DNA from: an uncultured virus (IMG/VR IMGVR_UViG_3300020148_000038)
Lineage: Duplodnaviria; Heunggongvirae; Uroviricota; Caudoviricetes
Strand: one strand, 5' to 3'
Virus record (IMG/VR): IMGVR_UViG_3300020148_000038
DNA: 64,000 nt
The position numbers were made by a program, and so were the translations under genes. The number at the start of each line of letters is the position of its first letter. Position 1 is the first letter of the stretch. The notes beneath the pieces were generated by a model. It worked only from the letters and a program-made list of their open reading frames with translations. It was not told the DNA's origin and made no database searches. Of this stretch, positions 1-64,000 are shown one piece after another.

Positions 1-603
1 ATGGGATTCACACAGCATTGGGGCAACGGAAATTTTACAATCACCCCGGAGTTGCTAAAGGACATCAAAGCCATCATTGCCGAATCTGAGCGTAGAGGTA
101 TCGAAATTCGTGGGGCTGATGGAACCGGTTCACCAGTTTTAACTGAGCGTCAAATAATCTTCAATGGTGATCAGAATTCCAGCAATGATTACGAAACCTT
201 CTGGTTGGAAAATGATGGGTTCGGCGGTTCTTGTAAAACCGCGAGAATGCCATATGATTCCACCGTTTGCGCCATCCTGCTTCGCGTTTCCGAATCGAAC
301 CCACAGTTCATTTTCCATTCCGAAGGGGACTGGGATGATGAGTGGGTTCCGGCTCGTGAGATATATGAATCCGCTTTGAATAGAGAAGCCGAGATGCCAA
401 CGCGGGTTAATGAGAATGGTTCACCTATGGTGACAACATCCGAGGGCAGAAGAAAGATTTACGAGAGTCGCATTCGCGCTATTGATAAAGAGGTTCTTTG
501 GAGAAAGAAGGCTGAGAAAGAAGCCGGTGTTTGTGGTATGTGGATGCCAAGAGCTAAGAGAACCTGCACACTGAACGCGCTTCATAACGGACCTCATCGT
601 TAA
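1..603 (+). CDS. Hypothetical protein with C-terminal Cys/His (Zn-finger-like) motif
   Basis: 200-aa ORF; ends CGMWMPRAKRTCTLNALHNGPHR; upstream context outside window. Confidence 0.75.
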   Translation: MGFTQHWGNGNFTITPELLKDIKAIIAESERRGIEIRGADGTGSPVLTERQIIFNGDQNSSNDYETFWLENDGFGGSCKTARMPYDSTVCAILLRVSESNPQFIFHSEGDWDDEWVPAREIYESALNREAEMPTRVNENGSPMVTTSEGRRKIYESRIRAIDKEVLWRKKAEKEAGVCGMWMPRAKRTCTLNALHNGPHR

Positions 604-645
604 TCTGATATTGGCTGATACTAACACTGTGGTAGTCTTCTCTTT

Positions 646-903
646 ATGTATGCAGGAAGGCGTAAAGGCTGGCGGGTCATTGTCGTCTCTTTCGAGAGCA
701 ACGGTCCTTCCTGGAGACTAAACAAAGTGTGGAAAACTTCCAAAACCAACAAACCTTCTAAGTCCGGGTTGCCGTATAAATACTCCGCTCAACTGAACGA
801 ACGTGAAGCTCGTAAGGCGATTGCCGACTATAAGAGGGACGGGTTGGAAGCGCGTCTGGTGAATCCCGAAGGTGAAACTGTGCTTTGGGTCAATAAAGTC
901 TGA
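646..903 (+). CDS. Hypothetical basic protein
   Basis: 85-aa ORF; TAGTCT -10-like box 7 nt before ATG. Confidence 0.65.
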   Translation: MYAGRRKGWRVIVVSFESNGPSWRLNKVWKTSKTNKPSKSGLPYKYSAQLNEREARKAIADYKRDGLEARLVNPEGETVLWVNKV

Positions 904-972
904 CACCGTTCTTATCCTATCGCATATCCCATTCATCAACATATTGCTCCGGTCGGTGAATCTTCTTGTGTT

Positions 973-993
973 GTGGTAGGTGTGGACTATTAT
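973..993 (+). promoter_or_regulatory. GT-class promoter (GTGG-N11-TATTAT), leaderless
   Basis: 6 nt before ATG 1000. Confidence 0.55.
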
Positions 994-999
994 TTTCGT

Positions 1000-1575
1000 A
1001 TGAACTTGAAGAGGACTCTGGTGGTCGATAAGAACGGCCGACAGACTCATGTGTGGAAGAAGGATGAGTCTTCTGCTGTCCATTCGCGCCGAGAATCTTC
1101 ATCGTATCCTGATTTTTACCTCACTCCACCTATCCACGTCGAACCTTATGATGCTGCTGATAAGGAGGCTATCTGGTCTAGTGTTCATCACATTGTTTCT
1201 GATGGTGGTCTTGAATACGAAAAAGTGATGGGACTGCTAGAGAAATATGAGGTTCTTTATGGTACGCCTCATGTGGGGAGAACTCGTGCCGTGTTTGAAA
1301 GAGGTGATGGTTACGTGGTCAAGGTGGCTATTTCCGATGAAGGGTTTTACGCTAACTTGATGGAGGTTCAAGCATCTTCATCTTCCGATAATTCGTATAT
1401 TCCTATGGCTCGCACTTCTTTCGCTGATGAGGACGAATATAATTCAGTCGTTGTTGCTGAGCAAGTTGTTCCCATCAAACTGGATTTCAAGAAGCTTCCT
1501 GATTGGGTACAATCTGTGGATGGCGGGCAGGTTGGTTATACCAGGGATGGGCGTTTAGTTGCCTATGATTTGTAG
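1000..1575 (+). CDS. DKNG-leader protein with protein-kinase-like cargo
   Basis: Starts MNLKRTLVVDKNGRQTHVWKK; GRTRAVF..YVVKVA..NLME and GYTRDGRLVAYD resemble a minimal kinase-like fold; start re-assigned from 973. Confidence 0.65.
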   Translation: MNLKRTLVVDKNGRQTHVWKKDESSAVHSRRESSSYPDFYLTPPIHVEPYDAADKEAIWSSVHHIVSDGGLEYEKVMGLLEKYEVLYGTPHVGRTRAVFERGDGYVVKVAISDEGFYANLMEVQASSSSDNSYIPMARTSFADEDEYNSVVVAEQVVPIKLDFKKLPDWVQSVDGGQVGYTRDGRLVAYDL

Positions 1576-1597
1576 TCGGTGCACCGCATAACGCCAA

Positions 1598-1626
1598 TTG
1601 ACATCAGAACTACAAACTGCTAGTAT
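1598..1626 (+). promoter_or_regulatory. sigmaA-type promoter TTGACA-17-TAGTAT, leaderless
   Basis: 6 nt before ATG 1633. Confidence 0.75.
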
Positions 1627-1632
1627 TGTTAT

Positions 1633-2244
1633 ATGAATATTACTTCCGGGACTCATTATGAGGTTCTTGGTGTCGATTCCAAGGCTACTGCTGAAGACAT
1701 CAAGCGTGCCTACCGGAAGCTTGTTCGTGTTCATCACCCCGACCGGGGAGGCGATTCCTCCATCTTCGTGAAGGTTCAAGAGGCTTACGATACCCTTTCG
1801 TCGCCTGGCAAGAGGATCGTGTACGACCGTAGCCTGGAATTCAACATCAGAAGCGGTTCTGGTTCATCGTCAAGCTCTGCATCTTCTGAGTCTGAGTGGC
1901 GGGATTCCGATGAGTATTATGCCGCAAGGGGTTGGGCGGATGACGAGGAAGATGACGGGTATTACAACTCGCACGACATGAGCGATGAGGAATACGACCG
2001 GGTTCATTTCGGGGCGGATTACGACTATTTCGGTGAGTCGGATGCTGCCTATAATGAGATTATCGACCTGATGGACAATATGCGAAGGGTTCTGCATGTG
2101 GTTCCGGATCTTTTTGATGCCATCGAGAAAGAATTGAATGCCGGGGTGAAGAATTTCGATGACAAAATCAAGATTCTGAGCGAAATCGGCAATCTTTTGG
2201 TCAGGGGCGCACAGGAGATGCGCGGTAGCGCCAACGAACTCTGA
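1633..2244 (+). CDS. DnaJ (J-domain) protein, class III type
   Basis: HYEVLGV..IKRAYRKLVRVHHPDRGG..F..VQEAYDTLS..R..YD; acidic linker follows. Confidence 0.9.
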   Translation: MNITSGTHYEVLGVDSKATAEDIKRAYRKLVRVHHPDRGGDSSIFVKVQEAYDTLSSPGKRIVYDRSLEFNIRSGSGSSSSSASSESEWRDSDEYYAARGWADDEEDDGYYNSHDMSDEEYDRVHFGADYDYFGESDAAYNEIIDLMDNMRRVLHVVPDLFDAIEKELNAGVKNFDDKIKILSEIGNLLVRGAQEMRGSANEL

Positions 2245-2261
2245 GCTATGCTCTACCCTGT

Positions 2262-2282
2262 GTGGTTTGCATGCTGTAACAT
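2262..2282 (+). promoter_or_regulatory. GT-class promoter (GTGG-N11-TAACAT), leaderless
   Basis: 7 nt before ATG 2290. Confidence 0.55.
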
Positions 2283-2289
2283 TTAGGTT

Positions 2290-3630
2290 ATGAATCAGAA
2301 AGTTCCTAAGCACATTGTTGACAAGAATGGTAAACGAACCACCGTATACGTCAATCCTTACGAAGTCGATAAGAGTAAGAAGCGTTCTGTTTCTCAACCG
2401 GCGCAATCTCTTTCTCAGGAGGACGAGTTGAGGAAGCATTATGACGACCTTTTTGATTCATTGGTTGCGAAGGCTCAATTAGACCTCGGTTCCCTTCCTT
2501 TGGATAACGCGGGAATGAGTCTCAGGGATAAATGGGACAGCATGATCGATGCTTTATCCAATGGTTCGAGGCTCACACAAGAGGAAGCTCTGACGAAGCG
2601 TTTGGGTTTGAATTTCGGTCGTCTTCGTGCAGGCCCGTACTTGGTTTGGGAAGATGACACTGATGATATAGAAGATATGAAACTCATCTCTTCACTTGAT
2701 GTTCCGGTTTGGAATGAAGACCGGAAAGCTTTGATTGTTGTTCATACCCGTAATGGTAGTGGTAATAGAGAGTGTTACTGCGAGACGGACGATAAGCATG
2801 ACGAAGGATGCCTCTTTGTCATCAATTCAGAAATGCAGTCACATCCTGATTATGTGAAGGATCAGGATAATTCGTTTGATGGAACTTATGCCGACTTTGC
2901 TTTCGAGATAGATAACACAACTGCTCGGCAGTTGATAATTGATGATGATATCGCTAGTAAGCATATTCGAGCATCCGTGGCGTTGGAGGCTTTTGAAAGG
3001 GGCGACAAAAGCATTGTAGACCTCTTGCCACCCAATCCAAAACGTCAAGAGGCTGTAGAAGAGCTAGATCGTCAAATCTCCGAACTGGGTTCGTCTATTC
3101 GCGTGAAGCTTTCTTCTGGACAAGAATGTGCAGTAAATAATGATTTGGTTCAGGTTTACGATGATGTCTGTGATTTCTTGGAAGGCGGCGGTCGAGGTGA
3201 GGAACCTCAAGAGTCATATATCACTTCGGTTGTATCAAAGACGTTCAAAAACATCTTCAGCGGAAACGCTCATGCTAGAGAAATCATGAAACCGATGAAT
3301 GATTTAAAGTCCGTGCAAGAGGCTGAAGGACTTGTGAAGACGCATGATTATATTGACGCCGAGTTGCAGAAGGATAATCTTCCTGTTGAGTTGAGGACTG
3401 CTCTTGAATATTCAGCCAAGAGTTATGATATTGCAAGTGCTCCGAAGAAGTTTGATGATTACAAGGCGCGATTCGAGAAGTCGTTTGGTGATTTCAAGAG
3501 GGATAGAGACTTGATTCGTGAGGCTGGTAAGAACGCCGACAAGATGGAAGAGTTGAAACGTACTCGGGAAGACATCATTAACAGTTTGAAAGTTCCTGGT
3601 GATTTCAGTTTGAGTAGTCTTGACCTGTGA
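2290..3630 (+). CDS. DKNG-leader protein, unknown cargo
   Basis: MNQKVPKHIVDKNGKRTTVYVNP; 446 aa; HTRNGSGNRECYC motif; helical C-terminus. Confidence 0.85.
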   Translation: MNQKVPKHIVDKNGKRTTVYVNPYEVDKSKKRSVSQPAQSLSQEDELRKHYDDLFDSLVAKAQLDLGSLPLDNAGMSLRDKWDSMIDALSNGSRLTQEEALTKRLGLNFGRLRAGPYLVWEDDTDDIEDMKLISSLDVPVWNEDRKALIVVHTRNGSGNRECYCETDDKHDEGCLFVINSEMQSHPDYVKDQDNSFDGTYADFAFEIDNTTARQLIIDDDIASKHIRASVALEAFERGDKSIVDLLPPNPKRQEAVEELDRQISELGSSIRVKLSSGQECAVNNDLVQVYDDVCDFLEGGGRGEEPQESYITSVVSKTFKNIFSGNAHAREIMKPMNDLKSVQEAEGLVKTHDYIDAELQKDNLPVELRTALEYSAKSYDIASAPKKFDDYKARFEKSFGDFKRDRDLIREAGKNADKMEELKRTREDIINSLKVPGDFSLSSLDL

Positions 3631-3637
3631 CTCTAAC

Positions 3638-3666
3638 TTGACATTTTTGCTTTTTTGGAGTAAAAT
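3638..3666 (+). promoter_or_regulatory. sigmaA-type promoter TTGACA-17-TAAAAT, leaderless
   Basis: 6 nt before ATG 3673. Confidence 0.8.
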
Positions 3667-3672
3667 AATTAC

Positions 3673-4125
3673 ATGACCAGTCAAACCAAGTTGATTCCCA
3701 TGATCAAGAAGTCCTTGAACGAGCTTGCTCCGGGGATGCAGTTCAAGGTTTCCCTGACCAAGCCCAAGTATGCTGGTACTCACTTCTATACTTCGGTTGA
3801 GGTGGAATACAACGAGACTCTTGCTGCCGAGCGTGGAGTGAATCAGAAGATGCTTCGTGAGGCAGTGAAGAAGGTTGTTGACGCTGAGGCTGCTGACTCC
3901 TGGTATGCAGAACTGGGCACGTTGAGCGTTTCCCTCAAGCCGAAGGAAGGCGTTCGCCGCCCGGACAACTCGGCTTTGGTCAGTCATCTTGTGGATGAAA
4001 TCGGGAAGATTTTGCAGAACGCTGTAGACCAAGATGACGTGGCTCGTCAGGTGGTGGCTGTTATCGGTGACAACCTCTCCGGTGATCAGAAGAAGCTTCT
4101 TGCCGATATCGCCGCGAAGCTCTAA
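3673..4125 (+). CDS. Hypothetical protein
   Basis: 150-aa ORF with own promoter and terminator. Confidence 0.85.
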   Translation: MTSQTKLIPMIKKSLNELAPGMQFKVSLTKPKYAGTHFYTSVEVEYNETLAAERGVNQKMLREAVKKVVDAEAADSWYAELGTLSVSLKPKEGVRRPDNSALVSHLVDEIGKILQNAVDQDDVARQVVAVIGDNLSGDQKKLLADIAAKL

Positions 4126-4138
4126 TTCGTAGTTGTTG

Positions 4139-4178
4139 AGAACCCCCGTTAGGATATACGCTAGCGGGGGTTCTTGTT
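4139..4178 (+). terminator. Intrinsic terminator
   Basis: AGAACCCCCGTTAG..CTAGCGGGGGTTCT hairpin then T-rich tract. Confidence 0.75.
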
Positions 4179-4213
4179 TGTGTGATGATACCAAAAGGGC
4201 AGGACTGCTTGAT

Positions 4214-4242
4214 TTGACAAATTCGCATTATCGGGCTAACAT
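4214..4242 (+). promoter_or_regulatory. sigmaA-type promoter TTGACA-17-TAACAT
   Basis: Upstream of GTG 4275. Confidence 0.7.
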
Positions 4243-4274
4243 GTTTGTATCAAGTAGAAGCGGATTGATTATCG

Positions 4275-5006
4275 GTGAGTAAATTCATTGTCAGGTCTTA
4301 CATCCCTGACTATTACAAGGCGATTGCTGTTTTTCGCGAGAATCACCCTGAGTATGTAAAGGCTTTCCGCGATTCTAAGATTGGATATCTACTCAACAAT
4401 AAGGTCGGTAATCATTCGTTCATCGGATTCAGCGAAACCTCTTGGTTCTATGATGCGTTCATCAACCATGAAGATGCCCTACTGAAAATCATCCGGATGT
4501 GGTTGGATATCCGCAAATCGAGTTCTTCTATGAATGCGGCGGATAATCTACTTCATAATATTTTGAAGCGTCTGGGGGACGACCATCTTCAAGTATCCGC
4601 TCGAATGTTCGGGGTGGGTGAAGAATTCGATGCCGTCATTCGACGTGCCAACTCTGCCTCTGTTCCTGCTTACATCAGTGGGCTTGATTTCACTCCTAGG
4701 GCTATTGAAGATATGCTCGATTTCCTTGATGACGTGAACGGTAGATTGCTCTTCCTTAATAAGCAGTTGATTAATGTTGTTTGCGAGCGAGTCTGCGATG
4801 ATAAACAGGACGATGTTCTCAAGTGGTGTGCTTTGTCAGGATTGGGCGATGCGATTGACGTTTCGATACTGGAACGCATGGTGAATTCTAGTGTTGACCC
4901 GGCTGAGGTTTACAGAGCTTCCAAAGAGCTAAAAATCAATTCTTCTGACGCTTTTATCATGGTGGAAGCGGGCGTGGATTTGGATGTTGCTCGCTCCCTG
5001 ACTTGA
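4275..5006 (+). CDS. C-terminal GIDxD-family protein
   Basis: Ends MVEAGVDLDVARSLT. Confidence 0.8.
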   Translation: MSKFIVRSYIPDYYKAIAVFRENHPEYVKAFRDSKIGYLLNNKVGNHSFIGFSETSWFYDAFINHEDALLKIIRMWLDIRKSSSSMNAADNLLHNILKRLGDDHLQVSARMFGVGEEFDAVIRRANSASVPAYISGLDFTPRAIEDMLDFLDDVNGRLLFLNKQLINVVCERVCDDKQDDVLKWCALSGLGDAIDVSILERMVNSSVDPAEVYRASKELKINSSDAFIMVEAGVDLDVARSLT

Positions 5007-5138
5007 TTTCGTCCCTGCCGTGATAGTGATATTCCAATGGTCGCTACTGTATTGTTACGGTTATGTTCCATATAGGTTGTTTGTAAGATTTTTGTAACAT
5101 TTAGCTCATGTTAATTTTGTCACTTAGACAGATGGTGC

Positions 5139-5396
5139 TTATTCTGTATCTTCGACCCAGCATTGTTCAAGTGAACTAGTTCTCCCGGTGATGTCTTCTA
5201 CGATATATCTGACCATCTCTCCACGAGATGAATTTCGATTGAAGGCGACCGGTATCACCGCTGCTGCTATACCGAATCTGTCTCGGCCGTCTCCTATTTT
5301 CTCTACGAATCTACACCCTACATCTTCGGGCTGCATCTTACGAAGTTTGCTCCCCATAGGTTTGTCTGATGCCTGAAATATAACTCTTTGACTCAC
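5139..5396 (-). CDS. Hypothetical protein
   Basis: 85-aa ORF overlapping the upstream stop codon (coupled). Confidence 0.65.
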   Translation of the reverse strand: MSQRVIFQASDKPMGSKLRKMQPEDVGCRFVEKIGDGRDRFGIAAAVIPVAFNRNSSRGEMVRYIVEDITGRTSSLEQCWVEDTE

Positions 5397-5677
5397 TGGT
5401 TGCGTTCTCTCATCTTGATTTTATTTACAGGGATGACCACATATCCTCTATCGGTAAGACGGCTTGCTAATTTCTCGCGCACCCATCTTTCGGAGAGATC
5501 CCAGTCCCACATTTCTCCAATTTGCTCATCGGTGAGCGCGAGGTCGTTGATGTGGTCAAATGTGTATTCTAAATCTTGTATCTTCTTGATTGCTAATTCT
5601 ATTACAGCACGTTCTTCTGTTGAAAGCTTATCGTTGTTGTTAAGAATACTCTTCAAACTGATGGGTAGGTCGCTCAT
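5393..5677 (-). CDS. Hypothetical protein
   Basis: Start MSDLPISL after AAGGAG RBS. Confidence 0.7.
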   Translation of the reverse strand: MSDLPISLKSILNNNDKLSTEERAVIELAIKKIQDLEYTFDHINDLALTDEQIGEMWDWDLSERWVREKLASRLTDRGYVVIPVNKIKMRERNQ

Positions 5678-5750
5678 GCCGAACTCCTTCTGTCTATCGG
5701 AAACAAGCATGTATACGATATCAGTTCAAGCGGGTTTGATGTTTGTTTAA

Positions 5751-5786
5751 AAGAAGAAACAGTCGCCTTTTCGGGACGACTGTTTC
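5751..5786 (-). terminator. Intrinsic terminator
   Basis: GAAACAGTCG..CGACTGTTTC hairpin, U-tract on minus strand, downstream of the 5809-6363 gene. Confidence 0.7.
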
Positions 5787-5808
5787 GGAACTTCTTGGTA
5801 TTGAACTA

Positions 5809-6363
5809 TTAGATGCTCGCCCGATATGACGTGAAATTCTGAATGGCACTGAGTGCCTTCTTGAAGTGCTCGAAGTAGCTGAAAGACATACCAGCGGGTC
5901 GGCGGGAGACAACACTGGTGCCGAAGTTGTTCAGCTCGAAGTCGAATCGGAGCGCCATGTCGGTGACGAGGATGCCGGTGTCACTGACTCGGGCGGCAAT
6001 CAGGAAGTCGTTGGAGAACTCGATGAGGCTCCGCGAGCGAGAGCACTCGAACATGTTGAAAGACTTCTTGAAGGCTCCGAATTCGCTATTGGGCATAGTA
6101 TCGATAGCGTATCCGCCGACGACCGCGATACCATCAGTGTCGTAAATATCTGCCAGTTCGGGGTCGGTTTCACGCAGTTCGGCAAGGTCATTGCTTGCCT
6201 TCTCGGACAGGATGATGCTGGCAGCATAGTCAAGGCGAGCGAGCATCGCCATAACCTCCGGCGACGGAAGCTCGGAAAGATATCCGACGACGTACTGAGG
6301 GTTCGCCTCGTAGATGAAGTCGGTGATAGCTGCGGTACGTGCGGTGGTGGCGATGGTAGTCAT
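5809..6363 (-). CDS. Hypothetical protein
   Basis: Start MTTIATT after GGAAGGA RBS; GC-rich codon usage. Confidence 0.8.
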   Translation of the reverse strand: MTTIATTARTAAITDFIYEANPQYVVGYLSELPSPEVMAMLARLDYAASIILSEKASNDLAELRETDPELADIYDTDGIAVVGGYAIDTMPNSEFGAFKKSFNMFECSRSRSLIEFSNDFLIAARVSDTGILVTDMALRFDFELNNFGTSVVSRRPAGMSFSYFEHFKKALSAIQNFTSYRASI

Positions 6364-6399
6364 TTGGGTTTTCCTTCCGGTGGGGTGTTTCTTATTAGA

Positions 6400-6428
6400 A
6401 TTATACACGAAAATAGTTTTGGATACAA
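6400..6428 (-). promoter_or_regulatory. sigmaA-type promoter TTGTAT-17-TATAAT
   Basis: Upstream of start 6363. Confidence 0.75.
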
Positions 6429-6468
6429 GTATAAGTTTTCGTGCTTCTAGCCAAGGTGAATCACTAGG

Positions 6469-6489
6469 GTCGGCGGATAAAAGTATTAT
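6469..6489 (+). promoter_or_regulatory. GTC-class promoter (GTCG-N11-TATTAT), leaderless
   Basis: 6 nt before ATG 6496. Confidence 0.65.
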
Positions 6490-6495
6490 GTACAT

Positions 6496-7254
6496 ATGGG
6501 AAATAGAGATCACCTCATCAGCAAGTCAATCATCGACAAGAACGGGCATCGTAGAACCGTGAGGGTTCGTCCTGATAATATGGGGACTTCTCAGGGCAGA
6601 GCTTCTAAAGTTCCGGTAGCGAAGGCTTCTGGTAGTGTCGTAAAGAGCGCTCATGCAAAAGCCTTTGAGTGGGCTATAGCATACTTAGCGAGCGGAGATT
6701 GGCAGACATTCCCATATGATGTGCAAGATGACTTGATTAGAAGAGCGCGTTCGGGGAAATTGAGTGAAGAAGAGTTAGCTCTTGCGAAGGAGTTGTCTGA
6801 TGTTGGGGCTGACTGGAATCTTCATACGTTCGCTGCTGAAATAGCGGCTGCGGTTGCTTTGCAGAAGTATAACGATACCGGAGTTATAGAAGATGCGTGG
6901 TCTGTTGCTCGGGCAACGGGAACTCCTGCTGAGCTTATCCAAAAGATTTACCAAGACAACAAGGATAATGCCACGTTTGCATATGCTGTAGCATTGAACG
7001 AGTCGGCACCCCAAGAGCTTCTTTTTGAGCTTGCCGGACATAAAGAAGATTATGTGAGGAAGGCAGTAGCTTCTAATCATAGCTCAGATGATGCGACTCT
7101 TTTGAAGTTGGCTTATGACCCTCATAACGGCGTGAGAATGGATGTTGCTGAGAATCCGTTTGCCAGTGTTAAGGTGCTTGAGGTCTTGGAAGCTGAGGGT
7201 GGCTGGATTGGTCAAGAGGCGAGAAGGAATATCGCTTCTCGCGGCAACGATTGA
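6496..7254 (+). CDS. DKNG-leader protein with LRV/HEAT-like helical repeats
   Basis: MGNRDHLISKSIIDKNGHRRTVRVRP; repeats VRKAVASN..L.KLA.D..VR..VAENP. Confidence 0.85.
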   Translation: MGNRDHLISKSIIDKNGHRRTVRVRPDNMGTSQGRASKVPVAKASGSVVKSAHAKAFEWAIAYLASGDWQTFPYDVQDDLIRRARSGKLSEEELALAKELSDVGADWNLHTFAAEIAAAVALQKYNDTGVIEDAWSVARATGTPAELIQKIYQDNKDNATFAYAVALNESAPQELLFELAGHKEDYVRKAVASNHSSDDATLLKLAYDPHNGVRMDVAENPFASVKVLEVLEAEGGWIGQEARRNIASRGND

Positions 7255-7396
7255 AACTCATAGGGTGGTTCGTTAGCACGCAAATCTATATACCTATTTT
7301 TGGGGGTATAAGCTGTTTCGAATATTTCGTAAAACGGTTTAGTTATGCGTATAAACTAAATCCATAGACACTTTGATGTTGAAGGATTGTGACTCT

Positions 7397-9775
7397 ATGA
7401 AAAGACATATGTTTGGTGATTCCGCCGAGAACTCCATCATGCAAACTATTACGATAGCTGTGTCGGCTATTCTTATTGCTGCTGGATTGGTCACCGCTCC
7501 GGGTCTAATCAACAATGCAAGAGATAACAACGCAAGAACCGACCTTGCCAATATCGCTTATGCGCAAGAGTTCTATCTTTCAACTACCGGGCATTACTAT
7601 GATGTCGATTACACCAATACATTCTTGACCATTGAACAAGAGATTGAATATTACTCCTATATGGGAGATGACACGAAAACAAAAGATGATGCTGTCAATA
7701 ATCTTCAATATCAAGCCAAGAACATAGGATTGAATGGATTGGGGACTTCTGTTGTCTTATCCGCAGATGATGTTGCAGGAGTTGCTTTCACTTTGTCCGG
7801 TGATGTATCTGGACACGCTGTTGAAACCTGTGCAGACACTCCTTACTATCTATTAAAAGACCAATCTGCTTCTGGAACTTGGTTCTATCGAGGTTCCGGT
7901 TCGGCAAAGATTTCCTCTAACTACTGGGATATATACAACAGCATCCCTTCGGAAGTCTTTATGTCTTGTGGTGGATTCGGTGATTACTTTGAAGAGGGCG
8001 GAAGTGGAGATTACACTCCACCGTGGAACGTAGACGACCCAATTCAGGTTACTTACACATTTGATATATCTGCTCAGGGTGCTTGTTATCACTATGACGA
8101 ATCAGACCCAGATCTAGGCGATTATGTAAGCACATCTTGTAACTTCTCTGGATATTCAGAACAAACCCAGGCAGAAGTTAATGCTCTAGGTCCAGCGGCT
8201 AGTTATGTTTATGCTTCGCAGGGGACAAATTGGTGGTACTACCAAGACCTCATTTCCGGTTGGTACTACGATGATGAAGGCGAGAAGCACATCATGGATG
8301 GTTTCTCAAACTGGAATTCTGCTTCTCTTTCATATAGTCCCTCTCAAAACCTGCTATTCACTAATTTTGGTACTTGGTGGGACACCATAGATTATGAGCA
8401 ATCGAATTATGATGATTTGGTATATGGAAGTGCAGAATTTGCCCAAAACGGTGGAGAGATTAAAGTCGCCATGTATGAACAGGATAGCTATACATACATC
8501 GGCGCGGCACTTCTCGTATTCAAGCCAATTGCGGGCAACAGTCCTGAATGGCCAGCTTGGGGAGGATACCCAGAGTTATTCGATGTTCAAACTCCGGAAG
8601 AACCTGAAGCGCCATCTGCATGGACTAGCACTTATATAGATTCTGGTCGGTTTAACGGCTTCACCAACTTCAAAGATGTTGTTTACAGCCCTATCACCGA
8701 CACTTATGTAACGTGGAGCGAAGACGCACTTACTAGCGCGCAGAGAGCTATATATCCACAACCAGTGCCCATCTTTGCATCAAATGATGGAGAGAATTGG
8801 AGCCAAGTTTCGGGACTGCCAGACTGGATTGGTTCGTCAACTGTCACAGATATTGGTTATGGAAATGGCGTCTTCATGTTGATAACCAACAGACAGAAAA
8901 GCTGGATGGATGGATTTGATTACCATGACGGAATCACAAAAGGATACAAACTTGCCGACTACAATACAGCCGCCAATGCATTCACTTCCACAGATGGACT
9001 GAACTGGTACGAAATTTCATTGCCAGATGTTCCAGTAACTCTTGGTTCCAATTTTTATACAGATGGAACCTATTGGAGCCAGATTAACTTTGTTGATGGA
9101 GAACTCACCATTTCCGGTACTAGAGGTGGGCAATACTCAAGTAGTTATTGCTCCACAAGGACTTCTGCTGATCAACCTTATGTTGACGACCCGAGAATTG
9201 CAGTTTGGAATGGTGGAAGCTCGTGGAGCGTCCACGATTTGAATGGAGTTCCCAGTTCAGAAGGAAGTTTGTGTGCATTGCATCCTAAGAACATAGCATA
9301 TGGAAACGGGGTGTATGTAGGCACTGTAGGACAAAGTGTTATGTATTCCTACGATTTAATTAACTGGAGCAGCAGCAATATTAATGGCGAAGCTGGAACA
9401 GCAGCCAGAAACGTCAGAGATAATGAGTCTATTGTCGTATTTGCTAATGGAACTTTCGTGATTGGCGACAGCTTCGACGGGTCTAATAGAGGCGTCGTAT
9501 ACTCCAATGATGGAATTAATTTCCAGTCGGTAGGTTTCTCTAACGCCTGTACGCCTACATCCATAGTTTATGCAGGCGATGAGTTTGTAACATTGGGTGG
9601 AGATGCAAGTTGTAACCAAAAGTCTCATAGCTGGTCTTCATCAGATGGAGCAACTTGGACTCAAACATTAGATGATCAATTGAGATTTGGCGCTTTCAAC
9701 AGCATGACTTACGCAGAAGGACACCTCTTCGCTATCAATAAAACTGGTGATACCATTTACACTTACGAAGTGTAA
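7397..9775 (+). CDS. Pilin-like N-terminus family copy 1; C-terminal Asp-box beta-propeller-like domain
   Basis: AENSIMQTITIAVSAILIAAGLVTAPGLINNARDNNARTDLANIAYAQE; Asp-boxes SNDGENW, STDGLNW, SSDGATW; start after GAAGGA RBS. Confidence 0.85.
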   Translation: MKRHMFGDSAENSIMQTITIAVSAILIAAGLVTAPGLINNARDNNARTDLANIAYAQEFYLSTTGHYYDVDYTNTFLTIEQEIEYYSYMGDDTKTKDDAVNNLQYQAKNIGLNGLGTSVVLSADDVAGVAFTLSGDVSGHAVETCADTPYYLLKDQSASGTWFYRGSGSAKISSNYWDIYNSIPSEVFMSCGGFGDYFEEGGSGDYTPPWNVDDPIQVTYTFDISAQGACYHYDESDPDLGDYVSTSCNFSGYSEQTQAEVNALGPAASYVYASQGTNWWYYQDLISGWYYDDEGEKHIMDGFSNWNSASLSYSPSQNLLFTNFGTWWDTIDYEQSNYDDLVYGSAEFAQNGGEIKVAMYEQDSYTYIGAALLVFKPIAGNSPEWPAWGGYPELFDVQTPEEPEAPSAWTSTYIDSGRFNGFTNFKDVVYSPITDTYVTWSEDALTSAQRAIYPQPVPIFASNDGENWSQVSGLPDWIGSSTVTDIGYGNGVFMLITNRQKSWMDGFDYHDGITKGYKLADYNTAANAFTSTDGLNWYEISLPDVPVTLGSNFYTDGTYWSQINFVDGELTISGTRGGQYSSSYCSTRTSADQPYVDDPRIAVWNGGSSWSVHDLNGVPSSEGSLCALHPKNIAYGNGVYVGTVGQSVMYSYDLINWSSSNINGEAGTAARNVRDNESIVVFANGTFVIGDSFDGSNRGVVYSNDGINFQSVGFSNACTPTSIVYAGDEFVTLGGDASCNQKSHSWSSSDGATWTQTLDDQLRFGAFNSMTYAEGHLFAINKTGDTIYTYEV
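7538..7605 (+). repeat. 68-bp exact repeat shared with 27319-27386
   Basis: ACCGACCTTGCCAATATCGCTTATGCGCAAGAGTTCTATCTTTCAACTACCGGGCATTACTATGATGT in pilin-like copies 1 and 4. Confidence 0.85.
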
Positions 9776-9819
9776 ATATCGTCGCCTCATGATTTAATTT
9801 TAGCGAAAGAAGGTCAATT

Positions 9820-10290
9820 ATGTCCAATACAGTTCCCACAAGAATCACCCGAGTTGATGGAGTTGAGACTACGGTTCATAAGAAGGTCGAAGAGCCTTTG
9901 CAAGTACCTAATAGCAGAGTAAAGAATATTGTCGGATTCGCCGGACAAGGGGAATCTGGTAAGCAAGAGAAGCTGATTAGCAAATCTGATATTGTTGATA
10001 TCCTCAAAGGAAACCTTTTCCGTCAGAGAGGCAATGGACACCCTGGTGATTCTGAGTATGAGCTATCTCACCCACAGAATCCTAATGTTCGTCTCGTAGC
10101 CCGTACTGAATATAGAGGGGACGAGCCGAATCCTTCTGTAACCCTCTTCAGTGTGTTCGGTAGCAGCTTGATGGACGCAGATTCTTCACATGTCAACACC
10201 CAAATCAGTCTTGATCGAGTTAACAATATATACGTGCTGGATGCTGTCATTAAGGTTGTTGCACAAGAATTTAGTCACAGCGACATCTGA
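9820..10290 (+). CDS. Variant-leader protein (TRVDG type)
   Basis: MSNTVPTRITRVDGVETTVHKK; GTCG-N10-TAATTT at 9781-9800. Confidence 0.8.
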   Translation: MSNTVPTRITRVDGVETTVHKKVEEPLQVPNSRVKNIVGFAGQGESGKQEKLISKSDIVDILKGNLFRQRGNGHPGDSEYELSHPQNPNVRLVARTEYRGDEPNPSVTLFSVFGSSLMDADSSHVNTQISLDRVNNIYVLDAVIKVVAQEFSHSDI

Positions 10291-10293
10291 ACA

Positions 10294-10929
10294 TCATAGA
10301 TGTCTAATGCTTGGTCTTCTTCTCACGGCGGCCGAGAGTGAACCTATTGACAACATGCATACCAAGGTAAGCATTTCAATGGCAACAATCACTCCTATTG
10401 TTCCACCTGTGAATTGAGAACCGAATATGACAACGAGCGCTAATCCTATCACCGTGATAGCTCCCGACACCAAACTGACGGTCATCAAGAATCCGTAACC
10501 TGACTGCTGGGTATAGATTCTCTGGTTATGTAGTTTGATGTTATGCGCTGTTCCCAGTAGAGCTTTCGCATTGCTCCATTTGACCGCTCTCGTAATGGAT
10601 GCGATGAAAGATCCAATGGTCAACCCTGTTGCAAGCATTGGCATTATCATTAAGAAGCCACGAACCCTAACACCAGAAACGTTCTGGTTGACGATGTTGT
10701 TGAACTCTGAGATAAGAACAATGAACCCTATAGCGGAAACGATAGCCCAGGCTATTCCCCATAGTACGCTGTAAAGCGGATTCGTAATAATCTTGTTAGG
10801 GTCGTAAGACGCGGGAGATTGATATAGGGAGGCTGAATGTGATGGTTGTGGAGGCTGTGGGTATTGATATCCGGGTAAGTAGGTAGGATACTCTTGGGAT
10901 TGCTGGTTGGGCATATAGGGGTTGCTCAT
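10294..10929 (-). CDS. Membrane protein, about 4 TM, Pro/Gln/Tyr-rich N-terminus
   Basis: Four hydrophobic segments; TACAAT 6 nt before ATG. Confidence 0.8.
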   Translation of the reverse strand: MSNPYMPNQQSQEYPTYLPGYQYPQPPQPSHSASLYQSPASYDPNKIITNPLYSVLWGIAWAIVSAIGFIVLISEFNNIVNQNVSGVRVRGFLMIMPMLATGLTIGSFIASITRAVKWSNAKALLGTAHNIKLHNQRIYTQQSGYGFLMTVSLVSGAITVIGLALVVIFGSQFTGGTIGVIVAIEMLTLVCMLSIGSLSAAVRRRPSIRHL

Positions 10930-10987
10930 AGCTAGATTGTATCCAAATCCATCTGCGGTGTTGCCGGAAATGGATTCAATGTTCTCT

Positions 10988-11008
10988 GTCGTACTTGACC
11001 TGTATTAT
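10988..11008 (+). promoter_or_regulatory. GTC-class promoter (GTCG-N11-TATTAT)
   Basis: Upstream of GAGAGG RBS and ATG 11029. Confidence 0.65.
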
Positions 11009-11028
11009 TTCTTGTAGAGAGGTTAATA

Positions 11029-11901
11029 ATGTCCAATACAGTTCCTACAAGAGTCACCCGAGTTGATGGTGTACAGACAACGGTTCACAAGAAGGTTCAG
11101 GAAACCAACGCGAGTTCTGTCGAACGTGTGTCCAAGTTATCTCAAAATTCCTCCGAGAAGAAGGAGAAGAGAACCGTAATCAAGCCGCCGAAATATTTAC
11201 CTCGTGATATGGAAGACGATGTTATTGAGATAGGTGCGTCTAATGAGTCGGGACTACAAACGGTATATCTCAATGGTAGGGATATTGGACGCCTCAGTTC
11301 TGACGAAGAACGACAGTACAGCCAAATTGCCGGTTCTAGGCTGGTTAGCCCCGGTGCGGTTCGTAAGGTTTGGCGCGTAAGTGGTAGTACGCCAGCTATG
11401 GATGGGGTAAATCCTAAATATTACTCCGACCATGATTTTACAAGAGCAAACGCTTTGTACTCTTATGCTCAAGTTTTCAAGAGGTACTTAACTCGTTTTG
11501 AACAGGCGAAAGAGTATATCGAAAACGGTGGTATCTATTTTGATTTAGAGAATGGCAAGTGTATCGTCAGCGGGAAAGCAGAGCTTTCGCTTGATAGTGA
11601 GTACGGCATTAGAGTCGAAGTTCATCGTGATCCTGGGTTTGCGAATTCTCGATTGATAGTTCGTCCTTCACGTGAATCGCAACTCATGGCAACGCTGAAT
11701 TTCGATACTCCAAGCAATGCTGTTGTCTATTTGGGTAGGGATAGCAATTACCAAGGACGATATAAGTCTTTTGTGCTGGATGAAGAATTCAATCTAACTC
11801 TTAATGAAAGAGATAACTTGGACGACATAGATGACACGGAACGAGAGTTTATCGATAAAGTTAGGTTTGTTGTAAAAGAGGCTAATCGACTCAATCAGTG
11901 A
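11029..11901 (+). CDS. Variant-leader protein (TRVDG type)
   Basis: MSNTVPTRVTRVDGVQTTVHKK, nearly identical to the 9820 leader but with unrelated cargo. Confidence 0.85.
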   Translation: MSNTVPTRVTRVDGVQTTVHKKVQETNASSVERVSKLSQNSSEKKEKRTVIKPPKYLPRDMEDDVIEIGASNESGLQTVYLNGRDIGRLSSDEERQYSQIAGSRLVSPGAVRKVWRVSGSTPAMDGVNPKYYSDHDFTRANALYSYAQVFKRYLTRFEQAKEYIENGGIYFDLENGKCIVSGKAELSLDSEYGIRVEVHRDPGFANSRLIVRPSRESQLMATLNFDTPSNAVVYLGRDSNYQGRYKSFVLDEEFNLTLNERDNLDDIDDTEREFIDKVRFVVKEANRLNQ

Positions 11902-12616
11902 TTGATGCTGCCATGATAATGTCGATATCAATTCCTTCTTTCACCATATGAATTGCTGTGTCAATATCGATGTTAGCTATTTTTATGCATTTTAGAACGA
12001 GTTCATGGTTAAGTTTGTTGTTCAATATCTTTTTGATGTTTGACACATCATAAATACCATAGTCAAGCATTCTTCTGATTTTCAACTGTCGAGCTTTAGA
12101 CATTTTTCCTATCCGGCGAAAGAACGATTCCCATTCGAAGATGAAATGTCTCTTGGTTGTGTATTCCCACATTGAATATTTTTGGAGCGAGATGAGGTAC
12201 TTATCACTAATGGTGTAGTCATCGTAATGACTGTCATATCCCCACTCTTTCGTGGAGTTGAGCCAATGATTGAACTCAATCACCTCTATGACATCCCTGT
12301 TTGAGTCCCAGTTTTCTAAACGGGTTTCATCTTCGGCTACAGCTTTGTGTTTTTCGTCGGCTAGGTTAGTCATGAGGTCATGTCCTGGATTGGCAAGCCT
12401 TGCCTTCTTGACCTTCATCATTTGCTCGATGATAAAGCATGTTCGCGGATTCCCTATAAACACGTTTTGTTCCGTCATAGAGTCAATGACTTTTAGCATC
12501 TCCTTGCCAATAACATATCTAAGAGACTCTATAGGTTGAACGAAGGTTTTGCATGGGTAGGTGGTAAGTGTACGGTCAACAAGAACGTCAAGTTCGTTTT
12601 TATCTATCTCCGTCAT
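11891..12616 (-). CDS. C-terminal GIDxD-family protein
   Basis: Ends MVKEGIDIDIIMAASITD; tandem paralogue of 12647-13366. Confidence 0.85.
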   Translation of the reverse strand: MTEIDKNELDVLVDRTLTTYPCKTFVQPIESLRYVIGKEMLKVIDSMTEQNVFIGNPRTCFIIEQMMKVKKARLANPGHDLMTNLADEKHKAVAEDETRLENWDSNRDVIEVIEFNHWLNSTKEWGYDSHYDDYTISDKYLISLQKYSMWEYTTKRHFIFEWESFFRRIGKMSKARQLKIRRMLDYGIYDVSNIKKILNNKLNHELVLKCIKIANIDIDTAIHMVKEGIDIDIIMAASITD

Positions 12617-12646
12617 CTTATCTCGCCCTTTTGTTTATACGAGTCA

Positions 12647-13366
12647 TCAGTCTGTGAGCTTCCTTTCAAGAGAGTGAGGATAAATGCTCATAACCATATC
12701 CAAATCAAGTCCGCTTTTAACAGCGTCGATTGCCAGGTCAAGATTGCCGAGCTTGTTCATGTAGAGAGACAGAATCTCACTGTCTATCTTGTTATTGAGG
12801 ATTTTCTTGATGTCGGATACCTCATGAATACCGTAGTCGAGCATTCTCGTTATCTTCGCCTGTTGAGATTTTCTCATACCGATGATCTGCGGAAAGAAAT
12901 TCTCCCATTCTCCCTTCGATTCCCAATGCGAAACGCACGGCATTTCCTCAAACGGAAGAACATACTGATAAATAGAACCTCTACCTCGCTGTGGAACGGA
13001 CTGAAGCCAGGTGTTGAATTCAATGATTTTGATGACACGGCGTTTCTCGCTATCCCAGTTTGCAGAGCGGGTTCCGTCGCTGTCCTTCTGGGTTTCTTTC
13101 TTCCATCGTTCATAAGTGTCGATGAACCCCATCATGTGATAGTATTCGTCAAGATTCTTAGCTGTCAGAATCTTTTTGGATATATCAACAGGAAGCCAAC
13201 GAGACAGTTCCTCTACTTCACTCATCTCTGAGTTGTCTAGAAAATGCACGATGTTTTCAACAATGGAGAATATTAATGTTCCTGGCGAATTGACAAATGT
13301 ATTGGGAGGGTAGTGGGCAAGAATGTTGCCAGCCATAGATTCAAGGCTAGTTTTTGTCTTCAACAT
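12647..13366 (-). CDS. C-terminal GIDxD-family protein
   Basis: AVKSGLDLDMVMSI near C-terminus; shares NWDS..VI..IEFN.WL and RMLDYGI..VS.IKKILNNK with neighbour. Confidence 0.85.
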   Translation of the reverse strand: MLKTKTSLESMAGNILAHYPPNTFVNSPGTLIFSIVENIVHFLDNSEMSEVEELSRWLPVDISKKILTAKNLDEYYHMMGFIDTYERWKKETQKDSDGTRSANWDSEKRRVIKIIEFNTWLQSVPQRGRGSIYQYVLPFEEMPCVSHWESKGEWENFFPQIIGMRKSQQAKITRMLDYGIHEVSDIKKILNNKIDSEILSLYMNKLGNLDLAIDAVKSGLDLDMVMSIYPHSLERKLTD

Positions 13367-13402
13367 TTTCTTCTCCCCGAATTATCTATTCGTAACCAAG
13401 TA

Positions 13403-13431
13403 ATTCTATCATCTTTTGTATATTTATGCAA
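13403..13431 (-). promoter_or_regulatory. sigmaA-type promoter TTGCAT-17-TAGAAT
   Basis: Upstream of start 13366. Confidence 0.65.
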
Positions 13432-13638
13432 CTTGTGAAGTGAGATAAGAGTGTTCAAAGGGTCACGTAAATATGGTAGGCGTGCTGTTTAGATCCGTCA
13501 GAATGTGTTGACCTTTTCTTCTGTCAAGTTGAAAGTTTCCATAAATGCCGTATTTCCGCTGGCGACGAAAAATGTGAGTTTTCGGAATAGTCTATTTGGT
13601 GTCATGGCGAGTCGCGGACTACAATGGTGGCGTTCTTT

Positions 13639-13659
13639 GTCGGGGTCTTACGATATTAT
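13639..13659 (+). promoter_or_regulatory. GTC-class promoter (GTCG-N11-TATTAT), leaderless
   Basis: 6 nt before ATG 13666. Confidence 0.65.
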
Positions 13660-13665
13660 TGTGGT

Positions 13666-14292
13666 ATGAAGCGCGATCACCTCATCCCTAAATCAATTGT
13701 TGACAAGAACGGACATAAGCGTACTGTCAAAGTGAAGCCTAATGGCGGCAATGCCATTGTCACCCCAATCAGAGGCGGGTCTGTCCCTCCCACGCCTGCA
13801 CGTGAGGCGGTTTCGTTGGCAGAACGAATCAAAGACAGCGACGTTGAACTTAAGCGCTCTGTTGCCGCTCACCCTTCTTTAAGCGCCGAGATTGCTGAAG
13901 AGCTAGCCAAGAGTTCTGATTTCGACGTACTGAAAAATCTTGCAGAAAACCCTCGCACCCCACTTCACATTTTAGAGGGACTGGCACAAAGAAATACCGT
14001 CAACTTGTCCGTAGTTGATAACCCTAGTTCTTCGCTTCGTATTTTGCGAAGCGTGAAGAATATGAATGCCTTTGATTCAGCTTCGCACGATGCTTTTTCT
14101 GCGATTGAGGATAGATTTCCTCAGTTGAAGGATGCAGAGACAGAAGAGGATAGGGAGCGAATCGCTGGCGATCCTAACGCTACACCCTATGAACTAGCAG
14201 ACTTGTCTCGTGATGCTTCATTAAGGGTTCGTCAGGCTGTTGCTGATAACCCAAGTACGCCAATGTATGTTCTCAACAACATGCCTGCCTAA
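13666..14292 (+). CDS. DKNG-leader protein with LRV/HEAT-like repeats
   Basis: MKRDHLIPKSIVDKNGHKRTVKVKP; LAENPRTP, IAGDPNATP, VADNPSTP repeats; start re-assigned from 13624. Confidence 0.85.
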   Translation: MKRDHLIPKSIVDKNGHKRTVKVKPNGGNAIVTPIRGGSVPPTPAREAVSLAERIKDSDVELKRSVAAHPSLSAEIAEELAKSSDFDVLKNLAENPRTPLHILEGLAQRNTVNLSVVDNPSSSLRILRSVKNMNAFDSASHDAFSAIEDRFPQLKDAETEEDRERIAGDPNATPYELADLSRDASLRVRQAVADNPSTPMYVLNNMPA

Positions 14293-14325
14293 TAACACCG
14301 TATTGCAAAACATTTGGATTGATTA

Positions 14326-15699
14326 ATGAAGACTGCAAACACAATACCCACAACGATTGTGGATAAAAACGGAAAGAAGACAACTGTTCATGTAAACCCT
14401 CATAATTATTTCGCGAACGTTGGACGAACGAGGGGTCAGGTTGCCCCCATAGTTGGTGCGAATAAGTCTATTTCTGATTTGCTTGAAGAGCGTGCTTTAC
14501 TACATCTCAATATCAATCGAAATGTAGAGAAAATGGATAAAGACACGCTAGTCCGTAAAATTGAGCAAAGGAAGCGGTTAGACGAAGCAATAGAAGAGCA
14601 GCTATCTTCTTTATCAAGGGATGATTTCGATGAACCGGCAGAGTTGGATATCGTTATAGATTCTCATTTCGTAGACGAAGGAGTAACAAAACCTCGGTGG
14701 CATGACCAAGATATCGTTGTTGTGGGACAAAAGAGAAAGCTTGGTGAGGTATCCGGTGGGAAACTATTTCACGGTTCTCCGACCAAGATTGATGTTGGTG
14801 GGCTTATCTCCCCACAAGAAGAACGCAACTTCAAACAATCTTCCGATTCCGCGATAAGCATCACTTCTGATGTTGGCATGGCCGCACATTGGGCAAGAGA
14901 GGCTGCTAAGCCCAAGGACGACGAAAACAGCGTCTACATTTATGAGATAGAACCAACCGGCGAAGTTGAGGGCTGGCGTATCGGGTTGGCAAATCAGGGA
15001 AAGAATATCACTCTGATGGAAGGCAGGACACCATCAGGGAAGATTATCGCTGTGCACGAAATAGGGATGTCGGGCGAGGTGAAACTAGAAGACGCTCCCG
15101 CTAATGTTCGCTACGGATACAGCAATCTACTTTCCGACATAGATGAACAACGTGACAAACTGATTGATGATGCCATAGAGGTTTCTCGTGCATGGATTGA
15201 TACATGTTCGTCCGCCGAGATATCTGCACTGAGAGATTACACAAACAGTAGTGATGAATATGCTATCAAAAGTACATCAGGCAAACTTTCTCAGAAATGG
15301 ATTGATTTTGAATCTGCTGTTGACCGCGCACCACGTTTGAAAGAGACTTTCGTCTCCTATACGGGAGTCAATTCGTACTATGTCAACAACATACTTTCTC
15401 AGGCGGAAAACGGTGAGGTAGATATAGATCGCGTTCTTTCCTCTTCGCTTAATCCTGCACAGGTGAATGGTTTTGCTACTTCTGATGAATACGGTCGCAC
15501 ATTGGCTTTAGAGGTTGAGACGAACAAGGGTGCTTTCATGGATATCGTAAGCCATTCTCCGCACGAGATGGAGGTTATGCTGCCCAAAGGTAAATACGAG
15601 GTCATCGAGGTGCTAGAAGATGTCACTTATCTTTGGGGACGAGAGAAGGGTTTTGGGCGAACGATTGATAAGGTTCTTAGACTTCGTTTTGTGGACTAA
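14326..15699 (+). CDS. DKNG-leader protein with two ADP-ribosyltransferase-like domains
   Basis: Leader IPTTIVDKNGKKTTVHVNP; domain 1 LFHGS..ISITS..AAHWA..VYIYEIEPTG (Arr-like); domain 2 ALRDYT..YTG..LSSS..HEMEVMLP (VIP2/Alt-like ExE). Confidence 0.7.
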   Translation: MKTANTIPTTIVDKNGKKTTVHVNPHNYFANVGRTRGQVAPIVGANKSISDLLEERALLHLNINRNVEKMDKDTLVRKIEQRKRLDEAIEEQLSSLSRDDFDEPAELDIVIDSHFVDEGVTKPRWHDQDIVVVGQKRKLGEVSGGKLFHGSPTKIDVGGLISPQEERNFKQSSDSAISITSDVGMAAHWAREAAKPKDDENSVYIYEIEPTGEVEGWRIGLANQGKNITLMEGRTPSGKIIAVHEIGMSGEVKLEDAPANVRYGYSNLLSDIDEQRDKLIDDAIEVSRAWIDTCSSAEISALRDYTNSSDEYAIKSTSGKLSQKWIDFESAVDRAPRLKETFVSYTGVNSYYVNNILSQAENGEVDIDRVLSSSLNPAQVNGFATSDEYGRTLALEVETNKGAFMDIVSHSPHEMEVMLPKGKYEVIEVLEDVTYLWGREKGFGRTIDKVLRLRFVD

Positions 15700-16002
15700 T
15701 TAATTCCACAAGTGCCCTTTTCTTGCGAAACTGGCTATCAATATCCTATTTGTAACCACTTTTGGGGCAAACCGACCGACCGGTATGTTTTAATTGTCAT
15801 TAAATATGTGGTTGCATAGATACATATTCTTTAACTGGGGCGACCCACCAATAGGAGTGTAAATATGCAATTGGCGCTTTAGCTATTGACTAATGCATGT
15901 CGATTCATACATAAGACCCTAGGTTGGGGTACAAAATGAGTGCCGATAATTGAATTTAATTTTAGAAACATGGTTACATGGATAGTAAGGAGCTATTCAC
16001 AA

Positions 16003-18855
16003 ATGACAAATGACAAAGCCGAAAACTCGATAATGCAGACTATCTCAATTGCCGTTTCCGCAATTTTGATTGCTGCTGGACTTGTTACCGCGCCCGGTTT
16101 GATTAACAACGCGCGAGACAATAACGCACGCACCGACCTTGCGAATATCGCTTACGCACAAGAATATATCTTGGGCGTACAAGGAAAGTATTTCGATGGT
16201 GAATACGTCACCATCGAACAAGAGATGGATGGTGAGGGCATTACCAAGGCAGAAGCAACCAATAACCTCCAATACCTTGCATCTACCGAAGGCTTGAATG
16301 GATTAGGTACTTCTGTAGCGCTTGCTGACTCCAATGGTGGTGTTGCTTTCTCCGTTTCTGGTGATGTTTCAGGATGGGCTTCTACGGTTTGTGATACAGA
16401 ACCTTATTTTGTCATCAAAGCTCAGTCTGGCTCTGGTAAGTGGTTCTATCGTGGTTCTGGCTCTGGTTTGACTTCATCTAACTATGCCGACATCTATTCG
16501 AAAATTCCCTCTAAGGTATTTTCGGGATGTTCGAGCTTTGGTAGTGACTTCGAGGAAACTGACGGACAGAGCAACGAGCCTACTATCTGTGACACTACAT
16601 CTGACGGTTTGAAGGCTAACCCATCCATTTGGGATGCTGGTTCTTCTAGACTTGTTGATGGCTACGGCGGACAGTTGACCAGCGAATTTGGTGACGCGCT
16701 TGATCTTTCCCAACTCGATCAATACATGCCAGCACATTCAACCGTTGCAAAGGATGGAACCACATGGCAGCCAGGTCCGCAGACCGACCCGGATGATGTA
16801 TTCTTCTGTATCGGTAACGATTTGGTTCCTCACACCCTTGGAAATGAAGGATTCACTGTTAACGATTTCAGTTCAATGAGTGGACCTGTTCAAACTTATA
16901 TAGGCAACAACTTTAAGTTGTGTGAGGGTTGGGCATCGACCATGAACGCTTGGGCGCGCGACGGTAAGATGATTATGATGTTCGATGGTGTGCCAAACGT
17001 CTACTCATTGAGCACCGATTATGACCCAGTTTCTCCTATGGCTGGTGACCCCGGCTACCCCGCTTCATGTGCTGAAGAGGACTTGAGCAACGTTGATCCA
17101 GAATGCGCCTATTCTGGCGTCCCTGTCTCTTTGAATGGTAGCGGTGACCACATATACGGCTGGAGTCTTACTGCGCAAACAAGCTACCCAGTCAATCCAA
17201 ATGTTGAGCCTTACGCCACCTATCTTCCATTCCTAGCGGATGCAGAACCGGGCGTGGGTGATTACAACGTCACGGATTTGAAGTTATGTATCGAGGGAGA
17301 GCTTGTTCAGAATGTAACTTATGACGAGTATTCATACGCCACAAGTTATGTTGATATGGGCGGACCCGGACAGTTATATCTCAATGAACTGCTGTTCGAT
17401 GGAATCTCCAACGAGCGTATGAATGCGTTCGGAAACAGCGGAAAGATCATTTTCCACATGAATAATGGCGCGCAAAATGTTCTCGATATCAGAGGATCTG
17501 GTGAAGAAATTTCTCCGTTGGATGACGGGCTTCCATCTACACCGATAGCGCCAGATTGTTCTGTTGGAACAAATTATGCTGAACAGTACGGCGGAAACGG
17601 TCCTTACAACCCATCATCAGGTTACACCATTATTCACGGTGAATACAATATGACATCGAGCAGTTGGTTGTCGTTCTCCTGTTCGGGATACCCGATTCCG
17701 GAGATGACGGTAAGCGGTAACCTTCCTTCCTCCGCTATGAATTTGAATCAGCCATCTTCATGGTATGAAACGATGAACTATTCGTTAGATTTCCCATCAC
17801 AGGGTGCTCTAGAGGCGGATACTCTTTACGAGTTCCAAGTAACCTTCACCAATTCTGCTGGTTCATGGACTTCGGATGAATACACCCAAACAGTCAACGG
17901 TTGGGAATCTAAGAGTGTTCAGGCTTCTGGAAGTGTTGTAGGTATTACCGGAGACGGTGAGACGTTATTCGTTCAGAAAGCGGATGGCGTTTACGAATGT
18001 CCTGCTGCCTTCTTTGGAAATTGCGAAACCGGTAGGATTTCCACTTCTCCACAATCTAGAGTATATAGTTCTGATTCGACTTTGTTCGGTTATGTTGTGA
18101 GAACGTTTAGCGACAACAGCATCTCTCACTCTCGTCTTGCCGGAATGAACACAACGCTCTCTGGTATCGGTTGTGTTTACGATAACGACGCCAGAATTGA
18201 TGTTTCAAATAACGGAGAAACTGTTACCGTAGTATGTAAAAACTCTTCAGGTGCTCCAACATTGCACGTTTGGCAAAGTGGAGCGGGCTGGTTGACAAGA
18301 ACCCTACCAAGTGGATACAGCATGCAACTTGGTTATCACCACGTTGATGTTGCAAATGCGTCATTTATGGCGACTATGGTCGGGAACACCATCTACCTGA
18401 GTCATGATGGTGGCGTAAGCTGGAGTGCAAGCAGAACCATTTCCGAAAGCTTCTCTGGTGGTGACGCTTGTGTATTCGACACAACAAACTACAGCGGAAA
18501 TGTTGCGGCCTTCAGTTGTTACAGCAATTCCCGAAGCTATGTATATGTTACCTATGACGGTGGTACTACCTGGCTCAAGAACTCCTTCATGGGCAAGGCA
18601 TATTCACTTTCTGTAGATGATGAGAGAATCAACATCACCGACCATAGCGGAAACATCTACACAGGAGATCATGTATACCGTGGCTGGACTCCTGCCGATA
18701 GCTACTACGCATCAGCGTTCAACACTTGGACAACAAACCATCTTGGTGGCGTAAGCAACTTCGCATACGTCGGCAAGACTGGTGGTGTAATGCTTAGGTC
18801 TTCTGGAAGCAATGCATACATCGTATTTGAGTGGAGCGACCCAAGCCTAGTATAA
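16003..18855 (+). CDS. Pilin-like N-terminus family copy 2; duplicated middle domain, Ig-like and Asp-box C-terminus
   Basis: Conserved AENSIMQT..AYAQE; start after AAGGAG RBS; SHDGGVSW, TYDGGTTW. Confidence 0.85.
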   Translation: MTNDKAENSIMQTISIAVSAILIAAGLVTAPGLINNARDNNARTDLANIAYAQEYILGVQGKYFDGEYVTIEQEMDGEGITKAEATNNLQYLASTEGLNGLGTSVALADSNGGVAFSVSGDVSGWASTVCDTEPYFVIKAQSGSGKWFYRGSGSGLTSSNYADIYSKIPSKVFSGCSSFGSDFEETDGQSNEPTICDTTSDGLKANPSIWDAGSSRLVDGYGGQLTSEFGDALDLSQLDQYMPAHSTVAKDGTTWQPGPQTDPDDVFFCIGNDLVPHTLGNEGFTVNDFSSMSGPVQTYIGNNFKLCEGWASTMNAWARDGKMIMMFDGVPNVYSLSTDYDPVSPMAGDPGYPASCAEEDLSNVDPECAYSGVPVSLNGSGDHIYGWSLTAQTSYPVNPNVEPYATYLPFLADAEPGVGDYNVTDLKLCIEGELVQNVTYDEYSYATSYVDMGGPGQLYLNELLFDGISNERMNAFGNSGKIIFHMNNGAQNVLDIRGSGEEISPLDDGLPSTPIAPDCSVGTNYAEQYGGNGPYNPSSGYTIIHGEYNMTSSSWLSFSCSGYPIPEMTVSGNLPSSAMNLNQPSSWYETMNYSLDFPSQGALEADTLYEFQVTFTNSAGSWTSDEYTQTVNGWESKSVQASGSVVGITGDGETLFVQKADGVYECPAAFFGNCETGRISTSPQSRVYSSDSTLFGYVVRTFSDNSISHSRLAGMNTTLSGIGCVYDNDARIDVSNNGETVTVVCKNSSGAPTLHVWQSGAGWLTRTLPSGYSMQLGYHHVDVANASFMATMVGNTIYLSHDGGVSWSASRTISESFSGGDACVFDTTNYSGNVAAFSCYSNSRSYVYVTYDGGTTWLKNSFMGKAYSLSVDDERINITDHSGNIYTGDHVYRGWTPADSYYASAFNTWTTNHLGGVSNFAYVGKTGGVMLRSSGSNAYIVFEWSDPSLV

Positions 18856-18935
18856 ATCAAGGCTGCATAAAAACCTGCATCAGATTGTTACTAGAACGCG
18901 GTACAAAACATAAACAACATAAAGGAAAACAAACA

Positions 18936-21416
18936 ATGGATACATTTATAAAAGGGAATTATTTGAGAATGCTTAGTGATAGAGCCGAAAACTCCATCAT
19001 GCAAACTATCTCTATTGCTGTTTCCGCGATCCTTATCGCGGCGGGACTTGTGACAGCACCAGGATTGATTAACAATGCCCGCGATAACAATGCCCGCACC
19101 GACCTTGCGAATATCGCTTATGCACAGGAGTACATTTTGGGTGTTCAAGGCAAGTATTTCGACGGCGACTATATCACAATAGAGCAGGAGATGACAGGAG
19201 ATGGCGTGTCCAAGGCTGAGGCAACCAACAACCTTCAGTATCTTGCATCTAATGAAGGTTTGAACGGATTAGGAACGTCCGTCTCTATTGCTGATAATTC
19301 GAGCGGTGGGGTGGCGTTTACTGTTTCCGGTGACGTTTCTGGACATGCTTCTATAGCCTGTGGTACAGAACCGTACTTTATTATCAAGGCTCAATCTGGC
19401 TCTGGTAAGTGGTTCTATCGTGGATCTGGTTCCGGTCTAACCTCGTCTAATTATTCTGAAATCTACCAAAATATACCTTCAAAGGTATTTGCCGAGTGTT
19501 CGGACTTTGGAAGCGGATTTGAAGAAACTAATGACCAAGGCGATGACCAAGATAATGAGCCGACCGTTTGTGACACCGCTCCTGAAGGATATCCTCTTAC
19601 GGAGACGCCTAATGTATATGACTACAGCATGTGGGGCGAGCAGGAGTACGGCTACGGTATTAGCATTAACTCCGACACAACCAACCTTCCGGTCGATACT
19701 GAAACAGAAGAATTTAAGACCAATCTACCTTCTTATGAGTTTGTGACCAAAAGCAATGGCACTGTCGGTAAGTGGATGGAACCTGAAGATATATTCTTCT
19801 GCATCGGTGATGAATTGGTTCCTCATAAATTAGCATATACCGGTGAGGACTACTATTACCAGGATTATGTCGCTGGTGGTGGCCCGTTGCAACTCCAAAT
19901 CACAACGGGGTGGGAACTCTGTGATGGATGGCCTTCGGCTATGAACGAATGGTGGCAGAACGGACGAATGATTGTTATGTATAACGGTCAGCCTAACGTA
20001 TTCGCTATGAAATTCACTCAAGAACCAATTAGCGCGCTTGCTGGTGACCCAGGATACCCGGCTTCCTGTGAGAACGCCTCTCCGACCCCAAGCGGTCCAC
20101 CGGCTCCAACGAACTTACCGAGCATCGAGAACTTCTCCAACTACTCGGAAGACCCCGATCACAGTCAGGGATGGCTGTATCACGGAGTTAAGAATGATAC
20201 CAACACAGCCGCAGCATTCTGGATAAATTACGCGGACACCGTAACAGTTGACGGCGATCTTCCAGGTAATGTTGAACTAACCCTAGGGTTCGATTTCGGT
20301 GATGGTGAACAGGTTTGGTATCTAACTGGTGACACAGATATCTCCGAAGCTGGGGTTTACCCCATCACGATTACGGCAGAGAATACCCTGGGATCAGTAC
20401 AACACCAAGTTGACCTCAAGGTGGTTGGGTGGGAACCTCTAGTCTCAACCAGTTACGAGAGTGGAATGAGCGTAGAGACAGCATCATCAAACGGTTCGGT
20501 TGTCATTGATAGAAGTTGGCGTCGTCACACTGCTGGAACGTCAGTTCAACTGAACCCGCCTGCTGGCACGAGATTCTTGTATGCCTTCATGAGCGACAAT
20601 GGAAGTATTGTGACAGCCGTTGTTCGCGATGATACAACAGAGTGGTACAGAGATGTCTACCTAACAACATCACTCGACGGAGGCTACACATGGGGTTCCT
20701 TGAACCAAATATGTAACACGAGTAGTTCTTGTGGTCCGACACGTGGACACGTTTCTAATGACGGCGATATTACGCTATGGCCGACAAACGGTTCGTCTAT
20801 CTATTACTCGGACGATAACGGCTTTAGCTGGGATATAAGGACAGTCCCCGGTGCCGGTGCCCATAAGCTTGCGGTTTCGGAAAATGGAGACGTTATCGCT
20901 CAGGTTCGCATCTCAGGGAGCACCGGTTACTTCGAAACCAGTTCTGACGGCGGCGTTACATGGTCACAGGTTGGACCCTCCAATGGGACGAATGTCATCT
21001 CATCCAATGTCGTGATCGCGGTCGATAACCTCGGAAATGTTCTGTACGCTCACGGTACAGGTGGAGGTGGTATCTCCTGGGGATACCTATCTACCAATGT
21101 CAGCAAAACCGAAACTAATCAGATGTTCACTGGCGATGCCATCAGCAGTAGTGGGATTGACCTACCAGGCACAAACAACGAGCTGTACTGGGTGAGCGGC
21201 GTAAGCCTATCCGGAGACGGCAAGATTGCGACGATTCTCACTCCTGGGTACATTTGGACCAAGGCTATGGAGTCCACCAGATCATCATCGTACAGCAGTT
21301 CCGCCGCTACGGGGTGGGTCGCTACCCCACTCGGGGACTACGCGAACACGACGCTGGTTCACCTTAGCGGACGCCACGTTGTAGTCGATGGGCAACAATT
21401 CATCTGGAGAGAATAA
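18936..21416 (+). CDS. Pilin-like N-terminus family copy 3; Ig-like and Asp-box C-terminus
   Basis: Conserved N-terminus; GDLPG..LTG..AGVYPITITAENTLGS Ig-like module; SLDGGYTW, SDDNGFSW, SSDGGVTW. Confidence 0.85.
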   Translation: MDTFIKGNYLRMLSDRAENSIMQTISIAVSAILIAAGLVTAPGLINNARDNNARTDLANIAYAQEYILGVQGKYFDGDYITIEQEMTGDGVSKAEATNNLQYLASNEGLNGLGTSVSIADNSSGGVAFTVSGDVSGHASIACGTEPYFIIKAQSGSGKWFYRGSGSGLTSSNYSEIYQNIPSKVFAECSDFGSGFEETNDQGDDQDNEPTVCDTAPEGYPLTETPNVYDYSMWGEQEYGYGISINSDTTNLPVDTETEEFKTNLPSYEFVTKSNGTVGKWMEPEDIFFCIGDELVPHKLAYTGEDYYYQDYVAGGGPLQLQITTGWELCDGWPSAMNEWWQNGRMIVMYNGQPNVFAMKFTQEPISALAGDPGYPASCENASPTPSGPPAPTNLPSIENFSNYSEDPDHSQGWLYHGVKNDTNTAAAFWINYADTVTVDGDLPGNVELTLGFDFGDGEQVWYLTGDTDISEAGVYPITITAENTLGSVQHQVDLKVVGWEPLVSTSYESGMSVETASSNGSVVIDRSWRRHTAGTSVQLNPPAGTRFLYAFMSDNGSIVTAVVRDDTTEWYRDVYLTTSLDGGYTWGSLNQICNTSSSCGPTRGHVSNDGDITLWPTNGSSIYYSDDNGFSWDIRTVPGAGAHKLAVSENGDVIAQVRISGSTGYFETSSDGGVTWSQVGPSNGTNVISSNVVIAVDNLGNVLYAHGTGGGGISWGYLSTNVSKTETNQMFTGDAISSSGIDLPGTNNELYWVSGVSLSGDGKIATILTPGYIWTKAMESTRSSSYSSSAATGWVATPLGDYANTTLVHLSGRHVVVDGQQFIWRE

Positions 21417-21433
21417 CGTCCACTAGATGACAG

Positions 21434-21476
21434 AAGGGCACCCTGGCACATTCAAAAGCGCCGGGGTGCCCTTTTA
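21434..21476 (+). terminator. Intrinsic terminator
   Basis: AAGGGCACCCTGGC..GCCGGGGTGCCCTTTT. Confidence 0.8.
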
Positions 21477-21621
21477 GTTCATAATCATCAGATTACGCGA
21501 CACAACCGCAATGATTGGTGAAGACAAACTCTCAGATTTGAAGCATCTGTCATCCGTAAACCAGTTCCCCGAGTTGTCGATATTAAACAAGCACTGTACC
21601 TTATTACGGTACTATTCGGTT

Positions 21622-22029
21622 GTGTACAACCAATATGACCCGAACTACTATCAGCATCCCTATATTCCGCACCACGAGACGGCAACGCCGAAAAGCGGTC
21701 GGACTCTCAGCGCGGTTTCGATGGCGGTTAATCTCATCATGCTGGCTATCATTGTTCTTCCTTCTCTGGTTTTCATAGGTATCGGTTTCTGGTTTGTTGA
21801 TGGGAATTACGACTTCAGTCTTGGGGTCGCTTTATTCCTTCCCGCCTTGCTCAATTTGGTGGGAAGCTGGGTACTTATTCCAGTGGCGATTGCATTTGTA
21901 ATCGTATCCATTGTGCAGTTAACAAGGAAACGGAATACAGGCTTTAATGTTGTTTCTATTATTGCCGGTTCACTTGCTTTCATTTTCAGTTCACTTCTTC
22001 TCTTGTACTGGTTCGTATCCTTCATTTGA
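21622..22029 (+). CDS. Membrane protein (3 TM), paralogue of 61469-61858
   Basis: GTG 6 nt after TACTAT; shares SIVQL.RKR..N..S with 61469. Confidence 0.7.
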   Translation: MYNQYDPNYYQHPYIPHHETATPKSGRTLSAVSMAVNLIMLAIIVLPSLVFIGIGFWFVDGNYDFSLGVALFLPALLNLVGSWVLIPVAIAFVIVSIVQLTRKRNTGFNVVSIIAGSLAFIFSSLLLLYWFVSFI

Positions 22030-22050
22030 TAGCCCTCCTGAATACCAGCA

Positions 22051-22079
22051 TTGACCTTATCGAGGTTTTCTGGTAGCAT
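22051..22079 (+). promoter_or_regulatory. sigmaA-type promoter TTGACC-17-TAGCAT, leaderless
   Basis: 7 nt before ATG 22087. Confidence 0.7.
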
Positions 22080-22086
22080 TTAATAC

Positions 22087-22320
22087 ATGAGTGAATTAAT
22101 CAACAAGCAAACCTTTCCTGCCACTGTGCTGACGGTTTTCCGTCTCATTGCTTTGTTGTCAGCCTTTACCTTCCTCGTTTGGTTCTTGGCAAAGGTCGCG
22201 CTTCACATCATGAATGGTTCACCAGTTGACGTAACCTTAATGGTTGGGTTCATTGTTTCATTTATGGTGTACGCATTTTTCAGCTTCCTTTTCTTTCGCT
22301 TACAAGCAGAGAAAAGATAA
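22087..22320 (+). CDS. Small 2-TM membrane protein
   Basis: Two hydrophobic helices, 77 aa. Confidence 0.75.
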   Translation: MSELINKQTFPATVLTVFRLIALLSAFTFLVWFLAKVALHIMNGSPVDVTLMVGFIVSFMVYAFFSFLFFRLQAEKR

Positions 22321-22362
22321 CAACTTCAACTTACCGAATGCACGCTTGGAGGTGTAATTTTA

Positions 22363-22800
22363 ATGGCGAATATTGTCGAATGGACATCACATGACGATGA
22401 TCGCTACCAGGACACGGGCGAGGGTGGACTTTTCGCTTACGCATTCTGGGACGCTCCGAAAGCCGAATGTTTCTTGGAGAGTCAGGGCGTTATCGGCATT
22501 GGAGACGTGATGGTTGACGCTATTGGTCCGATGGGGCACGAGTTCCACGACCAGATCAATCGGTACTACGAACTTACCAATTCTGGAACCAGTTATGATG
22601 ATGCAGTACGTGAAACCCAAATCGTTTTTGGCGGGATGTTATTCTTGGGTTCAACTCGGCATTCGCTATTTGACGACGAAGCCGGGAAATATTTCTTCGT
22701 TCAAGAGCGTAATTTGACCGATGAGGGATTGGCGCTTGTTCGCGCGACTTCAAAGCTTTATGGCACGGAGCCTACTTACGTAACATTTTTGGATACGTAA
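22363..22800 (+). CDS. Hypothetical acidic protein
   Basis: GGAGG RBS, 145 aa. Confidence 0.8.
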   Translation: MANIVEWTSHDDDRYQDTGEGGLFAYAFWDAPKAECFLESQGVIGIGDVMVDAIGPMGHEFHDQINRYYELTNSGTSYDDAVRETQIVFGGMLFLGSTRHSLFDDEAGKYFFVQERNLTDEGLALVRATSKLYGTEPTYVTFLDT

Positions 22801-22813
22801 GTGACCAATCCAT

Positions 22814-22857
22814 AGGAAAGACCGCCACACGAATGATGCTGTGGCGGTCTTTTCCTT
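22814..22857. terminator. Bidirectional intrinsic terminator
   Basis: AAAGACCGCCACA..TGTGGCGGTCTTT between convergent genes. Confidence 0.8.
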
Positions 22858-22876
22858 ATCTTCTTAAGGTCTTCCC

Positions 22877-23773
22877 CTAATACGCATATGACATTTCATA
22901 TGCGTATTTTAATATGTAATTCACCCTTTCACGATCAACAGTTTCGGGTAACGCTTTAGAAGGTTGAATGGAATCCAGTTCTCGAATAGCGTCTTCTAAA
23001 AATGCGTCAATAGCTTCTCTGGACAACTCGCCTCGGCGGATGCTCTTAATGAAATCCCTTTCGTCTTCAGCTAGCGGAATCAACATTCTTTGTTCGCGGG
23101 CGAGTCTCAACCCATGAAAAGCCAGCTTGGATGATTGGTATGCAGCTTTAGTGTCGAAGCCATATTGTTCAATGAGTTCTGGACGGAGAACTTTCGTTGC
23201 AGCATCCCCGTTCATTCTTCGCTTCTCGGTCATTAGGTGGTGCGCGAATCTTTGAGTGGCATGGTGTGTTACGAATGCGTCACGGTTATCAACTAGTAAT
23301 TGCCCGACATCAGAGATGTATGCATACTTTGGAAGATACAAGGTGGATAGAACATCAGTGTTTCCTGCCGATATGAGACGAGCGAATTTCTTCAACGCGA
23401 ACACCTTACCCTCATCGGTTCCTTCTGGGGTTTTCATGTTCTGGTTTTCTTTGCCTAAAAGGGTATGCTCGTATTGTTCTAGTCCGAACACCACATTGAT
23501 GGGTTCAACAGCCACTCCGATGAAGTCATAATCTGATGCATCGACGTTTGTTCCGTGTGCGGACGAGCCATACTCTCCCAATATAGATAAGCTAGCTCCC
23601 TCTGGGAGTTTTCTGAACGCCTCTTGAAGAATAACGGTAGGGTCGTGCTCTGTCGTGTCAGAGACGGATAGCCTGTTGATTCTTTCCGAACTCAGTTTGT
23701 TTTCTTTGTCGGGGTTAACATATACGGTCGTATGCCTCCCATTTTTATCTACAATCCTTTTAGGTATGGTCAT
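22877..23773 (-). CDS. DKNG-leader protein with pol-beta-superfamily nucleotidyltransferase (RlaP/YcgL-like)
   Basis: MTIPKRIVDKNGRHTTVYVNP; YGSSAHGT..SDYDFIGV motif; GFDTK.A helical C-terminus; ATCT-N11-TAGTAT upstream (23806-23826). Confidence 0.85.
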   Translation of the reverse strand: MTIPKRIVDKNGRHTTVYVNPDKENKLSSERINRLSVSDTTEHDPTVILQEAFRKLPEGASLSILGEYGSSAHGTNVDASDYDFIGVAVEPINVVFGLEQYEHTLLGKENQNMKTPEGTDEGKVFALKKFARLISAGNTDVLSTLYLPKYAYISDVGQLLVDNRDAFVTHHATQRFAHHLMTEKRRMNGDAATKVLRPELIEQYGFDTKAAYQSSKLAFHGLRLAREQRMLIPLAEDERDFIKSIRRGELSREAIDAFLEDAIRELDSIQPSKALPETVDRERVNYILKYAYEMSYAY

Positions 23774-23828
23774 GTTCTTATCCTGTCCTATCCTTATTTA
23801 TGAGGATACTAAGTTTTATGAGAGATTT

Positions 23829-25088
23829 TTAGAAGTCGAGACGGTTAATGATGTCTGATTCGGTTTCTTCGCTAGGTGCCTTGTAACCATCACCGTAATG
23901 CTTTGTTTTCCATTCTTTGAATCCCGGTATTGATTCACTCAGGATAGCATCCCAGTCTCTTCTTGAAACTTTAGATGCTAGATTTTCGTCGCTCTCTAAA
24001 ACGCCCTGTTGCGCCTGTGACATATAGAACACTAAAGCCTGGGCCGCTCGGTCATGGTCTTCTGGAGCAAACTCAGCGAAGAAGGAGTTTTTGCTATTTC
24101 CTGAATAAGGGAGTTCTTCTTTATCCCAATTCTCCATACCGTTGATGATGATGGAATCGGTGTTGCGGTGCTCATAAACACTGAAAGAGCGAGTTGATCC
24201 ATTCGGAGTTTTGACTGTATAAACGTTCCCCCATTCACGAGTGTTGTAGAAGGAATCAACTTCCACGTCGGTCAACCCGATGCGTTCCATCTCTTTCTTC
24301 AATTCATTAACAGGGAAAACGGCCGCCATGTAGAACTGATTGTTGACGGCTGGGCTGTCTGGATGTAAGCACCTGAATAGCCTTTCTGATTTGGGGAATA
24401 GGCTTTGGTGGGCATCTCTATCTTTCATTATCTCAGGGATTTCATCTCCGCGAGCAATGCAAGCAATTGTTTCTTGGTAGAAAGGCTCCACGTCTCCATA
24501 GTTGGTTCTTCCTGGATCTGCGTGATGATAGTTCACTCTATCGAATGCAACCTGCTGGGCATCCTCCAAACCATTAAGGTTTGGGTTTGTGACTGGTTCT
24601 GCTGGTTTATGTGTAATGGTTGATGCGAGCTTTCTCGTGACAAGATCTTTCGCTAAGTCGTTCATTACCTTGTCTCTTGCTCGCCAGGCGTCGTCATCAC
24701 GGTTTAGTTTGGCGGGAATCATTCCGGAGATGGCGTCCCACGCTTCAGCTTCATCTTCTGCTGTGAAAGGCTCTCTATCGATGATTGTTGCAATATCTTG
24801 GATAACGGAAAGATTGTGCTCATCTGCTGTAGTCCACGCCTTTTCCCATTTATTGATGTACATCAGGCTTCGGTGGATATCATCCCACTCGATACTATCT
24901 GCCTCTACCAAGGAAACCATAAGGTCTTCTACCTGGGATTCTAATTGTTCTGCCGGGATGCTAGCTAGTTGATGCGCGCTCGGGGCGGGTAAGTTATTGG
25001 ATTGGCGGTTTGCTGGTTTGCGATATACGGTTCTTTGTACACCGTTTTTATCCGTCATGATTGTTGGAATGAGATGGTCGCGTTTCAT
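23829..25088 (-). CDS. DKNG-leader protein, unknown cargo
   Basis: MKRDHLIPTIMTDKNGVQRTVYRKP; start re-assigned from 25142. Confidence 0.85.
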   Translation of the reverse strand: MKRDHLIPTIMTDKNGVQRTVYRKPANRQSNNLPAPSAHQLASIPAEQLESQVEDLMVSLVEADSIEWDDIHRSLMYINKWEKAWTTADEHNLSVIQDIATIIDREPFTAEDEAEAWDAISGMIPAKLNRDDDAWRARDKVMNDLAKDLVTRKLASTITHKPAEPVTNPNLNGLEDAQQVAFDRVNYHHADPGRTNYGDVEPFYQETIACIARGDEIPEIMKDRDAHQSLFPKSERLFRCLHPDSPAVNNQFYMAAVFPVNELKKEMERIGLTDVEVDSFYNTREWGNVYTVKTPNGSTRSFSVYEHRNTDSIIINGMENWDKEELPYSGNSKNSFFAEFAPEDHDRAAQALVFYMSQAQQGVLESDENLASKVSRRDWDAILSESIPGFKEWKTKHYGDGYKAPSEETESDIINRLDF

Positions 25089-25094
25089 ACCTAC

Positions 25095-25151
25095 AGAATA
25101 CCTTTGACCGACGACTTCCTTTGTGTATATGTCTGGCATCAATGCTAGTAT
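25095..25151. promoter_or_regulatory. Back-to-back GTC-class promoters
   Basis: Minus: GTCG-N11-TATTCT (25115-25095), 6 nt before ATG 25088; plus: GTCT-N11-TAGTAT (25131-25151), 6 nt before ATG 25158. Confidence 0.7.
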
Positions 25152-25157
25152 TTTCTT

Positions 25158-25832
25158 ATGAATGATTTAACGCCGTCGCAGGTCTGGGACAAGCGAGGTT
25201 TTATGACCACGAGATACGTCCGCTCCAACCCCAACATTGAAGGAAAGAGCTTCAATCGTTTAGCAAGCATTATTCGTTCCGGTCGTCAGAACGCCATCGA
25301 GGTGGACTCTTACCCCATTGCAAGAGATGGTTTCGAGAACGCCGAAATTCGTGTGGATATCAGGCATAAGCCGACCGATACCACCTCCAGCGGGTTTGAG
25401 TATGAAGTAGTTGTCGCAAACGGCGAAGGAGATTTGACATCATCCGTCTTTGATTCCTTGTCTGATGCAAGAAATGATAGAAATGATAAAATCTCTCGTA
25501 TCATCTCTCCTTTGAAATCTGTTGACGCAAGTCCTGATGCTGTTACAGAGTATGCCAATGATGTTCTGTTCGTCATCTTTAAGAAGTTCGGACCTGCCTC
25601 TGTCGAGCCAAACCGCGAAGTGATTAATCACATGATGGAATCCGATGTTAAAATGGTCAATACCCTTATTGAAGGTGGGTATTCGGAGTTCGAAATCATT
25701 CCGGACATGATGCATTTCACTGACGGATATATTTCTCATAGTTCACTAGATGAAGAAATTGGCGCAGTTGTTAAGGACGCGCTTCACGACATTATCACTA
25801 ATAAGATGTTGAGATATTCAGACGAGGTTTAA
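25158..25832 (+). CDS. Variant-leader protein
   Basis: MNDLTPSQVWDKRGFMTTRYVR. Confidence 0.8.
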   Translation: MNDLTPSQVWDKRGFMTTRYVRSNPNIEGKSFNRLASIIRSGRQNAIEVDSYPIARDGFENAEIRVDIRHKPTDTTSSGFEYEVVVANGEGDLTSSVFDSLSDARNDRNDKISRIISPLKSVDASPDAVTEYANDVLFVIFKKFGPASVEPNREVINHMMESDVKMVNTLIEGGYSEFEIIPDMMHFTDGYISHSSLDEEIGAVVKDALHDIITNKMLRYSDEV

Positions 25833-25868
25833 TCCTTCTCTGAGTATTTGATGCGGGGCGATGAGATA

Positions 25869-26438
25869 ATGGGTGGCATCTTACCTACACGTATTGTGGA
25901 TAAGAATGGGAGACATACGACCGTATACAGGAAACCTTATGTTGTGTCACATAAGAGCGTTCAAAGCATCCCTGCTCCCGTGTCCTCTGCTGTTGATTAT
26001 CGTTCTGGGATGGAACCGTTCGGCAGCATCGAACAGTTCCGTGAGTATTCTCGCAGACTTGACGGTGCTGAGCTTTCAGTTGAACGCTTTGGTATAGGGC
26101 TGGCACCGTTACCTTTGTATGATTCTGGAATCGAGTGGGACGGGATTCCGGATGAAGTTCTCAACCCCAATCAAATGATTATGATATCAAGCCAGGAAAC
26201 TGTGTATGCCGCGACGGTCGAGCATTATATTGACAATCCGAACGTTCCTAGTGAGATGGGTTTGACAAGACGAGACGGTATGGCGGTTCGGCTACTCCGA
26301 GATTTTGACGGTTCTCTGCATATCATGGAAGGAAACCATCGTATAGCAGCCGCCATGATTTCTGATGGTTATGTGGTAGCCAAAGTGTTTAACTGTTCTG
26401 ATTCTGATGGCGGGGATGTTTCTGATGATTACTATTGA
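25869..26438 (+). CDS. DKNG-leader protein with ParB/Srx-like domain
   Basis: ILPTRIVDKNGRHTTVYRKP; SSQE..HIMEGNHRIAAA. Confidence 0.75.
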   Translation: MGGILPTRIVDKNGRHTTVYRKPYVVSHKSVQSIPAPVSSAVDYRSGMEPFGSIEQFREYSRRLDGAELSVERFGIGLAPLPLYDSGIEWDGIPDEVLNPNQMIMISSQETVYAATVEHYIDNPNVPSEMGLTRRDGMAVRLLRDFDGSLHIMEGNHRIAAAMISDGYVVAKVFNCSDSDGGDVSDDYY

Positions 26439-26465
26439 ATCAGTAAAGATTTATAGCCTCAGTAA

Positions 26466-26494
26466 TTGACGCTAGGACATTTATTATGTATCAT
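26466..26494 (+). promoter_or_regulatory. sigmaA-type promoter TTGACG-17-TATCAT
   Basis: Upstream of GAAAGG RBS and ATG 26518. Confidence 0.7.
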
Positions 26495-26517
26495 TTACGC
26501 GATCTGAAAGGTTAATA

Positions 26518-27069
26518 ATGCCAAACGACATGACTCGTGAACAGTGGATTGAAGAAGTATCAAGAGGTCTAACTAAGACAATGCCTGATATGTACCCAGA
26601 GGGATTTGCTGATTACCTCGCCACTTCTTATGCGGACGAAGGGGGTTATGATTCCTACATCAACGATGAATTCCCGCCAGGGATTCTATGGAATCCTTCG
26701 CAGTTCGCTATGCAGAATTCGGATCATGGCGGCAAGATTGGTGGTGAACCTCTTCGCGATCCTGATACAGTATCGATTACTGTTGGCGGTGAACCGTCTA
26801 AGCCGGTTGATAATGGGTCTTCATTGATTGCCGTAGTTCGAGATTCAATCGCTGAAATTATCGACCCAGAAGCGATGGACAAGGAAGACCTCTCAACTTA
26901 TGACCGTCGCGAGCAGGTAATCAAGAGTGCCAATCGGGTTTACGCTCACATCTTCAGCGAAAACTCTGTGGAGCTAATTGTAGAGAAGCTTTTCAACTCA
27001 TATGGTTTACATGTCTCCAAGGATTATGTGAAAAGCATGTTGACACAATTGTTCATCGAGAAGGTTTAG
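26518..27069 (+). CDS. Hypothetical protein
   Basis: 183-aa ORF with promoter and terminator. Confidence 0.8.
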   Translation: MPNDMTREQWIEEVSRGLTKTMPDMYPEGFADYLATSYADEGGYDSYINDEFPPGILWNPSQFAMQNSDHGGKIGGEPLRDPDTVSITVGGEPSKPVDNGSSLIAVVRDSIAEIIDPEAMDKEDLSTYDRREQVIKSANRVYAHIFSENSVELIVEKLFNSYGLHVSKDYVKSMLTQLFIEKV

Positions 27070-27087
27070 CTTCTTCGTTACCCAAGG

Positions 27088-27120
27088 AAAGACCCCTTAA
27101 GTGGGGGTCTTTGCTTTTTT
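27088..27120 (+). terminator. Intrinsic terminator
   Basis: AAAGACCCC..GGGGTCTTT then T-tract. Confidence 0.75.
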
Positions 27121-27180
27121 CATAAAATGGGTTTGACCAGAGGTTTTCATGTAACTTTGTTTTAACAAAAGGAAAATCAC

Positions 27181-28770
27181 ATGCTTAAGCTCAAAAACGA
27201 ATATGCCGAAAACTCCATCATGCAGACCATCACTATTGCTGTATCCGCAATTTTGATTGCGGCAGGACTTGTTACGGCACCCGGTCTTATCAATAATGCG
27301 CGCGATAATAATGCACGTACCGACCTTGCCAATATCGCTTATGCGCAAGAGTTCTATCTTTCAACTACCGGGCATTACTATGATGTTGACAACACCACTA
27401 CATTTGTGAGCGTTGAGCAGGAGCTTGCCTATAACGTTGAGCATGGAGACGGTCTGCTTACCAAGCCGAACGCTGTCAACAATTTGCAGTATGTGGTAAG
27501 CAACTCTGGTGTTGGACTATCCACTTCTGTTGAAGCTGATAGCCAGGGTGTTTCTTTTTCGCTTTCTGGTGATGTGACGAATCATTCTATTCAGACATGC
27601 TCTGATAAGCCATACTATTTGCTTCGCGATCAGTCCGCATCCGGTAAATGGTTCTATCGCGGTTCTGGTTCTGCTGATGTCAGTGCCGATTTCTCCAAGA
27701 TAGTCAACGCTATCCCGGCTGCCGTTCTTGCCGAATGCCCAACTCTGGGAGATGGCTTTGAAGGTGAGCCGGTAGACGGCACCCCAGGTGGAGATGATGG
27801 CAACGAAAATGAATTGCCATCTGATTACATTACCGCTAATTCATGGGATCGTCCGTATCTGTTCACTGTTCATGCCAGTAGTACAGATACTCCGGTTGAT
27901 GACCTTCCTTGGGTTCAACAGCTTGAATACACTCCTGGCGATATATGGTGGCCAGAGTCTACTACGGTTGAAGATCTAGAAGTTTTTGCTGGTGATTCAG
28001 AAGTGGATTACCTAACGGGAGATGACTTTGTTTTCTCCTACCATTCGATTGAAGACGATAGTTACATCAGTTTCTTGGATTTGATTATTTTCGATGCTGC
28101 TTTGGATGAATTGGATTTCAATGGCGACCTTGCCAACTTCTTAATAGATGGTTGGGTAACAGCTACCGTTGATGGTGTTCCCGGAAACTCCATCCATATC
28201 ACCTTAGACGCCGATGATTTGGCAAGCTCGGGAATAATAGGAAACCCGAATGCAGGACTCAACCAAGCCAACGCTGTTCATTCTGCATACACCAGAGGCG
28301 GACTTCCTTTTGGTTATCTAGATGAATATGAAGATTTCATGGTTAGCAACAACTTTGATTCTATGAACAACGATAAGTTCGCTTACGATGCCGGACAGAA
28401 TGCCAGATTGGGCAACATGAACCTTGGTACTGCCGAGATTATCAGTATCGTGGGAGATGATGGCGCTGTTTATAGCGTGGATATGAGTTCGGGTTATGCC
28501 ATGTTCGGAAAGGTAGGCAAGACCGTTGAGAATGAAGTTGAATTCGATTTCAGAATCAGACTAGAATCCAATTTCTCCGACTACATAAACGGTGATGTTG
28601 ATTATCTCACTGACTACATCCCGTTTGGTTCTAGTGGATTCACACTTCGCGACTCCAGCAATAACGAAGTTGACATATATGAATTCGAAGCATCATATGT
28701 TCAAATTCGCTTCCCTGGTGCATCACAACCAATGTGGATTGCAATTCACGAAATAAACATGTGGACTTAA
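27181..28770 (+). CDS. Pilin-like N-terminus family copy 4
   Basis: Conserved N-terminus; acidic C-terminal domains shared with copies 5 and 6; ends PGASQPMWIAI. Confidence 0.88.
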   Translation: MLKLKNEYAENSIMQTITIAVSAILIAAGLVTAPGLINNARDNNARTDLANIAYAQEFYLSTTGHYYDVDNTTTFVSVEQELAYNVEHGDGLLTKPNAVNNLQYVVSNSGVGLSTSVEADSQGVSFSLSGDVTNHSIQTCSDKPYYLLRDQSASGKWFYRGSGSADVSADFSKIVNAIPAAVLAECPTLGDGFEGEPVDGTPGGDDGNENELPSDYITANSWDRPYLFTVHASSTDTPVDDLPWVQQLEYTPGDIWWPESTTVEDLEVFAGDSEVDYLTGDDFVFSYHSIEDDSYISFLDLIIFDAALDELDFNGDLANFLIDGWVTATVDGVPGNSIHITLDADDLASSGIIGNPNAGLNQANAVHSAYTRGGLPFGYLDEYEDFMVSNNFDSMNNDKFAYDAGQNARLGNMNLGTAEIISIVGDDGAVYSVDMSSGYAMFGKVGKTVENEVEFDFRIRLESNFSDYINGDVDYLTDYIPFGSSGFTLRDSSNNEVDIYEFEASYVQIRFPGASQPMWIAIHEINMWT

Positions 28771-28791
28771 ATCCTTCGAACAGCTACTCCG

Positions 28792-29397
28792 TTAGATAAG
28801 TGAGCGGAGTAGCTGTTCGTCATGTCCGTACTTTTCCTTCAAGCGCGCAAGCCATGCTTCTGACTTGATTTTGAACATGATGGGACGACGGCGGTTATCT
28901 AGGTCGCCTTTACATACTACGCCTTCTAAGGTCATGTATTCCAATGTCGAGTTCTTAACGGATTCAATGAATGGTTGATTAGCTTTGCCCTGATAGAGAA
29001 GTGGCGCGGTTTCTAAACCGTTCATAGCCTTCAAGAACTCTTTAGGAGGAAGCAGTCCCTTCTTGCAAATATGAAGATCGAACATCGTCACAAAATGCTC
29101 TTCGTCTTCATGTTGTCCGGCGAAACTGTTCTTTCCATAGAACTCGAAGAAAGCAGTAGCCTTTTCGAACTTTTGTGCTCTGAAAACCCTTTCGAGGTCG
29201 TCAGCATACTTATTCTGGAAAAGAGATATTGCCTCTCCCAGAGGTTCGTTCTCATCAAGAAGACGGTGACGTGTTCCGAACTTGGTGAATCCGGTTTTGC
29301 GAGTCCATTCCGCTCTGATGTTCGAGCCATCCAGCTTGTCAAAAGCATAGATGGTGGCGTCGGTAACGATAGTGTTAATACTTGGATATGATTCCAT
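28792..29397 (-). CDS. RNA ligase-like adenylyltransferase (Rnl2-like, core domain only)
   Basis: Motif I DKLDGSN, III EFYG, IIIa FD, IV EGVV, V FKIKS; start after GAAAGGA RBS. Confidence 0.8.
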   Translation of the reverse strand: MESYPSINTIVTDATIYAFDKLDGSNIRAEWTRKTGFTKFGTRHRLLDENEPLGEAISLFQNKYADDLERVFRAQKFEKATAFFEFYGKNSFAGQHEDEEHFVTMFDLHICKKGLLPPKEFLKAMNGLETAPLLYQGKANQPFIESVKNSTLEYMTLEGVVCKGDLDNRRRPIMFKIKSEAWLARLKEKYGHDEQLLRSLI

Positions 29398-29579
29398 GAG
29401 GAATCCTTTCGAATAAGGGCGATGTTTGGATCGCAAGAAATAAGTGTTGTCTTCAAGCCCGAAGTGAACGATGTCACTTGACGTGAGCCTTGTTGCATAG
29501 ACGTAGAGACGTGTTGCTATGCAGCTAGTTCAGACGAGAACAACCATTTCTTTATAGCCTCTTTCGTGATTAACGGTTA

Positions 29580-29608
29580 ATAATATCAGATAAAAAGACG
29601 AAAGGCAA
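29580..29608 (-). promoter_or_regulatory. sigmaA-type promoter TTGCCT-17-TATTAT
   Basis: About 180 nt upstream of the ligase start. Confidence 0.5.
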
Positions 29609-29609
29609 T

Positions 29610-30380
29610 TTAGAACTTGCCGCGCAAAGCAACCTCTGCTGTATCACTCAATTTCGCTGGGTAAAGTTCTTTTTCGTTTGCAGCAAGTAGCGCTGGAACG
29701 ACAAAAAACTTGGCATCCGGATAGTCAGCATCTGTGATGGTTCCTACGTTGATAGATTCAAGCTGTTCGTTCTTTTCGACGCAGTAAGGCTGATAGGATT
29801 CTTTTACGTTAACTCGAATATCTCTTGTGGTGTAATTGATAGCATCGCCGGTAGCTTCGGTGGAGTATTGAGTTCCCTTTGGAATGATGACTTCCTCTCC
29901 TACTTCGAATGGGTTGTGTGCTACAACGAATGTTGAGAGGTGGTAATCCGAATAAGAAAACACATCTTGCTTGGTGAAGTTTCCTAACAAGTAGTTTCCT
30001 GCGTCCTTGCCCGCCAGCGCGACCTTTCCGGCACGGAATCCAGCCCTGAATGCCGCTGTGTGAATTTCGTCAGGGTCGTTATCTTCGGCATATTGGAACA
30101 ACGCTGCATCTGGGTCTTCAGAACCGAACTCAAATGAGTTCTGGAAGCCGTTAAGGTAGTCTTCTGCATGCATACTGGCGAATGCTGGCTCTTGTTCGAT
30201 TGCGTGTGCAAACTCTACTGGTGCTGCGCCAAGCTCTTCGTGGGAGACTTGCATTGGTGGAGCGCCCTGGGCGCGAGCTAAAGCCGCTGGTGAGGCGCTT
30301 TCAGGCAGTATATGGTAAGTCTGGAAGAATTGCTTACCGTTTCTGGTTACTACTTTAGTAACGGGGATTTTGTTAGTCAT
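29610..30380 (-). CDS. Variant-leader protein, paralogue of 63414-64000
   Basis: MTNKIPVTKVVTRNGKQFFQTYHI; NPFEVGEEVIIPKGT. Confidence 0.85.
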   Translation of the reverse strand: MTNKIPVTKVVTRNGKQFFQTYHILPESASPAALARAQGAPPMQVSHEELGAAPVEFAHAIEQEPAFASMHAEDYLNGFQNSFEFGSEDPDAALFQYAEDNDPDEIHTAAFRAGFRAGKVALAGKDAGNYLLGNFTKQDVFSYSDYHLSTFVVAHNPFEVGEEVIIPKGTQYSTEATGDAINYTTRDIRVNVKESYQPYCVEKNEQLESINVGTITDADYPDAKFFVVPALLAANEKELYPAKLSDTAEVALRGKF

Positions 30381-30404
30381 AGGTGGCTCCTGATTGTCAC
30401 CTAT

Positions 30405-30425
30405 ACTTTATCGGGAATAGACGAC
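30405..30425 (-). promoter_or_regulatory. GTC-class promoter (GTCG-N11-TAAAGT)
   Basis: Upstream of AGGAG RBS and ATG 30380. Confidence 0.65.
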
Positions 30426-30443
30426 ATTCACCTCTTGATTACA

Positions 30444-31082
30444 TCAATCAATAAGCGATTTTGCAACATCTGGATCGATGTCGTTTTCTAAGAAATATGG
30501 AATCTCGTACACAGAAATTCCGGAATCAATATATCGCACAGCTTTGCTGTAATAATCGGTTCCCATGCTGTCCATGACGATGGTCTTCTCACGAAGATAT
30601 TCGGTTGGTTTAATTTCACCTTGCGCCTTGATTATTTTCCTCATGGCGCGATAGATTACTTTGGGGTGCATGATGAATAGATCGTTGAAGTCAAATCCGG
30701 CGAGCAGTAATGCATGTATCTGATATATACTAATGTTTCGTTTCAGCAGGTGCTGATATCTGTTCACATTTCGTTGGATATCGTCCCATACCGAATAATC
30801 ATCTGGTATGAATACGTCGGCCGTTGCTAGGATGAGCTTGATGATGTCGTCATCAAACCCATGCCTTCTCACCTTGATGTATTCGAACAAAGTGATGCAG
30901 TTTGGGTATCGATTAAGATCTATGAAAAGCCGAACAAATGGTGAGTGCCCGTTTTCTCTGATGACAACTCCGAGGAACATGTCGAATTTCATTGCTTCTT
31001 TGAGCGAAAGGAGGCGCACTTTAGTTGATCGGTTCCTTCGTCTCGGAATAAAACGATGGAAAGAAAATGTTGTGGTTTTCAA
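30444..31082 (-). CDS. C-terminal GIDxD-family protein
   Basis: Ends FLENDIDPDVAKSLID; TTGTAT-17-TAAGAT at 31133-31105; start uncertain. Confidence 0.75.
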   Translation of the reverse strand: MKTTTFSFHRFIPRRRNRSTKVRLLSLKEAMKFDMFLGVVIRENGHSPFVRLFIDLNRYPNCITLFEYIKVRRHGFDDDIIKLILATADVFIPDDYSVWDDIQRNVNRYQHLLKRNISIYQIHALLLAGFDFNDLFIMHPKVIYRAMRKIIKAQGEIKPTEYLREKTIVMDSMGTDYYSKAVRYIDSGISVYEIPYFLENDIDPDVAKSLID

Positions 31083-31148
31083 CCCTCATACTCCATTCAA
31101 TCCCATCTTACTTTACGGATGTAAAGGATACAACCCATTGTTTTTAAA

Positions 31149-31177
31149 TTGACATTGTTCGTGTTTTCAAGTATTAT
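31149..31177 (+). promoter_or_regulatory. sigmaA-type promoter TTGACA-17-TATTAT, leaderless
   Basis: 7 nt before ATG 31185. Confidence 0.75.
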
Positions 31178-31184
31178 TCCAGAT

Positions 31185-31829
31185 ATGGCTTCTAAATCCA
31201 AGAGGCGCGGTCAGAAGTTCGACAAAAGACGGAGCGCAAAACAGGTTGAGCAGATGCTCGCTTCTGGGTCATACCGTGTTAAATTGAATGCGGAAATCGA
31301 GTCGGATTTTAAAAACCTCACTGAGTTGTATGCTGCACGTGCAGCAAGGTCAAATCCTATCGTTCCTGAACCTTTCTACGTTTGTGCAATAGCTGTACTG
31401 CTAGAAACGCATTATCCATACTTTACCTATATTGCTATATCCAACCAATTGAGAGACTATAAGGAAAGAGCGCTGGATAGCATTGCCGATATTTTTGATT
31501 GTAATCTTTCGAAAGGCTCCTTGAATTATCCCAAACATGCAATTTCTCATTTCAATTCCGAGTTGGCGATTTCGGAGTTAGTAGCTTTGATTCGAAGCGG
31601 AAGAATGGTGAGCCATTTACCCGATTTTAATGGTAAGGCAATCCGTCATGTTAAAGATGACCGGTTCGCTCATTTTTGGGGAGCAATGATTGAAAGGCAT
31701 CACGATTTAGCCGTCCAGTTGTACCGACAACATTTTAAGAACGTGAATATTTATGATGATGTTCTAAAAGGTCTTGATGAGGGCATTGATTTGGATATCG
31801 TCTTATCTATGTTGCAAAGTGATGGATGA
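31185..31829 (+). CDS. C-terminal GIDxD-family protein
   Basis: Ends GLDEGIDLDIVLSMLQSDG; start re-assigned. Confidence 0.8.
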   Translation: MASKSKRRGQKFDKRRSAKQVEQMLASGSYRVKLNAEIESDFKNLTELYAARAARSNPIVPEPFYVCAIAVLLETHYPYFTYIAISNQLRDYKERALDSIADIFDCNLSKGSLNYPKHAISHFNSELAISELVALIRSGRMVSHLPDFNGKAIRHVKDDRFAHFWGAMIERHHDLAVQLYRQHFKNVNIYDDVLKGLDEGIDLDIVLSMLQSDG

Positions 31830-31898
31830 TGAGAAAGATGTTTCATTACTTACATCGGCTCAATTTTGATATACTTCACCAGACGATTGTGGAGGAAG

Positions 31899-32321
31899 AT
31901 GATGTCTAGCGCAGATGTTGCAGATAATGAGTCACCGATTCGGTTCTCTTCGAGAGAAGAAATCTTTTCCTTGTTTGAGGATGAGCGTTTCAGGAACTTC
32001 ATTGAAAGACATGTCTCTTCTTTTGTGGTCACGTTGCTGCCACCTGATTTAGCAGATAATCCCGATTCTCGTTACTACTTGGTCAATGTAGAGAAACGGG
32101 GACCGTTCCGTTGGGCGGTATCCGACAGGTTTCAACAGTATGATATCAATTGTGTAGCTGTTCACGAGGCGCTTCCATCATCCAGGGACGAAGACTTCAT
32201 TAAGAACTACCGACACGATCTCCTAACCGCAGTAGATTTAGCTTTCAGGGTGGCAGAAATCATCAATGTCAACGGATGGACAGTTGACAGGTTTGTTGAG
32301 CGTGAAAGACAGAGAGCTTAG
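31899..32321 (+). CDS. Hypothetical protein
   Basis: GGAGGA RBS before MMSSAD; start approximate. Confidence 0.7.
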   Translation: MMSSADVADNESPIRFSSREEIFSLFEDERFRNFIERHVSSFVVTLLPPDLADNPDSRYYLVNVEKRGPFRWAVSDRFQQYDINCVAVHEALPSSRDEDFIKNYRHDLLTAVDLAFRVAEIINVNGWTVDRFVERERQRA

Positions 32322-32459
32322 TATTATAGTTCGAATCAGTATATTCCAGCACCCCAGAACTAGGTACATTTACCCTAATTTGTGATGCATGCATCAATGT
32401 ATCTATATGATTGTCTTTACAAACATATGATGTTTGCAAAACTACAAGGAGTACAACTT

Positions 32460-34130
32460 ATGTTGCGTAATGATGCAGCCGAGAACTCAATCATGCAGAC
32501 CATCACTATTGCTGTTTCGGCAATCTTGATTGCTGCTGGTTTGGTTACGGCACCAGGACTTATCAATAATGCGCGCGATAACAACGCCAAGACCGACTTG
32601 GCTAATATCGCCTATGCGCAATCCTTTGTTCAGGGTATTTCTGGACAATACTATGCTGTGGACGGCGAAAATACATTCATCACTATTGGTCAGGAAATGG
32701 CTGAAACGGGAGCTTCGAGAGCGGAGGCGGTTAACAACCTCCAGTATGTTGCAGAGAACCTTGGATTGAATGGTTTAGGAACCTCTGTTGCTCTTGCTGA
32801 CGACAGAGGTGGTGTGTCAATCACACTCTCTGGCGATGTTACCGGACATATCGCAGCAACTTGTGACACATCTCCTTATTTCTTGCTGAAGGCTCAATCT
32901 GATTCCGGTAAGTGGTTCTACCGTGGTTCAGGTTCAGCATTGACCTCTTCTGATGTGAATGACATTCTCTCTGAAGTTCCATCTAAGGTAACCACTGCAT
33001 GTCCTAGTTTTGGTGATGGATTCGAAGAAACCGAAGGTAGTGATCCTGGCAACGACGATGATGAAACTCCTGTGGTCGTTCCTGACTACGCGAACTATGC
33101 GATTACCAACAGTGTAGAGGCTACATCTTATAGCGGCGCACCAATTCCCGAGCTTGAAGATGGAATAATTCTAACTACCTGGGATCTAGGTGCTGACAGG
33201 TTGCCTTGGACATTAACGCACTCGGAACCCGAGAGCGAAACTTGGGCATCAATTGTTTCTGATGTGGAAATTATCATTGCCAATCATGCATACACTGATA
33301 TTAATTCAGGAGAAATAGAAGTATTCCATTACCGTGGCGAGTTGGATGACGAAGGAACTTATATGGTGGGACTTTCTGAATCCGCTGTTCTCAAGCTAGT
33401 AGATGACGGAGCTTTGTATGATTTTGTTACTGACGGATGGATTTCCTTAACCCTCGATGGGGTCGAGGACAATGTTTTGAGAAACGAAATCAGTAATGAA
33501 TCGATGATTGACTACTTATACGAAGATCTCAACATTCCGTTACCACCTGACCCACAAATGGGTGGAAGTATCAACACTCCTATGCGTGGTAACTATGGAA
33601 TCTTCTGTACTGAGGGTATGTCTTCAAACCCCAACACTACATGGTGTCCAAACCCCGTCAATTCACACAGCGAGCTATTCATTACCAATTACACATGGCA
33701 GAATGGTTCTTGGTCGAGTAGATACAACGGCTCGCCATATGACAGAGTTCTTCCGTCCAGAATGGGAGACGGCTCTGGTGAGGTTCAGGTTCTCTCTGCC
33801 TACGCAGAAGTCAATGGTGGAGCAAAGGAACAGGTTCAGATTGTTCTCGATAACGGTTACGTCTTCTATGGCGCTTCCAACCATGATTACACATGGGACG
33901 AAGAGGCTGCTAATGCATTCTGGTTCGAGATTAGAAGTGAATCTAACCTTACTGTGGGAACCGATGGTCAATTCGATGACCGACATTTCGAAATACTTGA
34001 CATGAGCAACAACAGTCTTATTGATTCGGGTATAGAGAATGTGATCCTGACCGATGTGCAGGTTATGATGCCTGGCGCAACTCAGCCAATGTGGATTAGA
34101 ATTAGCTGGGGATTCCCGGTTACCGTCTAA
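32460..34130 (+). CDS. Pilin-like N-terminus family copy 5
   Basis: MLRNDAAENSIMQT..; AAGGAG RBS; ends PGATQPMWIRI. Confidence 0.88.
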   Translation: MLRNDAAENSIMQTITIAVSAILIAAGLVTAPGLINNARDNNAKTDLANIAYAQSFVQGISGQYYAVDGENTFITIGQEMAETGASRAEAVNNLQYVAENLGLNGLGTSVALADDRGGVSITLSGDVTGHIAATCDTSPYFLLKAQSDSGKWFYRGSGSALTSSDVNDILSEVPSKVTTACPSFGDGFEETEGSDPGNDDDETPVVVPDYANYAITNSVEATSYSGAPIPELEDGIILTTWDLGADRLPWTLTHSEPESETWASIVSDVEIIIANHAYTDINSGEIEVFHYRGELDDEGTYMVGLSESAVLKLVDDGALYDFVTDGWISLTLDGVEDNVLRNEISNESMIDYLYEDLNIPLPPDPQMGGSINTPMRGNYGIFCTEGMSSNPNTTWCPNPVNSHSELFITNYTWQNGSWSSRYNGSPYDRVLPSRMGDGSGEVQVLSAYAEVNGGAKEQVQIVLDNGYVFYGASNHDYTWDEEAANAFWFEIRSESNLTVGTDGQFDDRHFEILDMSNNSLIDSGIENVILTDVQVMMPGATQPMWIRISWGFPVTV

Positions 34131-34140
34131 TCCCGTGACA

Positions 34141-34180
34141 AAGAACCCCGGATAAGAGAAATCACATTCGGGGTTCTTTG
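34141..34180. terminator. Intrinsic terminator between convergent genes
   Basis: AAGAACCCCG..CGGGGTTCTT. Confidence 0.7.
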
Positions 34181-34190
34181 TGTTTTAAAC

Positions 34191-34802
34191 CTAAAGAGCG
34201 CTTGCTACATCAGGGTCGATACCGTTCGTGATTAATTTGTCGATTAGGTCGATATCTCGAATTCCCGTTTTGAAATAGCTAACACGTCTAGGGTCTTCAT
34301 GGCAGGCAAGCAGTAGGTCACTGAGCAAACCGTCGTAGAGTGAATTTTGCCAGTCTTCAAACACAGACCTATATTTGAATACATCAATCAAATTGGTTTG
34401 GGTTATCACTTCGTCTGTGATTCCCGCCGAGATGGCCGCAATGATAATAGCCTTGCTGTCGGTACTCCCCGCAAGGGCTTCCAAGCGGGCTTTTGTGAGT
34501 GTTTTCAGACGGTGTTCGGTTAGGATATTAAAATGCTTAACGTTGTTCAAAGCCTTGGCGAAATCAATATCGATATCAGCTTGAATAAACCTAATCGCAT
34601 CGCGGGCAGGGAGCGCAGTCATTCCATGAACTACAAGAGTTTTGCCGATGCCATCATTGTAATATCCGAAAATTTGATAGGCATAACTCGGCGCGACTGC
34701 ATACCACCCTCTCGGTTTCATGTGGTCGCGGAAAAATCGCCAATCATATTCTTTGCTCGTGGCTGCGGAAAACGAGTCAGGGAAGCGTCCATATGTCATC
34801 AC
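34191..34802 (-). CDS. C-terminal GIDxD-family protein (motif present twice)
   Basis: Internal FIQADIDIDFAKAL and terminal LITNGIDPDVASAL. Confidence 0.8.
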   Translation of the reverse strand: MMTYGRFPDSFSAATSKEYDWRFFRDHMKPRGWYAVAPSYAYQIFGYYNDGIGKTLVVHGMTALPARDAIRFIQADIDIDFAKALNNVKHFNILTEHRLKTLTKARLEALAGSTDSKAIIIAAISAGITDEVITQTNLIDVFKYRSVFEDWQNSLYDGLLSDLLLACHEDPRRVSYFKTGIRDIDLIDKLITNGIDPDVASAL

Positions 34803-34842
34803 AATATTAGACGTTCCCCTCTATAACTCAGATTTTGTCGGT

Positions 34843-35013
34843 TCAATAGTACCAGGCTGCGGACTTCAGACCTCGCGGTCCGCGAGTGCGCTCGTGATCG
34901 TTCAGGTTGTTGCGACGAGACGCGCGGGAGGCGGCTCGCTTGATGTGCTTACGCACACGAGCGCCCTGACGGGTCGTGGACTTCCACTGAGCGTTGTCCC
35001 AGGGAGATGCCAT
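34843..35013 (-). CDS. Small Arg-rich basic protein (56 aa)
   Basis: AAGGAG RBS; TTGTAT-17-TATATT promoter at 35079-35051. Confidence 0.7.
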   Translation of the reverse strand: MASPWDNAQWKSTTRQGARVRKHIKRAASRASRRNNLNDHERTRGPRGLKSAAWYY

Positions 35014-35090
35014 TTCTATTTCTCCTTTGTTTGAACGGTTTAGTTGTATCAATATACCATGTTTCTGTCTAGAATACAAGCATAGAGAGC

Positions 35091-35119
35091 TTGCCAAATA
35101 TCACAGAAAATGATAAACT
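35091..35119 (+). promoter_or_regulatory. sigmaA-type promoter TTGCCA-17-TAAACT
   Basis: Upstream of AGGAGG RBS and ATG 35148. Confidence 0.65.
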
Positions 35120-35147
35120 AGAATAGTAGAAGGAGGTGAGAGTATAG

Positions 35148-35687
35148 ATGTCAAGCAAACCAACGATTCTTTTAGATGTTGACGGAGTTGTCAACATAGT
35201 CAACAGTCGTGAAGAGGCGGCAAGATTGTGGGATGGGAAAATTATCACACAATATATCGAGCACACCGAGGATCGTAGGGGTAATAGTGGCTATACGGTT
35301 AACATTGCTACGGATGTCATCAACACTCTCAACTTCCTGAATGAATTGGGCGGCATCGAGGTTAAGTGGCTCACCACGTGGGTTCACAACACCAAAGAAC
35401 TATGCACTCTTGGTGTTCCCGATTTCTATTTCTTGGAGCGACCTGTCCACGAGTCCGATAATTGGTGGAAGTGGGATGTCGTCAAAAATCTTGTTTCTAC
35501 GCTCGATGAAGATACCCCTATTCTCTGGATAGATGACGAGCACGGCTACGATCCAAACGTTGTAAGATGGCTGCTTACCGATCCGGCAGCAGAAAGTATT
35601 GAGGTTATCTCCCCCGACACTTTTGAAGGTCTTACTCCAGAGCATCTTTTGCGTATTCGCAAATGGGCTACTTCGCAGATTCCCTGA
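35148..35687 (+). CDS. HAD-superfamily phosphatase (Swiss-Army-Knife RNA-repair HAD type)
   Basis: LLDVDGVVN, WLTTW, K, LWIDD, GLT motifs. Confidence 0.85.
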   Translation: MSSKPTILLDVDGVVNIVNSREEAARLWDGKIITQYIEHTEDRRGNSGYTVNIATDVINTLNFLNELGGIEVKWLTTWVHNTKELCTLGVPDFYFLERPVHESDNWWKWDVVKNLVSTLDEDTPILWIDDEHGYDPNVVRWLLTDPAAESIEVISPDTFEGLTPEHLLRIRKWATSQIP

Positions 35688-35714
35688 CTGCCGCCATCCT
35701 GATTCTTAACATAT

Positions 35715-35735
35715 GTCTGCACATTCTTGTATATT
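35715..35735 (+). promoter_or_regulatory. GTC-class promoter (GTCT-N11-TATATT), leaderless
   Basis: 6 nt before ATG 35742. Confidence 0.65.
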
Positions 35736-35741
35736 TATGTT

Positions 35742-36557
35742 ATGAATCTTACGAAAACTCCTGTTATTCGCAAAGATGGTGTTCATACATATGTCTGGAA
35801 GAAACTTCCGAAGCTTGGCAAAACTCTATCTAGGGCTTTTGGGGTTCCACCTACCCCTGCTTCTTATTCTTCTTTTGAAGATCTGAGCAAAATACCCGAT
35901 GCTGTCAACATTGACAGGCGGAAACATTTTGTTGCTAGGAACGACTCAATTCCCGCTGTTAGATGTCCTTTGTGTTTGACACCGTTAAGCACGGAAGATT
36001 CAAAAGAATTCGGAAACCATCAAGTTGAGTGCGCTAAGTGTCACACAACACTTCAGCCGAGTTACAAGTTAGGAAATTATCACAGGGTAGAATTGGGTAT
36101 ACGCGCCAAACATTTAAAATATCTCGACACTGCTGGAGTGAAGGGTGACTTCTGGTATCACATCACCATCAATCCGAATTGGGGCGAAGACCTAAGAAGA
36201 GCCAAAGGAGTAAATAACGGCAAACCTTTTGTTCATCTTGGGCAGCCATCAACATTGCTGGACAGAGCGTATGAGCTTGAAAACCGACACCACGAACAAC
36301 CCATATATGTGTACAAGGTGAGAATCAAACCACAGGCGAAGATATCGAATAAATGGAACCCGGATACCGATGGCATTCACCCAGAGGACACTAATGACTT
36401 ATCCGGTCGTTACTCTGGCTATTCGGCTACCGAAGTGAATAGATATATTAACGCTTGGGAAGATGCTGGCACTGTGTCTTTAATGACGGTGATGGATAAT
36501 ATTCAAGTTTTAGAGAGATTGACTCAGGAAGAATTTGAAGACGAGTTCGTAGATTAA
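35742..36557 (+). CDS. Variant-leader protein, Zn ribbon plus ART-PolyVal-like domain
   Basis: MNLTKTPVIRKDGVHTYVWKK; CPLC..CAKC; WYHIT..HLG..YVYKV..RYINAWEDAGTVS; paralogue of 44618. Confidence 0.7.
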   Translation: MNLTKTPVIRKDGVHTYVWKKLPKLGKTLSRAFGVPPTPASYSSFEDLSKIPDAVNIDRRKHFVARNDSIPAVRCPLCLTPLSTEDSKEFGNHQVECAKCHTTLQPSYKLGNYHRVELGIRAKHLKYLDTAGVKGDFWYHITINPNWGEDLRRAKGVNNGKPFVHLGQPSTLLDRAYELENRHHEQPIYVYKVRIKPQAKISNKWNPDTDGIHPEDTNDLSGRYSGYSATEVNRYINAWEDAGTVSLMTVMDNIQVLERLTQEEFEDEFVD

Positions 36558-36632
36558 TTCGAATATCTCTCGGTCTGTTACTTTGATATAAATTCGACTC
36601 AATTCAGAATTGTTCTCACTCTTTCAAAGAAT

Positions 36633-36764
36633 ATGAAGACACGATTTTCTATTTTAGTATTTGGATTTGCTATTTTAGTATTTGTAGTGTATTCTCTAAA
36701 TATCGAGTTGATGGTAATGCGACAGTTACTTCAACTAACATCAATACTGCATGGTGGCTATTAG
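36633..36764 (+). CDS. Possible 43-aa single-TM peptide
   Basis: MKTRFSILVFGFAILVFVVYSLNIELMVMRQLLQLTSILHGGY; below ORF-track cutoff; may instead be non-coding (see findings). Confidence 0.35.
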   Translation: MKTRFSILVFGFAILVFVVYSLNIELMVMRQLLQLTSILHGGY

Positions 36765-36769
36765 ATGTT

Positions 36770-36818
36770 AATAGCCGCCCGATATTTCATGGTGTGTATC
36801 GGGCGGCTATTTCTCTTC
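36770..36818 (+). terminator. Intrinsic terminator
   Basis: AATAGCCGCCCGATA..TATCGGGCGGCTATT then TCTCTT. Confidence 0.8.
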
Positions 36819-36869
36819 AATTCTTATATGTTTACTAGCTTCCGCGACACGCCGAAGCTACTTCTCGAC

Positions 36870-36899
36870 TTGACAAGACGTGGGATCGTGCCCTATGTT
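36870..36899 (+). promoter_or_regulatory. sigmaA-type promoter TTGACA-18-TATGTT
   Basis: Preceded by CGCGACACGCCG (36843-36854); GAAAGGA RBS downstream. Confidence 0.6.
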
Positions 36900-36952
36900 G
36901 AAGGTGTCGCATTACCAAGCAGTACCTTCATCAACTCGAAAGGAAACATCTA

Positions 36953-37627
36953 ATGTCCAACACCATGAACTCCATCCGTCGTATCCGCCCGATTGCTCCC
37001 GCTCCTGTTGTTGGGAACATCTCCACCCTGCTGAGCACGCTCCACGCTGTTAAGGTGGGCGCAACCACCTCGCGCAGTCTCGCTATTGCTTTCGGGCGTA
37101 GCACGAACACCGCTCTTGGGTACGGGAACACCTCCACTCATCTCGCTTTCGTTCGTCGGCACCAATTCGTTGACGGCAGAAACCTGTACGGCTTCTCCGA
37201 CCTGAGCGAGCAGATGCTTGGAATGAACAACTCAGACCTCATCGGTTTCGCACGACACCTGATCCGCAATGACGAGCTTGTTCGCATCTACGAGAACGAG
37301 GGAATGGAATCCCTCACGAACATCATCAGCCACGACTACGAACTCAACCCGCGTGTGGCTCTGCGGCGTGCTGGTTCGGTTCGCATGTGGGCGAAGAGTG
37401 TTGGCGTTATTTCCGACAAGGAAATCACTCGCGCTCTGAATGACAACTACGCAAGGATGCTCGAATGCCAGAAGGACATCACTCGACGTGCCGAACTTGA
37501 CGAGCGTCGATTTGCGCGAGTGAGCCGAACCGTTTTCCGCGAGCGTATGGACTCCAAGATCTGTCCGGTCTGTTTCACCATTCTTGCTTACACCGGTCGT
37601 TGCGACTCTTGCGCTGACGGCTTCTGA
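36953..37627 (+). CDS. Hypothetical protein with C-terminal Zn ribbon, possible DNA-binding
   Basis: Ends CPVCFTILAYTGRCDSC; GC-rich codon usage. Confidence 0.8.
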   Translation: MSNTMNSIRRIRPIAPAPVVGNISTLLSTLHAVKVGATTSRSLAIAFGRSTNTALGYGNTSTHLAFVRRHQFVDGRNLYGFSDLSEQMLGMNNSDLIGFARHLIRNDELVRIYENEGMESLTNIISHDYELNPRVALRRAGSVRMWAKSVGVISDKEITRALNDNYARMLECQKDITRRAELDERRFARVSRTVFRERMDSKICPVCFTILAYTGRCDSCADGF

Positions 37628-37640
37628 TAGAAGCGGAATC

Positions 37641-37676
37641 AAAGGGTGCTTGGTATGTTTTCGCCAAGCACCCTTT
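37641..37676 (+). terminator. Intrinsic terminator
   Basis: AAAGGGTGCTTGG..CCAAGCACCCTTT. Confidence 0.75.
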
Positions 37677-37693
37677 GGGCAATTGGTGTCTTG

Positions 37694-37722
37694 TTGACTT
37701 CTAATTGAAAGTCTGTTAGTGT
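37694..37722 (+). promoter_or_regulatory. sigmaA-type promoter TTGACT-17-TAGTGT, leaderless
   Basis: 6 nt before ATG 37729. Confidence 0.7.
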
Positions 37723-37728
37723 TTTCTT

Positions 37729-38091
37729 ATGACATATCGAGTTTTGGTAATTGATGATCTCCGTTCGTTTCGTGATGAGCGTGTAGAGGCAGAGGTTACC
37801 TATGCCCGCACTTCGGCCGAGGCTTTGGAGATTCTGAACGACGGAACCTCTTATGATGAGATCTGGTTTGACCATGACCTCGGAATGATTGACGATGACA
37901 GGGTGGATTCCACAATGCCTGTTGTGGATTTCCTTTCCGAGATGTCTTTCAATGACACTCCGTACCCTGTTGACACCGTGCTCGTTCACACAAGCAATCC
38001 GGTGGGCAGGGACAACATCATTCGGTCGCTTTCTCGATGGGGATACAACATCAAAAGCGTTCCTGCCGATGACTATTTCGTAGGAAGTTGA
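37729..38091 (+). CDS. Cyclic-phosphate-processing receiver-domain protein
   Basis: VLVIDDLR, ARTS.EA, FDHDLG, VHTSNPVG motifs. Confidence 0.8.
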   Translation: MTYRVLVIDDLRSFRDERVEAEVTYARTSAEALEILNDGTSYDEIWFDHDLGMIDDDRVDSTMPVVDFLSEMSFNDTPYPVDTVLVHTSNPVGRDNIIRSLSRWGYNIKSVPADDYFVGS

Positions 38092-38092
38092 T

Positions 38093-38710
38093 GTGGCATC
38101 GTCTATCTCTGTAAGGATGAATGAGTTAGAAGAACTTATCGATTTCAAATCAGAAGAGCCTAGACATTTGAAGGCGTCTCTCCAACAGATTAAAAGTATG
38201 GAGATGCCATACTCTATTGTTCCGACAGATGTTTTCCTCTTATGCGCGGTCGGTGTATTGATGGACTGTCAAGGGCAGGTTATTTTTGGCGGCGAGGCAT
38301 ATGATTATTTTGTTCTCGAAGACATCGCTAATAAAGAAATATTCGACAAGAGTCTTGAATATCAAGATGTCTTTCGTAAAGTTGGGCAGATTGAGTTCAT
38401 GTCATATGCAACGGCAAACCCCTCAAGCCAATTGCTTAAAATGGTATCAAGAAAGTTCTCCGATATTAAACAGCTTGGTTTCGGCTCTATAAGGACTTTT
38501 GATTTCAGTAACTCTATTGCCAAGGTCGCAGTGGACGCTAATTTCATCATGGGGTGGGAGGGCATCTTCAACGAGTACAAGGGTTTTCAAAAGGTTGGTG
38601 ATTACCTTAAAGCTGGAGTTTTCAACCCAAGCATCATTGTTGACTCAATCAAAAATGATGTCGCGCCTGATATTGTGATGAGCTTCTATCAAAAGGAGTA
38701 CGTCCTATGA
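38093..38710 (+). CDS. C-terminal GIDxD-family protein (divergent)
   Basis: YLKAGVFNPSIIVDSIKNDVAPDIVMSF. Confidence 0.75.
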   Translation: MASSISVRMNELEELIDFKSEEPRHLKASLQQIKSMEMPYSIVPTDVFLLCAVGVLMDCQGQVIFGGEAYDYFVLEDIANKEIFDKSLEYQDVFRKVGQIEFMSYATANPSSQLLKMVSRKFSDIKQLGFGSIRTFDFSNSIAKVAVDANFIMGWEGIFNEYKGFQKVGDYLKAGVFNPSIIVDSIKNDVAPDIVMSFYQKEYVL

Positions 38711-39261
38711 GCAAAGATATGAACTCCGACGAATTCTGGAGCGGCGTCTACAATTTGGTTTCGGATTTGGATAGAACCAAAAGTTTCTCCGTGGTGCGCG
38801 ATTCTGTATTCGAGTTTGTGGTTGCTGATATGTACTATCAACATCTATCTGATAAAACCAATTTGGAGTTGCCTGGGATTGCACAGTCCATAGATAACAA
38901 AATGTATTTTCTGGGACTGGAGAACATCGAAGGCATGGTCGAATATCGCATCGGCATGATTGAGCTATGCATTCATGTCGAAAACCATCCTGGGCATCTG
39001 TTTGAAGATGTTATGGCAGAGACTTTATCGGATATCAAGGAGAATGGTTACAAGCTGTTCGATGTTTCTTCTGTGAGTGTTGGTGGAAAGATGGTTTCCT
39101 TGGAACAGGATTTTGTTTCGGGATGGATTGATATCATGCTATCACCCAACGCAAGTTTGGCTTCTCAATTCGTTTCACATTTGGTTCTAGACCCGTCCGA
39201 TGTCTCTTTTGCCATCAAAAACAATATCGATTTCGATGTTCTCAAAGGGGTGATTGGTTAG
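38707..39261 (+). CDS. C-terminal GIDxD-family protein
   Basis: Ends AIKNNIDFDVLKGVIG; ATGA overlap with upstream gene. Confidence 0.8.
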   Translation: MSKDMNSDEFWSGVYNLVSDLDRTKSFSVVRDSVFEFVVADMYYQHLSDKTNLELPGIAQSIDNKMYFLGLENIEGMVEYRIGMIELCIHVENHPGHLFEDVMAETLSDIKENGYKLFDVSSVSVGGKMVSLEQDFVSGWIDIMLSPNASLASQFVSHLVLDPSDVSFAIKNNIDFDVLKGVIG

Positions 39262-39293
39262 ATGAATCAGTCATTTTGTGTTAGGATGAAGCT

Positions 39294-39503
39294 GTGTCTG
39301 GTGGAATGATTCAAACAAAAAGAAAAGACGGAACTTGGCAGGACGCATTTGTGGTTGGCTCTTATCGTTCACTTCAGTCTGCACGTAATGTGTCCGCTAA
39401 AAATCATTGTCATGCTCGCATCGTGAGCAAGAGCGGGCAGGTTATCTATTCGACTGAGCAAGATGAATTTCTTGACGATTTGCGTAAAGCTATGAAGCAT
39501 TAA
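39294..39503 (+). CDS. Small hypothetical protein
   Basis: TAGGAT 6 nt before GTG. Confidence 0.6.
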   Translation: MSGGMIQTKRKDGTWQDAFVVGSYRSLQSARNVSAKNHCHARIVSKSGQVIYSTEQDEFLDDLRKAMKH

Positions 39504-39589
39504 CTATCCACTGGATGTATGACTTTTTAAGCTGAATCCGTTGTCATAGGAGGATGGTTAAATATAGATATCAGAAATGGAGTTCTTTG

Positions 39590-40363
39590 ATGTCTAATCC
39601 AAACCTTATCCCTACCCCGATAGTAGACAAAAACGGCAAGCAGACAACCGTTCATAAGCGTCCTGATGTCGTATCAGATACGAATGTGAAGCGTGTTGCT
39701 AGCGTTCAGGCATCACCCGTGTTGCCGTCATCTTCTCTCTATGTTGCGCCGTCCGCTCGTGACGAGAACAATGGAGAGATAGAAGACCTTGTTGATGAGG
39801 CTGAGGCTTCAGGTCTTCTCCATAGATCAAAGGCGATGAACGGTGACAGAAGGTACGAAACCGGTCAATTGTACGTTGGACGCAAACAAAACGGAGAAAG
39901 GGTTTGGGTTTCCCTTTCGCTTGAGCACTCCAACAAGCCGAAAACTCTCACTGACGGCTCCGAAGTTGATGAAACCTGGGAACTATCCATGACCGGAGTT
40001 GTCAAGGATAGGTACACCACTCTTGGCGCGGGTCAGATGATTTATGAAGTTCTTGATGTTGTTAGCGACAGCAAGATGAGCGGTGAAGACCTAAATCAAT
40101 TGCACTGGGTGTGGATAAATCACCATCTCAATGGATTGATTCCGGGAACCGAAAAGCAGATGGAGCGCAGAAACGAACTTGCAAGTCAAGGTGTTGACGT
40201 TAGCGCGAGTAATTACGGCGAATATTCTAAGATGATCGATGATGATAACGGTTACAAGTACGGATCTTCTTGGCTGATTCGTGATGTTCCTTCTAAGGAT
40301 ATTGCGAGCGTACTGGAGATTCTTGGTAAAGCTGACCGTTCTAAAACACTAAGGAACTACTAA
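39590..40363 (+). CDS. DKNG-leader protein, unknown cargo
   Basis: MSNPNLIPTPIVDKNGKQTTVHKRP; HHLNG..GT..Q and GYKYGSSW motifs; GTCA-N11-TTAAAT (imperfect) at 39543-39563. Confidence 0.85.
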   Translation: MSNPNLIPTPIVDKNGKQTTVHKRPDVVSDTNVKRVASVQASPVLPSSSLYVAPSARDENNGEIEDLVDEAEASGLLHRSKAMNGDRRYETGQLYVGRKQNGERVWVSLSLEHSNKPKTLTDGSEVDETWELSMTGVVKDRYTTLGAGQMIYEVLDVVSDSKMSGEDLNQLHWVWINHHLNGLIPGTEKQMERRNELASQGVDVSASNYGEYSKMIDDDNGYKYGSSWLIRDVPSKDIASVLEILGKADRSKTLRNY

Positions 40364-40364
40364 A

Positions 40365-41087
40365 GTGAATAGCATTCTACGTCCCGAGGTACGAACCGAC
40401 AAAAACGGCAAGAACGTCACCCGTCATGTTGCTGTTGGCGGCACTCCTATTGCTAACAATAGGGTGGCTGGCGCGCCCCCTGCACAGGCATCTCCTTCGC
40501 ATGTTGTGTTCTCTGCAAGCGCATTCGAGATCGTTCAGAGAACCATCCGCCCGGAAGACTTGCAAGAAGCTCGCGACCGCGTAAGAGTTGACCTTGGTAA
40601 TAAATCGGAATACGGTTGGTCAAAGCTTATGGGTTCTAATAAGAATATGACTCAGAACAATATCAGGGAATGGCATGAAAAATTGGATGCCGTTATCAAT
40701 GGTGATGTTGAGCTTCAGGCTAGGATATTCGATGAGGCAGAAACAATTGCTGCTGGCAAGGCTTATGGGCGTGCCTATGAGATGAAGGTTCCAACAGAAC
40801 TCGATGAGTTCCTTGACAAAGCATGGGCTGGCGAGATTAATGGATTCAGTCGTGAGAAGGTGACAGAAAACTACAACCGTCATCTAGAACTCAAGGACAA
40901 GCTTTCTAAGGGAGAAATATCGCCCGCTAAGATTATTGGTAGTGGATACAAGAATCCAAAGAGAATTGCTATGGAATGGCTCGATTCTCAAATAAAAGAA
41001 GAAGCCAGAGCTTTGGAAACTAAAGGAAGAAACCTTTCCGTTAACATCTCCAATGCCAAGGCGTATAAGAAATCACTCGACGCTTGA
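40365..41087 (+). CDS. DKNG-leader protein, helical cargo
   Basis: MNSILRPEVRTDKNGKNVTRHV; directly follows the 39590 gene. Confidence 0.85.
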   Translation: MNSILRPEVRTDKNGKNVTRHVAVGGTPIANNRVAGAPPAQASPSHVVFSASAFEIVQRTIRPEDLQEARDRVRVDLGNKSEYGWSKLMGSNKNMTQNNIREWHEKLDAVINGDVELQARIFDEAETIAAGKAYGRAYEMKVPTELDEFLDKAWAGEINGFSREKVTENYNRHLELKDKLSKGEISPAKIIGSGYKNPKRIAMEWLDSQIKEEARALETKGRNLSVNISNAKAYKKSLDA

Positions 41088-41234
41088 TTTGGTTTTGTTT
41101 GCTTCGCGGATGAGTTTCCTGGTCTTCTCGTAGAGTGAAAAGGAAATCTTTCTACTCCATAAGTCGTCTTCTAATTGAGCCAATGTGGGAAGCTCTTCGT
41201 ATCCCAAAATTCTTGATTCGCTGGATTCACTCAT
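41073..41234 (-). CDS. Small hypothetical protein (53 aa)
   Basis: MSESSESRILGYEELPTLAQLEDDLW..; TATCAT 6 nt before ATG; below ORF-track cutoff. Confidence 0.5.
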   Translation of the reverse strand: MSESSESRILGYEELPTLAQLEDDLWSRKISFSLYEKTRKLIREANKTKSSVE

Positions 41235-41291
41235 GGCGAGATGATATCACTTTTGTCTCATAACATCTTCTGTTTGTCTTAGTATTTGTGT

Positions 41292-41385
41292 ATGAGTCAT
41301 TTGACACCTGCCTGCCAACGATATTCTTAAAAGAATAGAAGACTGGTTAGACCCAGACGTAATGAAAACATTCGCAAATCGATAA
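41292..41385 (+). pseudogene. Frameshifted micro-ORF or collapsed gene remnant
   Basis: ATCT-N11-TAGTAT-6-ATG; MSHLTP then a CCTG duplication; the shifted frame reads PANDILKRIEDWLDPDVMKTFANR-stop. Confidence 0.35.
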
Positions 41386-41406
41386 CAGATCATGTCTCAT
41401 GGGTGT

Positions 41407-41427
41407 GTCTTATGTTTGCTCTAATCT
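41407..41427 (+). promoter_or_regulatory. GTC-class promoter (GTCT-N11-TAATCT), leaderless
   Basis: 6 nt before ATG 41434. Confidence 0.65.
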
Positions 41428-41433
41428 ATAGAT

Positions 41434-42237
41434 ATGACAAACAACAGGGTTCCCAAGAAAATAGTTGATAAGAACGGTAAACACACAACCGTCTATGTGA
41501 GCATTAATAAGGATGGCGATCTTTCCATGCGTAGACTTGATGGGCTGCTCGCAAACGCTATGAGCAAGTTCAAAGATAACCCGACTTCCGATGAACTAAC
41601 AGCAAGCACATTTGATAATAGACCTTGGATTACCGCTGATGGAGACAGAGTATCCACTGTTCCTCCTGGGTCGGAAAACAACCCATTCTATACTTTCGCA
41701 CCTCACGATGCATTCAATGTGAGCAGCCAAGAAATCTACCCCGACGAAGAAGTGTATTTCTACAACCCATACAGTAAGGAAATGCAGCTTGGGAATTGGG
41801 TTGAAGCCGATTATGAAGGAATAGATCGCGCCCCCAACGGAAGCAAAATCAAGATCGGCAATTCTTCAATGTCTAAAGCCTTCACCAAATCCAGTGATGA
41901 CGAGTGGACATATATCAGTCCTGTCGGTGACATTCAAAAGGTTCCTTCTTTTTGGTTCAAGAAGAAAATCAATGAAGGCTTCGCTGTTAAGCTTGCTTCC
42001 GCTCACAATGAGCGCACCCTTGTCAACGAATTCGAGTTCGATGGCGTGGGTATTAAACATTACTTCGTCAACAACGATGTCGTAAGGGTAGAAGCTGTCT
42101 TACCTGGCGAGCAGCACGGTATAGCTGCGCATTGGAAGGTGGATGGAAATAGTGAAGTTCTTGATGGTTACAAGGGGACTTTGGCCGATGTTTCTATACG
42201 TCTGGCGCAATACGCTATCGACGGAACAGAATACTAA
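41434..42237 (+). CDS. DKNG-leader protein, unknown cargo
   Basis: MTNNRVPKKIVDKNGKHTTVYVS. Confidence 0.85.
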   Translation: MTNNRVPKKIVDKNGKHTTVYVSINKDGDLSMRRLDGLLANAMSKFKDNPTSDELTASTFDNRPWITADGDRVSTVPPGSENNPFYTFAPHDAFNVSSQEIYPDEEVYFYNPYSKEMQLGNWVEADYEGIDRAPNGSKIKIGNSSMSKAFTKSSDDEWTYISPVGDIQKVPSFWFKKKINEGFAVKLASAHNERTLVNEFEFDGVGIKHYFVNNDVVRVEAVLPGEQHGIAAHWKVDGNSEVLDGYKGTLADVSIRLAQYAIDGTEY

Positions 42238-42396
42238 TTATCAGGATTTTCTGATACGGTAGACATATCAGAAATTTCAGATATCTTCTCCTGCCTGCCT
42301 TAATGTTCCTGGGAATTAGATGTGCATTATCTGAACCCGCGCTTGCCCTTTCTTGAGAAAGGTAATGTCATACTAGGTTTATTAGCAGGAGGAAAT

Positions 42397-42723
42397 ATGT
42401 CAAACCTTAAAGAGAAATCGGTTATGTTCGTCAAGCCTTATGTGAATAAAGGACTGGACAGAAGTCGCTCGATACAGATACCGTTCAAAGCGCACACAAG
42501 CACCAATGCCAAGGTCGGAATATTAGCATCTCTAGCCATCTCTACGGTAGCCTTGTTGGGAGTTACCGCCTTGATCGGTCATGGGATCGCAAAGCGTCTC
42601 AATCCCGAATACGGAAGCATGGTGGATACCAAAATCAGGCGTCTTTCAAAACAGACGAAAGATAAACTTGATGAAGCTTCCAAGGATTCAGAGGACATTG
42701 CCGAAAAGGGCAAGAAAAGGTAG
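42397..42723 (+). CDS. Single-TM membrane protein
   Basis: AGGAGG RBS; one hydrophobic helix and charged tail. Confidence 0.7.
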   Translation: MSNLKEKSVMFVKPYVNKGLDRSRSIQIPFKAHTSTNAKVGILASLAISTVALLGVTALIGHGIAKRLNPEYGSMVDTKIRRLSKQTKDKLDEASKDSEDIAEKGKKR

Positions 42724-42793
42724 CCCAGGTTTCAGACAAGCCGAAAAAGGATGCTAGCTAATCCGCATCATCATTCTTGTAAATGAACGGATG

Positions 42794-43807
42794 TTACCTC
42801 TTGACTACGGCGAACTCTACATTTCTTAGGGACTCCAAGGTGTTCCCTCCAGCGTAGGATACCGAGCTTTGCAAGTTCTCCTTGATGGTATTCAGCGTGT
42901 CATCCAAAGCGCCCTTGTGTGGGATAAGCTCACGCTTTCCTTCTACGTGCTTGCTTTCGCCCTTCTGGAACTCTGACGCGCTGCCGAAGAACTCTTTGTA
43001 ATTCTCGCCGTCAACATTCACGAACTCGCCGGGGCTTTCGTCATGGGCTGCGAACATTCCACCGATCATCACCATATTCGCGCCGAAGGCGAGGCTCTTG
43101 GCTATGTCTCCGTAGTTCCTAATTCCACCATCTGCGATGATTTCTACATCGGAATCCGCCAGTGCCTCAGCGATGTAGAAAACGGACGATAGCTGCCATC
43201 CTCGACTTCCGAAGCCGGTGTTAGGGGCTGTCAAACAGACGCTACCCGGTCCAACGCCCACCTTAACAGCATCGACGCCAGCCTCTTCTAGTCTCATTGC
43301 TCCGTCTACAGTAGCAACATTTCCACCGATGACGTAAGTCTCGGGAAGGTTCTCCTTGATGTACCTCACCATCTTGAAGACTTCCTGGCTGTCACCGTGC
43401 GCGACATCCACCGTGATGTATTCTGGCTCCACGCCTTCCTCTACGAACCTGTTGACCGTGTGGTAGTCAGCAAGCTTGATTCCCAGTGATACCGAAGCGA
43501 AAAGACCTTTCTCCTGCATCCTCTTCGTGAACTCCACAGCGTCTACATCGAATCTGTGCATGACATAGAACAGGTTGCGTGAGGCGAGGAACATACAGGT
43601 TCTCTCATCAACAATGGTTGACATGTTTGCGGGGATGATTGGAAGGTCGAATACTCTACCTCCGAGGCTCATCGATACATCGACTTCCGATCTGCTTTTG
43701 ACGATACATTCGCGGGGGATGAGGATTACGTCGTCGTAATCGAAGAACGCCGGATCGCAAAGTTCGGATCTTTCGTAGAGTCTAGGAAAAGATGAGCTGT
43801 TTGACAT
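42794..43807 (-). CDS. guaC: GMP reductase (short, CBS-less type)
   Basis: FDYDDVILIP..SRSEVD, PANM, YVMHRFD, VAHG, KVGVGPGSVC, IIADGGIR, FGSASEFQKGE..VEGK, LQSSVSYAGG. Confidence 0.92.
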   Translation of the reverse strand: MSNSSSFPRLYERSELCDPAFFDYDDVILIPRECIVKSRSEVDVSMSLGGRVFDLPIIPANMSTIVDERTCMFLASRNLFYVMHRFDVDAVEFTKRMQEKGLFASVSLGIKLADYHTVNRFVEEGVEPEYITVDVAHGDSQEVFKMVRYIKENLPETYVIGGNVATVDGAMRLEEAGVDAVKVGVGPGSVCLTAPNTGFGSRGWQLSSVFYIAEALADSDVEIIADGGIRNYGDIAKSLAFGANMVMIGGMFAAHDESPGEFVNVDGENYKEFFGSASEFQKGESKHVEGKRELIPHKGALDDTLNTIKENLQSSVSYAGGNTLESLRNVEFAVVKR

Positions 43808-43882
43808 TGAGTTATATCTTTCTTTGTATAGCGGCTGGATAGCCCGAGAGAGTATAACAACATTTGGCTCATAAATGGAAGG

Positions 43883-44476
43883 TTATTCTTCCGATTCTTC
43901 TTTCTCTTTTACAACAGCACATTCAATCTTTCGTCCGGTTAACAAAGCGGCCGATACTCTATGGTTTCCGTCCACGATGATGTATTCCTGATTCTTGGTG
44001 AGAAGGATGCGCGGTTCGATTTCCCAACTGAACCCAAAAGGGTCGGAAGGCTTTTTGATGTAATGAGCTATAGCATCTAATCTGATAGATGCCTGTATGG
44101 ATACGAAGTTGTCTTGTGATGGGTCTAGCTCCATATATCTTGGGTTATGGTCTTTCTGCACTTGATATATTTGCGGGTGCAGCTTTCTGGCATCTTCGAA
44201 CTTCATGTAATTTAGTCCGATGTCTTGTGGATGAATAATCAAGTCATTAGCTTCGAGGGCTTCTTTGGCATCTATCCCGATGATAGGGATTTCTCCTTTA
44301 GGTATGTTGTTCAGTCTTATATTCATCTCTTCATTTGTTACAAGAGGATACTTGTCTTTCTTAGGCTTGATGCTAGAGACGCGGCTAACCGATTTCGTAC
44401 TGGAGGCTTCTAAGTTTTTCCATACACGAGTGAGCTTGCCGTTCTTATCAATGATTTCGGTAAGTCTTTTCTCCAT
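43883..44476 (-). CDS. DKNG-leader protein with ParB/Srx-like domain
   Basis: MEKRLTEIIDKNGKLTRVWKN; SIQ..HYI..IVDGNHRVSAALL. Confidence 0.8.
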   Translation of the reverse strand: MEKRLTEIIDKNGKLTRVWKNLEASSTKSVSRVSSIKPKKDKYPLVTNEEMNIRLNNIPKGEIPIIGIDAKEALEANDLIIHPQDIGLNYMKFEDARKLHPQIYQVQKDHNPRYMELDPSQDNFVSIQASIRLDAIAHYIKKPSDPFGFSWEIEPRILLTKNQEYIIVDGNHRVSAALLTGRKIECAVVKEKEESEE

Positions 44477-44482
44477 GTGTTC

Positions 44483-44503
44483 ATATTATAGGTGGTGTAG
44501 GAC
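44483..44503 (-). promoter_or_regulatory. GTC-class promoter (GTCC-N11-TAATAT), leaderless
   Basis: 6 nt before ATG 44476. Confidence 0.65.
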
Positions 44504-44590
44504 ACGAATCTTTCCCAAACGTGTATTCGATTTAGGTGGTTTAATTTATCGAAGACTTGTTCCCATCTTTTATGATGCAATCTTGTAAGG

Positions 44591-44611
44591 GTCAGCGGGA
44601 GAATATATGAT
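44591..44611 (+). promoter_or_regulatory. GTC-class promoter (GTCA-N11-TATGAT), leaderless
   Basis: 6 nt before GTG 44618. Confidence 0.65.
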
Positions 44612-44617
44612 TATGGA

Positions 44618-45442
44618 GTGGAACAGCTTGTTAAAACCCCTATTATCGACAAGAACGGGAAACAGACCCATGTTTGGAAGAAGACAGACCTTTCTTCTGG
44701 TGTACAGAGATCTATTCCTGATGTCTCCGTGAAGTCTTCCTTAGAGGAAGACTTAGATGCAAAACTTGCCAAGCATTTCGACATCATCTCTTTTAACGGT
44801 CGTGAGTTCGGGGTTGCTCCTGAAGGGTTCTCTGGTGCGTACTGCCTAACGTGCTTTTCTCCTTTTAGAAAAGAAGAACTCAATGATGAAGTTTTCACCT
44901 GTAATACCTGTCACACAAAGACCTTTTCTGATTTGACGGGAACTGTTATCAGGCACGATGCTCTGAAATTTCTTGACGACCAAGAAGTTCTAAATAGCTC
45001 CTGGTTCCACATCACTACTAAATCAGATTGGTTGACCGAGGTCACTTCTGTTGAGAAGACGCCACTGATTCATCTTGGTACTGAAGAGGCTGCTTATGAC
45101 AGGCTGGAACAACTCAAGAAAAACGCTTCTTCTCCAAAATCCAAGACTTCTCAAACAAAAGACTTCTATCTATATGAAGTTCGTCTCTTACCTCATGCCT
45201 CGATGTCCAACCAATTGGTAGAGGATAACAATGAATTAGCCCCGGAACATGTAGGCGAAATCAATCAATATGCGATGAACTTTAGTAGATCTTTCCAAGA
45301 ACAGATGCTTCGAGATTACGATCTATATGGGACAACTAGGTATTTGAATTCGTATGAAGCGATTGGCTCCATCAGCTTGCTGACTAACCCTATGCATCTG
45401 GAACTTGTGAACGTGATACCCCATGTTGTGTGGTTGCCTTAA
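44618..45442 (+). CDS. DKNG-leader protein, Zn ribbon plus ART-PolyVal-like domain
   Basis: VKTPIIDKNGKQTHVWKK; CLTC..CNTC; WFHIT..HLGT..YLYEV..RYLNSYEAIGSIS. Confidence 0.75.
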   Translation: MEQLVKTPIIDKNGKQTHVWKKTDLSSGVQRSIPDVSVKSSLEEDLDAKLAKHFDIISFNGREFGVAPEGFSGAYCLTCFSPFRKEELNDEVFTCNTCHTKTFSDLTGTVIRHDALKFLDDQEVLNSSWFHITTKSDWLTEVTSVEKTPLIHLGTEEAAYDRLEQLKKNASSPKSKTSQTKDFYLYEVRLLPHASMSNQLVEDNNELAPEHVGEINQYAMNFSRSFQEQMLRDYDLYGTTRYLNSYEAIGSISLLTNPMHLELVNVIPHVVWLP

Positions 45443-45478
45443 TAGATGCTAGAATCTCTTCCAAGGAGAGCTTCTGTT

Positions 45479-45970
45479 ATGGGCAAGTATATTATTATCG
45501 ACATCGATGGTGTGTTGAATCCTTTCTATGCCCGGTACTCACAACTAGAGGGATTTACTGAATACAGCGCGCAGAAGTATTCGGCGTTCTTGAATAAAGA
45601 GTTGATAACTTCTTGGTTCAAAAAGTTCAAGGATGCTGATGTCAATCTTGTTTGGGGTAGCGCCTGGTTTCAAGAATCCAACCTTATTCTTGAAATGCTC
45701 GACATGGATGAGAAGTGGGAGTGCATCAAGATATCCACAGAAGACGTAGGCTTGGGAACTTGGAAGATTAAGTCTATTCGTGGGTGGGTAGAAGACAATA
45801 CATCTCCTAACGACCTTCTTGTTTGGATTGATGACGAGCTAGAAGAAGATGCTTTCTTATGGGCTGCCGAAAGAGGCAACATGCTTGCTATCAAACCTGC
45901 CAAGGAATCCGGTTTGGGTGAAACAGACTTTCAGGAAATCTGGGATTTCCTAGAGAGTCGTTCTGAGTGA
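45479..45970 (+). CDS. HAD-superfamily phosphatase (SAK-HAD type)
   Basis: IIDIDGVLN, WGSAW, WK, VWIDD, GL; AAGGAG RBS. Confidence 0.85.
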   Translation: MGKYIIIDIDGVLNPFYARYSQLEGFTEYSAQKYSAFLNKELITSWFKKFKDADVNLVWGSAWFQESNLILEMLDMDEKWECIKISTEDVGLGTWKIKSIRGWVEDNTSPNDLLVWIDDELEEDAFLWAAERGNMLAIKPAKESGLGETDFQEIWDFLESRSE

Positions 45971-45971
45971 T

Positions 45972-46934
45972 TTAGAGCAACTGGTAAACTTTACTGAACA
46001 CTTCGTTTCGCAGTCTTACAAAATCACCTTCATTGTATCTGTGCAATACGTTTGAGGTATAGAACTCCAAGTTGCCTTCTGCCGATTCTTCACATTCAAC
46101 TTTGTCGTTGAACAGAATTGCGAAATGTTCGTCATCCCACGAGATGTCGAAACGTGGATCTACGTCCTTAATGGTAGAGGCGAGCTTTTCAATAAACTCT
46201 TCGTCCTCTGGAGCTAGAAACTCGTCGTCGGATAGTGAAAGCTGAATATTAACGTTTTGACTATCAGATTCGCGGTGGAGAGTTACAGTGTCCATCTCAT
46301 GACCATCTCTAAACATTCCGGAGTCGAGACTGTACGTATAAAGGAGGGAATCTCTACCTAGCGAGATAGCGAAATTGTTTGTTTCTCCATCGTTAACGGG
46401 AGACTCGATGATATCCACATAGCCGCTGGTCATAACATATGAATCCATCGGGTTAGCAGCTTTGTTGTGCTCCCCTAATACAAATGCTAGGTGACTGACT
46501 TCGGACTGATCGACGCGGATTGTCGCAACGCCCTTTTCTTGGATGACAAAACTCTCTCCGTCCCAACCGGCACTCAACTTGTCGGTGAATTGCTCTACTG
46601 TGTTGGTGCCAGGAAGTCCCCACTCGGTAGGATATTCAGTAAGTTTAAACGCGAGGGCGCGGGCCTCCCCAACATTAAGGATGACATCTTGAGGGAGGAC
46701 GTTTCCTTCTTTGTCTCTGGTTGACAACAGAACTGCCCTTCCATCACTACCGATAGTGATGCCGTTGAAGTTTGATTCTCCTGCACCGGTCCCGATGGGA
46801 ACAAACATAGACTGAATGTTTCCTAAACGGTCAGTGCTTTTAGCCGATCCGGGAACTTCGATACTTTTCCAAACTCGGGTGAATTTCCCGTTCTTGTCAA
46901 CGATGTTAGTGAGAACCTTTGGGTTGTGTGTCAT
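45972..46934 (-). CDS. DKNG-leader protein, unknown cargo
   Basis: MTHNPKVLTNIVDKNGKFTRVWKS; GTCT-N11-TAAAGT at 46981-46961. Confidence 0.85.
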   Translation of the reverse strand: MTHNPKVLTNIVDKNGKFTRVWKSIEVPGSAKSTDRLGNIQSMFVPIGTGAGESNFNGITIGSDGRAVLLSTRDKEGNVLPQDVILNVGEARALAFKLTEYPTEWGLPGTNTVEQFTDKLSAGWDGESFVIQEKGVATIRVDQSEVSHLAFVLGEHNKAANPMDSYVMTSGYVDIIESPVNDGETNNFAISLGRDSLLYTYSLDSGMFRDGHEMDTVTLHRESDSQNVNIQLSLSDDEFLAPEDEEFIEKLASTIKDVDPRFDISWDDEHFAILFNDKVECEESAEGNLEFYTSNVLHRYNEGDFVRLRNEVFSKVYQLL

Positions 46935-47139
46935 GGGATTATGTCTCCTTCAATACCTCAACTTTACCAATGTCCGCAGACATCTGCTTGCGATGATAGA
47001 ATTGCCTTATGAATAAAAATGAAGATGTTCACGACGAAACTGATTGCGAGATATGCAACAGCGATTGGTATAAGAACATCGACTATAGCAAGCTTCGCCC
47101 TTTGACCGATGCAGACCGTGAGATGCTTCTGAAAGCTAT

Positions 47140-48954
47140 TCAGGATTCAGAAGAAAGAGGATAGTCGGTATAGTTCACCGGCTCTATTCCATAGAACTCG
47201 TAAGGAACCTTCTTATCAGATGATTGCGTCCACCTAGTTTCGTTCATGTGAGTTTGCGGAAGCGAATCGTATTCTTCTTGTCTGTGTTCGAACATAGGGT
47301 TGATGGTATTATGTGCGAGTAACATGTTCGGAGTCGAGAATGTTATTCGAAGAAATGTTCGTAATCCGTCCGCTGTATCCAATGGGGTTCTGTGAACTGC
47401 ATACGGGTCCATCAGATAAATGTGGTTAGGCTTACTCTTGTAGATGTTGCTTTCATGAGCTTGTTTGTCGAACTCAGTGAAATGCCTTTCGTAAGTGTCG
47501 TCTATGTGTGCCACAAAGAATGGCTGTAGGCAGAACTCTGTCCCTGGTTCGGTGGTCAAGATGTATGAATGTGCAGCCGTTTCTTTCTCCGGAAAAGAGC
47601 CGCCCTGTAAATCATCGCCGTGGAATCCTGGGAATCTATGAGTTTTGCCACTTTCTATCACTCGACTATCATGGGTGATGTGTGCAACTTGTTCTTTGTA
47701 GTTCGGGTTGTGGCACTTGTCGTAGGCGAATATCCTAGTCAGGAGTGATTTGATTGGTAAGAACTCTTTCGGGATATTGATTTCTTCTTCGTTCCACCAC
47801 TTCAACGGCATCCTCAAAACGTTGGGGGTTTCTTGTATCTTCTCGACATTGGCAACACCTAAATCAATAGGAAGTCTTGGGTTGGTGTATTTGAACGGAT
47901 TGAAAGGTTCGGTCATATCGCGATAGGTTGGTGATAATGGTTGAACCTTTGGATATACATGGTTGGGAGCGATAATTGCCTCTCCTGGGGTCAGCGGGGC
48001 ATTTTCAAACACTCCGATATCCTGTTTTGCTTGGAGTCTTTCCTTGATGAGTTCTTGGGTCGGATAGGAGGAAACCTTGTCTGTTTCTGGTTTTTCGTCT
48101 AGTCCGTAGAACTCATAGTTGATGCCGTAATCTGGCTCTCTCAACCAATCGCGGATGTCAAGCTTGAAATCAGGTCTTACCTGCCCGAGCATCGGGTTCA
48201 GTGTGTTGTACTCAATAGGAAGCGGCGCGTTCGCTACGGTTATTCTGATGAACCCGCGATGTCCGTCTTCTGTTATCAACGGCGTCCTGTGCACCATGTA
48301 GGCATCCATTAGATAAAGGTGGTTGACTATACCTCGATAGATATTCTCAGGTCGTGCCTGCTGGTCGAACGCTTTGAACAAATTGGTAATGTCTTCATCA
48401 TAATGTTTGATAAAGAATGGTTGCATACAGAACTCAGTTGGATTCTTGGTGGTGATGATGTACGAATGTTCTGCAAGAAGCTTGTTCTTGAACTTGCCTC
48501 CTTGCAGTCCATCAACATGGAATCCTGGGAATCTTTGAGTCTCTGCTTTCTTGACGAAACCGTAATCGGTTGTAATGTGGATTTCACAGTTTTCGTAGTC
48601 TTTGTTGACCATTCTTTCGTATTCAAGAACCTGCTGAATGAAGTCTGTAGCTAACGAAAGTTCTTCGGGGATGTAGACTTTTGTATCTCCTACTGGTTTG
48701 ATGGTGAGTCTCAAAACGCGAGGAACTGTTTCGATGAATCCTATGTCAAAGGAACCTAGGTTGATGGGGAGTCTGGGAGAGGTGAAGTGATCGAAAGAGA
48801 ATGGGTCTGTAAGATGGGTATAGACAGGTGACCAAGACTGTGCTTTGGGCATCCACACTTCCCTAATGTCTAATACCTCGCCGTTGTTAGACAGAACGGT
48901 TTCATCATACTTGATGTTATCTACGGTTTTGTTGGCGGAAGCTGTATATCCCAT
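47140..48954 (-). CDS. Tandem two-domain 2OG-Fe(II) oxygenase-like protein
   Basis: Internal duplication; each half has FPGFHxD..HSYI..YLMDxYxVHRTP..RxFxRIT (HxD..H..R pattern). Confidence 0.7.
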   Translation of the reverse strand: MGYTASANKTVDNIKYDETVLSNNGEVLDIREVWMPKAQSWSPVYTHLTDPFSFDHFTSPRLPINLGSFDIGFIETVPRVLRLTIKPVGDTKVYIPEELSLATDFIQQVLEYERMVNKDYENCEIHITTDYGFVKKAETQRFPGFHVDGLQGGKFKNKLLAEHSYIITTKNPTEFCMQPFFIKHYDEDITNLFKAFDQQARPENIYRGIVNHLYLMDAYMVHRTPLITEDGHRGFIRITVANAPLPIEYNTLNPMLGQVRPDFKLDIRDWLREPDYGINYEFYGLDEKPETDKVSSYPTQELIKERLQAKQDIGVFENAPLTPGEAIIAPNHVYPKVQPLSPTYRDMTEPFNPFKYTNPRLPIDLGVANVEKIQETPNVLRMPLKWWNEEEINIPKEFLPIKSLLTRIFAYDKCHNPNYKEQVAHITHDSRVIESGKTHRFPGFHGDDLQGGSFPEKETAAHSYILTTEPGTEFCLQPFFVAHIDDTYERHFTEFDKQAHESNIYKSKPNHIYLMDPYAVHRTPLDTADGLRTFLRITFSTPNMLLAHNTINPMFEHRQEEYDSLPQTHMNETRWTQSSDKKVPYEFYGIEPVNYTDYPLSSES

Positions 48955-49182
48955 GTTAATGACCTTTCATCACTTGCTTTTGAGCAAGACAATATCATCT
49001 GTTGTTGAGTTAAATCGCATTTTAGTCAATTTGATGTTTTGGCTGTTCGGGATGTGCAAATTTCTTTTCATATTTAATGTGATTTCGCATGTAACTTGTT
49101 TTGGGTACATATTGCTCCCCCATTTTTTCAATCTAGTTAGGAAACATTGTTACTCTATTTAGACAACTAACAGGAGTCCTCT

Positions 49183-50751
49183 ATGTTTTATTTGAAAGAT
49201 GACCGAGCCGAAAACTCGATCATGCAAACAATCACTATAGCTGTCTCAGCTATCCTTATCGCGGCTGGTCTTGTAACTGCTCCGGGTCTTATTAATAATG
49301 CTCGTGACAATAATGCCAAGACCGACCTTGCGAATATCGCCTATGCGCAAGAGTTTGTTCTTAGCGTTCAAGGTACATACTTTGATGGTGAGTACGTCAC
49401 CATCCAGCAAGAAATGGACGGTGAAGGCGTCACTAAAGCCGAAGCTGTCAACAACCTTCAGTACATAGCTCAGAATGCTGGTCTAAGTGGACTAGGAACT
49501 TCTGTTGCTGTTGCAGATGAACAGCAGGGCGTTTCCTTTACCCTTTCGGGTGAGGTCACCAATCACACAATGGAAACCTGTGAAGCTGTTCCTTACTATC
49601 TCTTGAAGGACAAGTCTGCATCTGGTAAGTGGTTCTATAGAGGTTCGGGAAGCGCCGACACTTCTAGCGACTTCTCGCAGATTGCTAATGGAATCCCAAC
49701 TAAGGTTCTGGATGCTTGCCCTGGTTTCGGCGGTAATTTCGAAGAAGCTGGCGGAAACAGTGGTAACCCAAGCGATCCTGGAAATGATGATGAAGCGCCA
49801 TTCACTGATTACTCCAATGCGGACTACCTAGATATGTGGGGCGGAACCGTTATCGTCAGCACTGAGGATATTGCTGATGTAGCCCAGTTCCCTTGGAAGA
49901 ATGGACTCTCTTTGGGTGAAGGACACGAAGGTGTTCTTACTGATATTCAGGCGTTCGCTGGTGGAACCGATATTTCATCAGAGTTCACAAATATTAGCTC
50001 GGGCACAATAGCCTACTACTATGATGATGACACCGACGAATATCCACCATTCGTAGAATTTGATTTTGATATAAATGACCTCCTTGGATTGTTTGATTCT
50101 GGTAACATTCGCGACTTCTTTACCGATGGTTGGTTTAGCGCTACTATTGACGGAGTTCCGAATAATACCATGCGCATTCAGTTGGACAGTGATACCGTAA
50201 ACAGTGTTCTTGGATTGGGTGACCCCAACATTGGCTCCGATCAAGCACACGCTCCATACGCAGCTTATGATGCGTATGGACGTCCATACGGAATGACGGT
50301 TACATTCGAAGATTTCATCTTCGGAACCAACATACCATACAACAACAACATGTTTATGTATGACTCAGGTCAAGATGCTCGTCTTGGAAACATGGAGTTC
50401 GGTGAGGCGCAAATCCTTAGTGTAATTGACTCTAACGGTGATAGCTACACAATAGATCTCAATCCTGGATATGGTTTCTATGGACAGGTTGAAGTCACTT
50501 ATGACGGAAGAGTAGATTTCAGTTTCCGTATTCGTTCCGACAGTGACCCAGAGACAAATTCGTATGATGCAGATGAGTTCCCCAGTGGATTCCGTATCTT
50601 GGATTCGTCTAGCGTAGACCAACGTTCAGAGTTGCTGTGGCCAGACTCCTATGATGTACCTGCCTTGGAAGACGGTTACTTGGAAGTTCTACTACCAGGC
50701 GCTACAGAGTCGTTCTGGCTGAAGATTAAGTCTCCTGTAGTACCAGCATAA
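49183..50751 (+). CDS. Pilin-like N-terminus family copy 6
   Basis: MFYLKDDRAENSIMQT..; C-terminal domains related to copy 4. Confidence 0.88.
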   Translation: MFYLKDDRAENSIMQTITIAVSAILIAAGLVTAPGLINNARDNNAKTDLANIAYAQEFVLSVQGTYFDGEYVTIQQEMDGEGVTKAEAVNNLQYIAQNAGLSGLGTSVAVADEQQGVSFTLSGEVTNHTMETCEAVPYYLLKDKSASGKWFYRGSGSADTSSDFSQIANGIPTKVLDACPGFGGNFEEAGGNSGNPSDPGNDDEAPFTDYSNADYLDMWGGTVIVSTEDIADVAQFPWKNGLSLGEGHEGVLTDIQAFAGGTDISSEFTNISSGTIAYYYDDDTDEYPPFVEFDFDINDLLGLFDSGNIRDFFTDGWFSATIDGVPNNTMRIQLDSDTVNSVLGLGDPNIGSDQAHAPYAAYDAYGRPYGMTVTFEDFIFGTNIPYNNNMFMYDSGQDARLGNMEFGEAQILSVIDSNGDSYTIDLNPGYGFYGQVEVTYDGRVDFSFRIRSDSDPETNSYDADEFPSGFRILDSSSVDQRSELLWPDSYDVPALEDGYLEVLLPGATESFWLKIKSPVVPA

Positions 50752-50760
50752 TCTGGTAAT

Positions 50761-50806
50761 CAAAACGGGCGGGTGTGTCAAATTTTAGACCACCCGCCCG
50801 TTTTGC
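50761..50806 (+). terminator. Intrinsic terminator
   Basis: CAAAACGGGCGGGTG..CACCCGCCCGTTTTG. Confidence 0.8.
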
Positions 50807-50831
50807 TTGTGATTGATGTAAAATATTCACT

Positions 50832-51272
50832 ATGTTTAAATTCAACTCTAAAAGTATATCCATTGCCTCTATAACGTTATTGGCTATAGTTGGTTTATCT
50901 GGTTGCTCTGCCGATTCAACATCAGATTCACCGCGTCCCGCTCCACCCAAACCTACAACTAGCGTATTTGAAAAACATGCTCTCGACCTCATTCATTCAG
51001 AGGGCGGTGCTGGTGTCAGACCTGGGCAGATTAGGGGTGTTGCTCGTGCCGTTTGTGTCGATCTTGCAAAAGGTGGCACCTTGGACTCCATTGCCGAAAC
51101 CATCTCTAATCAGCATGTCTCCATTTCAGATGAGAGAGTTCGTCAGTTCTGGACTATTCAATATCTCCAGAAGGTCGGATGTCCGGATACTCCAGTTCCC
51201 AACCCAGATGGCTTCGAGGATGCTCCGAGACTGGATGAACTTGTTCCGGAAGGTACAGCAGAGTCCAAGTAA
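50832..51272 (+). CDS. Lipoprotein (DUF732-like)
   Basis: Signal peptide with lipobox LSGC; Pro/Ser linker; ARAVCVDLAKG..CP. Confidence 0.75.
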   Translation: MFKFNSKSISIASITLLAIVGLSGCSADSTSDSPRPAPPKPTTSVFEKHALDLIHSEGGAGVRPGQIRGVARAVCVDLAKGGTLDSIAETISNQHVSISDERVRQFWTIQYLQKVGCPDTPVPNPDGFEDAPRLDELVPEGTAESK

Positions 51273-51287
51273 AACGGCTTTTCCTTT

Positions 51288-51325
51288 AAACAACCCTCGC
51301 TATTTGACGAGGGTTGTTTGCTTTT
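51288..51325 (+). terminator. Intrinsic terminator
   Basis: AAACAACCCTCG..CGAGGGTTGTTT. Confidence 0.75.
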
Positions 51326-51361
51326 GTACATTTGACTTTTTAGCTGTAATAAGGTAATATA

Positions 51362-51796
51362 TTGTTGTTATTAGGACGGAATAATTCGGTGTCAGCTAGC
51401 TGTATGCTCATTGTATTTCGGGAGAACAAAATCAATCCCGAAATAGTTAAGCGTTATGTTTTAAATGACATTACTGATTACGACGACCTATATGCATTAG
51501 AAATACATGACAAGGTGGATAATGAATATTATTCTGTCATGTACAAAGACGAAATTCTCTACGATGGTGCCCTTAACATTGCAGACATCTCCTGGTCGAA
51601 GCTGTCTGAAGCAATGCGTGAAATCGAAAGTTTTTATTCCGAAAATGGTGGCGTTGTCAAAATAACCCCAGAAACAATAACAACGCACGAGCGGTTATTT
51701 AGAGACAATAAGCACGAAGAAGTAATTGGCGAAGAACGTGTCCGGGACTTTCTTCAACAGCACCTCGGTAAGATTTCGCATTTGGCTTATTGGTAA
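51362..51796 (+). CDS. Hypothetical protein (start uncertain)
   Basis: TTGACT-17-TAATAT at 51332-51360; ORF open to 51796. Confidence 0.55.
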   Translation: MLLLGRNNSVSASCMLIVFRENKINPEIVKRYVLNDITDYDDLYALEIHDKVDNEYYSVMYKDEILYDGALNIADISWSKLSEAMREIESFYSENGGVVKITPETITTHERLFRDNKHEEVIGEERVRDFLQQHLGKISHLAYW

Positions 51797-51823
51797 TCAA
51801 GGACAGAAGGGAGATTTACGATA

Positions 51824-52339
51824 ATGAGTGAATGGATTGTTCCCAGCGCAGAATACATTAGCGCGGCGAAAAATATCCCCTTTTCTGATGAGAATGTGAT
51901 TGAAGTAGTCTCCCGCGAACGGGAGAACCAAGACTACATTTTTAGAAAGCACATGGACGAGTTTGGTCATGTACCTCCGACGCTGAATCATATTATGGCG
52001 TACACCAGCAGCAGATGGACCTTCTTTAGGGAGAATTCATTTGTTACTGTTGGTGAGGTAGCGCACTTGGCTATTAGAAACCCTTTTAGCTTACCTAGTT
52101 ATGGCGAAGACCATATTGATTCCAAATCATATCAACATTACCGCGACAATTCATCCCTATCATGGGCGATCCTGCTTTCTGGTGTACCACAAAGAGATAG
52201 AGGCAAATTTCGTTCCTTTGATTTTGACGAAATCTCTTCTTGTGTCGCAGCCGGGGTAACGGATTTATTCCTGTTGCGAAAGGTAATTGATGGGGAAATC
52301 GACCTCGATATAGCGGTGAATTTGATAGGGAGTGATTGA
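51824..52339 (+). CDS. C-terminal GIDxD-family protein
   Basis: Ends CVAAGVTD..VIDGEIDLDIAVNLIGSD. Confidence 0.8.
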   Translation: MSEWIVPSAEYISAAKNIPFSDENVIEVVSRERENQDYIFRKHMDEFGHVPPTLNHIMAYTSSRWTFFRENSFVTVGEVAHLAIRNPFSLPSYGEDHIDSKSYQHYRDNSSLSWAILLSGVPQRDRGKFRSFDFDEISSCVAAGVTDLFLLRKVIDGEIDLDIAVNLIGSD

Positions 52340-52838
52340 TGTGAACCAAACATGGCATGCGCCTATCGATGTAGCTAATGAAGTAGTTGATTATTATCGA
52401 ACTGATATCAATTCAATCATTCTTGATTTTGAGAAGCCTTCCTTCACGGGAGTTATCACCATGAAGGACGTTGCTTATCATCTGGGTCGCAATTGGAACT
52501 TCTATGACGGCTTGCGGTATCTAGATGTCATTCAGGTAGTGGAGTTAATGCGGCGTACAGATGTATCTCTGAAGAGCGTCAACACATATTACATCAAGAT
52601 GATTGTAGATATCTTCAGTGAGTGGGGCGGGGACATGACATTATGTTGGGCTATTCTGTTCTATAGAAAGTCCTTGGACTCTTCTTTCCTGCGAAATGTT
52701 GCACATTTCGGGTTTGATAATGTTGCTCCTTTGATTGCCGCTGGCATTCGTGATGGGTCAATTATTGAAGCTGTGGTAGAGGGTAGAATAGATGCTGATA
52801 TTGCTTTGGCAATTAACGAACCTTTGTTCTCAAATTGA
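52332..52838 (+). CDS. C-terminal GIDxD-family protein
   Basis: LIAAGIRD..VVEGRIDADIALAI; tandem paralogue of 51824 (WAIL motif). Confidence 0.8.
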   Translation: MIDVNQTWHAPIDVANEVVDYYRTDINSIILDFEKPSFTGVITMKDVAYHLGRNWNFYDGLRYLDVIQVVELMRRTDVSLKSVNTYYIKMIVDIFSEWGGDMTLCWAILFYRKSLDSSFLRNVAHFGFDNVAPLIAAGIRDGSIIEAVVEGRIDADIALAINEPLFSN

Positions 52839-52890
52839 ACTATTCGGATCATCCATCAGCTAGACTCGTGACGAAACTTCGCACAGGAGA

Positions 52891-53211
52891 ATGAAAATGA
52901 TTGACAAGGTTCGTAACGCTGAAATAGTAAGGCTCCACGGTAAGGATGTGCGAGCTTCGTTAGCAAGCGTGCCATATGCTTCTGTGATTCATAAAATCTG
53001 TACAAAGCAAGACAGGGGATATCCCAATTATCGTGTGGCGTCCGAAGATTTTCCCATCACCCTTTTTGAAATAGTTGGGGGTAACATGGTGACGCTTCGC
53101 AGCGTAGTATCTGTTATAGACGACCTTTATTCTCAGGACGAAATTGATTCGATTGTGGCTTGGTTCGAGTTTTCGCGGACGCTATCTCAAGCCCGAAGAC
53201 TTGATTATTGA
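52891..53211 (+). CDS. Hypothetical protein
   Basis: AGGAG RBS; 106 aa. Confidence 0.7.
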   Translation: MKMIDKVRNAEIVRLHGKDVRASLASVPYASVIHKICTKQDRGYPNYRVASEDFPITLFEIVGGNMVTLRSVVSVIDDLYSQDEIDSIVAWFEFSRTLSQARRLDY

Positions 53212-53300
53212 CTTATCAAGCTTAGGGGCTTTACAGACGGATTGTATATTCTTGGTGTCTTCAGTTCAAGATATAGTATGAACACCGAAAGGATCATTGA

Positions 53301-54258
53301 ATGTCTAACCTTAAACCTGAAGTTCGAGTCGATAAGAATGGTTACTCGTCACGTCAAAATTGATGGTTCTGGTATCAAGTCGGCTTTACCTGACATAGCA
53401 AAAGCTTTCTCCCATTACAGCGATAGAACCATATTTTCAGATCCAAAAATCAAGGTTGATGATGAAGACTACTTCTTTTTCACCGAAGAGCATGCAGTCG
53501 GAACTTTTAACGAAATCGCTGAAGCCGAGATAGAGAAAATTGTAGATGACGGCAATGTGCCTATCTACGTTCTTACTGGTCGGTCACATTACAATGACGC
53601 TAAGGACTGGCTCTGTAATCAACATTTTGATTTAAAGACAGATGAAAATATCAACGATTTCATGGTGAAGAATGAACGGTTCATTACAGAATTCTTAAAA
53701 CGTGAGTACAAAGCGGATGTCGATTGGAGTGACGATTGGGAATTCCGGTTGGTTTGGGAGTGTGAGTCTGTAGACGGATATTCTGTTTCTGATGCATGGG
53801 ATGAATGGGAGAAGACATCAGCGAGTAGATTCTTTAACGAGTCGGACCCAGGAACATTTGGTTCGCGAAACATGTGGGCTGCTCTGGCTAATGCAATTAA
53901 AGCCAGAGATGAAGTAGCCGATTCAAATTTTGAAGATATCGTTCTTCTTTCCAAGTCTCCGAATATCGACATACTTCGAGCGGTTTCTAAAGATGTCCAC
54001 GCGAGCTTTGGAAAATACGGTCATGTCATACGAGAGAATCTAGTCAATAACAAATCAACACCTTCAGATGTGCTCGCAAACGTGTTCTTCAACGCGCGGG
54101 TAGAGTCGTCTATGCTTGCAGTAGTCAACCATCCGAATCTCACAGAGGAAGATTTGGGTATGATGAGGGGTGCCGATATAAGCGACTCTGTTAGAGACGC
54201 AATTGATGCAAGATTCGCGAAGAATGTTATGAATGGGTTCGGCGGCGAGTCCATATAA
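53301..54258 (+). pseudogene. DKNG-leader protein with a frameshift inside the leader; C-terminal LRV-like repeats
   Basis: GTCT-N11-TATAGT (53257-53277), GAAAGGA RBS, ATG 53301 reads MSNLKPEVRVDKNG then goes out of frame; the main frame continues VTRHVKID. Confidence 0.7.
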
Positions 54259-54263
54259 CCGTT

Positions 54264-54638
54264 TTAGATGTCCAAGTGATTGATGCCTAATCGGATAAAG
54301 TCTTTATGACACCAGGCTGCTAGCTCATCAAATATTTCCAGCGCCATTTCGCCATTCTTCACATCTGACGGGTCTAATTCTTCACCGTACACTGTGTGAA
54401 TGGATACAACCTCTACCCGGTCTTCGATAGTTTGAAGCTCTAATGTGACGATATCTGGGTTGAGAGATGATATTGCGTCGGACAATCTCTTCAGTTCTTC
54501 TTGGAACTGGTTATCTGATTTTGTAGTGATGGCAGAGACTCTTCCTAGCGATTTATTTGATTTGGACGCTGATCTTTTGTGAACGGTTGTTCTCTTGCCA
54601 TTCTTGTCTATGATTGGAGTTGGTATTAAGTCGTTCAT
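54264..54638 (-). CDS. DKNG-leader protein, small cargo
   Basis: MNDLIPTPIIDKNGKRTTVHKR; GTCA-N11-TACGAT at 54677-54657; start re-assigned from 54797. Confidence 0.85.
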   Translation of the reverse strand: MNDLIPTPIIDKNGKRTTVHKRSASKSNKSLGRVSAITTKSDNQFQEELKRLSDAISSLNPDIVTLELQTIEDRVEVVSIHTVYGEELDPSDVKNGEMALEIFDELAAWCHKDFIRLGINHLDI

Positions 54639-54687
54639 TAGGTCTGCCTCGTTGTTATCGTAACAGCGGCTTGTGACAAGTAATGAA

Positions 54688-55245
54688 TCACCCAAATAAG
54701 GACTTGAGCGAAAGATGCAGGGACTTGAGTTCTCTACCTTCATCTTCATACGGATTGCCGACGTGCTTAAGTAACGATTCCAGCCTGATATCTTCAACTG
54801 TATTTTCTTCTACATCAATAAAGCTTTGGGGAGATGTCTTGATACTGAATATTGTTTTGACGCCTCTCCCCAGAAGTTCTTCTCGGTGTGTTTTGAACAG
54901 GTTGGTTACTTCTGCAAGGTGTTCATATTGAGACAGATCCTTGCTTCGCGCACTTACAGGAGCGCTGGTTTTGTCTGAGATGTAACTGATAGACCTTGAT
55001 ATTATTTGGGAAATTTCCGAGTCTTCTACAGACAGAGATTCTATTTCGGGATCTATCGCCAAAGCCACTTCCGAGAAGAGCGATTGATGTACCCTTTTTA
55101 TCTCGTCTTCAATAGCTATCAACGTAGCGACTTTTTCATATATGAATTCGATTGTTTCTTGGTTCTCGGGTAGTTCATTGTAGAGATTCCGAGCAACCTC
55201 TTTAGATTGGTCTGTCTCGACGGCCGAGCTATACACAGTCATCAC
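54688..55245 (-). CDS. Hypothetical acidic helical protein
   Basis: GGGGAG RBS; 185 aa. Confidence 0.75.
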   Translation of the reverse strand: MMTVYSSAVETDQSKEVARNLYNELPENQETIEFIYEKVATLIAIEDEIKRVHQSLFSEVALAIDPEIESLSVEDSEISQIISRSISYISDKTSAPVSARSKDLSQYEHLAEVTNLFKTHREELLGRGVKTIFSIKTSPQSFIDVEENTVEDIRLESLLKHVGNPYEDEGRELKSLHLSLKSLFG

Positions 55246-55344
55246 TCCCCCTTCTATTTAGATATTCATTCTATCTCTTTTGGGGTTGCTGTGAGAAAAA
55301 CCAAGAGTATTGAAAGGCATGCATATTCAAGATATGATTCTTAA

Positions 55345-55902
55345 ATGAGTTGTTTAGTTGATGGTTCCGATCTAGATAATCCAGACGAGCTTGAAGACTT
55401 TATTTTAGATATGATCCTCGAACATCCGAGAACATCTTCTATTACGTCCGATAGGGTTTTCGAGAACGCTTTTGCTGAAAGAATCATTAATTTTTATAAA
55501 GACGATATAACAGATATCGGAACTAAAAACGAAACATACGAGTTGGCTTTCTCGTCCGATGATTTATATAATTCGAGCACCCCATATAACCTCATTCCAG
55601 AAGTTCTTCTTATTGCCGAATTAGAGTTCATTTCCTGGGCTACAACTCATCCGCGAACAGATATTGATTTCTTTGAGTATCATCGAAAATTAATATCCCT
55701 TAACCGACTAACTTCACAGAATCTCCTGAATAAAGTTAAATCCATGAATAATTTTGTTATGGTCTGGGGTTCTCTGATTAAGGATTATCCTGACGTTGCT
55801 GCCGAGCTTTATCGTATTCCGATACTTCATCCTGATGAAATATCAGCAGCGATGCAACATGGCATTGATTTGGAGATTGTTCGTACTCTGAAGCCTGAGT
55901 AG
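55345..55902 (+). CDS. C-terminal GIDxD-family protein
   Basis: Ends AMQHGIDLEIVRTLKPE; TTGAAA-17-TATGAT (55310-55338), leaderless. Confidence 0.8.
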   Translation: MSCLVDGSDLDNPDELEDFILDMILEHPRTSSITSDRVFENAFAERIINFYKDDITDIGTKNETYELAFSSDDLYNSSTPYNLIPEVLLIAELEFISWATTHPRTDIDFFEYHRKLISLNRLTSQNLLNKVKSMNNFVMVWGSLIKDYPDVAAELYRIPILHPDEISAAMQHGIDLEIVRTLKPE

Positions 55903-55948
55903 CAAAACGCATCTTGTATTATTTTCCGTTTTAAGCTAGAATGTTTCT

Positions 55949-56434
55949 ATGAGATGGGATATTGATAGTCCGGCGAGTGACGCAGTGTTGCCTCTTACAA
56001 TAAATCTGGTTGTGCAACCAACCCTGGATAAATTTCCACGGACGAACCCGATCTTTAGCAAAGATGATGTCGTACTCTTTGCTGCTTGGATGTATCTTCG
56101 TATGAATAACTCTGATTATCAGAAAGATCTTGTTTTTGATGGAACCATCGAAGATGGAAGAAGATTTGCTACCGCTATGGCGATGGAGTGGTGTCTGTGG
56201 ATTCTCTCCTATAACAATCACCCCTGGAAAGACATGGCGCTAACAATTCAGAATAGTTTGCTCAACTCTTCCGATCCGGATTGGGATAATGAAATGGTTG
56301 ATGTGCTCAACTCTCATTTCCCATCCAAGCGGGCATCTCTTGCTAAACTTTTCGAACAAGACATCTACAGTCCGAGCAAGATAGAAGAAGTGCTTTCGTA
56401 TTCTATCGATGCAGATATTATGGACAGCATCTAA
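55949..56434 (+). CDS. C-terminal GIDxD-family protein
   Basis: Ends VLSYSIDADIMDSI; TTGTAT-17-TAGAAT (55914-55942), leaderless. Confidence 0.8.
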   Translation: MRWDIDSPASDAVLPLTINLVVQPTLDKFPRTNPIFSKDDVVLFAAWMYLRMNNSDYQKDLVFDGTIEDGRRFATAMAMEWCLWILSYNNHPWKDMALTIQNSLLNSSDPDWDNEMVDVLNSHFPSKRASLAKLFEQDIYSPSKIEEVLSYSIDADIMDSI

Positions 56435-56448
56435 TCTTCGGTAGTAGT

Positions 56449-57804
56449 CTATTTCAGCGGATACAGTTCAAGAATTACGTCAATATCCACTCCGGCGTCA
56501 AATGCTTTCATCATTCCTTCGTTGGAAATAAGATTTTCCAACAACAACGCCTCGGCTGGGTCGAGTCCGAGATTGGCGATCCAATGAAGCACCACAGAGC
56601 TAATGCGATTATCGATAGCAGATTTTGCTTCTAGTGCTTGAGAATATAACTGTCGGATTTTACCTCTTCTGGCTTTGAAATTATTGTGAAGTTCAACCCG
56701 CCGCAAAGCGAAATACCCGTCATTCCGCAACTGTTGAATAAAACTGTCGGTTGGTAATTCAGCCAGTGTCTTTTTGAATATCTCCAGTTCTGCCGAACAG
56801 TGTTTCAGTGCAAGATTTTGCGCATATGTTGTCATTTGGTTAGAAAAGACATTGGAGAGGAAGAAGAAGCATTCCAGAACTCTTTGTTCTGTCTTCAAGT
56901 CTTTTATTGGTGTCTTTTGATAATTGACAACCTTTGCCTCGATTTCATCATTGAATGATGGGTTGATTTCCAAAGGATATTCATTCAACAAAATAATGTA
57001 GAAGTTGTATCTATCAGAATTTTCCTGAGATGCGATTGATTTCCAAACATCATAAACAACCTTTTGTTTGTTGTGAATTTCCGGGTCGATGATGTCGTAT
57101 TTAGAGGCTTTAATTGCCGTTTGGAATATAGAGTGAAAACCCTCTTCATCTGTTATATCTCTAAGCTTGGGTGCTATAGATTGCATCAATATATAGAAAT
57201 TGACATCGGAGGACATTAAGAGACATAATTCGTGCGCAATTTGCTTCTGGGAATTACTTACTTTGTCTCTTTTCCGTTTTTGAATTTCTTGACGAATAGC
57301 TCTTACGCAATCTTCGTACTTTTCAATAAACACCTTTGGTCCGAATTTTTCTACATCTCTATAGCCATTTTTATCCTTGCCTAATGATGTTCCGTCTTCG
57401 ACGGCTCTCCAGAAATCCTCTATTGTGACGGGCAATGTGTTCTTTTCCCAAAATAGGTATTTCCAGACTTTGTAGTTTTGTGGTAACTGACCTACCTTTT
57501 CCCAAAACAAACTGTTAGCAGCTTCTAATGTGCTTTCGATTTTCTCTAGATGTTCGATAGTAAAGCCACTCATATTAAATGAACCGTCTTCGATGTCGGC
57601 TAGACCAAGTTCTGCGGCGAACGCTAGGTGGTCTTCTATAGCCTTCTGCGTTACGGCGAGTGATTCGTTGAACTCGACAAGGTATGGCGTCCCTGGTAGT
57701 TCTTTTAGGGACGCCAATTCATTCATCGGGATGAATGCGAAATTCATTCCAACCTTAACAACAAGGTTCCCGTCTTTGGTTCCCATTACTTTGTGATTGA
57801 CCAT
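56449..57804 (-). CDS. C-terminal GIDxD-family protein (large)
   Basis: Ends AFDAGVDIDVILELYPLK; TTGAAC-17-TACCCT at 57846-57818; start re-assigned. Confidence 0.8.
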   Translation of the reverse strand: MVNHKVMGTKDGNLVVKVGMNFAFIPMNELASLKELPGTPYLVEFNESLAVTQKAIEDHLAFAAELGLADIEDGSFNMSGFTIEHLEKIESTLEAANSLFWEKVGQLPQNYKVWKYLFWEKNTLPVTIEDFWRAVEDGTSLGKDKNGYRDVEKFGPKVFIEKYEDCVRAIRQEIQKRKRDKVSNSQKQIAHELCLLMSSDVNFYILMQSIAPKLRDITDEEGFHSIFQTAIKASKYDIIDPEIHNKQKVVYDVWKSIASQENSDRYNFYIILLNEYPLEINPSFNDEIEAKVVNYQKTPIKDLKTEQRVLECFFFLSNVFSNQMTTYAQNLALKHCSAELEIFKKTLAELPTDSFIQQLRNDGYFALRRVELHNNFKARRGKIRQLYSQALEAKSAIDNRISSVVLHWIANLGLDPAEALLLENLISNEGMMKAFDAGVDIDVILELYPLK

Positions 57805-57890
57805 GATTACCTCTTTCAGGGTAGCAAATACGAGCGAAAAGTTCAAGATGAAACTTGAAATGCTATCTTGTTTTGTGTGACAATAAGAGT

Positions 57891-58118
57891 GTGAAGCTCA
57901 CGCGGGAGATGTTGGACGGAATGCCTTCGGGTGAGGTGGTTCGGGTCTTTGATTCATCTGGTCAAGCTGTTGAGTATCGCAAGACTTTTAACATCTGGAA
58001 TTGCCTTTCTATAGGAAAGCGGCACCTTTGGTATACATCAGACGAAATTGTTCGGATATCTGATGGTGATTATCAGGGTTTGAACGATATGGACGACTTT
58101 GACGATTCAGAAGAGTGA
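57891..58118 (+). CDS. Small hypothetical protein
   Basis: GTG start after TTGAAA..GACAAT. Confidence 0.55.
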   Translation: MKLTREMLDGMPSGEVVRVFDSSGQAVEYRKTFNIWNCLSIGKRHLWYTSDEIVRISDGDYQGLNDMDDFDDSEE

Positions 58119-58169
58119 TTATCGTGGTATGTCTTTGACAAAAGACGTTAGTTGGGCTACTGTTGTTTA

Positions 58170-59162
58170 GTGCTTATCGTCCACTTATCACCGGTCAATA
58201 AGAGCGGCATTGAAGACGCTATTGCAAAGAGGTACGTTCCTTTTGACGCTACCTCCGTCTCCGTAGGCGATGTTATTCGTTGGGTAGAGCGTGTTCGTGA
58301 ACTTCAGCCATCTTCAAAGGAAGAAGGCAAGATAGGACGAGATGAAGTTTCAGATGTCACCGACCCTGCCAATGAGGGTATAGTTTCTCGCATTGAAAGA
58401 AAGAAGGACGGAAGAGTTATTTTGCATCTTTCGCATCCTTTGGGAGCACCTAGTTTTACTCACTATATCGAGTTAGATCGGCGGCTAAGCGTGATGTATC
58501 ACGTCGTATCAATGTTCTCAACCAAGAGGATGATACCTGTCATGTTGCATGACTGCTGGATGCTCAGTAAAGAATCCGCTGGAAGCTTAAGAAAGGAACC
58601 CAAGCACAATTGGTTCTCTTACACATCTACTAATTTGAGCGGGAGGATTCATTTCTACAACATATCTTTTCTCCACTCACTTCAGAATCCTCAATATGCT
58701 GTTCATATAAAAACGGTGAGAAGATCAAAAGAATACTGCGAGAGAAGTATTGATTATGTAGACTTCCGAGAGTTTTACAATTCCTGTGAATACTTCTATA
58801 GAGTAGCCAGCCTGGTGTACGGCATTGAGTGGGAAGACTTATCCGCCACTCTTTTCAAAATCGGTGGATTTGATGCACTTGAAAAGATTTCCCGATCCCT
58901 GTTTGACCATTGCGTAGATGGGAAGAACGTGACAGGGGTTGGAATGATTGACGAGACATTTAAAGAGCTTGATGATGGCGCGATGTATACTTTTCTCGCA
59001 ATGGCTTATCGTAAACATACCGACAAGGACTTCATTGAAGTCATTGACAAAATCGGTGTTTCGGAATATCTGAACATGATTAATCTCGGCATCGGACTTG
59101 ACGGCATAATGGCGAAGGCTGCCAATCCGTCTATCGACTCAGAGTTATTGATCAGCTATTAA
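58170..59162 (+). CDS. C-terminal GIDxD-family protein (divergent)
   Basis: Ends MINLGIGLDGIMAKAANPSIDSELLISY; TTGACA-17-TACTGT (58135-58163), leaderless GTG. Confidence 0.7.
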   Translation: MLIVHLSPVNKSGIEDAIAKRYVPFDATSVSVGDVIRWVERVRELQPSSKEEGKIGRDEVSDVTDPANEGIVSRIERKKDGRVILHLSHPLGAPSFTHYIELDRRLSVMYHVVSMFSTKRMIPVMLHDCWMLSKESAGSLRKEPKHNWFSYTSTNLSGRIHFYNISFLHSLQNPQYAVHIKTVRRSKEYCERSIDYVDFREFYNSCEYFYRVASLVYGIEWEDLSATLFKIGGFDALEKISRSLFDHCVDGKNVTGVGMIDETFKELDDGAMYTFLAMAYRKHTDKDFIEVIDKIGVSEYLNMINLGIGLDGIMAKAANPSIDSELLISY

Positions 59163-59183
59163 GTCGTACTGACAGGATATACT
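59163..59183 (+). promoter_or_regulatory. GTC-class promoter (GTCG-N11-TATACT), leaderless
   Basis: 6 nt before ATG 59190. Confidence 0.7.
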
Positions 59184-59189
59184 TTATTT

Positions 59190-59891
59190 ATGAGCAAGCA
59201 GGCTGTTGTCAAGACTACTTCTAATGGACATCAACAGCGTTATTGGATTAATCCAGAGACAACTACTGATTCCAGACTTATTAACCTTCCTCTAACTCGT
59301 GGAAACGATTTAGAGCCGTGGATTACCAGAAAGACTTCCGTTCCATCAAATCTTTTCGATAGGGGCGTCCGATGGCAAGACCTTCCTCCATCTCGGTTGA
59401 AAGATCTAATAGAGGACGAAATGATGTATCTGGCTGACGAATATCCTAGCTATGATGAGTTCTATTACAAAAACGATGGAGTTTTCGACATCGAGATATA
59501 TGGTCAATGTGCGAGTGTCAAGCTGAGAAGTCTAAATAGTGATGTTCGTGGATTGTTCCTGCATGGGCAGTGTGCCGTTCTCGCCTATGCGATGTATGAA
59601 CTAACCGACTCACCAATTATGGTGTTTTCTCAACCCGGAAGTGATGAGTGGTATGGACATGCAGGTTTGGCAACTCGTGATGGTGGATTATTAGACATCA
59701 CGGGATTCAAAACCCCAAAGGAAATCAAAGAGCATTACCCGGAAGTTTCAGATCCGGTTGTGATGTCTGGTGAAGACTTTCTTGCTCTTGTTAAACCAGA
59801 TGGTTCTTCATTTGATGATATAGGTGAATTGGAACGACTTGTCGTGATGGATTTCGCTCAATATGCCCTTCGGGAAGTTGAAGGATTCTAA
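59190..59891 (+). CDS. Variant-leader protein with papain/transglutaminase-like Cys-His-Asp domain
   Basis: MSKQAVVKTTSNGHQQRYWINP; LHGQCAVLAYA..YGHAG..LLDITG. Confidence 0.65.
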   Translation: MSKQAVVKTTSNGHQQRYWINPETTTDSRLINLPLTRGNDLEPWITRKTSVPSNLFDRGVRWQDLPPSRLKDLIEDEMMYLADEYPSYDEFYYKNDGVFDIEIYGQCASVKLRSLNSDVRGLFLHGQCAVLAYAMYELTDSPIMVFSQPGSDEWYGHAGLATRDGGLLDITGFKTPKEIKEHYPEVSDPVVMSGEDFLALVKPDGSSFDDIGELERLVVMDFAQYALREVEGF

Positions 59892-59940
59892 CGCCAATGG
59901 AATCTTGATTCCTATTAGCAAATATGGTAATGTTGTATTT

Positions 59941-60498
59941 ATGACCCTCAATGTTTTTCTTGACTTTGACGATGTGATTAACATCGAGGGGTTTCGCGCG
60001 CCCAAATATCGTAATAAGTTGGCTCCTACAGACCTGTGGTTTGATGACAACCCAGACCGTAGCTCCGTCACCCTTGACGGCATGAAATGGGCTATCACTT
60101 GGTTCCCCGGCGTTGCTCGCTATTTCTCTGATTTGCGAGATGCGGGCGCTAATGTGATGTGGCTTTCCACGTGGGAGAGGGATACCGGGCTTTTCGCTTC
60201 TAAGGGTATGGACTTTCCTTATGTACCCTGGGACCCCACGGTCAACTATGGAGGTTGGGGTGGAGCATCTTACTCCACTGATGATATCGTAAGTATTCGC
60301 AACAGTCGGAAGCTGGACGCAGTTAAAGATGTTACGGATAAAACTGGTCTTCCTTTCGTCTGGATTGATGATACGGCCACTACGTTGTGGAAGGCTGACG
60401 ACTTCGATGTTCGTTCGCTCGGATTGGTCATCGACACTGTTACCGGATTTGACAAGTCTCACGCAAAGCTCATGGATGACTTCATCGACAGTCTGTAA
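59941..60498 (+). CDS. HAD-superfamily phosphatase (SAK-HAD type)
   Basis: FLDFDDVIN, WLSTW, RK, VWIDD; TTGATT-17-TAATGT (59905-59933), leaderless. Confidence 0.8.
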   Translation: MTLNVFLDFDDVINIEGFRAPKYRNKLAPTDLWFDDNPDRSSVTLDGMKWAITWFPGVARYFSDLRDAGANVMWLSTWERDTGLFASKGMDFPYVPWDPTVNYGGWGGASYSTDDIVSIRNSRKLDAVKDVTDKTGLPFVWIDDTATTLWKADDFDVRSLGLVIDTVTGFDKSHAKLMDDFIDSL

Positions 60499-60509
60499 CG
60501 CTTTACGTC

Positions 60510-61034
60510 TTAAATTCCGACTGACTGGAAGAACTTTGTTACTTCGTTAATGGTTTTCCCAGTCAATCCCTCGTGTGGGTTGGTGGCGATTGCTAGATGA
60601 GGCTCTTCAAAGTCACCATCATTAACCGTTTTGGTTGCGATGTCGTCAACCCACGCAAAAGGAAGGCGCTCTCGTTCTTCGAGGAACTTTCGTAGTCCTA
60701 TTTTCTTACCCGTCTCTGACCAATCAGAGAAGTCGCTAGGAAGAAAATCAAAGGGAACCCAGCCGGAAGAATGAACATCGAGAAGACTGTCCCAATAGGC
60801 ACGGGCGCTCTCTTTCCAGCCCGTGAGCCACCAAATCTCTATCCCGTGGGAATTAACCCATCGAAGAAATTCTGAAGTCTCTGAAGACCAATGAACGTGT
60901 TCTGTTCGCACTATCTTGTTGTCTTTGATGACGTTTAGAAGCGCTGTTCTATTGGCATGTGAAGGCACGCCGAATTCATCGATGAGATTTACCACCCCAT
61001 CGATGTCTAGAAATATGCGTGCTCTTGCTTTCAT
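60510..61034 (-). CDS. HAD-superfamily phosphatase (SAK-HAD type)
   Basis: FLDIDGVVN, WLTGW, GK, AWVDD, GLT; start re-assigned to MKARARIF. Confidence 0.82.
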   Translation of the reverse strand: MKARARIFLDIDGVVNLIDEFGVPSHANRTALLNVIKDNKIVRTEHVHWSSETSEFLRWVNSHGIEIWWLTGWKESARAYWDSLLDVHSSGWVPFDFLPSDFSDWSETGKKIGLRKFLEERERLPFAWVDDIATKTVNDGDFEEPHLAIATNPHEGLTGKTINEVTKFFQSVGI

Positions 61035-61080
61035 AAGAATGAATAGTACCATTTCGGTTCGTGCGAAAGGCTTGCTTGCG

Positions 61081-61350
61081 CTAAAGCGAGCTAAGAATAC
61101 CCTCTGCGATTTCTGCGCACATGATATAAGTCTCACGCTGGATATCGGTAACCCCGTCGAGCGAGGCATTTCCGCGAAGAGCGGTAATAAGAGCGGGAAT
61201 CCACTCGGTAGCAGACCTACCGTGATGAAGGCTGTTAACGACGCTTTCGGCGTTATCGAAAACGAACTTCGTCTCATAGTTTTTCTCTTCGAGAGCCAGT
61301 CCAGCATAGAAGTTGTACTCCTGCATGAGGTTGTACGCTACCGATGCCAT
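61081..61350 (-). CDS. Hypothetical protein
   Basis: AAGGAG RBS; TTGACA-17-TAATGT at 61418-61390. Confidence 0.75.
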   Translation of the reverse strand: MASVAYNLMQEYNFYAGLALEEKNYETKFVFDNAESVVNSLHHGRSATEWIPALITALRGNASLDGVTDIQRETYIMCAEIAEGILSSL

Positions 61351-61468
61351 TTGGCGTCTCCTTAGAACGGATGGTTTTAAACTAAAGACACATTAGCATT
61401 AAATGTTTCGGGTGTCAATTTCTGATATTAATTGAAAAACCATCAAGCTTACGTGTTAGCATTCACAC

Positions 61469-61858
61469 ATGTCTTATCAGCCTCCGTATGGACAAGCGCC
61501 TGTTTACGCTCCATCGCGACCCTCTGGTGGAGCAATTAGTAAGGTCGCTTTAATTATCAACGCGCTCGTTGTTTTTATTACCGCTCTTCCGCTTTTGTTA
61601 TTCACATTGCTGGGGTTGGCTGAAATGATTCATACTAGAGACATCAGTTCTCTACGAAACATCCTTGTCGTACCTGCATTCCTTATCGTGTTCACAAATA
61701 TTCTCAACATTCCTCTTAGCGGCGTATTCACCACTATATCTATCGTCCAGTTGTGCAGGAAACGTAGTTTTAAAGTAAACATCTTCTCTGTTGTGCTCGG
61801 GATTGTCGGGTTAGCGGCGTGTATTGTCGGCATTGTCTTATGGAACATGCTTACTTAA
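61469..61858 (+). CDS. Membrane protein (3 TM), paralogue of 21622-22029
   Basis: Pro/Tyr/Gln N-terminus, three hydrophobic helices; TAGCAT 6 nt before ATG. Confidence 0.8.
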   Translation: MSYQPPYGQAPVYAPSRPSGGAISKVALIINALVVFITALPLLLFTLLGLAEMIHTRDISSLRNILVVPAFLIVFTNILNIPLSGVFTTISIVQLCRKRSFKVNIFSVVLGIVGLAACIVGIVLWNMLT

Positions 61859-61872
61859 TTTTCACAATGTAC

Positions 61873-61901
61873 TTGACATGATACCAATTGTGTTGTATAG
61901 T
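61873..61901 (+). promoter_or_regulatory. sigmaA-type promoter TTGACA-17-TATAGT
   Basis: Near-consensus boxes with TG extension. Confidence 0.7.
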
Positions 61902-61980
61902 ATAAATACATTATCCGATGAACAAAGGAGAAAATCACGGATTAAGTAACATTCAAACCTTAAAATATTGAATCTTAAAT

Positions 61981-62385
61981 TTGTCTAACAGGGCGCTTCT
62001 GATTGAAATATATCAGGAGCGCCCTTTTGTTTACAAAATCTTTTATTGGTATTATCATTGCCTCGTGTTTGATACGGATGAACATGTCACGAGACAATGG
62101 TTCGCGGTTCGCAAGGCTATCAATGTCGTTGATGCAGAAGACACCGATAGCGCTATCGGTGTCTTAAGAGATATAGTTACAGACTATGACAAAAACCGAA
62201 ACTTCCTTTTCCCTTTTATTAGGATAAGTGAACTAATACCTATCGACCAAAAGGGATTATTCCTCGCCCTGTTCGAAGTCTCTTGGGTGCGTGATGCAGA
62301 TGAAGCCAAACCGTATGTTGATTGGATGCTCAAGGATTACGCCTCTACTCATCAGAAAAAGATACTGACGAATAGTTCAAGCTGA
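61981..62385 (+). CDS. Hypothetical protein (start uncertain)
   Basis: 134-aa ORF downstream of a strong promoter. Confidence 0.55.
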   Translation: MSNRALLIEIYQERPFVYKIFYWYYHCLVFDTDEHVTRQWFAVRKAINVVDAEDTDSAIGVLRDIVTDYDKNRNFLFPFIRISELIPIDQKGLFLALFEVSWVRDADEAKPYVDWMLKDYASTHQKKILTNSSS

Positions 62386-62604
62386 TGATTTGGCTTCGTA
62401 TGAATTAATCCAGTCTTGGCATATCTTCTCTGCTCTATTCTTTCCCCATGCGCGGAATATGAACGAGTATTTTGTGCCGTAAAGAGATATATGATGGGCT
62501 TTTCCTTCATATCTTCCGAACTTCAACTTGCGCACAGAGAAGTCGCTTTGTTCAATGGTTAGCTCGTCCGTCACCGGATAGCTTGCATTTTCTTTCTCTG
62601 TCAC
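62377..62604 (-). CDS. Small hypothetical protein
   Basis: GAAAGG RBS; TAAAAT -10 upstream. Confidence 0.65.
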   Translation of the reverse strand: MTEKENASYPVTDELTIEQSDFSVRKLKFGRYEGKAHHISLYGTKYSFIFRAWGKNRAEKICQDWINSYEAKSSA

Positions 62605-62639
62605 GAATCTGCCTTTCTCTTGTGTTTGATTTTATCAAA

Positions 62640-63326
62640 TCACAAGTTATGTGGCGATTTTACGGACTTCTTTTCCAATCCTTGTTTTACAGCCCGTATC
62701 CAAACATGAGGTTCTGCTATAAACGGGAATGGTGCTCCTGGGTCTATCTGTGAAAAGGTGTAATCAACAACAAAACCGGGCTTGTCGTCTCTAGCCTGAA
62801 GGAAGTTTGCGTAATGAACATTCAGTCCGTATGATTCTTGTTCTTCGGGAGTTAATTCCATGAAAATGACTTTGTTCTCATGGAAGTCCATTTCCAATCT
62901 GTCGATGGCATCATTTATAGACTCTGAGACGATCACACAGTTGGACTTCGCGTTTTCAGGTGATCGTAAATCCGATAGTGAAGAGATCCAATAATATTCT
63001 TCGCCTTGTGCTTCTAGCGCTTCGTGTCCGTACATATCGATGTTATCTACTGGTGGAAGAAAATCCGGGTTCGCATCCATAGTGAATCGTATTTCTTCAA
63101 CTAGCTCGCTCATAACGGATTTTGCAGGTTCAATGTAGTAGGGGTGGAAGTCGTTGTTGAAATCAAGGAGGTCGTTCACATTAATTTCAAATGGTTCGTC
63201 ACTGACTGTAGAAGATTTCGGGTTAACGGTCACGGTCGAAGCTTCACTTTTGGTTTCATCAGATTCCCATCTTCTTGATACTGGATTGAAATGATATCCG
63301 GGTTGGTTAGCTATTGGTTTCGACAT
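62640..63326 (-). CDS. Transglutaminase/papain-like Cys-His-Asp protein
   Basis: SNCVIVSE..HYANF..VVDYTFSQ; GTC-class promoter. Confidence 0.6.
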   Translation of the reverse strand: MSKPIANQPGYHFNPVSRRWESDETKSEASTVTVNPKSSTVSDEPFEINVNDLLDFNNDFHPYYIEPAKSVMSELVEEIRFTMDANPDFLPPVDNIDMYGHEALEAQGEEYYWISSLSDLRSPENAKSNCVIVSESINDAIDRLEMDFHENKVIFMELTPEEQESYGLNVHYANFLQARDDKPGFVVDYTFSQIDPGAPFPFIAEPHVWIRAVKQGLEKKSVKSPHNL

Positions 63327-63332
63327 ATGTAT

Positions 63333-63392
63333 AACTTATCAGCAATATGGGACATTCGAGGGTGGTCGCGTGTCATAGGACAGCATTATGAT
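63333..63392. promoter_or_regulatory. Back-to-back GTC-class promoters
   Basis: Minus: GTCC-N11-TAAGTT (63353-63333), 6 nt before ATG 63326; plus: GTCA-N11-TATGAT (63372-63392). Confidence 0.65.
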
Positions 63393-63413
63393 TACAGCTA
63401 AAAGGAGTCTTAA

Positions 63414-64000
63414 ATGTCAAACACCGTACCACAACAGAAGGTTGTTTCCAAGAATGGAAGGTCGTTCGTCCAAACTTACCATGTCAACCCCAACGCTAAT
63501 GTTTCTTCACAGAAACGCGATCTTTCTGGAATTGCCCCGTCTGTGCCCAACAAAGGGCACAATGAGTCGCATGCAGACCTCGACCATGCATTAGCATTAT
63601 ACAAAAATCGTTCGTATGGTAATGGTCGTGAACAAGACTTTGTTGATGGTTTTAATGCATGTTATCAAAATGGATTTTCCGATCCCGGACAGGCGTTGCG
63701 AGAAGACGGAAACAGAGACGGTAACAGCGCGGGCTATGCAGGCTATTTTACTGGATTCAGGGCCGCGTTGATAGCAAAGCTTGGACAGGAGCAAGGCAAT
63801 TACTTCACCAACGGTGTTTATCTTAAGACGGATGTGTATTCGGGCGGACTTAGCCAAAGCGATAGTGAGCTATACAAAAACAAAGTGCTTCCCTATAACC
63901 CATTCGTGGCGGGAGATGAAGTATTCATTCCTGCTGGAACCCCGTATGAGACTTCAGACCCTTCTAAGCCTGGTATTCAGTATAGCAAACGTGGACAAAG
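63414..64000 (+). CDS. Variant-leader protein (partial), paralogue of 29610-30380
   Basis: Not in the ORF track (runs off the end); AAGGAG RBS; MSNTVPQQKVVSKNGRSFVQTYHVNP..GFRAA..NPFVAGDEVFIPAGT. Confidence 0.8.
   Translation, partial: MSNTVPQQKVVSKNGRSFVQTYHVNPNANVSSQKRDLSGIAPSVPNKGHNESHADLDHALALYKNRSYGNGREQDFVDGFNACYQNGFSDPGQALREDGNRDGNSAGYAGYFTGFRAALIAKLGQEQGNYFTNGVYLKTDVYSGGLSQSDSELYKNKVLPYNPFVAGDEVFIPAGTPYETSDPSKPGIQYSKRGQ

Follow-up and report, generated by a model that had tools for sequence, protein, structure and literature searches.

A promoter motif matching the PafBC consensus precedes one paralogous gene family in a huge phage-like element

Which factor reads the promoters that precede one family of genes in the DNA of an uncultured member of the Caudoviricetes (IMG/VR IMGVR_UViG_3300020148_000038), and to what signal would these genes respond? 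The window that we analyzed, a stretch of 64,000 nucleotides, contains 23 paralogs, the "leader genes" of the initial annotation, which have a common N-terminal module of about 25 amino acids. The initial annotation had proposed that almost every leader gene at the head of a transcription unit is preceded by a GTC triplet at a fixed distance from a TANNNT box, usually 6 nt before the start codon, and had viewed this arrangement as a distinct promoter class of a probably late regulon, read by a phage sigma factor or an activator. The family to which these genes belong is large (at least 800 clusters), uncharacterised and effector-like. This 25-amino-acid module likewise recurs at intervals in phage "polyvalent" multi-effector proteins.

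The GTC-N12-TANNNT motif is real. All 16 exact sites reported by the initial annotation are present in the sequence of the window at the positions and on the strands assigned to them. Ten of these predicted PafBC-type promoters have a leaderless geometry, in which the box lies 6 nt ahead of an ATG or GTG: 6469..6489 (+; GTC-N12-TATTAT; ATG 6496 of a family gene with LRV repeats), 13639..13659 (+; ATG 13666 of a family gene that is followed by family gene 14326), the back-to-back pair 25095..25115 (−; ATG 25088(−)) and 25131..25151 (+; ATG 25158, with family gene 25869 coming next), 35715..35735 (+; ATG 35742), 41407..41427 (+; ATG 41434), 44483..44503 (−; ATG 44476(−)), 44591..44611 (+; GTG 44618), 59163..59183 (+; ATG 59190 of a divergent family member) and 63333..63353 (−; ATG 63326(−) of a gene unrecognised by the family HMM). 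The distance of 6 nt thus holds for ten sites and fails for the other six, in which the box is positioned 18–26 nt ahead of the start codon and a Shine-Dalgarno-like sequence precedes the start. These are 10988..11008 (+; 20-nt leader, family gene 11029), 30405..30425 (−; 24-nt leader, family gene 30380(−)), 46961..46981 (−; 26-nt leader, family gene 46934(−)), 53257..53277 (+; 23 nt to ATG 53301 of a family gene whose frame is interrupted downstream of the module's DKNG), 54657..54677 (−; 18-nt leader, family gene 54638(−)) and 63372..63392 (+; 21-nt leader, family gene 63414), the last being back to back with 63333..63353(−).

The exact motif serves 15 of the 23 family genes. Five family genes have such variants, each of them as originally described: GTG replaces GTC at 973..993 (+; 6 nt to ATG 1000) and 2262..2282 (+; 7 nt to ATG 2290), ATC replaces GTC at 23806..23826 (−; family gene 23773(−), encoding an RlaP-type nucleotidyltransferase), the spacer is one base shorter at 9781..9800 (+; family gene 9820), and the −10 box is imperfect at 39543..39563 (+; GTC-N12-TTAAAT; family gene 39590, then 40365). 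The three family genes without a motif (14326, 25869 and 40365) are second genes that follow the preceding family gene at a distance of 33, 36 and 1 nt, respectively.

The signal resides in the position of the motif and in the gene family, not in its abundance across the whole sequence. The window contains 41 matches vs. 29.2 ± 4.8 in shuffled sequences, a weak enrichment (41 was reached in two of 100 shuffles; a second set of shuffles gave 28.9 ± 6.0), and subtraction of the 16 promoter-placed sites leaves 25 matches, about the level expected by chance. On a related 202-kb IMG/VR contig (G001), the count is not raised (64 vs. 75 ± 9). The distribution over genes is different. Within 100 nt upstream of the start codon, the motif occurs before 13 of the 21 called family genes of the window vs. 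3 of the 56 genes outside the family (Fisher p = 4.3e-7). Our count by hand (15/23) exceeds this automatic one because the ORF caller missed the motif-bearing family gene 54638(−), and among the three "non-family" matches is the site at 53257, which actually serves the frameshifted family gene starting at 53301. On G001, 11 of the 14 family genes carry the motif, as do 5 of 205 others. As had been suggested, the motif sets one gene family apart as a regulon.

The spacing is fixed: at the remaining spacings between N8 and N17, only 0–3 of the 21 family genes of the window have a match, and on G001 0–2 of 14 do so. Among relatives recovered from metagenomes, 33 of 66 non-redundant 5′ regions possess the N12 motif, compared with 0–5 of 66 for other spacings (N6–N19), although these relatives have common ancestry with the window, so that their sites cannot be counted as entirely independent occurrences. 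In these relatives, the box lies anywhere between 6 and 42 nt from the start codon, while its distance to GTC is constant. In an unbiased check on 30 family genes of the leaderless subset from three data sets, in which the −10 box was set solely by its distance to the start codon, G was present in 26, T in 27 and C in 26 of the 30 genes, with the adjoining positions near random; the complete triplet was found in 21.

Sequence logos built from 27 and 33 sites resolve the element into t G T C r, predicted to span −28 to −24, with the t immediately 5′ of GTC present in 21 of 27 sites. G follows the triplet in 6 of the 16 window sites, and the gg dinucleotide after GTC is weak in the window and only partly kept. 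Both logos hold no information 18–23 nt upstream of the box, where a −35 region would lie, and no conserved positions were detected in them upstream of GTC. The −10 consensus gnTAnnnT, with its G two bases 5′ of the box, is common to the GTC class and to a TTGACN-17 class of the same DNA. The seventh base after the box is an A in 18 of 27 sites (25 of 33 in the metagenome relatives), and in 10 of the 16 window sites this base coincides with the A of the ATG; if transcription begins at this predicted start, the element would occupy −28 to −23. The initial annotation was right that these promoters form a class of their own, in which the −10 is ordinary and a −35 is missing.

The contrasting class that had been noted in front of non-leader genes is equally present. 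All eight of the listed spacer-17 sites could be verified: TTGACA-17-TAGTAT at 1598..1626 (+; 6 nt to ATG 1633 of a DnaJ-domain gene), TTGACA-17-TAAAAT at 3638..3666 (+; ATG 3673), TTGACA-17-TAACAT at 4214..4242 (+), TTGACC-17-TAGCAT at 22051..22079 (+; ATG 22087), TTGACA-17-TATTAT at 31149..31177 (+; ATG 31185), TTGACT-17-TAGTGT at 37694..37722 (+; ATG 37729 of a cREC_REC gene), TTGAAA-17-TATGAT at 55310..55338 (+; ATG 55345) and TTGACA-17-TACTGT at 58135..58163 (+; GTG 58170). TTGAC at spacer 17 precedes 8 of 56 non-family genes and none of the 21 family genes of the window, and none of the 14 family genes of G001. G is found two bases 5′ of the box in 16 of 25 TTGACN-17 sites. Since the −10 features are the same and TTGACN-17 is absent from family genes, the data fit one sigma factor that operates with two upstream modes.

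This promoter class is not novel. It matches the published consensus of the PafBC-dependent (RecA-NDp) promoters, tGTCgg(N10)tA(N3)T, described as a "−26 element" that is combined with a SigA-type −10 and lacks a −35; its 5′ part is located at −28 to −23, the GTC triplet is invariant in actinobacteria, and the gg following it is conserved in no more than 50% of the sites (PMC8635444). Cryo-EM work assigned the motif to SigA together with PafBC, which functions through "sigma adaptation" (PMC8635444). Contact at about −27 to −24, as the initial annotation had predicted, agrees with the solved complex, where the helix-turn-helix of PafB reads −28 to −23 (PMC8635444). The spacing, the missing −35 consensus and the SigA-type −10 found here all correspond to what is expected of PafBC promoters. 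We infer that PafBC acts as the reader, that the host itself supplies it, and that this host is an actinobacterium.

We consider it likely that host PafBC, activated by single-stranded DNA, drives the module family. If the published mechanism, from which the individual steps are borrowed, applies, the housekeeping RNA polymerase with host SigA would read the gnTAnnnT box, and the heterodimeric WYL-domain activator PafBC would insert between SigA domain 4 and the DNA in promoters that have no −35 box, with the PafB helix-turn-helix reading the two guanines of the GTC triplet (−27 to −25). In the published system, PafBC is active only when bound to single-stranded DNA. The roughly 23 family genes of the window and their relatives in related elements would hence stay silent until single-stranded DNA builds up in the host, for which DNA damage, replication or entry of the element itself, and nuclease attack are candidate sources; they would then fire together, many of them from leaderless mRNAs starting at the A of the ATG. 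The family genes are thus probably turned on by the appearance of single-stranded DNA in the host, and PafBC control predicts induction by this signal and not at a fixed time.

Several features are signs of an actinobacterial host. G001, which has 64 tRNA genes, encodes a WhiB-family protein (26.5 bits, above the cut-off) of 227 amino acids with extra N- and C-terminal parts and a basic C-terminal tail; judged by eye, the promoter of this gene resembles TTGTGC-17-TAGATT, and the exact protein sequence is also encoded on a contig that spans 654,127 bp. The window yielded no WhiB relative. The DnaE protein of G001 is nearest to that of Streptomyces phages (37% identity), and the relatives of the RlaP-type transferase of the window reside mostly in Mycobacterium and Gordonia phages, with 341 of its 431 phage matches in Mycobacterium phages. 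The GC content of the window (45%), low for most actinobacteria, counts against such a host. Searches of G001 gave no match to Sigma70_r2 or to WYL at E ≤ 1, and no Pfam match to either was present among the window ORFs scanned; an element-encoded reader was thus not found in these sequences. They comprise 64 kb and 202 kb of elements that possibly exceed 600 kb, and an activator or sigma factor encoded by the element could therefore sit outside the sequence examined.

Given that the bulk of the element lies beyond the 202 kb examined, one might suppose that a factor of its own reads the GTC element, either an unseen PafBC analog or an adaptor bound to sigma domain 4, for which the WhiB-family protein of G001 with its additional terminal parts would be a candidate. 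Such an adaptor would resemble the sigma appropriation by MotA and AsiA of phage T4, in whose middle promoters the −35 is likewise replaced by an element that sits 12 ± 1 bp ahead of an ordinary sigma70 −10, the same geometry, and that defines a regulon of a mobile element (PMC2988021). However, the motif and the host PafBC consensus agree base by base, for which an unrelated reader would have no need, and reading of GTC at −26 by a WhiB-family protein was not encountered in the parts of the WhiA/WhiB literature covered; we regard an element-encoded reader as unlikely. A T4-type middle promoter proper was rejected: the MotA box (TGCTTtA), at which phage MotA and AsiA remodel sigma domain 4 (PMC2988021), differs from the GTC motif, and neither G001 nor the window ORFs scanned gave a match to a MotA or AsiA family.

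Still less probable is an alternative sigma factor, encoded by the phage or by the host, that reads GTC as a displaced −35 with a short spacer. Sigma genes are often carried by huge phages, and one could be located in the unseen part of the element. Yet the GTC and TTGACN classes have the same −10 hexamer, the same G two bases ahead of it and the same A at the predicted start, Sigma70_r2 is missing from G001 at the cut-off given above, and the box is 15 nt away from the G of GTC, compared with 23 nt for TTGACA; we know of no sigma domain 4 that would reach GTC at this distance. The phage sigma factor of the initial annotation thus finds no backing, and a promoter for an ECF or other alternative sigma factor with a −35 and −10 pair of its own, such as GTC serving as an ECF −10 with a −35 16–17 nt upstream, is improbable in view of the absence of conserved positions 5′ of GTC and of Sigma70_r2 from the 202 kb searched. 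The authors of the Streptomyces transcription start maps did propose a distinct sigma factor for their TGTC/12-nt class (PMC6614810; PMC6742748), but the cryo-EM assignment to SigA and PafBC argues against this (PMC8635444). The suggested participation of host WhiA/WhiB is highly improbable. The reverse complement of tGTC supplies GACa, four of the five bases of the WhiA motif GACAC, in a likewise actinobacterial system whose factor binds sigma domain 4, the C-terminal domain of WhiA reading GACA as sigma domain 4 reads TTGACA (PMC10243135). The fifth base (G on our strand), however, is present in just 9 of 27 and, in the metagenome relatives, 8 of 33 sites, and WhiA/WhiB promoters need the full GACAC 5′ of the −35, at spacings and in orientations that vary (PMC10243135), while the element here is inside the spacer at a fixed distance. 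We give equally little credence to a functionless motif, either a remnant that came with the 5′ ends when the family genes were duplicated or a product of chance. The genes are indeed paralogs, their relatives share descent, and the whole-sequence counts are weakly raised or not raised; against this stand the retention of G, T and C between random flanks, a −10 distance that stays constant when the distance to the start codon does not, and the near absence of other spacings.

It is conceivable, though doubtful, that a clade of huge actinobacterial phage-like elements has tied a whole arsenal to the single-stranded DNA sensor PafBC of the host as a timing device for counter-defence. If true, about 20 genes per genome, each with the 25-amino-acid N-terminal module, would constitute this arsenal, and RNA-repair, ADP-ribosyltransferase-like and ArdC-like proteins would be made exactly when single-stranded DNA appears, be it through replication of the element or through host nucleases cutting DNA. 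PafBC has been linked to phage resistance (Rafique et al., 2025, as cited in PMC12848934). The motif also offers an inexpensive marker by which uncultured phages and plasmids could be assigned to actinobacterial hosts from sequence, and a testable expression rule for a large, so far uncharacterised family linked to polyvalent effector proteins.

For mycobacteria and Streptomyces, this promoter class is textbook-level knowledge, and no new transcription mechanism is involved; what is new is the context, in which a huge phage-like element appears to tie an effector-like family to the DNA-damage activator of its host. The portions of the literature on PafBC and phage that were covered described no phage- or plasmid-borne promoter of the PafBC type. 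The PafBC-dependent promoters described so far (PMC8635444; PMC11804915; PMC6789036) likewise combine a GTC core with a housekeeping −10 and no −35, and their element is located at −28 to −23, where ours is predicted to lie, but they serve chromosomal repair genes, whereas those predicted here serve one paralogous family on a giant phage-like mobile element, with many of them fused to the start codon and with a weak gg in the window. The TGTC class detected in S. clavuligerus (PMC6614810) and S. lividans (PMC6742748) as a second peak next to the TTGAC class with its 18–19-nt spacer has bases, a 12-nt spacer and an unchanged TANNNT box identical to the motif reported here; it was defined by mapping of transcription start sites on chromosomal genes enriched for DNA damage, replication and repair, while ours is a sequence prediction on a mobile element. 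A further parallel is provided by M. tuberculosis, in which DNA damage induces the 13E12 repeat family; this family is described as insertion elements and carries the RecA_NDp motif (PMC3381160). Like the family studied here, it is a multi-copy family tied to mobile elements with a PafBC-type promoter, but its proteins are unrelated, its copies are chromosomal, and they are often under the control of LexA as well (PMC3381160).

The genes considered here, called leader genes in the initial annotation, form a paralogous family of 22 ORFs in the window with a common N-terminal module, some 25 residues long (approximately M-x3-5-(I/V)P-T-x-IVDKNGK-x-TTV-(H/Y)-x-x-P), together with a 23rd member at position 53301. 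On the plus strand, family genes start at 1000, 2290, 6496, 9820, 11029, 13666, 14326, 25158 and 25869 in the first half of the window and at 35742, 39590, 40365, 41434, 44618, 53301, 59190 and 63414 in the second; on the minus strand, they start at 23773, 25088, 30380, 44476, 46934 and 54638. No Pfam family covers the module itself, and the C-terminal parts behind it are mutually unrelated; they include an RlaP-type nucleotidyltransferase, LRV repeats and an Arr-like domain (Pfam). In the gene at 53301-53360, the reading frame breaks directly past the DKNG residues of the module and the remainder lies in the frame of ORF 53242-54258; the break may be a sequencing error, or the gene may be a pseudogene or undergo a programmed shift.

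The 64-kb window has a GC content of about 45%, carries no tRNA genes, and most of its ORFs lack a Pfam or PHROG family assignment. No phage DNA match was found to positions 14001-22000, and a tblastn search of phages and plasmids with one family protein gave no match; in the GTDB species genomes, the module yielded just two matches, both internal and spurious. A search for RNA runs containing positions 39000-47500 listed none. RNA-repair-type domains are clustered in the window, where Pfam matches to cREC_REC, two HAD_SAK_2, RNA ligase and RlaP domains fall in genes at 37729-38091, 45446-45970, 60510-61307, 28792-29436 and 22877-23773.

All 16 exact sites of the motif GTC-N12-TANNNT and five near matches were recovered at the positions originally reported. 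In 10 of the 16 exact sites the TANNNT box lies 6 nt ahead of the start codon; in the remaining six, box and start codon are separated by an 18-26-nt leader that contains a Shine-Dalgarno-like sequence. Counted over the window as a whole, the motif is only weakly enriched: it occurs 41 times versus 29.2 ± 4.8 in shuffled sequences (28.9 ± 6.0 in a second shuffle set), and subtracting the 16 promoter-placed sites leaves approximately the number expected by chance. What distinguishes the motif is its position and its association with the family. In the 100 nt ahead of the gene, it is present for 13 of the 21 automatically called family genes versus 3 of the 56 remaining genes (p = 4.3e-7), which bears out the proposed enrichment ahead of leader genes, and at other spacings between N8 and N17 only 0-3 of these 21 genes match. 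When counted by hand, the exact motif precedes 15 of the 23 family genes of the window, and five further genes carry one-step variants (GTG in two cases, ATC, a spacing shortened by one nucleotide, and the box TTAAAT). Three of the 23 lack the motif and are second genes in transcription units, just as had been noted. The single clear site outside the family, 63353(-), belongs to a gene without a match to the family HMM.

The motif observation is not only confirmed in the window but replicated in relatives. A search with the module pattern identified a single IMG/VR contig, G001 (202,737 bp; 51% GC), which is distinct from the window's own sequence. Its module genes number 17 at E ≤ 2e-4, and there is an additional weak member. 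On this contig, the motif stands before 11 of 14 called family genes versus 5 of 205 others (p = 1.4e-12), and by eye before 12 of 17. A metagenome scan for the family yielded 70 loci on many contigs, the largest of which is 231 kb; among 66 non-redundant 5' regions of these relatives, 33 possess the N12 motif, and every other spacing from N6 to N19 is represented 0-5 times. Box and start codon are 6-7 nt apart in 11 cases and 18-42 nt apart in 22, while the distance from GTC to the box is constant. In 30 family genes chosen with the −10 element defined by leaderless geometry alone, the three GTC positions are occupied by G in 26, T in 27 and C in 26 genes, with random neighbors. Sequence logos read t-G-T-C-r, 11 nt, g-n-T-A-n-n-a-T, with an A as the seventh base past the box and an empty −35 position.

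The contrasting class, TTGACN-17-TANNNT, was verified at all eight sites listed in the initial annotation; it precedes 8 of 56 non-family genes in the window and 9 of 205 on G001, and no family gene. Since both classes have the same −10 features, we infer one kind of −10 recognition that is combined with two kinds of upstream element.

The older motif string, RecA-NDp, reportedly goes back to Gamulin et al. 2004. It is the motif of PafBC (PMC6789036), an actinobacterial transcription activator that responds to single-stranded DNA bound at its WYL domains (PMC11804915). The mycobacterial PafBC site is described as tGTCgg(N10)tA(N3)T, whose 5' part constitutes a "−26 element" at −28 to −23 without a −35 element; in this "sigma adaptation", the HTH of PafC touches domain 4 of SigA, and the HTH of PafB recognizes both guanines of the strictly conserved GTC (PMC8635444). 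Streptomyces transcription start site maps report, beside TTGAC with an 18-19-nt spacer, a TGTC element that stands 12 nt from a TANNNT box of the usual form, and tie the TGTC class to DNA-damage and repair genes (PMC6614810, PMC6742748); the PafBC studies in mycobacteria account for it. Because GTC followed by gg and N10 equals GTC-N12, the window motif matches the PafBC promoter in each base and each position. The separate promoter class of the initial annotation stands, and judged by its sequence the class is one already published, its context being what is new.

Predicted PafBC-type promoters are also arranged as back-to-back divergent pairs at 25095-25151 and 63333-63392, with the GTC triplets 15 and 18 bp apart. 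On G001, the fuller consensus GTCGG-N10-TANNNT at 187835, 105447 and 8389, before non-family or weak-family genes, may mark further true promoters of this type, and at 123480-124523 (L022:3480-4523) the module is joined to ArdC-N, an anti-restriction, ssDNA-binding domain, in a gene with a predicted PafBC-type promoter.

As to the reader of the motif, the phage sigma factor suggested initially found no support, since no sigma gene was detected in the 266 kb of window and G001. A Pfam scan of the ORFs of both returned no sigma or WYL family, Sigma70_r2 and WYL gave no match in G001 at E ≤ 1, and the DxDGD motif of phage-type RNA polymerases is absent from the long ORFs of both. The suggested involvement of WhiA or WhiB likewise lacks support: just GACA of the GACAC motif is kept, and WhiA acts upstream of −35 with variable spacing. 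G001 encodes a WhiB-family protein (227 aa; L025:4259-4942) that is extended at its N terminus by some 80 residues and has a basic C-terminal tail; a new sigma-appropriation-like class read by this WhiB fusion is a minor rival reading beside the published PafBC/TGTC class. The exact sequence of this protein is present on a 654,127-bp contig, its relatives (57-88% identity) reside on contigs as long as 536 kb, and no second IMG/VR locus for it was found. Its presence on the 654,127-bp contig indicates that G001 is a piece of a larger element, and we therefore retain as a caveat that an activator or sigma factor encoded elsewhere on the element could read the motif.

WhiB proteins are described as restricted to actinobacteria and their phages (PMC13013590), the G001 DnaE is nearest to those of Streptomyces phages, and the relatives of the window transferase are mostly from Mycobacterium and Gordonia phages (in Bxz1, an operon at the end of the genome includes the transferase gene). 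Collectively, the WhiB gene, the DnaE affinity and the transferase relatives point to an actinobacterial host. With no reader found in 266 kb and with these signs of the host, the simplest reading is that host PafBC would drive the family genes.

G001 is either a huge phage or a phage-like megaelement. Its genes include those of a replisome of its own, NrdEFI, ThyX, RtcB, two T2SSE-like ATPases and an FtsK-like protein. From L019 4899 to L020 1841 (about 64.9-81.8 kb of the contig), 64 tRNA genes are densely arrayed on a single strand together with one tmRNA gene (tag ANASRNDFALAA), an array that favors a huge phage. No capsid, portal or terminase families were detected in 140 ORFs (Pfam, 1e-5) or 95 ORFs (PHROGs, 1e-6). 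Type I-E cas genes (Cas3, Cse1, the Cas7-like CT1975, Cas5 and Cas6e; Pfam) are located from L021 14277 to L022 1760 and on L103. As to RNA-repair-type genes, G001 encodes a transferase of the poly(A)-polymerase type in addition to RtcB.

At E ≤ 0.001 the module profile matches at least 800 representative proteins. In almost all of them the module lies at residue 1, and a few large proteins have further internal copies of it. One of these (P0002; 1,919 aa) contains four copies, one ahead of each of RadC, ART-PolyVal, a weak DUF3990 match and PBECR3. This layout corresponds in architecture to "polyvalent proteins", thought to be delivered by phages and conjugative elements together with their DNA; the available portion of that report does not describe the module itself (PMC5512222). 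This architecture suggests that the genes of the predicted PafBC-type regulon may encode effectors that are delivered or serve counter-defence. The 13E12 repeat family of M. tuberculosis (PMC3381160) is an earlier example of a mobile, multi-copy family under the same promoter.

Follow-up and report, generated by a model that had tools for sequence, protein, structure and literature searches.

We identify a small N-terminal tag on otherwise unrelated proteins throughout a 64-kb window, the whole stretch of DNA analysed here, which belongs to the 495-kb sequence of a giant, mobile and uncultured element, probably a huge phage. The first ~40–45 residues of these proteins are predicted to form an autonomous module of a hairpin, a short spacer and a short Arg-containing helix. 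We tentatively propose that this DKNG module is an addressing tag through which proteins are delivered along with DNA, probably by capsid loading. The element would have one receptor for all tagged proteins, which would recognize the module and so collect anti-defence and host-modifying enzymes, numerous and quickly changing, for passage with the DNA into the next cell. The most likely route would be loading into the assembling capsid, as for the internal proteins of phage T4 and DarB of phage P1.

Six-frame translation of the window yields 18 exact DKNG matches, against a mean of 0.33 and a maximum of 3 in 100 windows simulated with a first-order Markov model, and 16 of the 18 have a start codon 9–13 residues upstream. 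A leader HMM trained only on 266 leaders from outside the window was searched against its 1455 stop-to-stop frames, and provides the leader E-values given below. It detects 18 ORFs at E≤1.1e-7, comprising 15 intact DKNG copies and three variants, and so independently confirms the common N-terminal motif noted in a preliminary description of this DNA. The best copy heads a 257-aa protein (39590..40363, +, E=1.9e-19), followed by a 240-aa protein of PEVRTDKNG subtype (40365..41087, +, E=1.5e-8) and a 267-aa protein (41434..42237, +, E=2.9e-12). Other intact copies head proteins of 191 aa (1000..1575, +, E=1.7e-10; no Pfam match), 446 aa (2290..3630, +, E=2.6e-12; no cargo family recognised), 419 aa (23829..25088, −, E=1.1e-7), 189 aa (25869..26438, +, E=9.9e-11), 197 aa (43883..44476, −, E=1.7e-11), 274 aa with a GTG start (44618..45442, +, E=9.7e-13), 320 aa (45972..46934, −, E=5.7e-9) and 124 aa (54264..54638, −, E=4.8e-17); the remaining four precede recognisable cargos described below. 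The clear variants are two RVDG proteins of 156 aa (9820..10290, +, E=6.2e-12) and 290 aa (11029..11901, +, E=5.5e-12) and a 271-aa RKDG protein (35742..36557, +, E=1.6e-8).

The preliminary description had counted 23 leader ORFs, 16 with exact DKNG and seven variants. All 16 are present, and one is a broken copy: the frame at 53301 (53301..54258, +) stops 7 codons past DKNG, and a second frame, opening at ATG 53338, supplies what remains of the hairpin and a 306-aa body. Beside the three clear variants, two are marginal, a 224-aa DKRG protein (25158..25832, +, E=0.002) and a diverged SKNG protein that runs off the window (63414..64000, +, E=0.045). The 256-aa TRNG protein starting at 30380 (29610..30380, −), with a two-residue insertion, is unmatched at E≤1, and its leader and second motif are visible; since it has both the variant leader and the cargo in common with 63414, it is probably a diverged copy. 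The TSNG ORF at 59190 (59190..59891, +) lacks support as a leader; the external HMM is silent at E≤1, and an HMM built from the window gives a partial match (E=0.018). Codons for the conserved residues differ in 60% of pairwise comparisons among 16 window copies, indicating that selection acts on the peptide and not on a copied DNA cassette. No upstream promoter common to the leader genes is visible.

The tag has two parts, a basic β-hairpin with the consensus P-T-P-I-V-D-K-N-G-K-x-T-T-V-H-K-K and, 8–10 residues after it, an S-R-[VL]-A-x-V-x-A-P stretch; this second motif, more generally R-[VL]-x-x-[IVL]-x-[AP], had been overlooked earlier. Column frequencies across 285 leaders reveal a conserved Met-Ser-Asn-Leu at the very start, Lys, His and Arg within and after the hairpin, and an Ala/Pro/Ser-rich linker behind the tag. 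Beyond the hairpin the conserved residue is Arg, and no acidic position is conserved. The consensus is polar and basic throughout and has no hydrophobic run, in agreement with the earlier view that this is not a Sec or Tat signal. An AlphaFold2 model of the copy at 39590, from an alignment of 38 sequences, places the hairpin at residues 7–12/18–23 (block pLDDT 93) and a helix at residues 30–37 (mean pLDDT 79.6). No entry covering the leader was found in Pfam, PHROGs, NCBIfam or PDB sequences, and the best Foldseek match to the leader model has E=1.9.

A database profile search places the tag on 1036 protein clusters, and leader-bearing contigs reach 654 kb. The preliminary description had considered that the motif might be a known domain found mostly at internal positions; instead it matches no known domain and is N-terminal in 145 of the 150 best database matches (130 start at residue 1 and 15 at residues 2–17). 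The hairpin-turn Gly is residue 13–17 in 268 of 285 non-redundant leaders. In a 203-kb relative (G001), 9–13 residues separate the start codon from the Asp in 17 of 18 copies. Among 178 leader matches in 108 metagenome loci, a start codon falls at the profile start in all but 5, and 4 of these are cut by the end of the locus. Scanning 185,579 species genomes for the exact pattern gave no N-terminal leader copy, and no leader-bearing cultured relative occurs among 50,697 phage records.

With the leader removed, BLAST sorts 20 window proteins into 18 clusters, in line with the earlier statement that the cargos are mostly unrelated, and 191 cargos form 102 clusters, 61 of them singletons. Position, spread and cargo clusters together bear out a portable N-terminal module on unrelated proteins. 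In the window, Pfam recognises an Arr-type ADP-ribosyltransferase (ART) domain in a 457-aa protein (14326..15699, +, leader E=5.6e-12; Arr-ms E=1.9e-6, 28.4 bits against a cut-off of 25), an RlaP/pol-β nucleotidyltransferase in a 298-aa protein (22877..23773, −, leader E=7e-12; RlaP 2.4e-12, and phrog_388 7.7e-38 in PHROGs), and LRV repeats in proteins of 252 aa (6496..7254, +, leader E=9.1e-9; LRV 25.7 bits) and 208 aa (13666..14292, +, leader E=1.1e-9; LRV_2 34.7 bits), with at most one recognisable domain type per leader protein. These labels of the preliminary description hold, whereas its kinase-, ParB- and papain-like domains are absent from the window proteins (Pfam, E≤0.01); GmrSD_N/ParB-like domains and a weak papain-like toxin match occur on leader proteins outside the window. 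The cargo at 11029 has 7 metagenome relatives in the cargo clustering.

Leader proteins beyond the window carry ArdC-N plus zincin, a CCA-adding enzyme head, GmrSD_N, NUDIX and DUF7007 in one set, and GmrSD_N three times and an ArdA-like domain in another; 131 of 137 sampled leader proteins hold no known domain. Overall, the recognisable cargo kinds are anti-restriction proteins and nucleotide or ADP-ribose enzymes, and ArdC-N plus zincin, ArdA-like, GmrSD_N/ParB-like, ART and NUDIX cargos are of kinds known or proposed to be transferred together with DNA. The CCA-adding enzyme and RlaP would be equally useful if made after entry, and proteins of their pathway, namely an RNA ligase at 28792–29436 and HAD_SAK_2 proteins, lack the tag; both points speak against delivery.

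Two window cargo pairs are still recognisably related (30380 on the minus strand with 63414, and 35742 with 44618), as would be expected if the leader were no address at all and its bearers formed one expanded paralogous family with C-terminal parts diverged past recognition. We regard this as barely credible, because the cargos have distinct known folds (Arr ART, pol-β nucleotidyltransferase, LRV, ArdC-N, GmrSD_N, NUDIX, CCA-adding enzyme), which cannot have arisen from one ancestor by divergence.

Our comparisons also show that the leader hairpin is kin to an inter-domain motif of polyvalent proteins. Five long proteins hold the hairpin internally 2–4 times, and one of them is a textbook polyvalent protein. 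In protein P0083, with InPase, ART-PolyVal, PBECR3 and RadC domains, hairpin copies at residues 383–411, 757–783, 1212–1245 and 1748–1775 each stand before a domain block, and protein P0024 holds three copies, two internal and one N-terminal. If the tag is a delivery address, polyvalent proteins may have originated as fusions of tagged units, as P0024 and P0083 suggest. On G002, the phage contig of P0083, the hairpin is also found near the N-termini of two neighbouring products, a methylase-helicase of 1806 aa that resembles DarB and a protein of 875 aa, and the contig has one 480-aa ORF matching Terminase_6N and Terminase_6C at 16.8 and 19.5 bits, below the Pfam cut-offs.

A hairpin before each polyvalent domain would fit docking domain by domain, and the tag could be an intracellular tether, a small binding domain that docks enzymes on one platform without transfer between cells. 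The platform might be RNA, the ribosome, a hub protein of the host, or the DNA or replication factory of the element itself. In favour of a tether, the tag is basic, its model shows one folded unit at fair confidence, several cargos have nucleic acids or nucleotides as substrates, and virion genes were not found (see below). However, binding domains are rarely restricted to residue 1, as the best matches mostly are, and in the leaders even Met-Ser-Asn-Leu is conserved; the leader matches no DNA- or RNA-binding family or structure in Pfam, PDB sequences or Foldseek; and it is not evident why LRV repeats or ArdA-like mimics should require a shared platform. We consider a tether a doubtful though serious alternative.

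An address for delivery has precedents with which the DKNG tag can be compared. The capsid targeting sequence of T4 is about 10 residues long, and the prohead protease cuts it off at a Glu. The DKNG tag resembles the leaders of T4 Ip1–3 and Alt as a short N-terminal leader on otherwise dissimilar proteins. It differs in having no sequence likeness to them, a length of 40–45 residues with a predicted fold, no conserved Glu of the T4 cleavage-site kind, and a far larger scale, with about 20 copies per 64 kb and 1036 clusters; no T4-type head genes were found in the window or G001. Polymorphic toxins, whose N-terminal trafficking domains (LXG for type VII secretion) address many variable payloads, and encapsulin cargo-loading peptides, which are mostly C-terminal, likewise combine one conserved address with many variable payloads. 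Unlike the trafficking domains of polymorphic toxins, the tag has no Pfam match, and type VII core genes are absent except for a weak FtsK/EccC-like ATPase. The alternating small and hydrophobic residues of the second tag motif may recall peptides that bind HK97-fold shells.

Excerpts of the published work describe the N-terminal leader of T4 Ip1–3 as their sole common part, which directs capsid packaging (PMC12373910), and the first 30 residues of P1 DarB as sufficient to bring a reporter to the capsid (PMC9024508). As in T4, anti-restriction proteins and an ADP-ribosyltransferase are among the cargos, and gene sets vary among relatives (excerpts of PMC12373910 and PMC5512222). The methylase-helicase cargo on G002 is a likeness to P1 DarB, with the hairpin near its N-terminus; P1 DarB itself is unmatched by the leader profile in hmmsearch at E≤100, and Ulx and gp15 of Leptospira phage LE1 also give no match. 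The P1 authors report, in the same excerpts, no consensus among Dar N-termini (PMC9024508), whereas the DKNG tag forms a single conserved family. For polyvalent proteins, injection along with the DNA has been proposed, and ArdC-type proteins are reported to be transferred in conjugation (Iyer et al. 2017, excerpts of PMC5512222). Polyvalent and leader proteins have ART, NUDIX, ArdC-N plus zincin, ParB-like and nuclease domains in common, as well as the hairpin itself, in four copies in P0083; unlike polyvalent proteins, the window proteins have one cargo each and not many domains per chain. Text searches of the main text of PMC5512222 turn up nothing on a comparable hairpin or linker motif.

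In the window, which covers 64 kb of the 495-kb sequence, searches of 78 ORFs against Pfam, 77 against PHROGs and 42 against NCBIfam found no capsid, portal, terminase, sheath or prohead-protease family. Nor were these families found in G001, where 145 proteins were compared with PHROGs, 122 with Pfam and 68 with NCBIfam. Terminase_6N/6C and Phage_capsid were likewise absent from a six-frame search of G001, as were virion families from 120 leader-gene neighbours in metagenome loci. Our data support the preliminary description in its portable N-terminal tag, distinct from Sec/Tat signals and from known domains, and leave its virion loading unsupported. Delivery with DNA gains indirect support from the cargo kinds and from the hairpin in polyvalent proteins on a contig with a terminase-like ORF; the virion genes not found speak against it. 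We infer that the module serves as an address and not as a working domain, and the capsid would be its destination and injection the fate of the tagged proteins.

The preliminary description had also allowed for another transfer machine. G001 encodes PilB-, PilT- and PilC-like proteins, pilin-like proteins, a weak prepilin-peptidase match, a 1030-aa FtsK/SpoIIIE-family protein weakly like FtsK, EccC and plasmid TraB, and a 920-aa AAA_10 ATPase; its type IV pilus-like machine and FtsK-like ATPase may leave room for such a machine. The reader of the tag would then be an export machine, perhaps a translocation ATPase of FtsK-like or AAA_10 type, and the element would be, or would also act as, a giant transmissible element whose escort proteins enter the recipient. 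The failure to find a terminase or capsid, the six pilin-like genes amid the window's leader genes and the conjugative transfer of ArdC-type proteins (excerpts of PMC5512222) agree with this route, which we nevertheless judge unlikely. No relaxase, VirB4 or coupling-protein equivalog is significant (Replic_Relax, E=4e-4, is below the cut-off). G001 is classed as viral in IMG/VR and has phage-like genes (DnaE-type polymerase, clamp, loader, RNR, ThyA, NAMPT, RtcB and many HNH endonucleases), and a T4 endonuclease V-type gene lies near leader genes in metagenome loci. The lack of N-terminal copies in species genomes is also unlike typical plasmids or integrative elements. Export of cytoplasmic proteins that lack a signal peptide is not known for type IV pili.

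A J-domain protein is encoded at 1633–2244, between two leader genes, and another in G001. This neighbourhood, the unstructured Ala/Pro/Ser linker after the tag and the harm that many cargos (ART, nucleases, nucleotidyltransferases) would do to the producing cell are all compatible with a regulatory propeptide or degron, by which a shared protease or chaperone, for example acting with the J-domain protein, would hold potentially toxic enzymes inactive or control how long they last. However, apart from the Arg motif the leaders conserve no residue pattern of cleavage type, and non-toxic cargos (LRV repeats, ArdA-like) are tagged too. The window and G001 J-proteins have only the J domain in common and are therefore poor candidates for one conserved receptor. 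Such a regulatory function appears quite improbable.

If the tag is a delivery address, it offers a metagenome handle for more than 1000 families of proteins sent ahead with DNA and a catalogue of candidate anti-defence and host-takeover effectors, and it would represent the T4 principle at far larger scale, with a folded, evolutionarily mobile header. Given a cultivable member, the 45-residue portable tag could become a tool for loading foreign proteins. A tag that proved to serve as tether or export signal would still be a new and very widespread small domain. As a long shot, the 200–650-kb elements may be no ordinary tailed phages but a new kind of giant mobile element, with DKNG as the substrate signal of a novel route by which dozens of escort effectors enter the recipient cell. 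Such elements would come equipped with an FtsK-like translocase and with a type IV pilus-like apparatus whose adhesin-pilins are interchangeable, and smaller phages would have joined tagged units end to end into polyvalent proteins.

The pilin-like genes of the window, six in number and with variable C-termini, form a second family with a shared N-terminus. Their N-termini lack the canonical G-F-T-L-I-E. The model of one such protein has a helix at residues 7–63 followed by a sheet (pLDDT 63), and its four best-ranked Foldseek matches are type IV pilins from Thermus, but at E≥0.24. Directly upstream of two pilin-like copies in G001 lie two T2SSE genes, a T2SSF gene and a weak Peptidase_A24 match.

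We identify a portable N-terminal leader, a module of ~40-45 residues comprising a hairpin and an Arg motif, on otherwise mostly unrelated proteins. Its DKNG signature occurs 18 times in the six frames of the window against 0.33 expected (100 Markov simulations, maximum 3), and 16 of these 18 occurrences lie 9-13 residues behind a start codon; all 16 exact-DKNG starts listed in a preliminary description indeed carry a start codon with DKNG at that distance. To avoid circularity, all 1455 window frames were scored with an HMM of 266 leaders, none of them from the window. Eighteen ORFs score at E<=1.1e-7, those starting at 25158 (E=0.002) and 63414 (E=0.045) are marginal, and 30380 and 59190 give no match. 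The earlier count of 23 leader ORFs thus holds for the 18 and, marginally, for two more; 59190, with nothing from this HMM, is not supported as a leader copy. The ORF at 30380 is paralogous to 63414 in both leader and cargo (the rest of the protein) and is probably a diverged leader copy. Simple paralogy, as in this pair, is a very improbable account of the leader proteins as a whole; with the leader removed, 20 window proteins fall into 18 clusters, which bears out the earlier statement that the cargos are mostly unrelated, and the codons for conserved leader residues differ in 60% of pairwise comparisons. At 53301 (53301-53363) the leader runs as far as DKNG before a frame break, and the second hairpin strand resumes in the frame of ORF 53242-54258, from ATG 53338. 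This is a leader gene in decay, and its frame break is consistent with a short deletion. The in-frame ATG 53338 would yield a leader-less 306-aa protein (53338-54258).

Inspection by eye reveals no shared promoter upstream of 23 starts. At four of them (1000, 6496, 13666, 25088) a T-A-T-T-A-T-like stretch lies 6-12 bases ahead of the ATG, and a clear Shine-Dalgarno sequence is lacking. Because three of the four also share the beginning M-K-R-D-H-L-I, this stretch may simply mark a sub-family of recent origin and not be a signal.

When 285 non-redundant N-termini are aligned, the consensus is M-S-N-L-x-P-T-P-I-V-D-K-N-G-K-x-T-T-V-H-K-K, and in 268 of them the Gly falls within residues 13-17. 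The hairpin is followed by 8-10 polar residues and a second motif, S-R-[VL]-A-x-V-x-A-P, missed in the preliminary description, and then by an Ala/Pro/Ser-rich run that turns acidic ~30 residues past the Gly. AlphaFold2 (38 sequences; mean pLDDT 79.6, pTM 0.37) places strands at 7-12 and 18-23 (block pLDDT 93), and models residues 30-37, across the Arg motif, as a helix, so that the leader is predicted to be a small beta-beta-alpha unit. Having no hydrophobic core, it is neither a Sec nor a Tat signal, as previously stated. That the leader acts instead as an intracellular tether is possible but not probable; it counts against a tether that the leader has no family in Pfam or PHROGs, that its profile returns three chance rows from PDB sequences (best E=0.09), and that Foldseek places no PDB fold below E=1.9 for its model. 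A four-copy co-fold for self-association scored 0.00, which is uninformative either way.

A 38-leader profile matches 1036 proteins among 1.84 billion representatives at E<=0.001, 35 of them at E<=1e-10. In the best 150 of the 1036, the match begins at residue 1 in 130 and at residues 2-17 in 15, the remaining five being long proteins with internal copies; the leader is therefore not a known domain found mostly at internal positions. A propeptide or degron we regard as unlikely. The 202,737-bp IMG/VR relative G001, the one contig recovered by two exact-pattern scans of IMG/VR, carries 18 copies; in 17 of them an ATG or GTG lies 9-13 residues ahead of the Asp. Applied to metagenome contigs from JGI and ENA, the same type of scan yields 108 loci, of which some lie on contigs of 100-231 kb. 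These loci contain 178 leader-profile matches (163 distinct), and all except 5 sit at a start codon; a 654,127-bp contig encodes a leader protein that has an ArdA-like domain. Across 185,579 species genomes the exact pattern matches once, on a 68% GC Thermoleophilaceae MAG contig. The match is an internal strand towards the C-terminal end of a 521-residue frame, and we judge it a chance beta-hairpin in an unrelated protein of high GC. Neither megablast of 20 kb of the window nor tblastn (E<=10) of two window proteins and the 43-residue leader finds a cultured relative among 50,697 phage records. The best ESM Atlas score is 0.76, in clusters mostly labelled Actinomycetota (a lead only), and the sequencing runs listed include three DNA matches (X1-X3) and no RNA match.

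Few cargos have a recognizable family. Four of the 22 window leader proteins exceed a Pfam cut-off (LRV repeats in two, an Arr-type ADP-ribosyltransferase and an RlaP nucleotidyltransferase), and among 137 further database leader proteins 131 lack any family at E<=1e-4, the other six having GmrSD_N (three), LRV (two) and an ArdA-like domain (below cut-off). Cargos in G001 include a CCA-adding enzyme head with RNA-binding domains, ArdC-N with a polyvalent-type zincin, GmrSD_N, DUF7007 and a weak papain-like toxin match; a NUDIX cargo occurs outside both the window and G001. Together, 191 cargos from the window, G001 and metagenome loci form 102 clusters, 61 of them singletons. The 120 untagged neighbour proteins are rich in NAD/ADP-ribose enzymes (two PARP catalytic domains, ADP-ribosylglycohydrolase, Macro, an exotoxin-type ART, two NUDIX) and also include RNA ligases, HNH endonucleases, Cas3 and a T4 endonuclease V-type gene. 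The neighbours at seven loci (L141, L102, L100, L084, L104, L050 and L058) include a dense NAD/ADP-ribose conflict toolkit of PARP catalytic domains of eukaryote type (one with WGR), ADP-ribosylglycohydrolase, Macro and NUDIX.

The window, part of a 494,976-bp contig, is 92% coding (table 11), has 42-47% GC and contains no tRNAs, and most of its 77 ORFs lack a Pfam or PHROG family. Named ORFs include an RNA-repair set in which RlaP (22877-23773, -) is the sole leader-bearing member, beside an RNA ligase (28792-29436, -) and two HAD_SAK_2 phosphatases (45446-45970, +; 60510-61307, -). Others are a PKD/BNR protein, a GMP-reductase/IMPDH-type gene (42794-43807, -; E=1.3e-65) and a J-domain (DnaJ) protein between two leader genes (1633-2244, +). 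A further J-domain protein lies in G001 (L027:1698-2465); such a protein is rejected as leader receptor, the two copies having just the J domain in common.

G001 has phage-like replication genes (DnaE-type polymerase, clamp, clamp loader, helicases, NAD ligase) and nucleotide genes (RNR, ThyA, dUTPase, NAMPT, PRPP synthase), together with RtcB, SbcCD, several HNH endonucleases, gyrase A and a type I-E-like CRISPR-Cas system (Cas3, Cse1, Cas7-type CT1975, Cas5, Cas6e; L027:14277-L028:1757 and L222). Cas3 fragments also adjoin leader genes in metagenome loci L092 and L105. Capsid, portal, terminase and sheath families are absent from G001 in all scans run. A 1030-aa FtsK/SpoIIIE-family protein (L219, 177617-180709), a 920-aa AAA_10 ATPase (L029:6395-9154), WhiB (L031:4259-4939) and DUF2637 (L025:2405-3157) hint at an Actinomycetota host and a DNA translocase other than terminase. 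That the leader would be the signal for a non-virion transfer route is unlikely in our estimate.

Five long proteins of the best 150 matches carry 2-4 internal hairpin copies, of the form S-K-L-[VI]-K-K-x-I-x-N-K-x-G-K-x-Q-T-V-[WY]-V-x-P, which is colinear with the N-terminal form from its Ser onwards. The 1919-aa P0083 (InPase, ART-PolyVal, PBECR3, RadC), a textbook polyvalent protein, has hairpins at 383-411, 757-783, 1212-1245 and 1748-1775, each preceding a domain block. On its 61-kb IMG/VR contig it is followed by an 1806-aa DarB-like methylase-helicase and an 875-aa protein, each with a hairpin ~35 residues from the start; one 480-aa ORF there has successive matches to Terminase_6N (E=1.2e-4) and Terminase_6C (E=2.7e-5), each below its curated cut-off. 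The 770-aa metagenome protein P0024, with a leader at residue 1 and further copies at 189-219 and 432-451, appears to be three tagged units fused together, a halfway form between single-cargo and polyvalent proteins. These arrangements suggest that tagged units and polyvalent proteins interconvert by fusion or fission.

We propose that the leader would serve as an address tag for proteins needed on hand when DNA enters the cell. Several features fit such a tag: the strictly N-terminal position, the portability, selection at the peptide level, and known cargos with an anti-restriction flavour. We tentatively favour delivery together with the DNA, for the most part through the capsid. N-terminal capsid targeting has tested precedents in T4 (PMC12373910) and P1 (PMC9024508), and polyvalent proteins are a proposed precedent for entry with DNA (PMC5512222); P1 DarB, Ulx and LE1 gp15 lack the leader motif. 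The principle is already known; this tag is new, predicted to fold, and a very large family without a described relative. No paper we found contains the leader motif strings, and the text of PMC7824862 and of a 2026 huge-phage preprint does not mention the motif, nor does the main text of PMC5512222; as far as our searches reach, the kinship between the leader and an inter-domain motif in polyvalent proteins has not been published.

Six window ORFs of 522-971 aa (longest-ORF lengths), all on the + strand (7373-9775, 15940-18855, 18831-21416, 27181-28770, 32382-34130, 49183-50751), are a second family with one N-terminus and many C-termini, here resembling pilins with interchangeable adhesin ends. 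Their near-identical N-terminal segment contains a hydrophobic helix with an invariant A-E-N-S-I-M-Q-T-I..A-V-S-A-I, followed by a ~130-residue head with two Cys and unrelated C-termini, one with PKD and BNR_2; the true starts of the ORFs are probably at the Met 7-9 residues ahead of A-E-N-S. AlphaFold2 models an N-terminal helix of 57 residues and a sheet (pLDDT 63); type IV pilins take the first four places in its Foldseek search, none of them significant. A 41-kb IMG/VR contig with pilin-like genes lacks the leader, Terminase_6N and Phage_capsid, and none of the papers listed by a literature search links huge phages to pilins. In G001, an element listed as viral, a type IV pilus-like set unexpectedly lies in a row (L023:4574-12285: PilB-like ATPase, T2SSE 1e-60; PilT-like ATPase; PilC-like platform protein, T2SSF 1e-21; weak prepilin-peptidase match, Peptidase_A24), directly followed by two pilin-like genes of the same family as the six window ORFs.

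Follow-up and report, generated by a model that had tools for sequence, protein, structure and literature searches.

Six genes in the stretch of DNA analysed here (the window, 64,000 nucleotides from the uncultured virus IMGVR_UViG_3300020148_000038) probably encode modular minor type IV pilins that belong to a pilus encoded by the element itself and do not jam a pilus of the host; we put the probability of this reading at roughly 0.7. Together, the six proteins would probably provide a library of swappable adhesins. The window contains exactly six such genes, scattered along its plus strand, and all of them begin at the positions given in the preliminary description (Table 1). The paralogues were counted with a profile of the N-terminal 210 residues, which was searched against the 449 six-frame open stretches of at least 50 amino acids in the window and matched the six genes and nothing else at E ≤ 10. 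With the same profile a second, insignificant stretch (i-E 1.5e+02) was seen within the 15940-18852 reading frame, that of pilin 2.

Table 1. Predicted modular pilin genes of the window. The hyphen in the leader precedes the alanine at position −1; the invariant stretch is the 48-residue segment common to all six proteins.
Gene	Position	Strand	Length (aa)	Leader	Invariant stretch	Remarks
Modular pilin 1	7397..9775	+	792	MKRHMFGDS-A	7424-7567	pilin module to about residue 215; head of about 580 aa
Modular pilin 2	16003..18855	+	950	MTNDK-A	16018-16161	
Modular pilin 3	18936..21416	+	826		18984-19127	alternative start 18969 gives leader MLSDR-A
Modular pilin 4	27181..28770	+	529	MLKLKNEY-A	27205-27348	residues 1-210 modelled as pilin module; head of about 320 aa common to pilins 5 and 6
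Modular pilin 5	32460..34130	+	556	MLRNDA-A	32478-32621	head family as in pilins 4 and 6
Modular pilin 6	49183..50751	+	522	MFYLKDDR-A	49207-49350	head family as in pilins 4 and 5

All six proteins share the stem AENSIMQTI[TS]IAVSAILIAAGLVTAPGLINNARDNNA[RK]TDLANIAYAQ, in which 46-48 of the 48 residues are identical in every pair. The DNA of the stem is 76-85% identical, with pS values of 0.49-0.79 that are near saturation (Nei-Gojobori, 15 pairs). Since the protein is near-identical at such pS values, the conservation lies at the protein level and is not due to recent gene conversion. The stem of the six paralogues is under purifying selection, in agreement with the earlier observation that the protein is conserved despite many synonymous changes. 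Behind the stem, about 150 further residues are conserved (56-68% identity to the first sequence in alignment A3), including two invariant cysteines and the motifs NNLQY and WFYRGSGS; this is the domain that had been described with about 140 residues. The C-termini then diverge and the whole proteins are 33-37% identical overall. The mature forms are acidic throughout, with pI values of 4.05-4.16 for the six proteins.

Phe1 and Glu5 are near-universal in bacterial pilins, Glu5 is thought to be needed for subunit docking, and genome annotation identifies type IV pilins by the motif G-F-T-L-x-E. Searches for the canonical prepilin motif (N_methyl: PF07963, TIGR02532, IPR012902) with five proteins each gave no match in Pfam at E ≤ 10 or in NCBIfam at E ≤ 1, and the pilin families of both collections yielded no match beyond a sub-threshold ComP_DUS in three of the five proteins. 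For a census of the N-terminal motif 93 family proteins were collected by shared words, a procedure that favours the motif, and the motif pattern matched 89 of them. Position −3 is Asp in 88 of these 89 proteins and position −1 is Ala in 84 and Gly in five, while positions +1 to +8 read ENSIMQTI in all 89, so that Glu is found at +1 and Met at +5 and the canonical Phe1 and Glu5 are absent. Positions +7 to +24 are occupied by hydrophobic or small residues and are followed by Pro25. According to the translations and an upstream alignment, the leaders of the six proteins comprise 6-10 residues when the alanine at −1 is counted, and 17 for the gene at 18936 when it is read from its first ATG. In a class III signal peptide, as defined in a passage of PMC8179133, a short hydrophilic leader with Gly or Ala as its last residue precedes a stretch of about 21 residues that are mainly hydrophobic, and the leader, the Ala or Gly at −1 and the hydrophobic tract from +7 to +24 of the family agree with this definition. 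Judged by their sequences, the six signals would be non-canonical class III-type signals, D-x-[A/G] followed by ENSIMQTI, with predicted cleavage after the Ala or Gly. The 177 bases ending at the codon for Ala −1, which comprise upstream DNA and leader codons, contain no clear common motif in the six genes. A trial promoter motif had one match (0.39 expected), and a motif that we take to be of the PafBC/RecA-NDp type had five (1.87 expected; three of 100 shuffles reach five), none of them in front of a pilin gene.

The N-terminal module was modelled with AF2 (residues 1-210, 66-row alignment, pLDDT 85). The model contains a helix from residue 8 to 63 (56 residues) and three strands between residues 133 and 161; a pilin is expected to have such an arrangement, in which an N-terminal helix of some 50 residues packs against an antiparallel beta sheet. 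Comparison with 48,161 PDB representatives placed type IV pilins and pseudopilins in all of the first 15 rows (Z 8.1-5.1), with PilA4 of Thermus (6xxd_A) as best match (Z 8.1, rmsd 3.3, 118 aligned residues), where a Z of about 8 may reflect a common arrangement. Foldseek likewise returned 6xxd_A on top (probability 0.94, E 0.15, the best E-value) and nothing at E ≤ 0.001 in the PDB or BFVD. The structural check proposed in the preliminary description thus came out pilin-like, with a Foldseek E-value that is not significant and all structure searches below conventional significance, and its view that the proteins have the alpha-1 architecture of pilins without the G/F/E signature and present variable C-terminal heads is borne out by the fold and by the neighbouring genes in relatives. 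The model supports the view that the first approximately 200 residues of the six proteins form a type IV pilin module. The missing prepilin motif and pilin family matches, together with a cleavage that is only predicted, would also suit surface proteins in which the helix, as a signal anchor that stays uncleaved or as a Sec signal, tethers variable ectodomains to the membrane with no filament being formed. We regard this as quite unlikely: an anchor would need hydrophobicity, not 48 invariant residues of which the last 23 lie past the hydrophobic tract, the model of the conserved globular part is that of a pilin head, and the same N-terminus is carried by a protein of 158-175 aa right after the putative A24 peptidase in a PilB-PilT-PilC operon.

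The heads had been described as Asp-box propellers or Ig-like domains. This holds above the Pfam cut-offs for pilin 3, which has a PKD domain (25.3 bits) and a BNR_2 domain (34.5 bits); pilin 2 has a single weak BNR match below the cut-off (E 0.013), and such domains were absent from the other four. The first approximately 165 head residues of pilins 2 and 3 are 37-39% identical. The head of pilin 1 has no Pfam match and shows, by eye, S-x-D-G-x-x-W/F repeats. The heads of the genes at 27181, 32460 and 49183 share a domain of their own of about 320 aa with 23-34% identity. An AF2 model of the pilin 4 head (3-row alignment) reached a pLDDT of 46.7, and a search of the ESM Atlas with this head gave no usable match (Atlas model pLDDT 0.36). 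We infer that the heads act as adhesins, and in one of the six the type of domain supports this role.

Phage fibres, too, usually combine a conserved N-terminus with a variable C-terminus, and BNR and PKD domains occur in such proteins. With such domains among the heads and a related contig classed as viral in IMG/VR, the six proteins might be receptor-binding fibres of a huge phage that dock on the baseplate with their N-termini and bind receptors with their C-termini. This is very improbable, since none of the six matches PHROGs at E ≤ 0.001, the N-terminal module has no BFVD match at this threshold and no fibre among the top rows, and the protein of the 7373-9775 reading frame (pilin 1) has no tblastn match in 50,697 phage records. 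Furthermore, a transmembrane-type helix preceded by a small residue is no baseplate adaptor, and the relatives of 202 kb and 41 kb yielded neither a capsid nor a portal nor a terminase. Altogether, the outcomes that were named beforehand as speaking against pilins, a fold of another kind, a plain anchor or a virion fibre, were not seen.

The window itself contains no pilus ATPase or peptidase, as had been noted earlier: none of its 66 ORFs matches T2SSE, T2SSF or Peptidase_A24. The machinery was found on three related contigs (L002, L022 and L023), all of which have the same order of pilus genes: PilB-like ATPase, PilT-like ATPase, PilC-like platform, putative A24 peptidase, short pilin, second pilin and larger pilin-like proteins. 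The closest PDB matches of the two ATPases are PilF/GspE/PilB (6e-51) and PilT/PilU (4e-50), respectively, and that of the platform is PilC of Myxococcus (3e-15). The relatives therefore have the set of a type IVa system, PilB for extension, PilT for retraction and PilC as platform, and ATPase, platform and peptidase are encoded together with the pilins in all three operons. The putative A24 peptidases are 231-257 aa long, which leaves no room for a methyltransferase domain, and all three copies contain the motifs TDFKDHRVPN and G[VA]GD[FL]K, the latter with GxGD, which we take to be the motif of the second catalytic Asp. Against a Pfam cut-off of 26.5 bits for Peptidase_A24, the L023 copy scores 28.0 and the L002 copy 23.5 as ORF and 25.5 in the six-frame search; the L022 copy has no Peptidase_A24 match at E ≤ 1e-4. 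The short pilin (162-175 aa) follows directly after the peptidase and has the same N-terminus as the six paralogues. The later pilin-like proteins of the operons have the junctions DRG↓D.. and D[RK]A↓S.., and DRG↓E.. in L002 (the arrow marks the predicted cleavage site); L023 ends before the later ones. Tad/Flp (type IVc) systems have Flp pilins of approximately 50-70 aa with the signal G↓xxxxEY and a CpaF/TadA-type ATPase. Here, the shortest pilins have 156-175 aa and no EY at +5/+6, and neither ATPase has a chain named CpaF or TadA among its 26 PDB matches.

The rest of the genome had been proposed as the place to look for pilus genes. A PilB (P0100; PilB clade, 65% identity, E 4e-214), a short pilin of 158 aa (P0238) and P0300 are located on a contig of 494,976 bp, and their placement on the same element rests on the equality of this length with that of the contig holding the pilins of the window; PilC and the peptidase come from the relatives. 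The stem of the paralogues is identical to that of the short pilin of the element. The idea that the element builds its own filament is thus supported, by PilB, PilT, PilC, putative A24 peptidase and short pilin in the relatives and by PilB and the 158-aa pilin on the 494,976-bp contig. The other idea put forward in the preliminary description, that the proteins remodel or jam the host pilus, did not gain support. Paralogues that enter or block a type IV pilus of the host could alter adhesion or exclude other phages, as the FimU-like minor pilins of Pseudomonas prophages do. Pilins of phage origin that become part of the host pilus and block tip-binding phages have been documented (passages of PMC12952977), and the window is itself devoid of machinery. 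We nevertheless consider this unlikely: a PilB, PilT, PilC, peptidase and short pilin of its own accompany the family, and the stem is identical to the short pilin of the element and not to a host pilin. In addition, the canonical pilins of two Microbacteriaceae genomes have the signal G↓FTLIE and not A↓ENSIM, so that the cleavage site as well as positions 1-3 and 5-14 differ, where the host itself may be a different one.

When 1.84 billion representative proteins were searched exhaustively with a profile, no more than 123 members of the family came up, and those with context are almost all located on very large unclassified contigs. One contig of 654,127 bp contains 15 pilin-like clusters, only five of which are inside its 202-kb piece (G001). 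A survey of 401 Microbacteriaceae genomes revealed the family in a single one, on a contig of 3.3 kb. In viral contigs, a scan with a single protein found nothing, an alignment-based scan found the family and a scan for the PilB clade found only G001; a tblastn search of plasmids with the pilin module gave no match, and the contig that holds the window was not among the results of a metagenome scan. Comparison of PilB with phages gave only matches of approximately 24-31% identity, several of them in bacterial-looking records. Besides a source-like run, the contigs showed only a near-identical strain at low depth and paralogues that match one another. IMG/VR classes one related contig as viral, and Terminase_6N, TerL_ATPase, Phage_capsid, TrwC and Relaxase were not found at E ≤ 0.01 in G001 and G002, which are fragments. 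Virion families were likewise absent among 97 ORFs (PHROGs) and 135 ORFs (Pfam) of the relatives, again fragments. That the element is a phage, as had been presumed, is not established. The carriers are probably mobile elements of 0.2-0.8 Mb, megaphages or giant plasmids, the giant element is probably actinobacterial, and the host is likely a monoderm actinobacterium.

In the mechanism that we infer, from cleavage site and assembly to tip position, adhesin role and purpose of the pilus, each protein would consist of a short hydrophilic leader, a private class III-type signal, a pilin module of about 190 residues, an acidic linker and a C-terminal head that differs between paralogues. The short A24 prepilin peptidase of the element, which has no methyltransferase part, would cut after the Ala or Gly, and its PilC platform and PilB motor would build a filament that is composed mostly of the approximately 160-aa short pilin with the same alpha-1 helix. 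Since the stem of the large paralogues agrees with that of the main subunit in every letter, a few copies of them would be built into this filament, most likely at its tip, and the PilT-like motor would retract the filament. The outcome might be a library of alternative binding heads (BNR propeller, PKD, unmodelled beta-rich domains) on one retractile pilus, with which a cell carrying the element could seize a broader range of cells or surfaces. A more far-reaching proposal, which we hold to be possible but tentative, is that the family forms a branch of its own among the type 4 filaments, self-contained and with a private signal/peptidase pair, probably no N-methylation and insulation from the host pilus. 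It would reside on extrachromosomal elements of 0.2-0.8 Mb, probably in Actinobacteria, with 10 to 20 full-length head genes on an invariant stem, and the element would use the retractile pilus to seize partner cells, be it for its own transfer or to reach new hosts. If so, multi-gene adhesin libraries, not shufflons, would set the partner range of giant elements. The signal/peptidase pair would illustrate how two pilus systems are naturally held separate within the same cell. The family shows a complete pilus system without Glu5 that was missed by motif-based annotation. Its few members with known context lie almost all on very large unclassified contigs, which makes the family a marker for giant mobile elements of a class that is little known. 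Provided that the heads are adhesins, the library offers a direct approach to the cells or surfaces targeted by these elements.

A literature search revealed no paper on the pilin family of the window or on a complete pilus system on a huge phage; the passages on pili in PMC13282480, PMC12484599 and PMC12619734 deal with other matters. Among the known systems, similarity in sequence was seen to canonical type IVa pilins that adjoin PilC in two Microbacteriaceae genomes (G183, G147) and start with G↓FTLIE...NNAKD. If the cut follows the Ala at −1, the cleavage-site register places N29-N30-A31-[K/R]32-D33 at the same positions in both groups, and a weak but consistent similarity continues through alpha-1C into the head (hhalign of A3 against a canonical Microbacteriaceae pilin: probability 61%, E 8e-5; BLASTP between the short pilin and a second one of these pilins: E 4e-5). 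In contrast, positions +1 to +14 differ except for Ile4, with Glu for Phe1 and Met for Glu5, and the proline is found at +25 and not at +22. Modular type IV pilins are known from Streptococcus sanguinis, where PilB carries a vWA module and PilC a lectin module (Raynaud et al., 2021, PMC8179133), and the relevant passages of this paper report over 1,200 of these proteins, distributed over 264 architectures, and argue for exposure at the tip. The pilins described there are defined by the IPR012902 motif in its canonical form (Gly, then F/M-T-L-x-E), and PilD processes them, whereas the family of the window lacks this motif, has a stem that is invariant over at least ten paralogues per element and is encoded by genes scattered on a giant mobile element instead of a chromosomal pil locus.

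Prophages also carry diversifying pilin genes on a mobile genetic element, and the FimU-like and PilA-like pilins described in passages of Sztanko et al. (2026, PMC12952977) are single genes whose products join the host pilus and defend against other phages; these pilins use the canonical signal of the host and come without motor, platform or peptidase of their own. The thin (type IVb) pilus of IncI1/IncI2 plasmids, whose PilV tip adhesins are diversified by a shufflon, and the pilus of the PAPI-1 island (parts of PMC5430464, PMC9045228 and PMC5297154) resemble the system in that a mobile element has its own type IV pilus and a minor pilin with constant N-terminus and alternative C-termini determines the partner cell. 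In IncI the variants arise from one gene by DNA inversion, whereas every variant of the present family has a complete gene of its own; the motors of the relatives of the window resemble PilB and PilT of type IVa and not type IVb; and the likely host is a monoderm actinobacterium, with a conjugative role that is only conjectured, no relaxase having been found in G001 and G002.

In the window, six open reading frames (pilins 1-6, see table), all on the plus strand, encode the stretch AENSIMQTI[TS]IAVSAILIAAGLVTAPGLINNARDNNA[RK]TDLANIAYAQ behind a short leader. A profile of the first 210 residues was run against all 449 six-frame open stretches of at least 50 aa in the window and recovered exactly these six ORFs (E-values from 1e-107 to 2e-117), which are the ones named in the preliminary description. 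No seventh copy of this stem was found in the window at E <= 10, the sole additional match being an insignificant second stretch within the 15940-18852 ORF. This stretch spans 48 codons, at which 46-48 amino acids are identical in pairwise comparison. DNA identity is just 76-85%, and every one of the 15 pairs has a proportion of synonymous differences between 0.49 and 0.79. Because the proteins stay nearly identical despite these synonymous differences, the stem is under long-standing purifying selection on the peptide, as had been proposed. The same pattern of a conserved protein with diverged DNA and synonymous sites rules out chance or recent gene conversion as the origin of the stem identity. 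Conservation continues over the next ~150 residues, which are 56-68% identical to those of the first sequence and include two invariant cysteines; an acidic linker follows, after which the sequences diverge. The mature forms of all six are acidic, with a pI of 4.05-4.16.

Location of features in the window and in the related IMG/VR contig G001 and loci L022 and L023
Feature	Location	Strand	Remark
Pilin 1	starts at 7397	+	
Pilin 2	starts at 16003	+	
Pilin 3	starts at 18936	+	
Pilin 4	starts at 27181	+	
Pilin 5	starts at 32460	+	
Pilin 6	starts at 49183	+	
DnaJ-domain protein	1633-2244	+	
Leucine-rich-repeat-variant protein	6496-7254	+	directly upstream of a pilin gene
Leucine-rich-repeat-variant protein	13624-14292	+	just upstream of a pilin gene
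Arr-ms (rifampin ADP-ribosyltransferase-like) domain protein	14326-15699	+	457 aa; 28.4 bits, cut-off 25
GMP reductase/IMPDH-family enzyme	42794-43807	-	
RNA-repair-type genes among ORFans	22877-23773 (-), 28792-29436 (-), 35148-35687, 45446-45970, 59863-60498 (+), 60510-61307 (-)		
tRNA array with tmRNA	L014:7899-19701 and L015:164-5841 (G001, about 64.9-81.8 kb)		17 kb
Type I-E effector set (Cas3, Cse1, Cas7, Cas5, Cas6e)	L017:277-7760 (G001)		
DsbA-like thioredoxin (Thioredoxin_4)	L013:11803-12651 (G001)		
Signal peptidase I (S26)	L016:7512-8060 (G001)		
Conserved ~195-aa protein	L022:3636-4232, L023:3396-3983		~6 kb upstream of PilB

No pilin family of Pfam or NCBIfam matches the stem proteins; sub-threshold matches to ComP_DUS were obtained for three of five proteins. 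Residues 1-210 of pilin 4 were modelled with AlphaFold2 on the basis of a 66-row alignment of relatives; the model is confident (pLDDT 85, pTM 0.75) and consists of an unbroken helix (residues 8-63) and a three-stranded sheet. A Foldseek search against the PDB gave no significant E-value, its top match being the Thermus pilin PilA4 (probability 0.94, E 0.15). In a structural alignment against 48,161 PDB representatives, rows 1-15 are all type IV pilins or pseudopilins (Z 8.1 to 5.1) and the first non-pilin is found in row 16. Since the alignment tool cautions that a Z near 8 by itself is no proof, we base the pilin-fold reading on the uniformity of the top rows and not on the Z value. A search of the predicted viral structure library gave no match to the module at E <= 0.001.

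As reported before, the canonical prepilin signature is absent: the family of proteins with this type of stem has Glu1 and Met5 where canonical pilins have Phe1 and Glu5. In the 89 of 93 family proteins matched by the motif pattern (the proteins were gathered by shared words, which biases toward the motif), the position at -6 from the putative cleavage site is hydrophobic, Asp occupies -3 in 88, -2 can be any residue, -1 is Ala (84) or Gly (5), and ENSIMQTI is invariant from +1 onward. When 1.84 billion representatives were searched exhaustively with HMMER, only 123 family members were found, the weakest of which have relaxed junctions such as RDRA|ATDPILV. In general terms, a class III signal peptide has a short, hydrophilic leader with a small residue at its end and then some 21 hydrophobic residues (PMC8179133); the predicted junction of the family fits this definition. 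Two Microbacteriaceae genomes have canonical pilins (...DDDG|FTLIELLVVV...NNAKDSS) beside PilC. With a cut after Ala, the family has Ile4, Ile15, Leu16, Ala18, Gly26 and also N29-N30-A31-[K/R]32-D33 in a common register with these pilins, which independently supports the predicted cut. A weak likeness extends into the head (hhalign with a probability of 61% and E 8e-5; BLASTP E 4e-5). We infer that the ancestor of the family was a type IVa pilin of Actinobacteria whose N-terminus was later rewritten.

The 66 scanned ORFs of the window include no pilus machinery, and thus no pilus ATPase or peptidase, as the preliminary description had stated. Relatives are located on metagenome contigs of 805,269, 654,127, 637,428, 231,541, 204,992 and 140,196 bp, besides some smaller contigs. 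The 654,127-bp contig includes G001, a record of 202,737 bp with the label provirus; G001 encodes, letter for letter, the PilB and five of the 15 pilin-like proteins of that contig, the other 10 lying outside G001. In all three contexts seen (G001 and two other contigs) the pilus gene order is identical: a PilB-like ATPase (nearest solved chains PilF, GspE and PilB, 6e-51), a PilT-like ATPase (4e-50), a PilC-like platform protein (3e-15), an A24-type peptidase of 231-257 aa with the motifs TDFKDHRVPN and G[VA]GD[FL]K, a pilin of 162-175 aa that shares the N-terminus of the six window proteins, and another pilin that is more divergent. Next come larger proteins with DRG|D.. and D[RK]A|S.. junctions and, in L002 (the G001 context), DRG|E.. 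as well, L023 ending before the later of them; L002 and L022 also contain a lipoprotein gene. Relative to the Pfam cut-off of 26.5 bits the peptidase is borderline: one copy scores 23.5 bits (25.5 in six-frame translation), another 28.0 bits, and the third is not listed at E <= 1e-4. It is too short for a methyltransferase domain. The PilB clade is sharply delimited, with 65-78% identity on the large contigs and at most 54% elsewhere.

The contig with the window's pilins is recorded as 494,976 bp long. On a contig of this length, the protein searches list a PilB of the operon clade (P0100, 65% identity, E 4e-214), a 158-aa short pilin with the stem of the window pilins (P0238), a divergent pilin (P0300) and two further long paralogues (P0010, P0011). 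On the strength of the equal length we take this contig to be the window's own element, which would then have at least ten pilin genes. The window proteins lack the canonical type IV pilin motif, yet they fit the general signal-peptide definition, the predicted fold and, through their relatives, the genomic context of pilins.

Several further genes were observed in the relatives. G001 encodes a signal peptidase I and a DsbA-like thioredoxin; given the two invariant cysteines of the pilin module, an enzyme for disulfide formation may thus come from the element itself. The ~195-aa protein of L022 and L023 has sub-threshold similarity to the papain-fold toxin domain Tox-PLDMTX (23.4-24.0 bits against a cut-off of 26.1, E 5e-5 to 7e-5) and is followed in L023 by a cREC_REC receiver domain gene. 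G002 (L001 and L005, 41 kb, 66-67% G+C) encodes seven or more pilin paralogues that share the stem, five of which lie within 9 kb, and also has DnaE, DnaB, SNF2 and FtsK/SpoIIIE genes; the family thus spans elements of 45% to 67% G+C. The database protein P0306 (1,340 aa) consists of 23 near-identical ~57-aa repeats and matched the hydrophobic part of the profile; it looks like translated repetitive DNA rather than a relative.

The Asp-box propeller and Ig-like heads proposed earlier were found for one gene: the head of pilin 3 matches BNR_2 and PKD above the Pfam cut-off. Pilin 2 has one sub-threshold BNR repeat, and the Pfam search gave no domain match for the remaining four heads. Those of pilins 4, 5 and 6 form a family of their own (23-34% identity).

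Whether the element is a huge phage or a giant plasmid-like element stands at roughly even odds. About 50 of the 66 scanned window ORFs are without a Pfam match. The RNA-repair-type set comprises an RlaP-family nucleotidyltransferase, an RNA ligase and four HAD_SAK_2 ('Swiss Army Knife' RNA repair) proteins, two above and two below the Pfam cut-off; six such scattered genes suggest that the element invests heavily in RNA or tRNA repair. This set, DnaJ and the IMG/VR label fit a huge phage, as do ribonucleotide reductase, ThyX, RtcB, a CCA-adding-type enzyme and, in G001, an array of 64 tRNA genes (two rows repeat where loci overlap) that covers all 20 amino acids, with one anticodon unreadable and in its middle a tmRNA with the tag ANASRNDFALAA. 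The type I-E effector genes, with no Cas1 or Cas2 among the scanned G001 ORFs of at least 153 aa, point the same way. A giant plasmid-like element would fit ArdC, gyrase, DnaB, a clamp and clamp loader, the large FtsK/SpoIIIE proteins and a VirB4-type AAA_10 ATPase, and also the result that capsid, portal and terminase were not found in the 202 kb and 41 kb of G001 and G002. A relaxase was not found there either. A cultivated megaphage is described as carrying TraC- and TraD-like genes too (PMC12484599).

Several observations hint at an actinobacterial host. Single orphan family copies are present in records that bear the NCBI names Lacisediminihabitans sp. FW035 and Frigoribacterium sp. 9N, a Microbacteriaceae MAG has one copy on a contig of 3.3 kb, the family resembles Microbacteriaceae pilins, and a relative with at least seven paralogues has a high GC content (66%). 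However, this MAG is the only one with the family among 401 Microbacteriaceae genomes, and the runs with the window's DNA, one of which may be its source, carry the label ant metagenome. No PilB of the operon clade was found in the MAG.

Most likely, the element makes a type IVa-like, retractile pilus of its own, with the short pilin as the main subunit and the six window genes encoding modular minor pilins. The stem would be held identical to that of the main subunit because modular pilins must pass the same peptidase and platform and share its helix packing, while the heads would be free to vary. One motor and one stem could thus display many binding modules. The rewritten signal would insulate this system from any host pilus with the G|FTLIE signal. 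Cleavage, assembly, tip position and an adhesin role of the window pilins are each putative. A literature search with incomplete journal coverage found neither this pilin family nor a huge phage with a complete pilus system described. A position of large modules at the tip has been argued for modular pilins as a class (PMC8179133), and the pilus tip would also fit the large heads best. The window proteins are predicted to work like such modular pilins and like plasmid PilV adhesins. The logic would be that of the PilV variants of IncI plasmid thin pili (PMC5430464, PMC9045228), with separate genes on the element in place of a shufflon.
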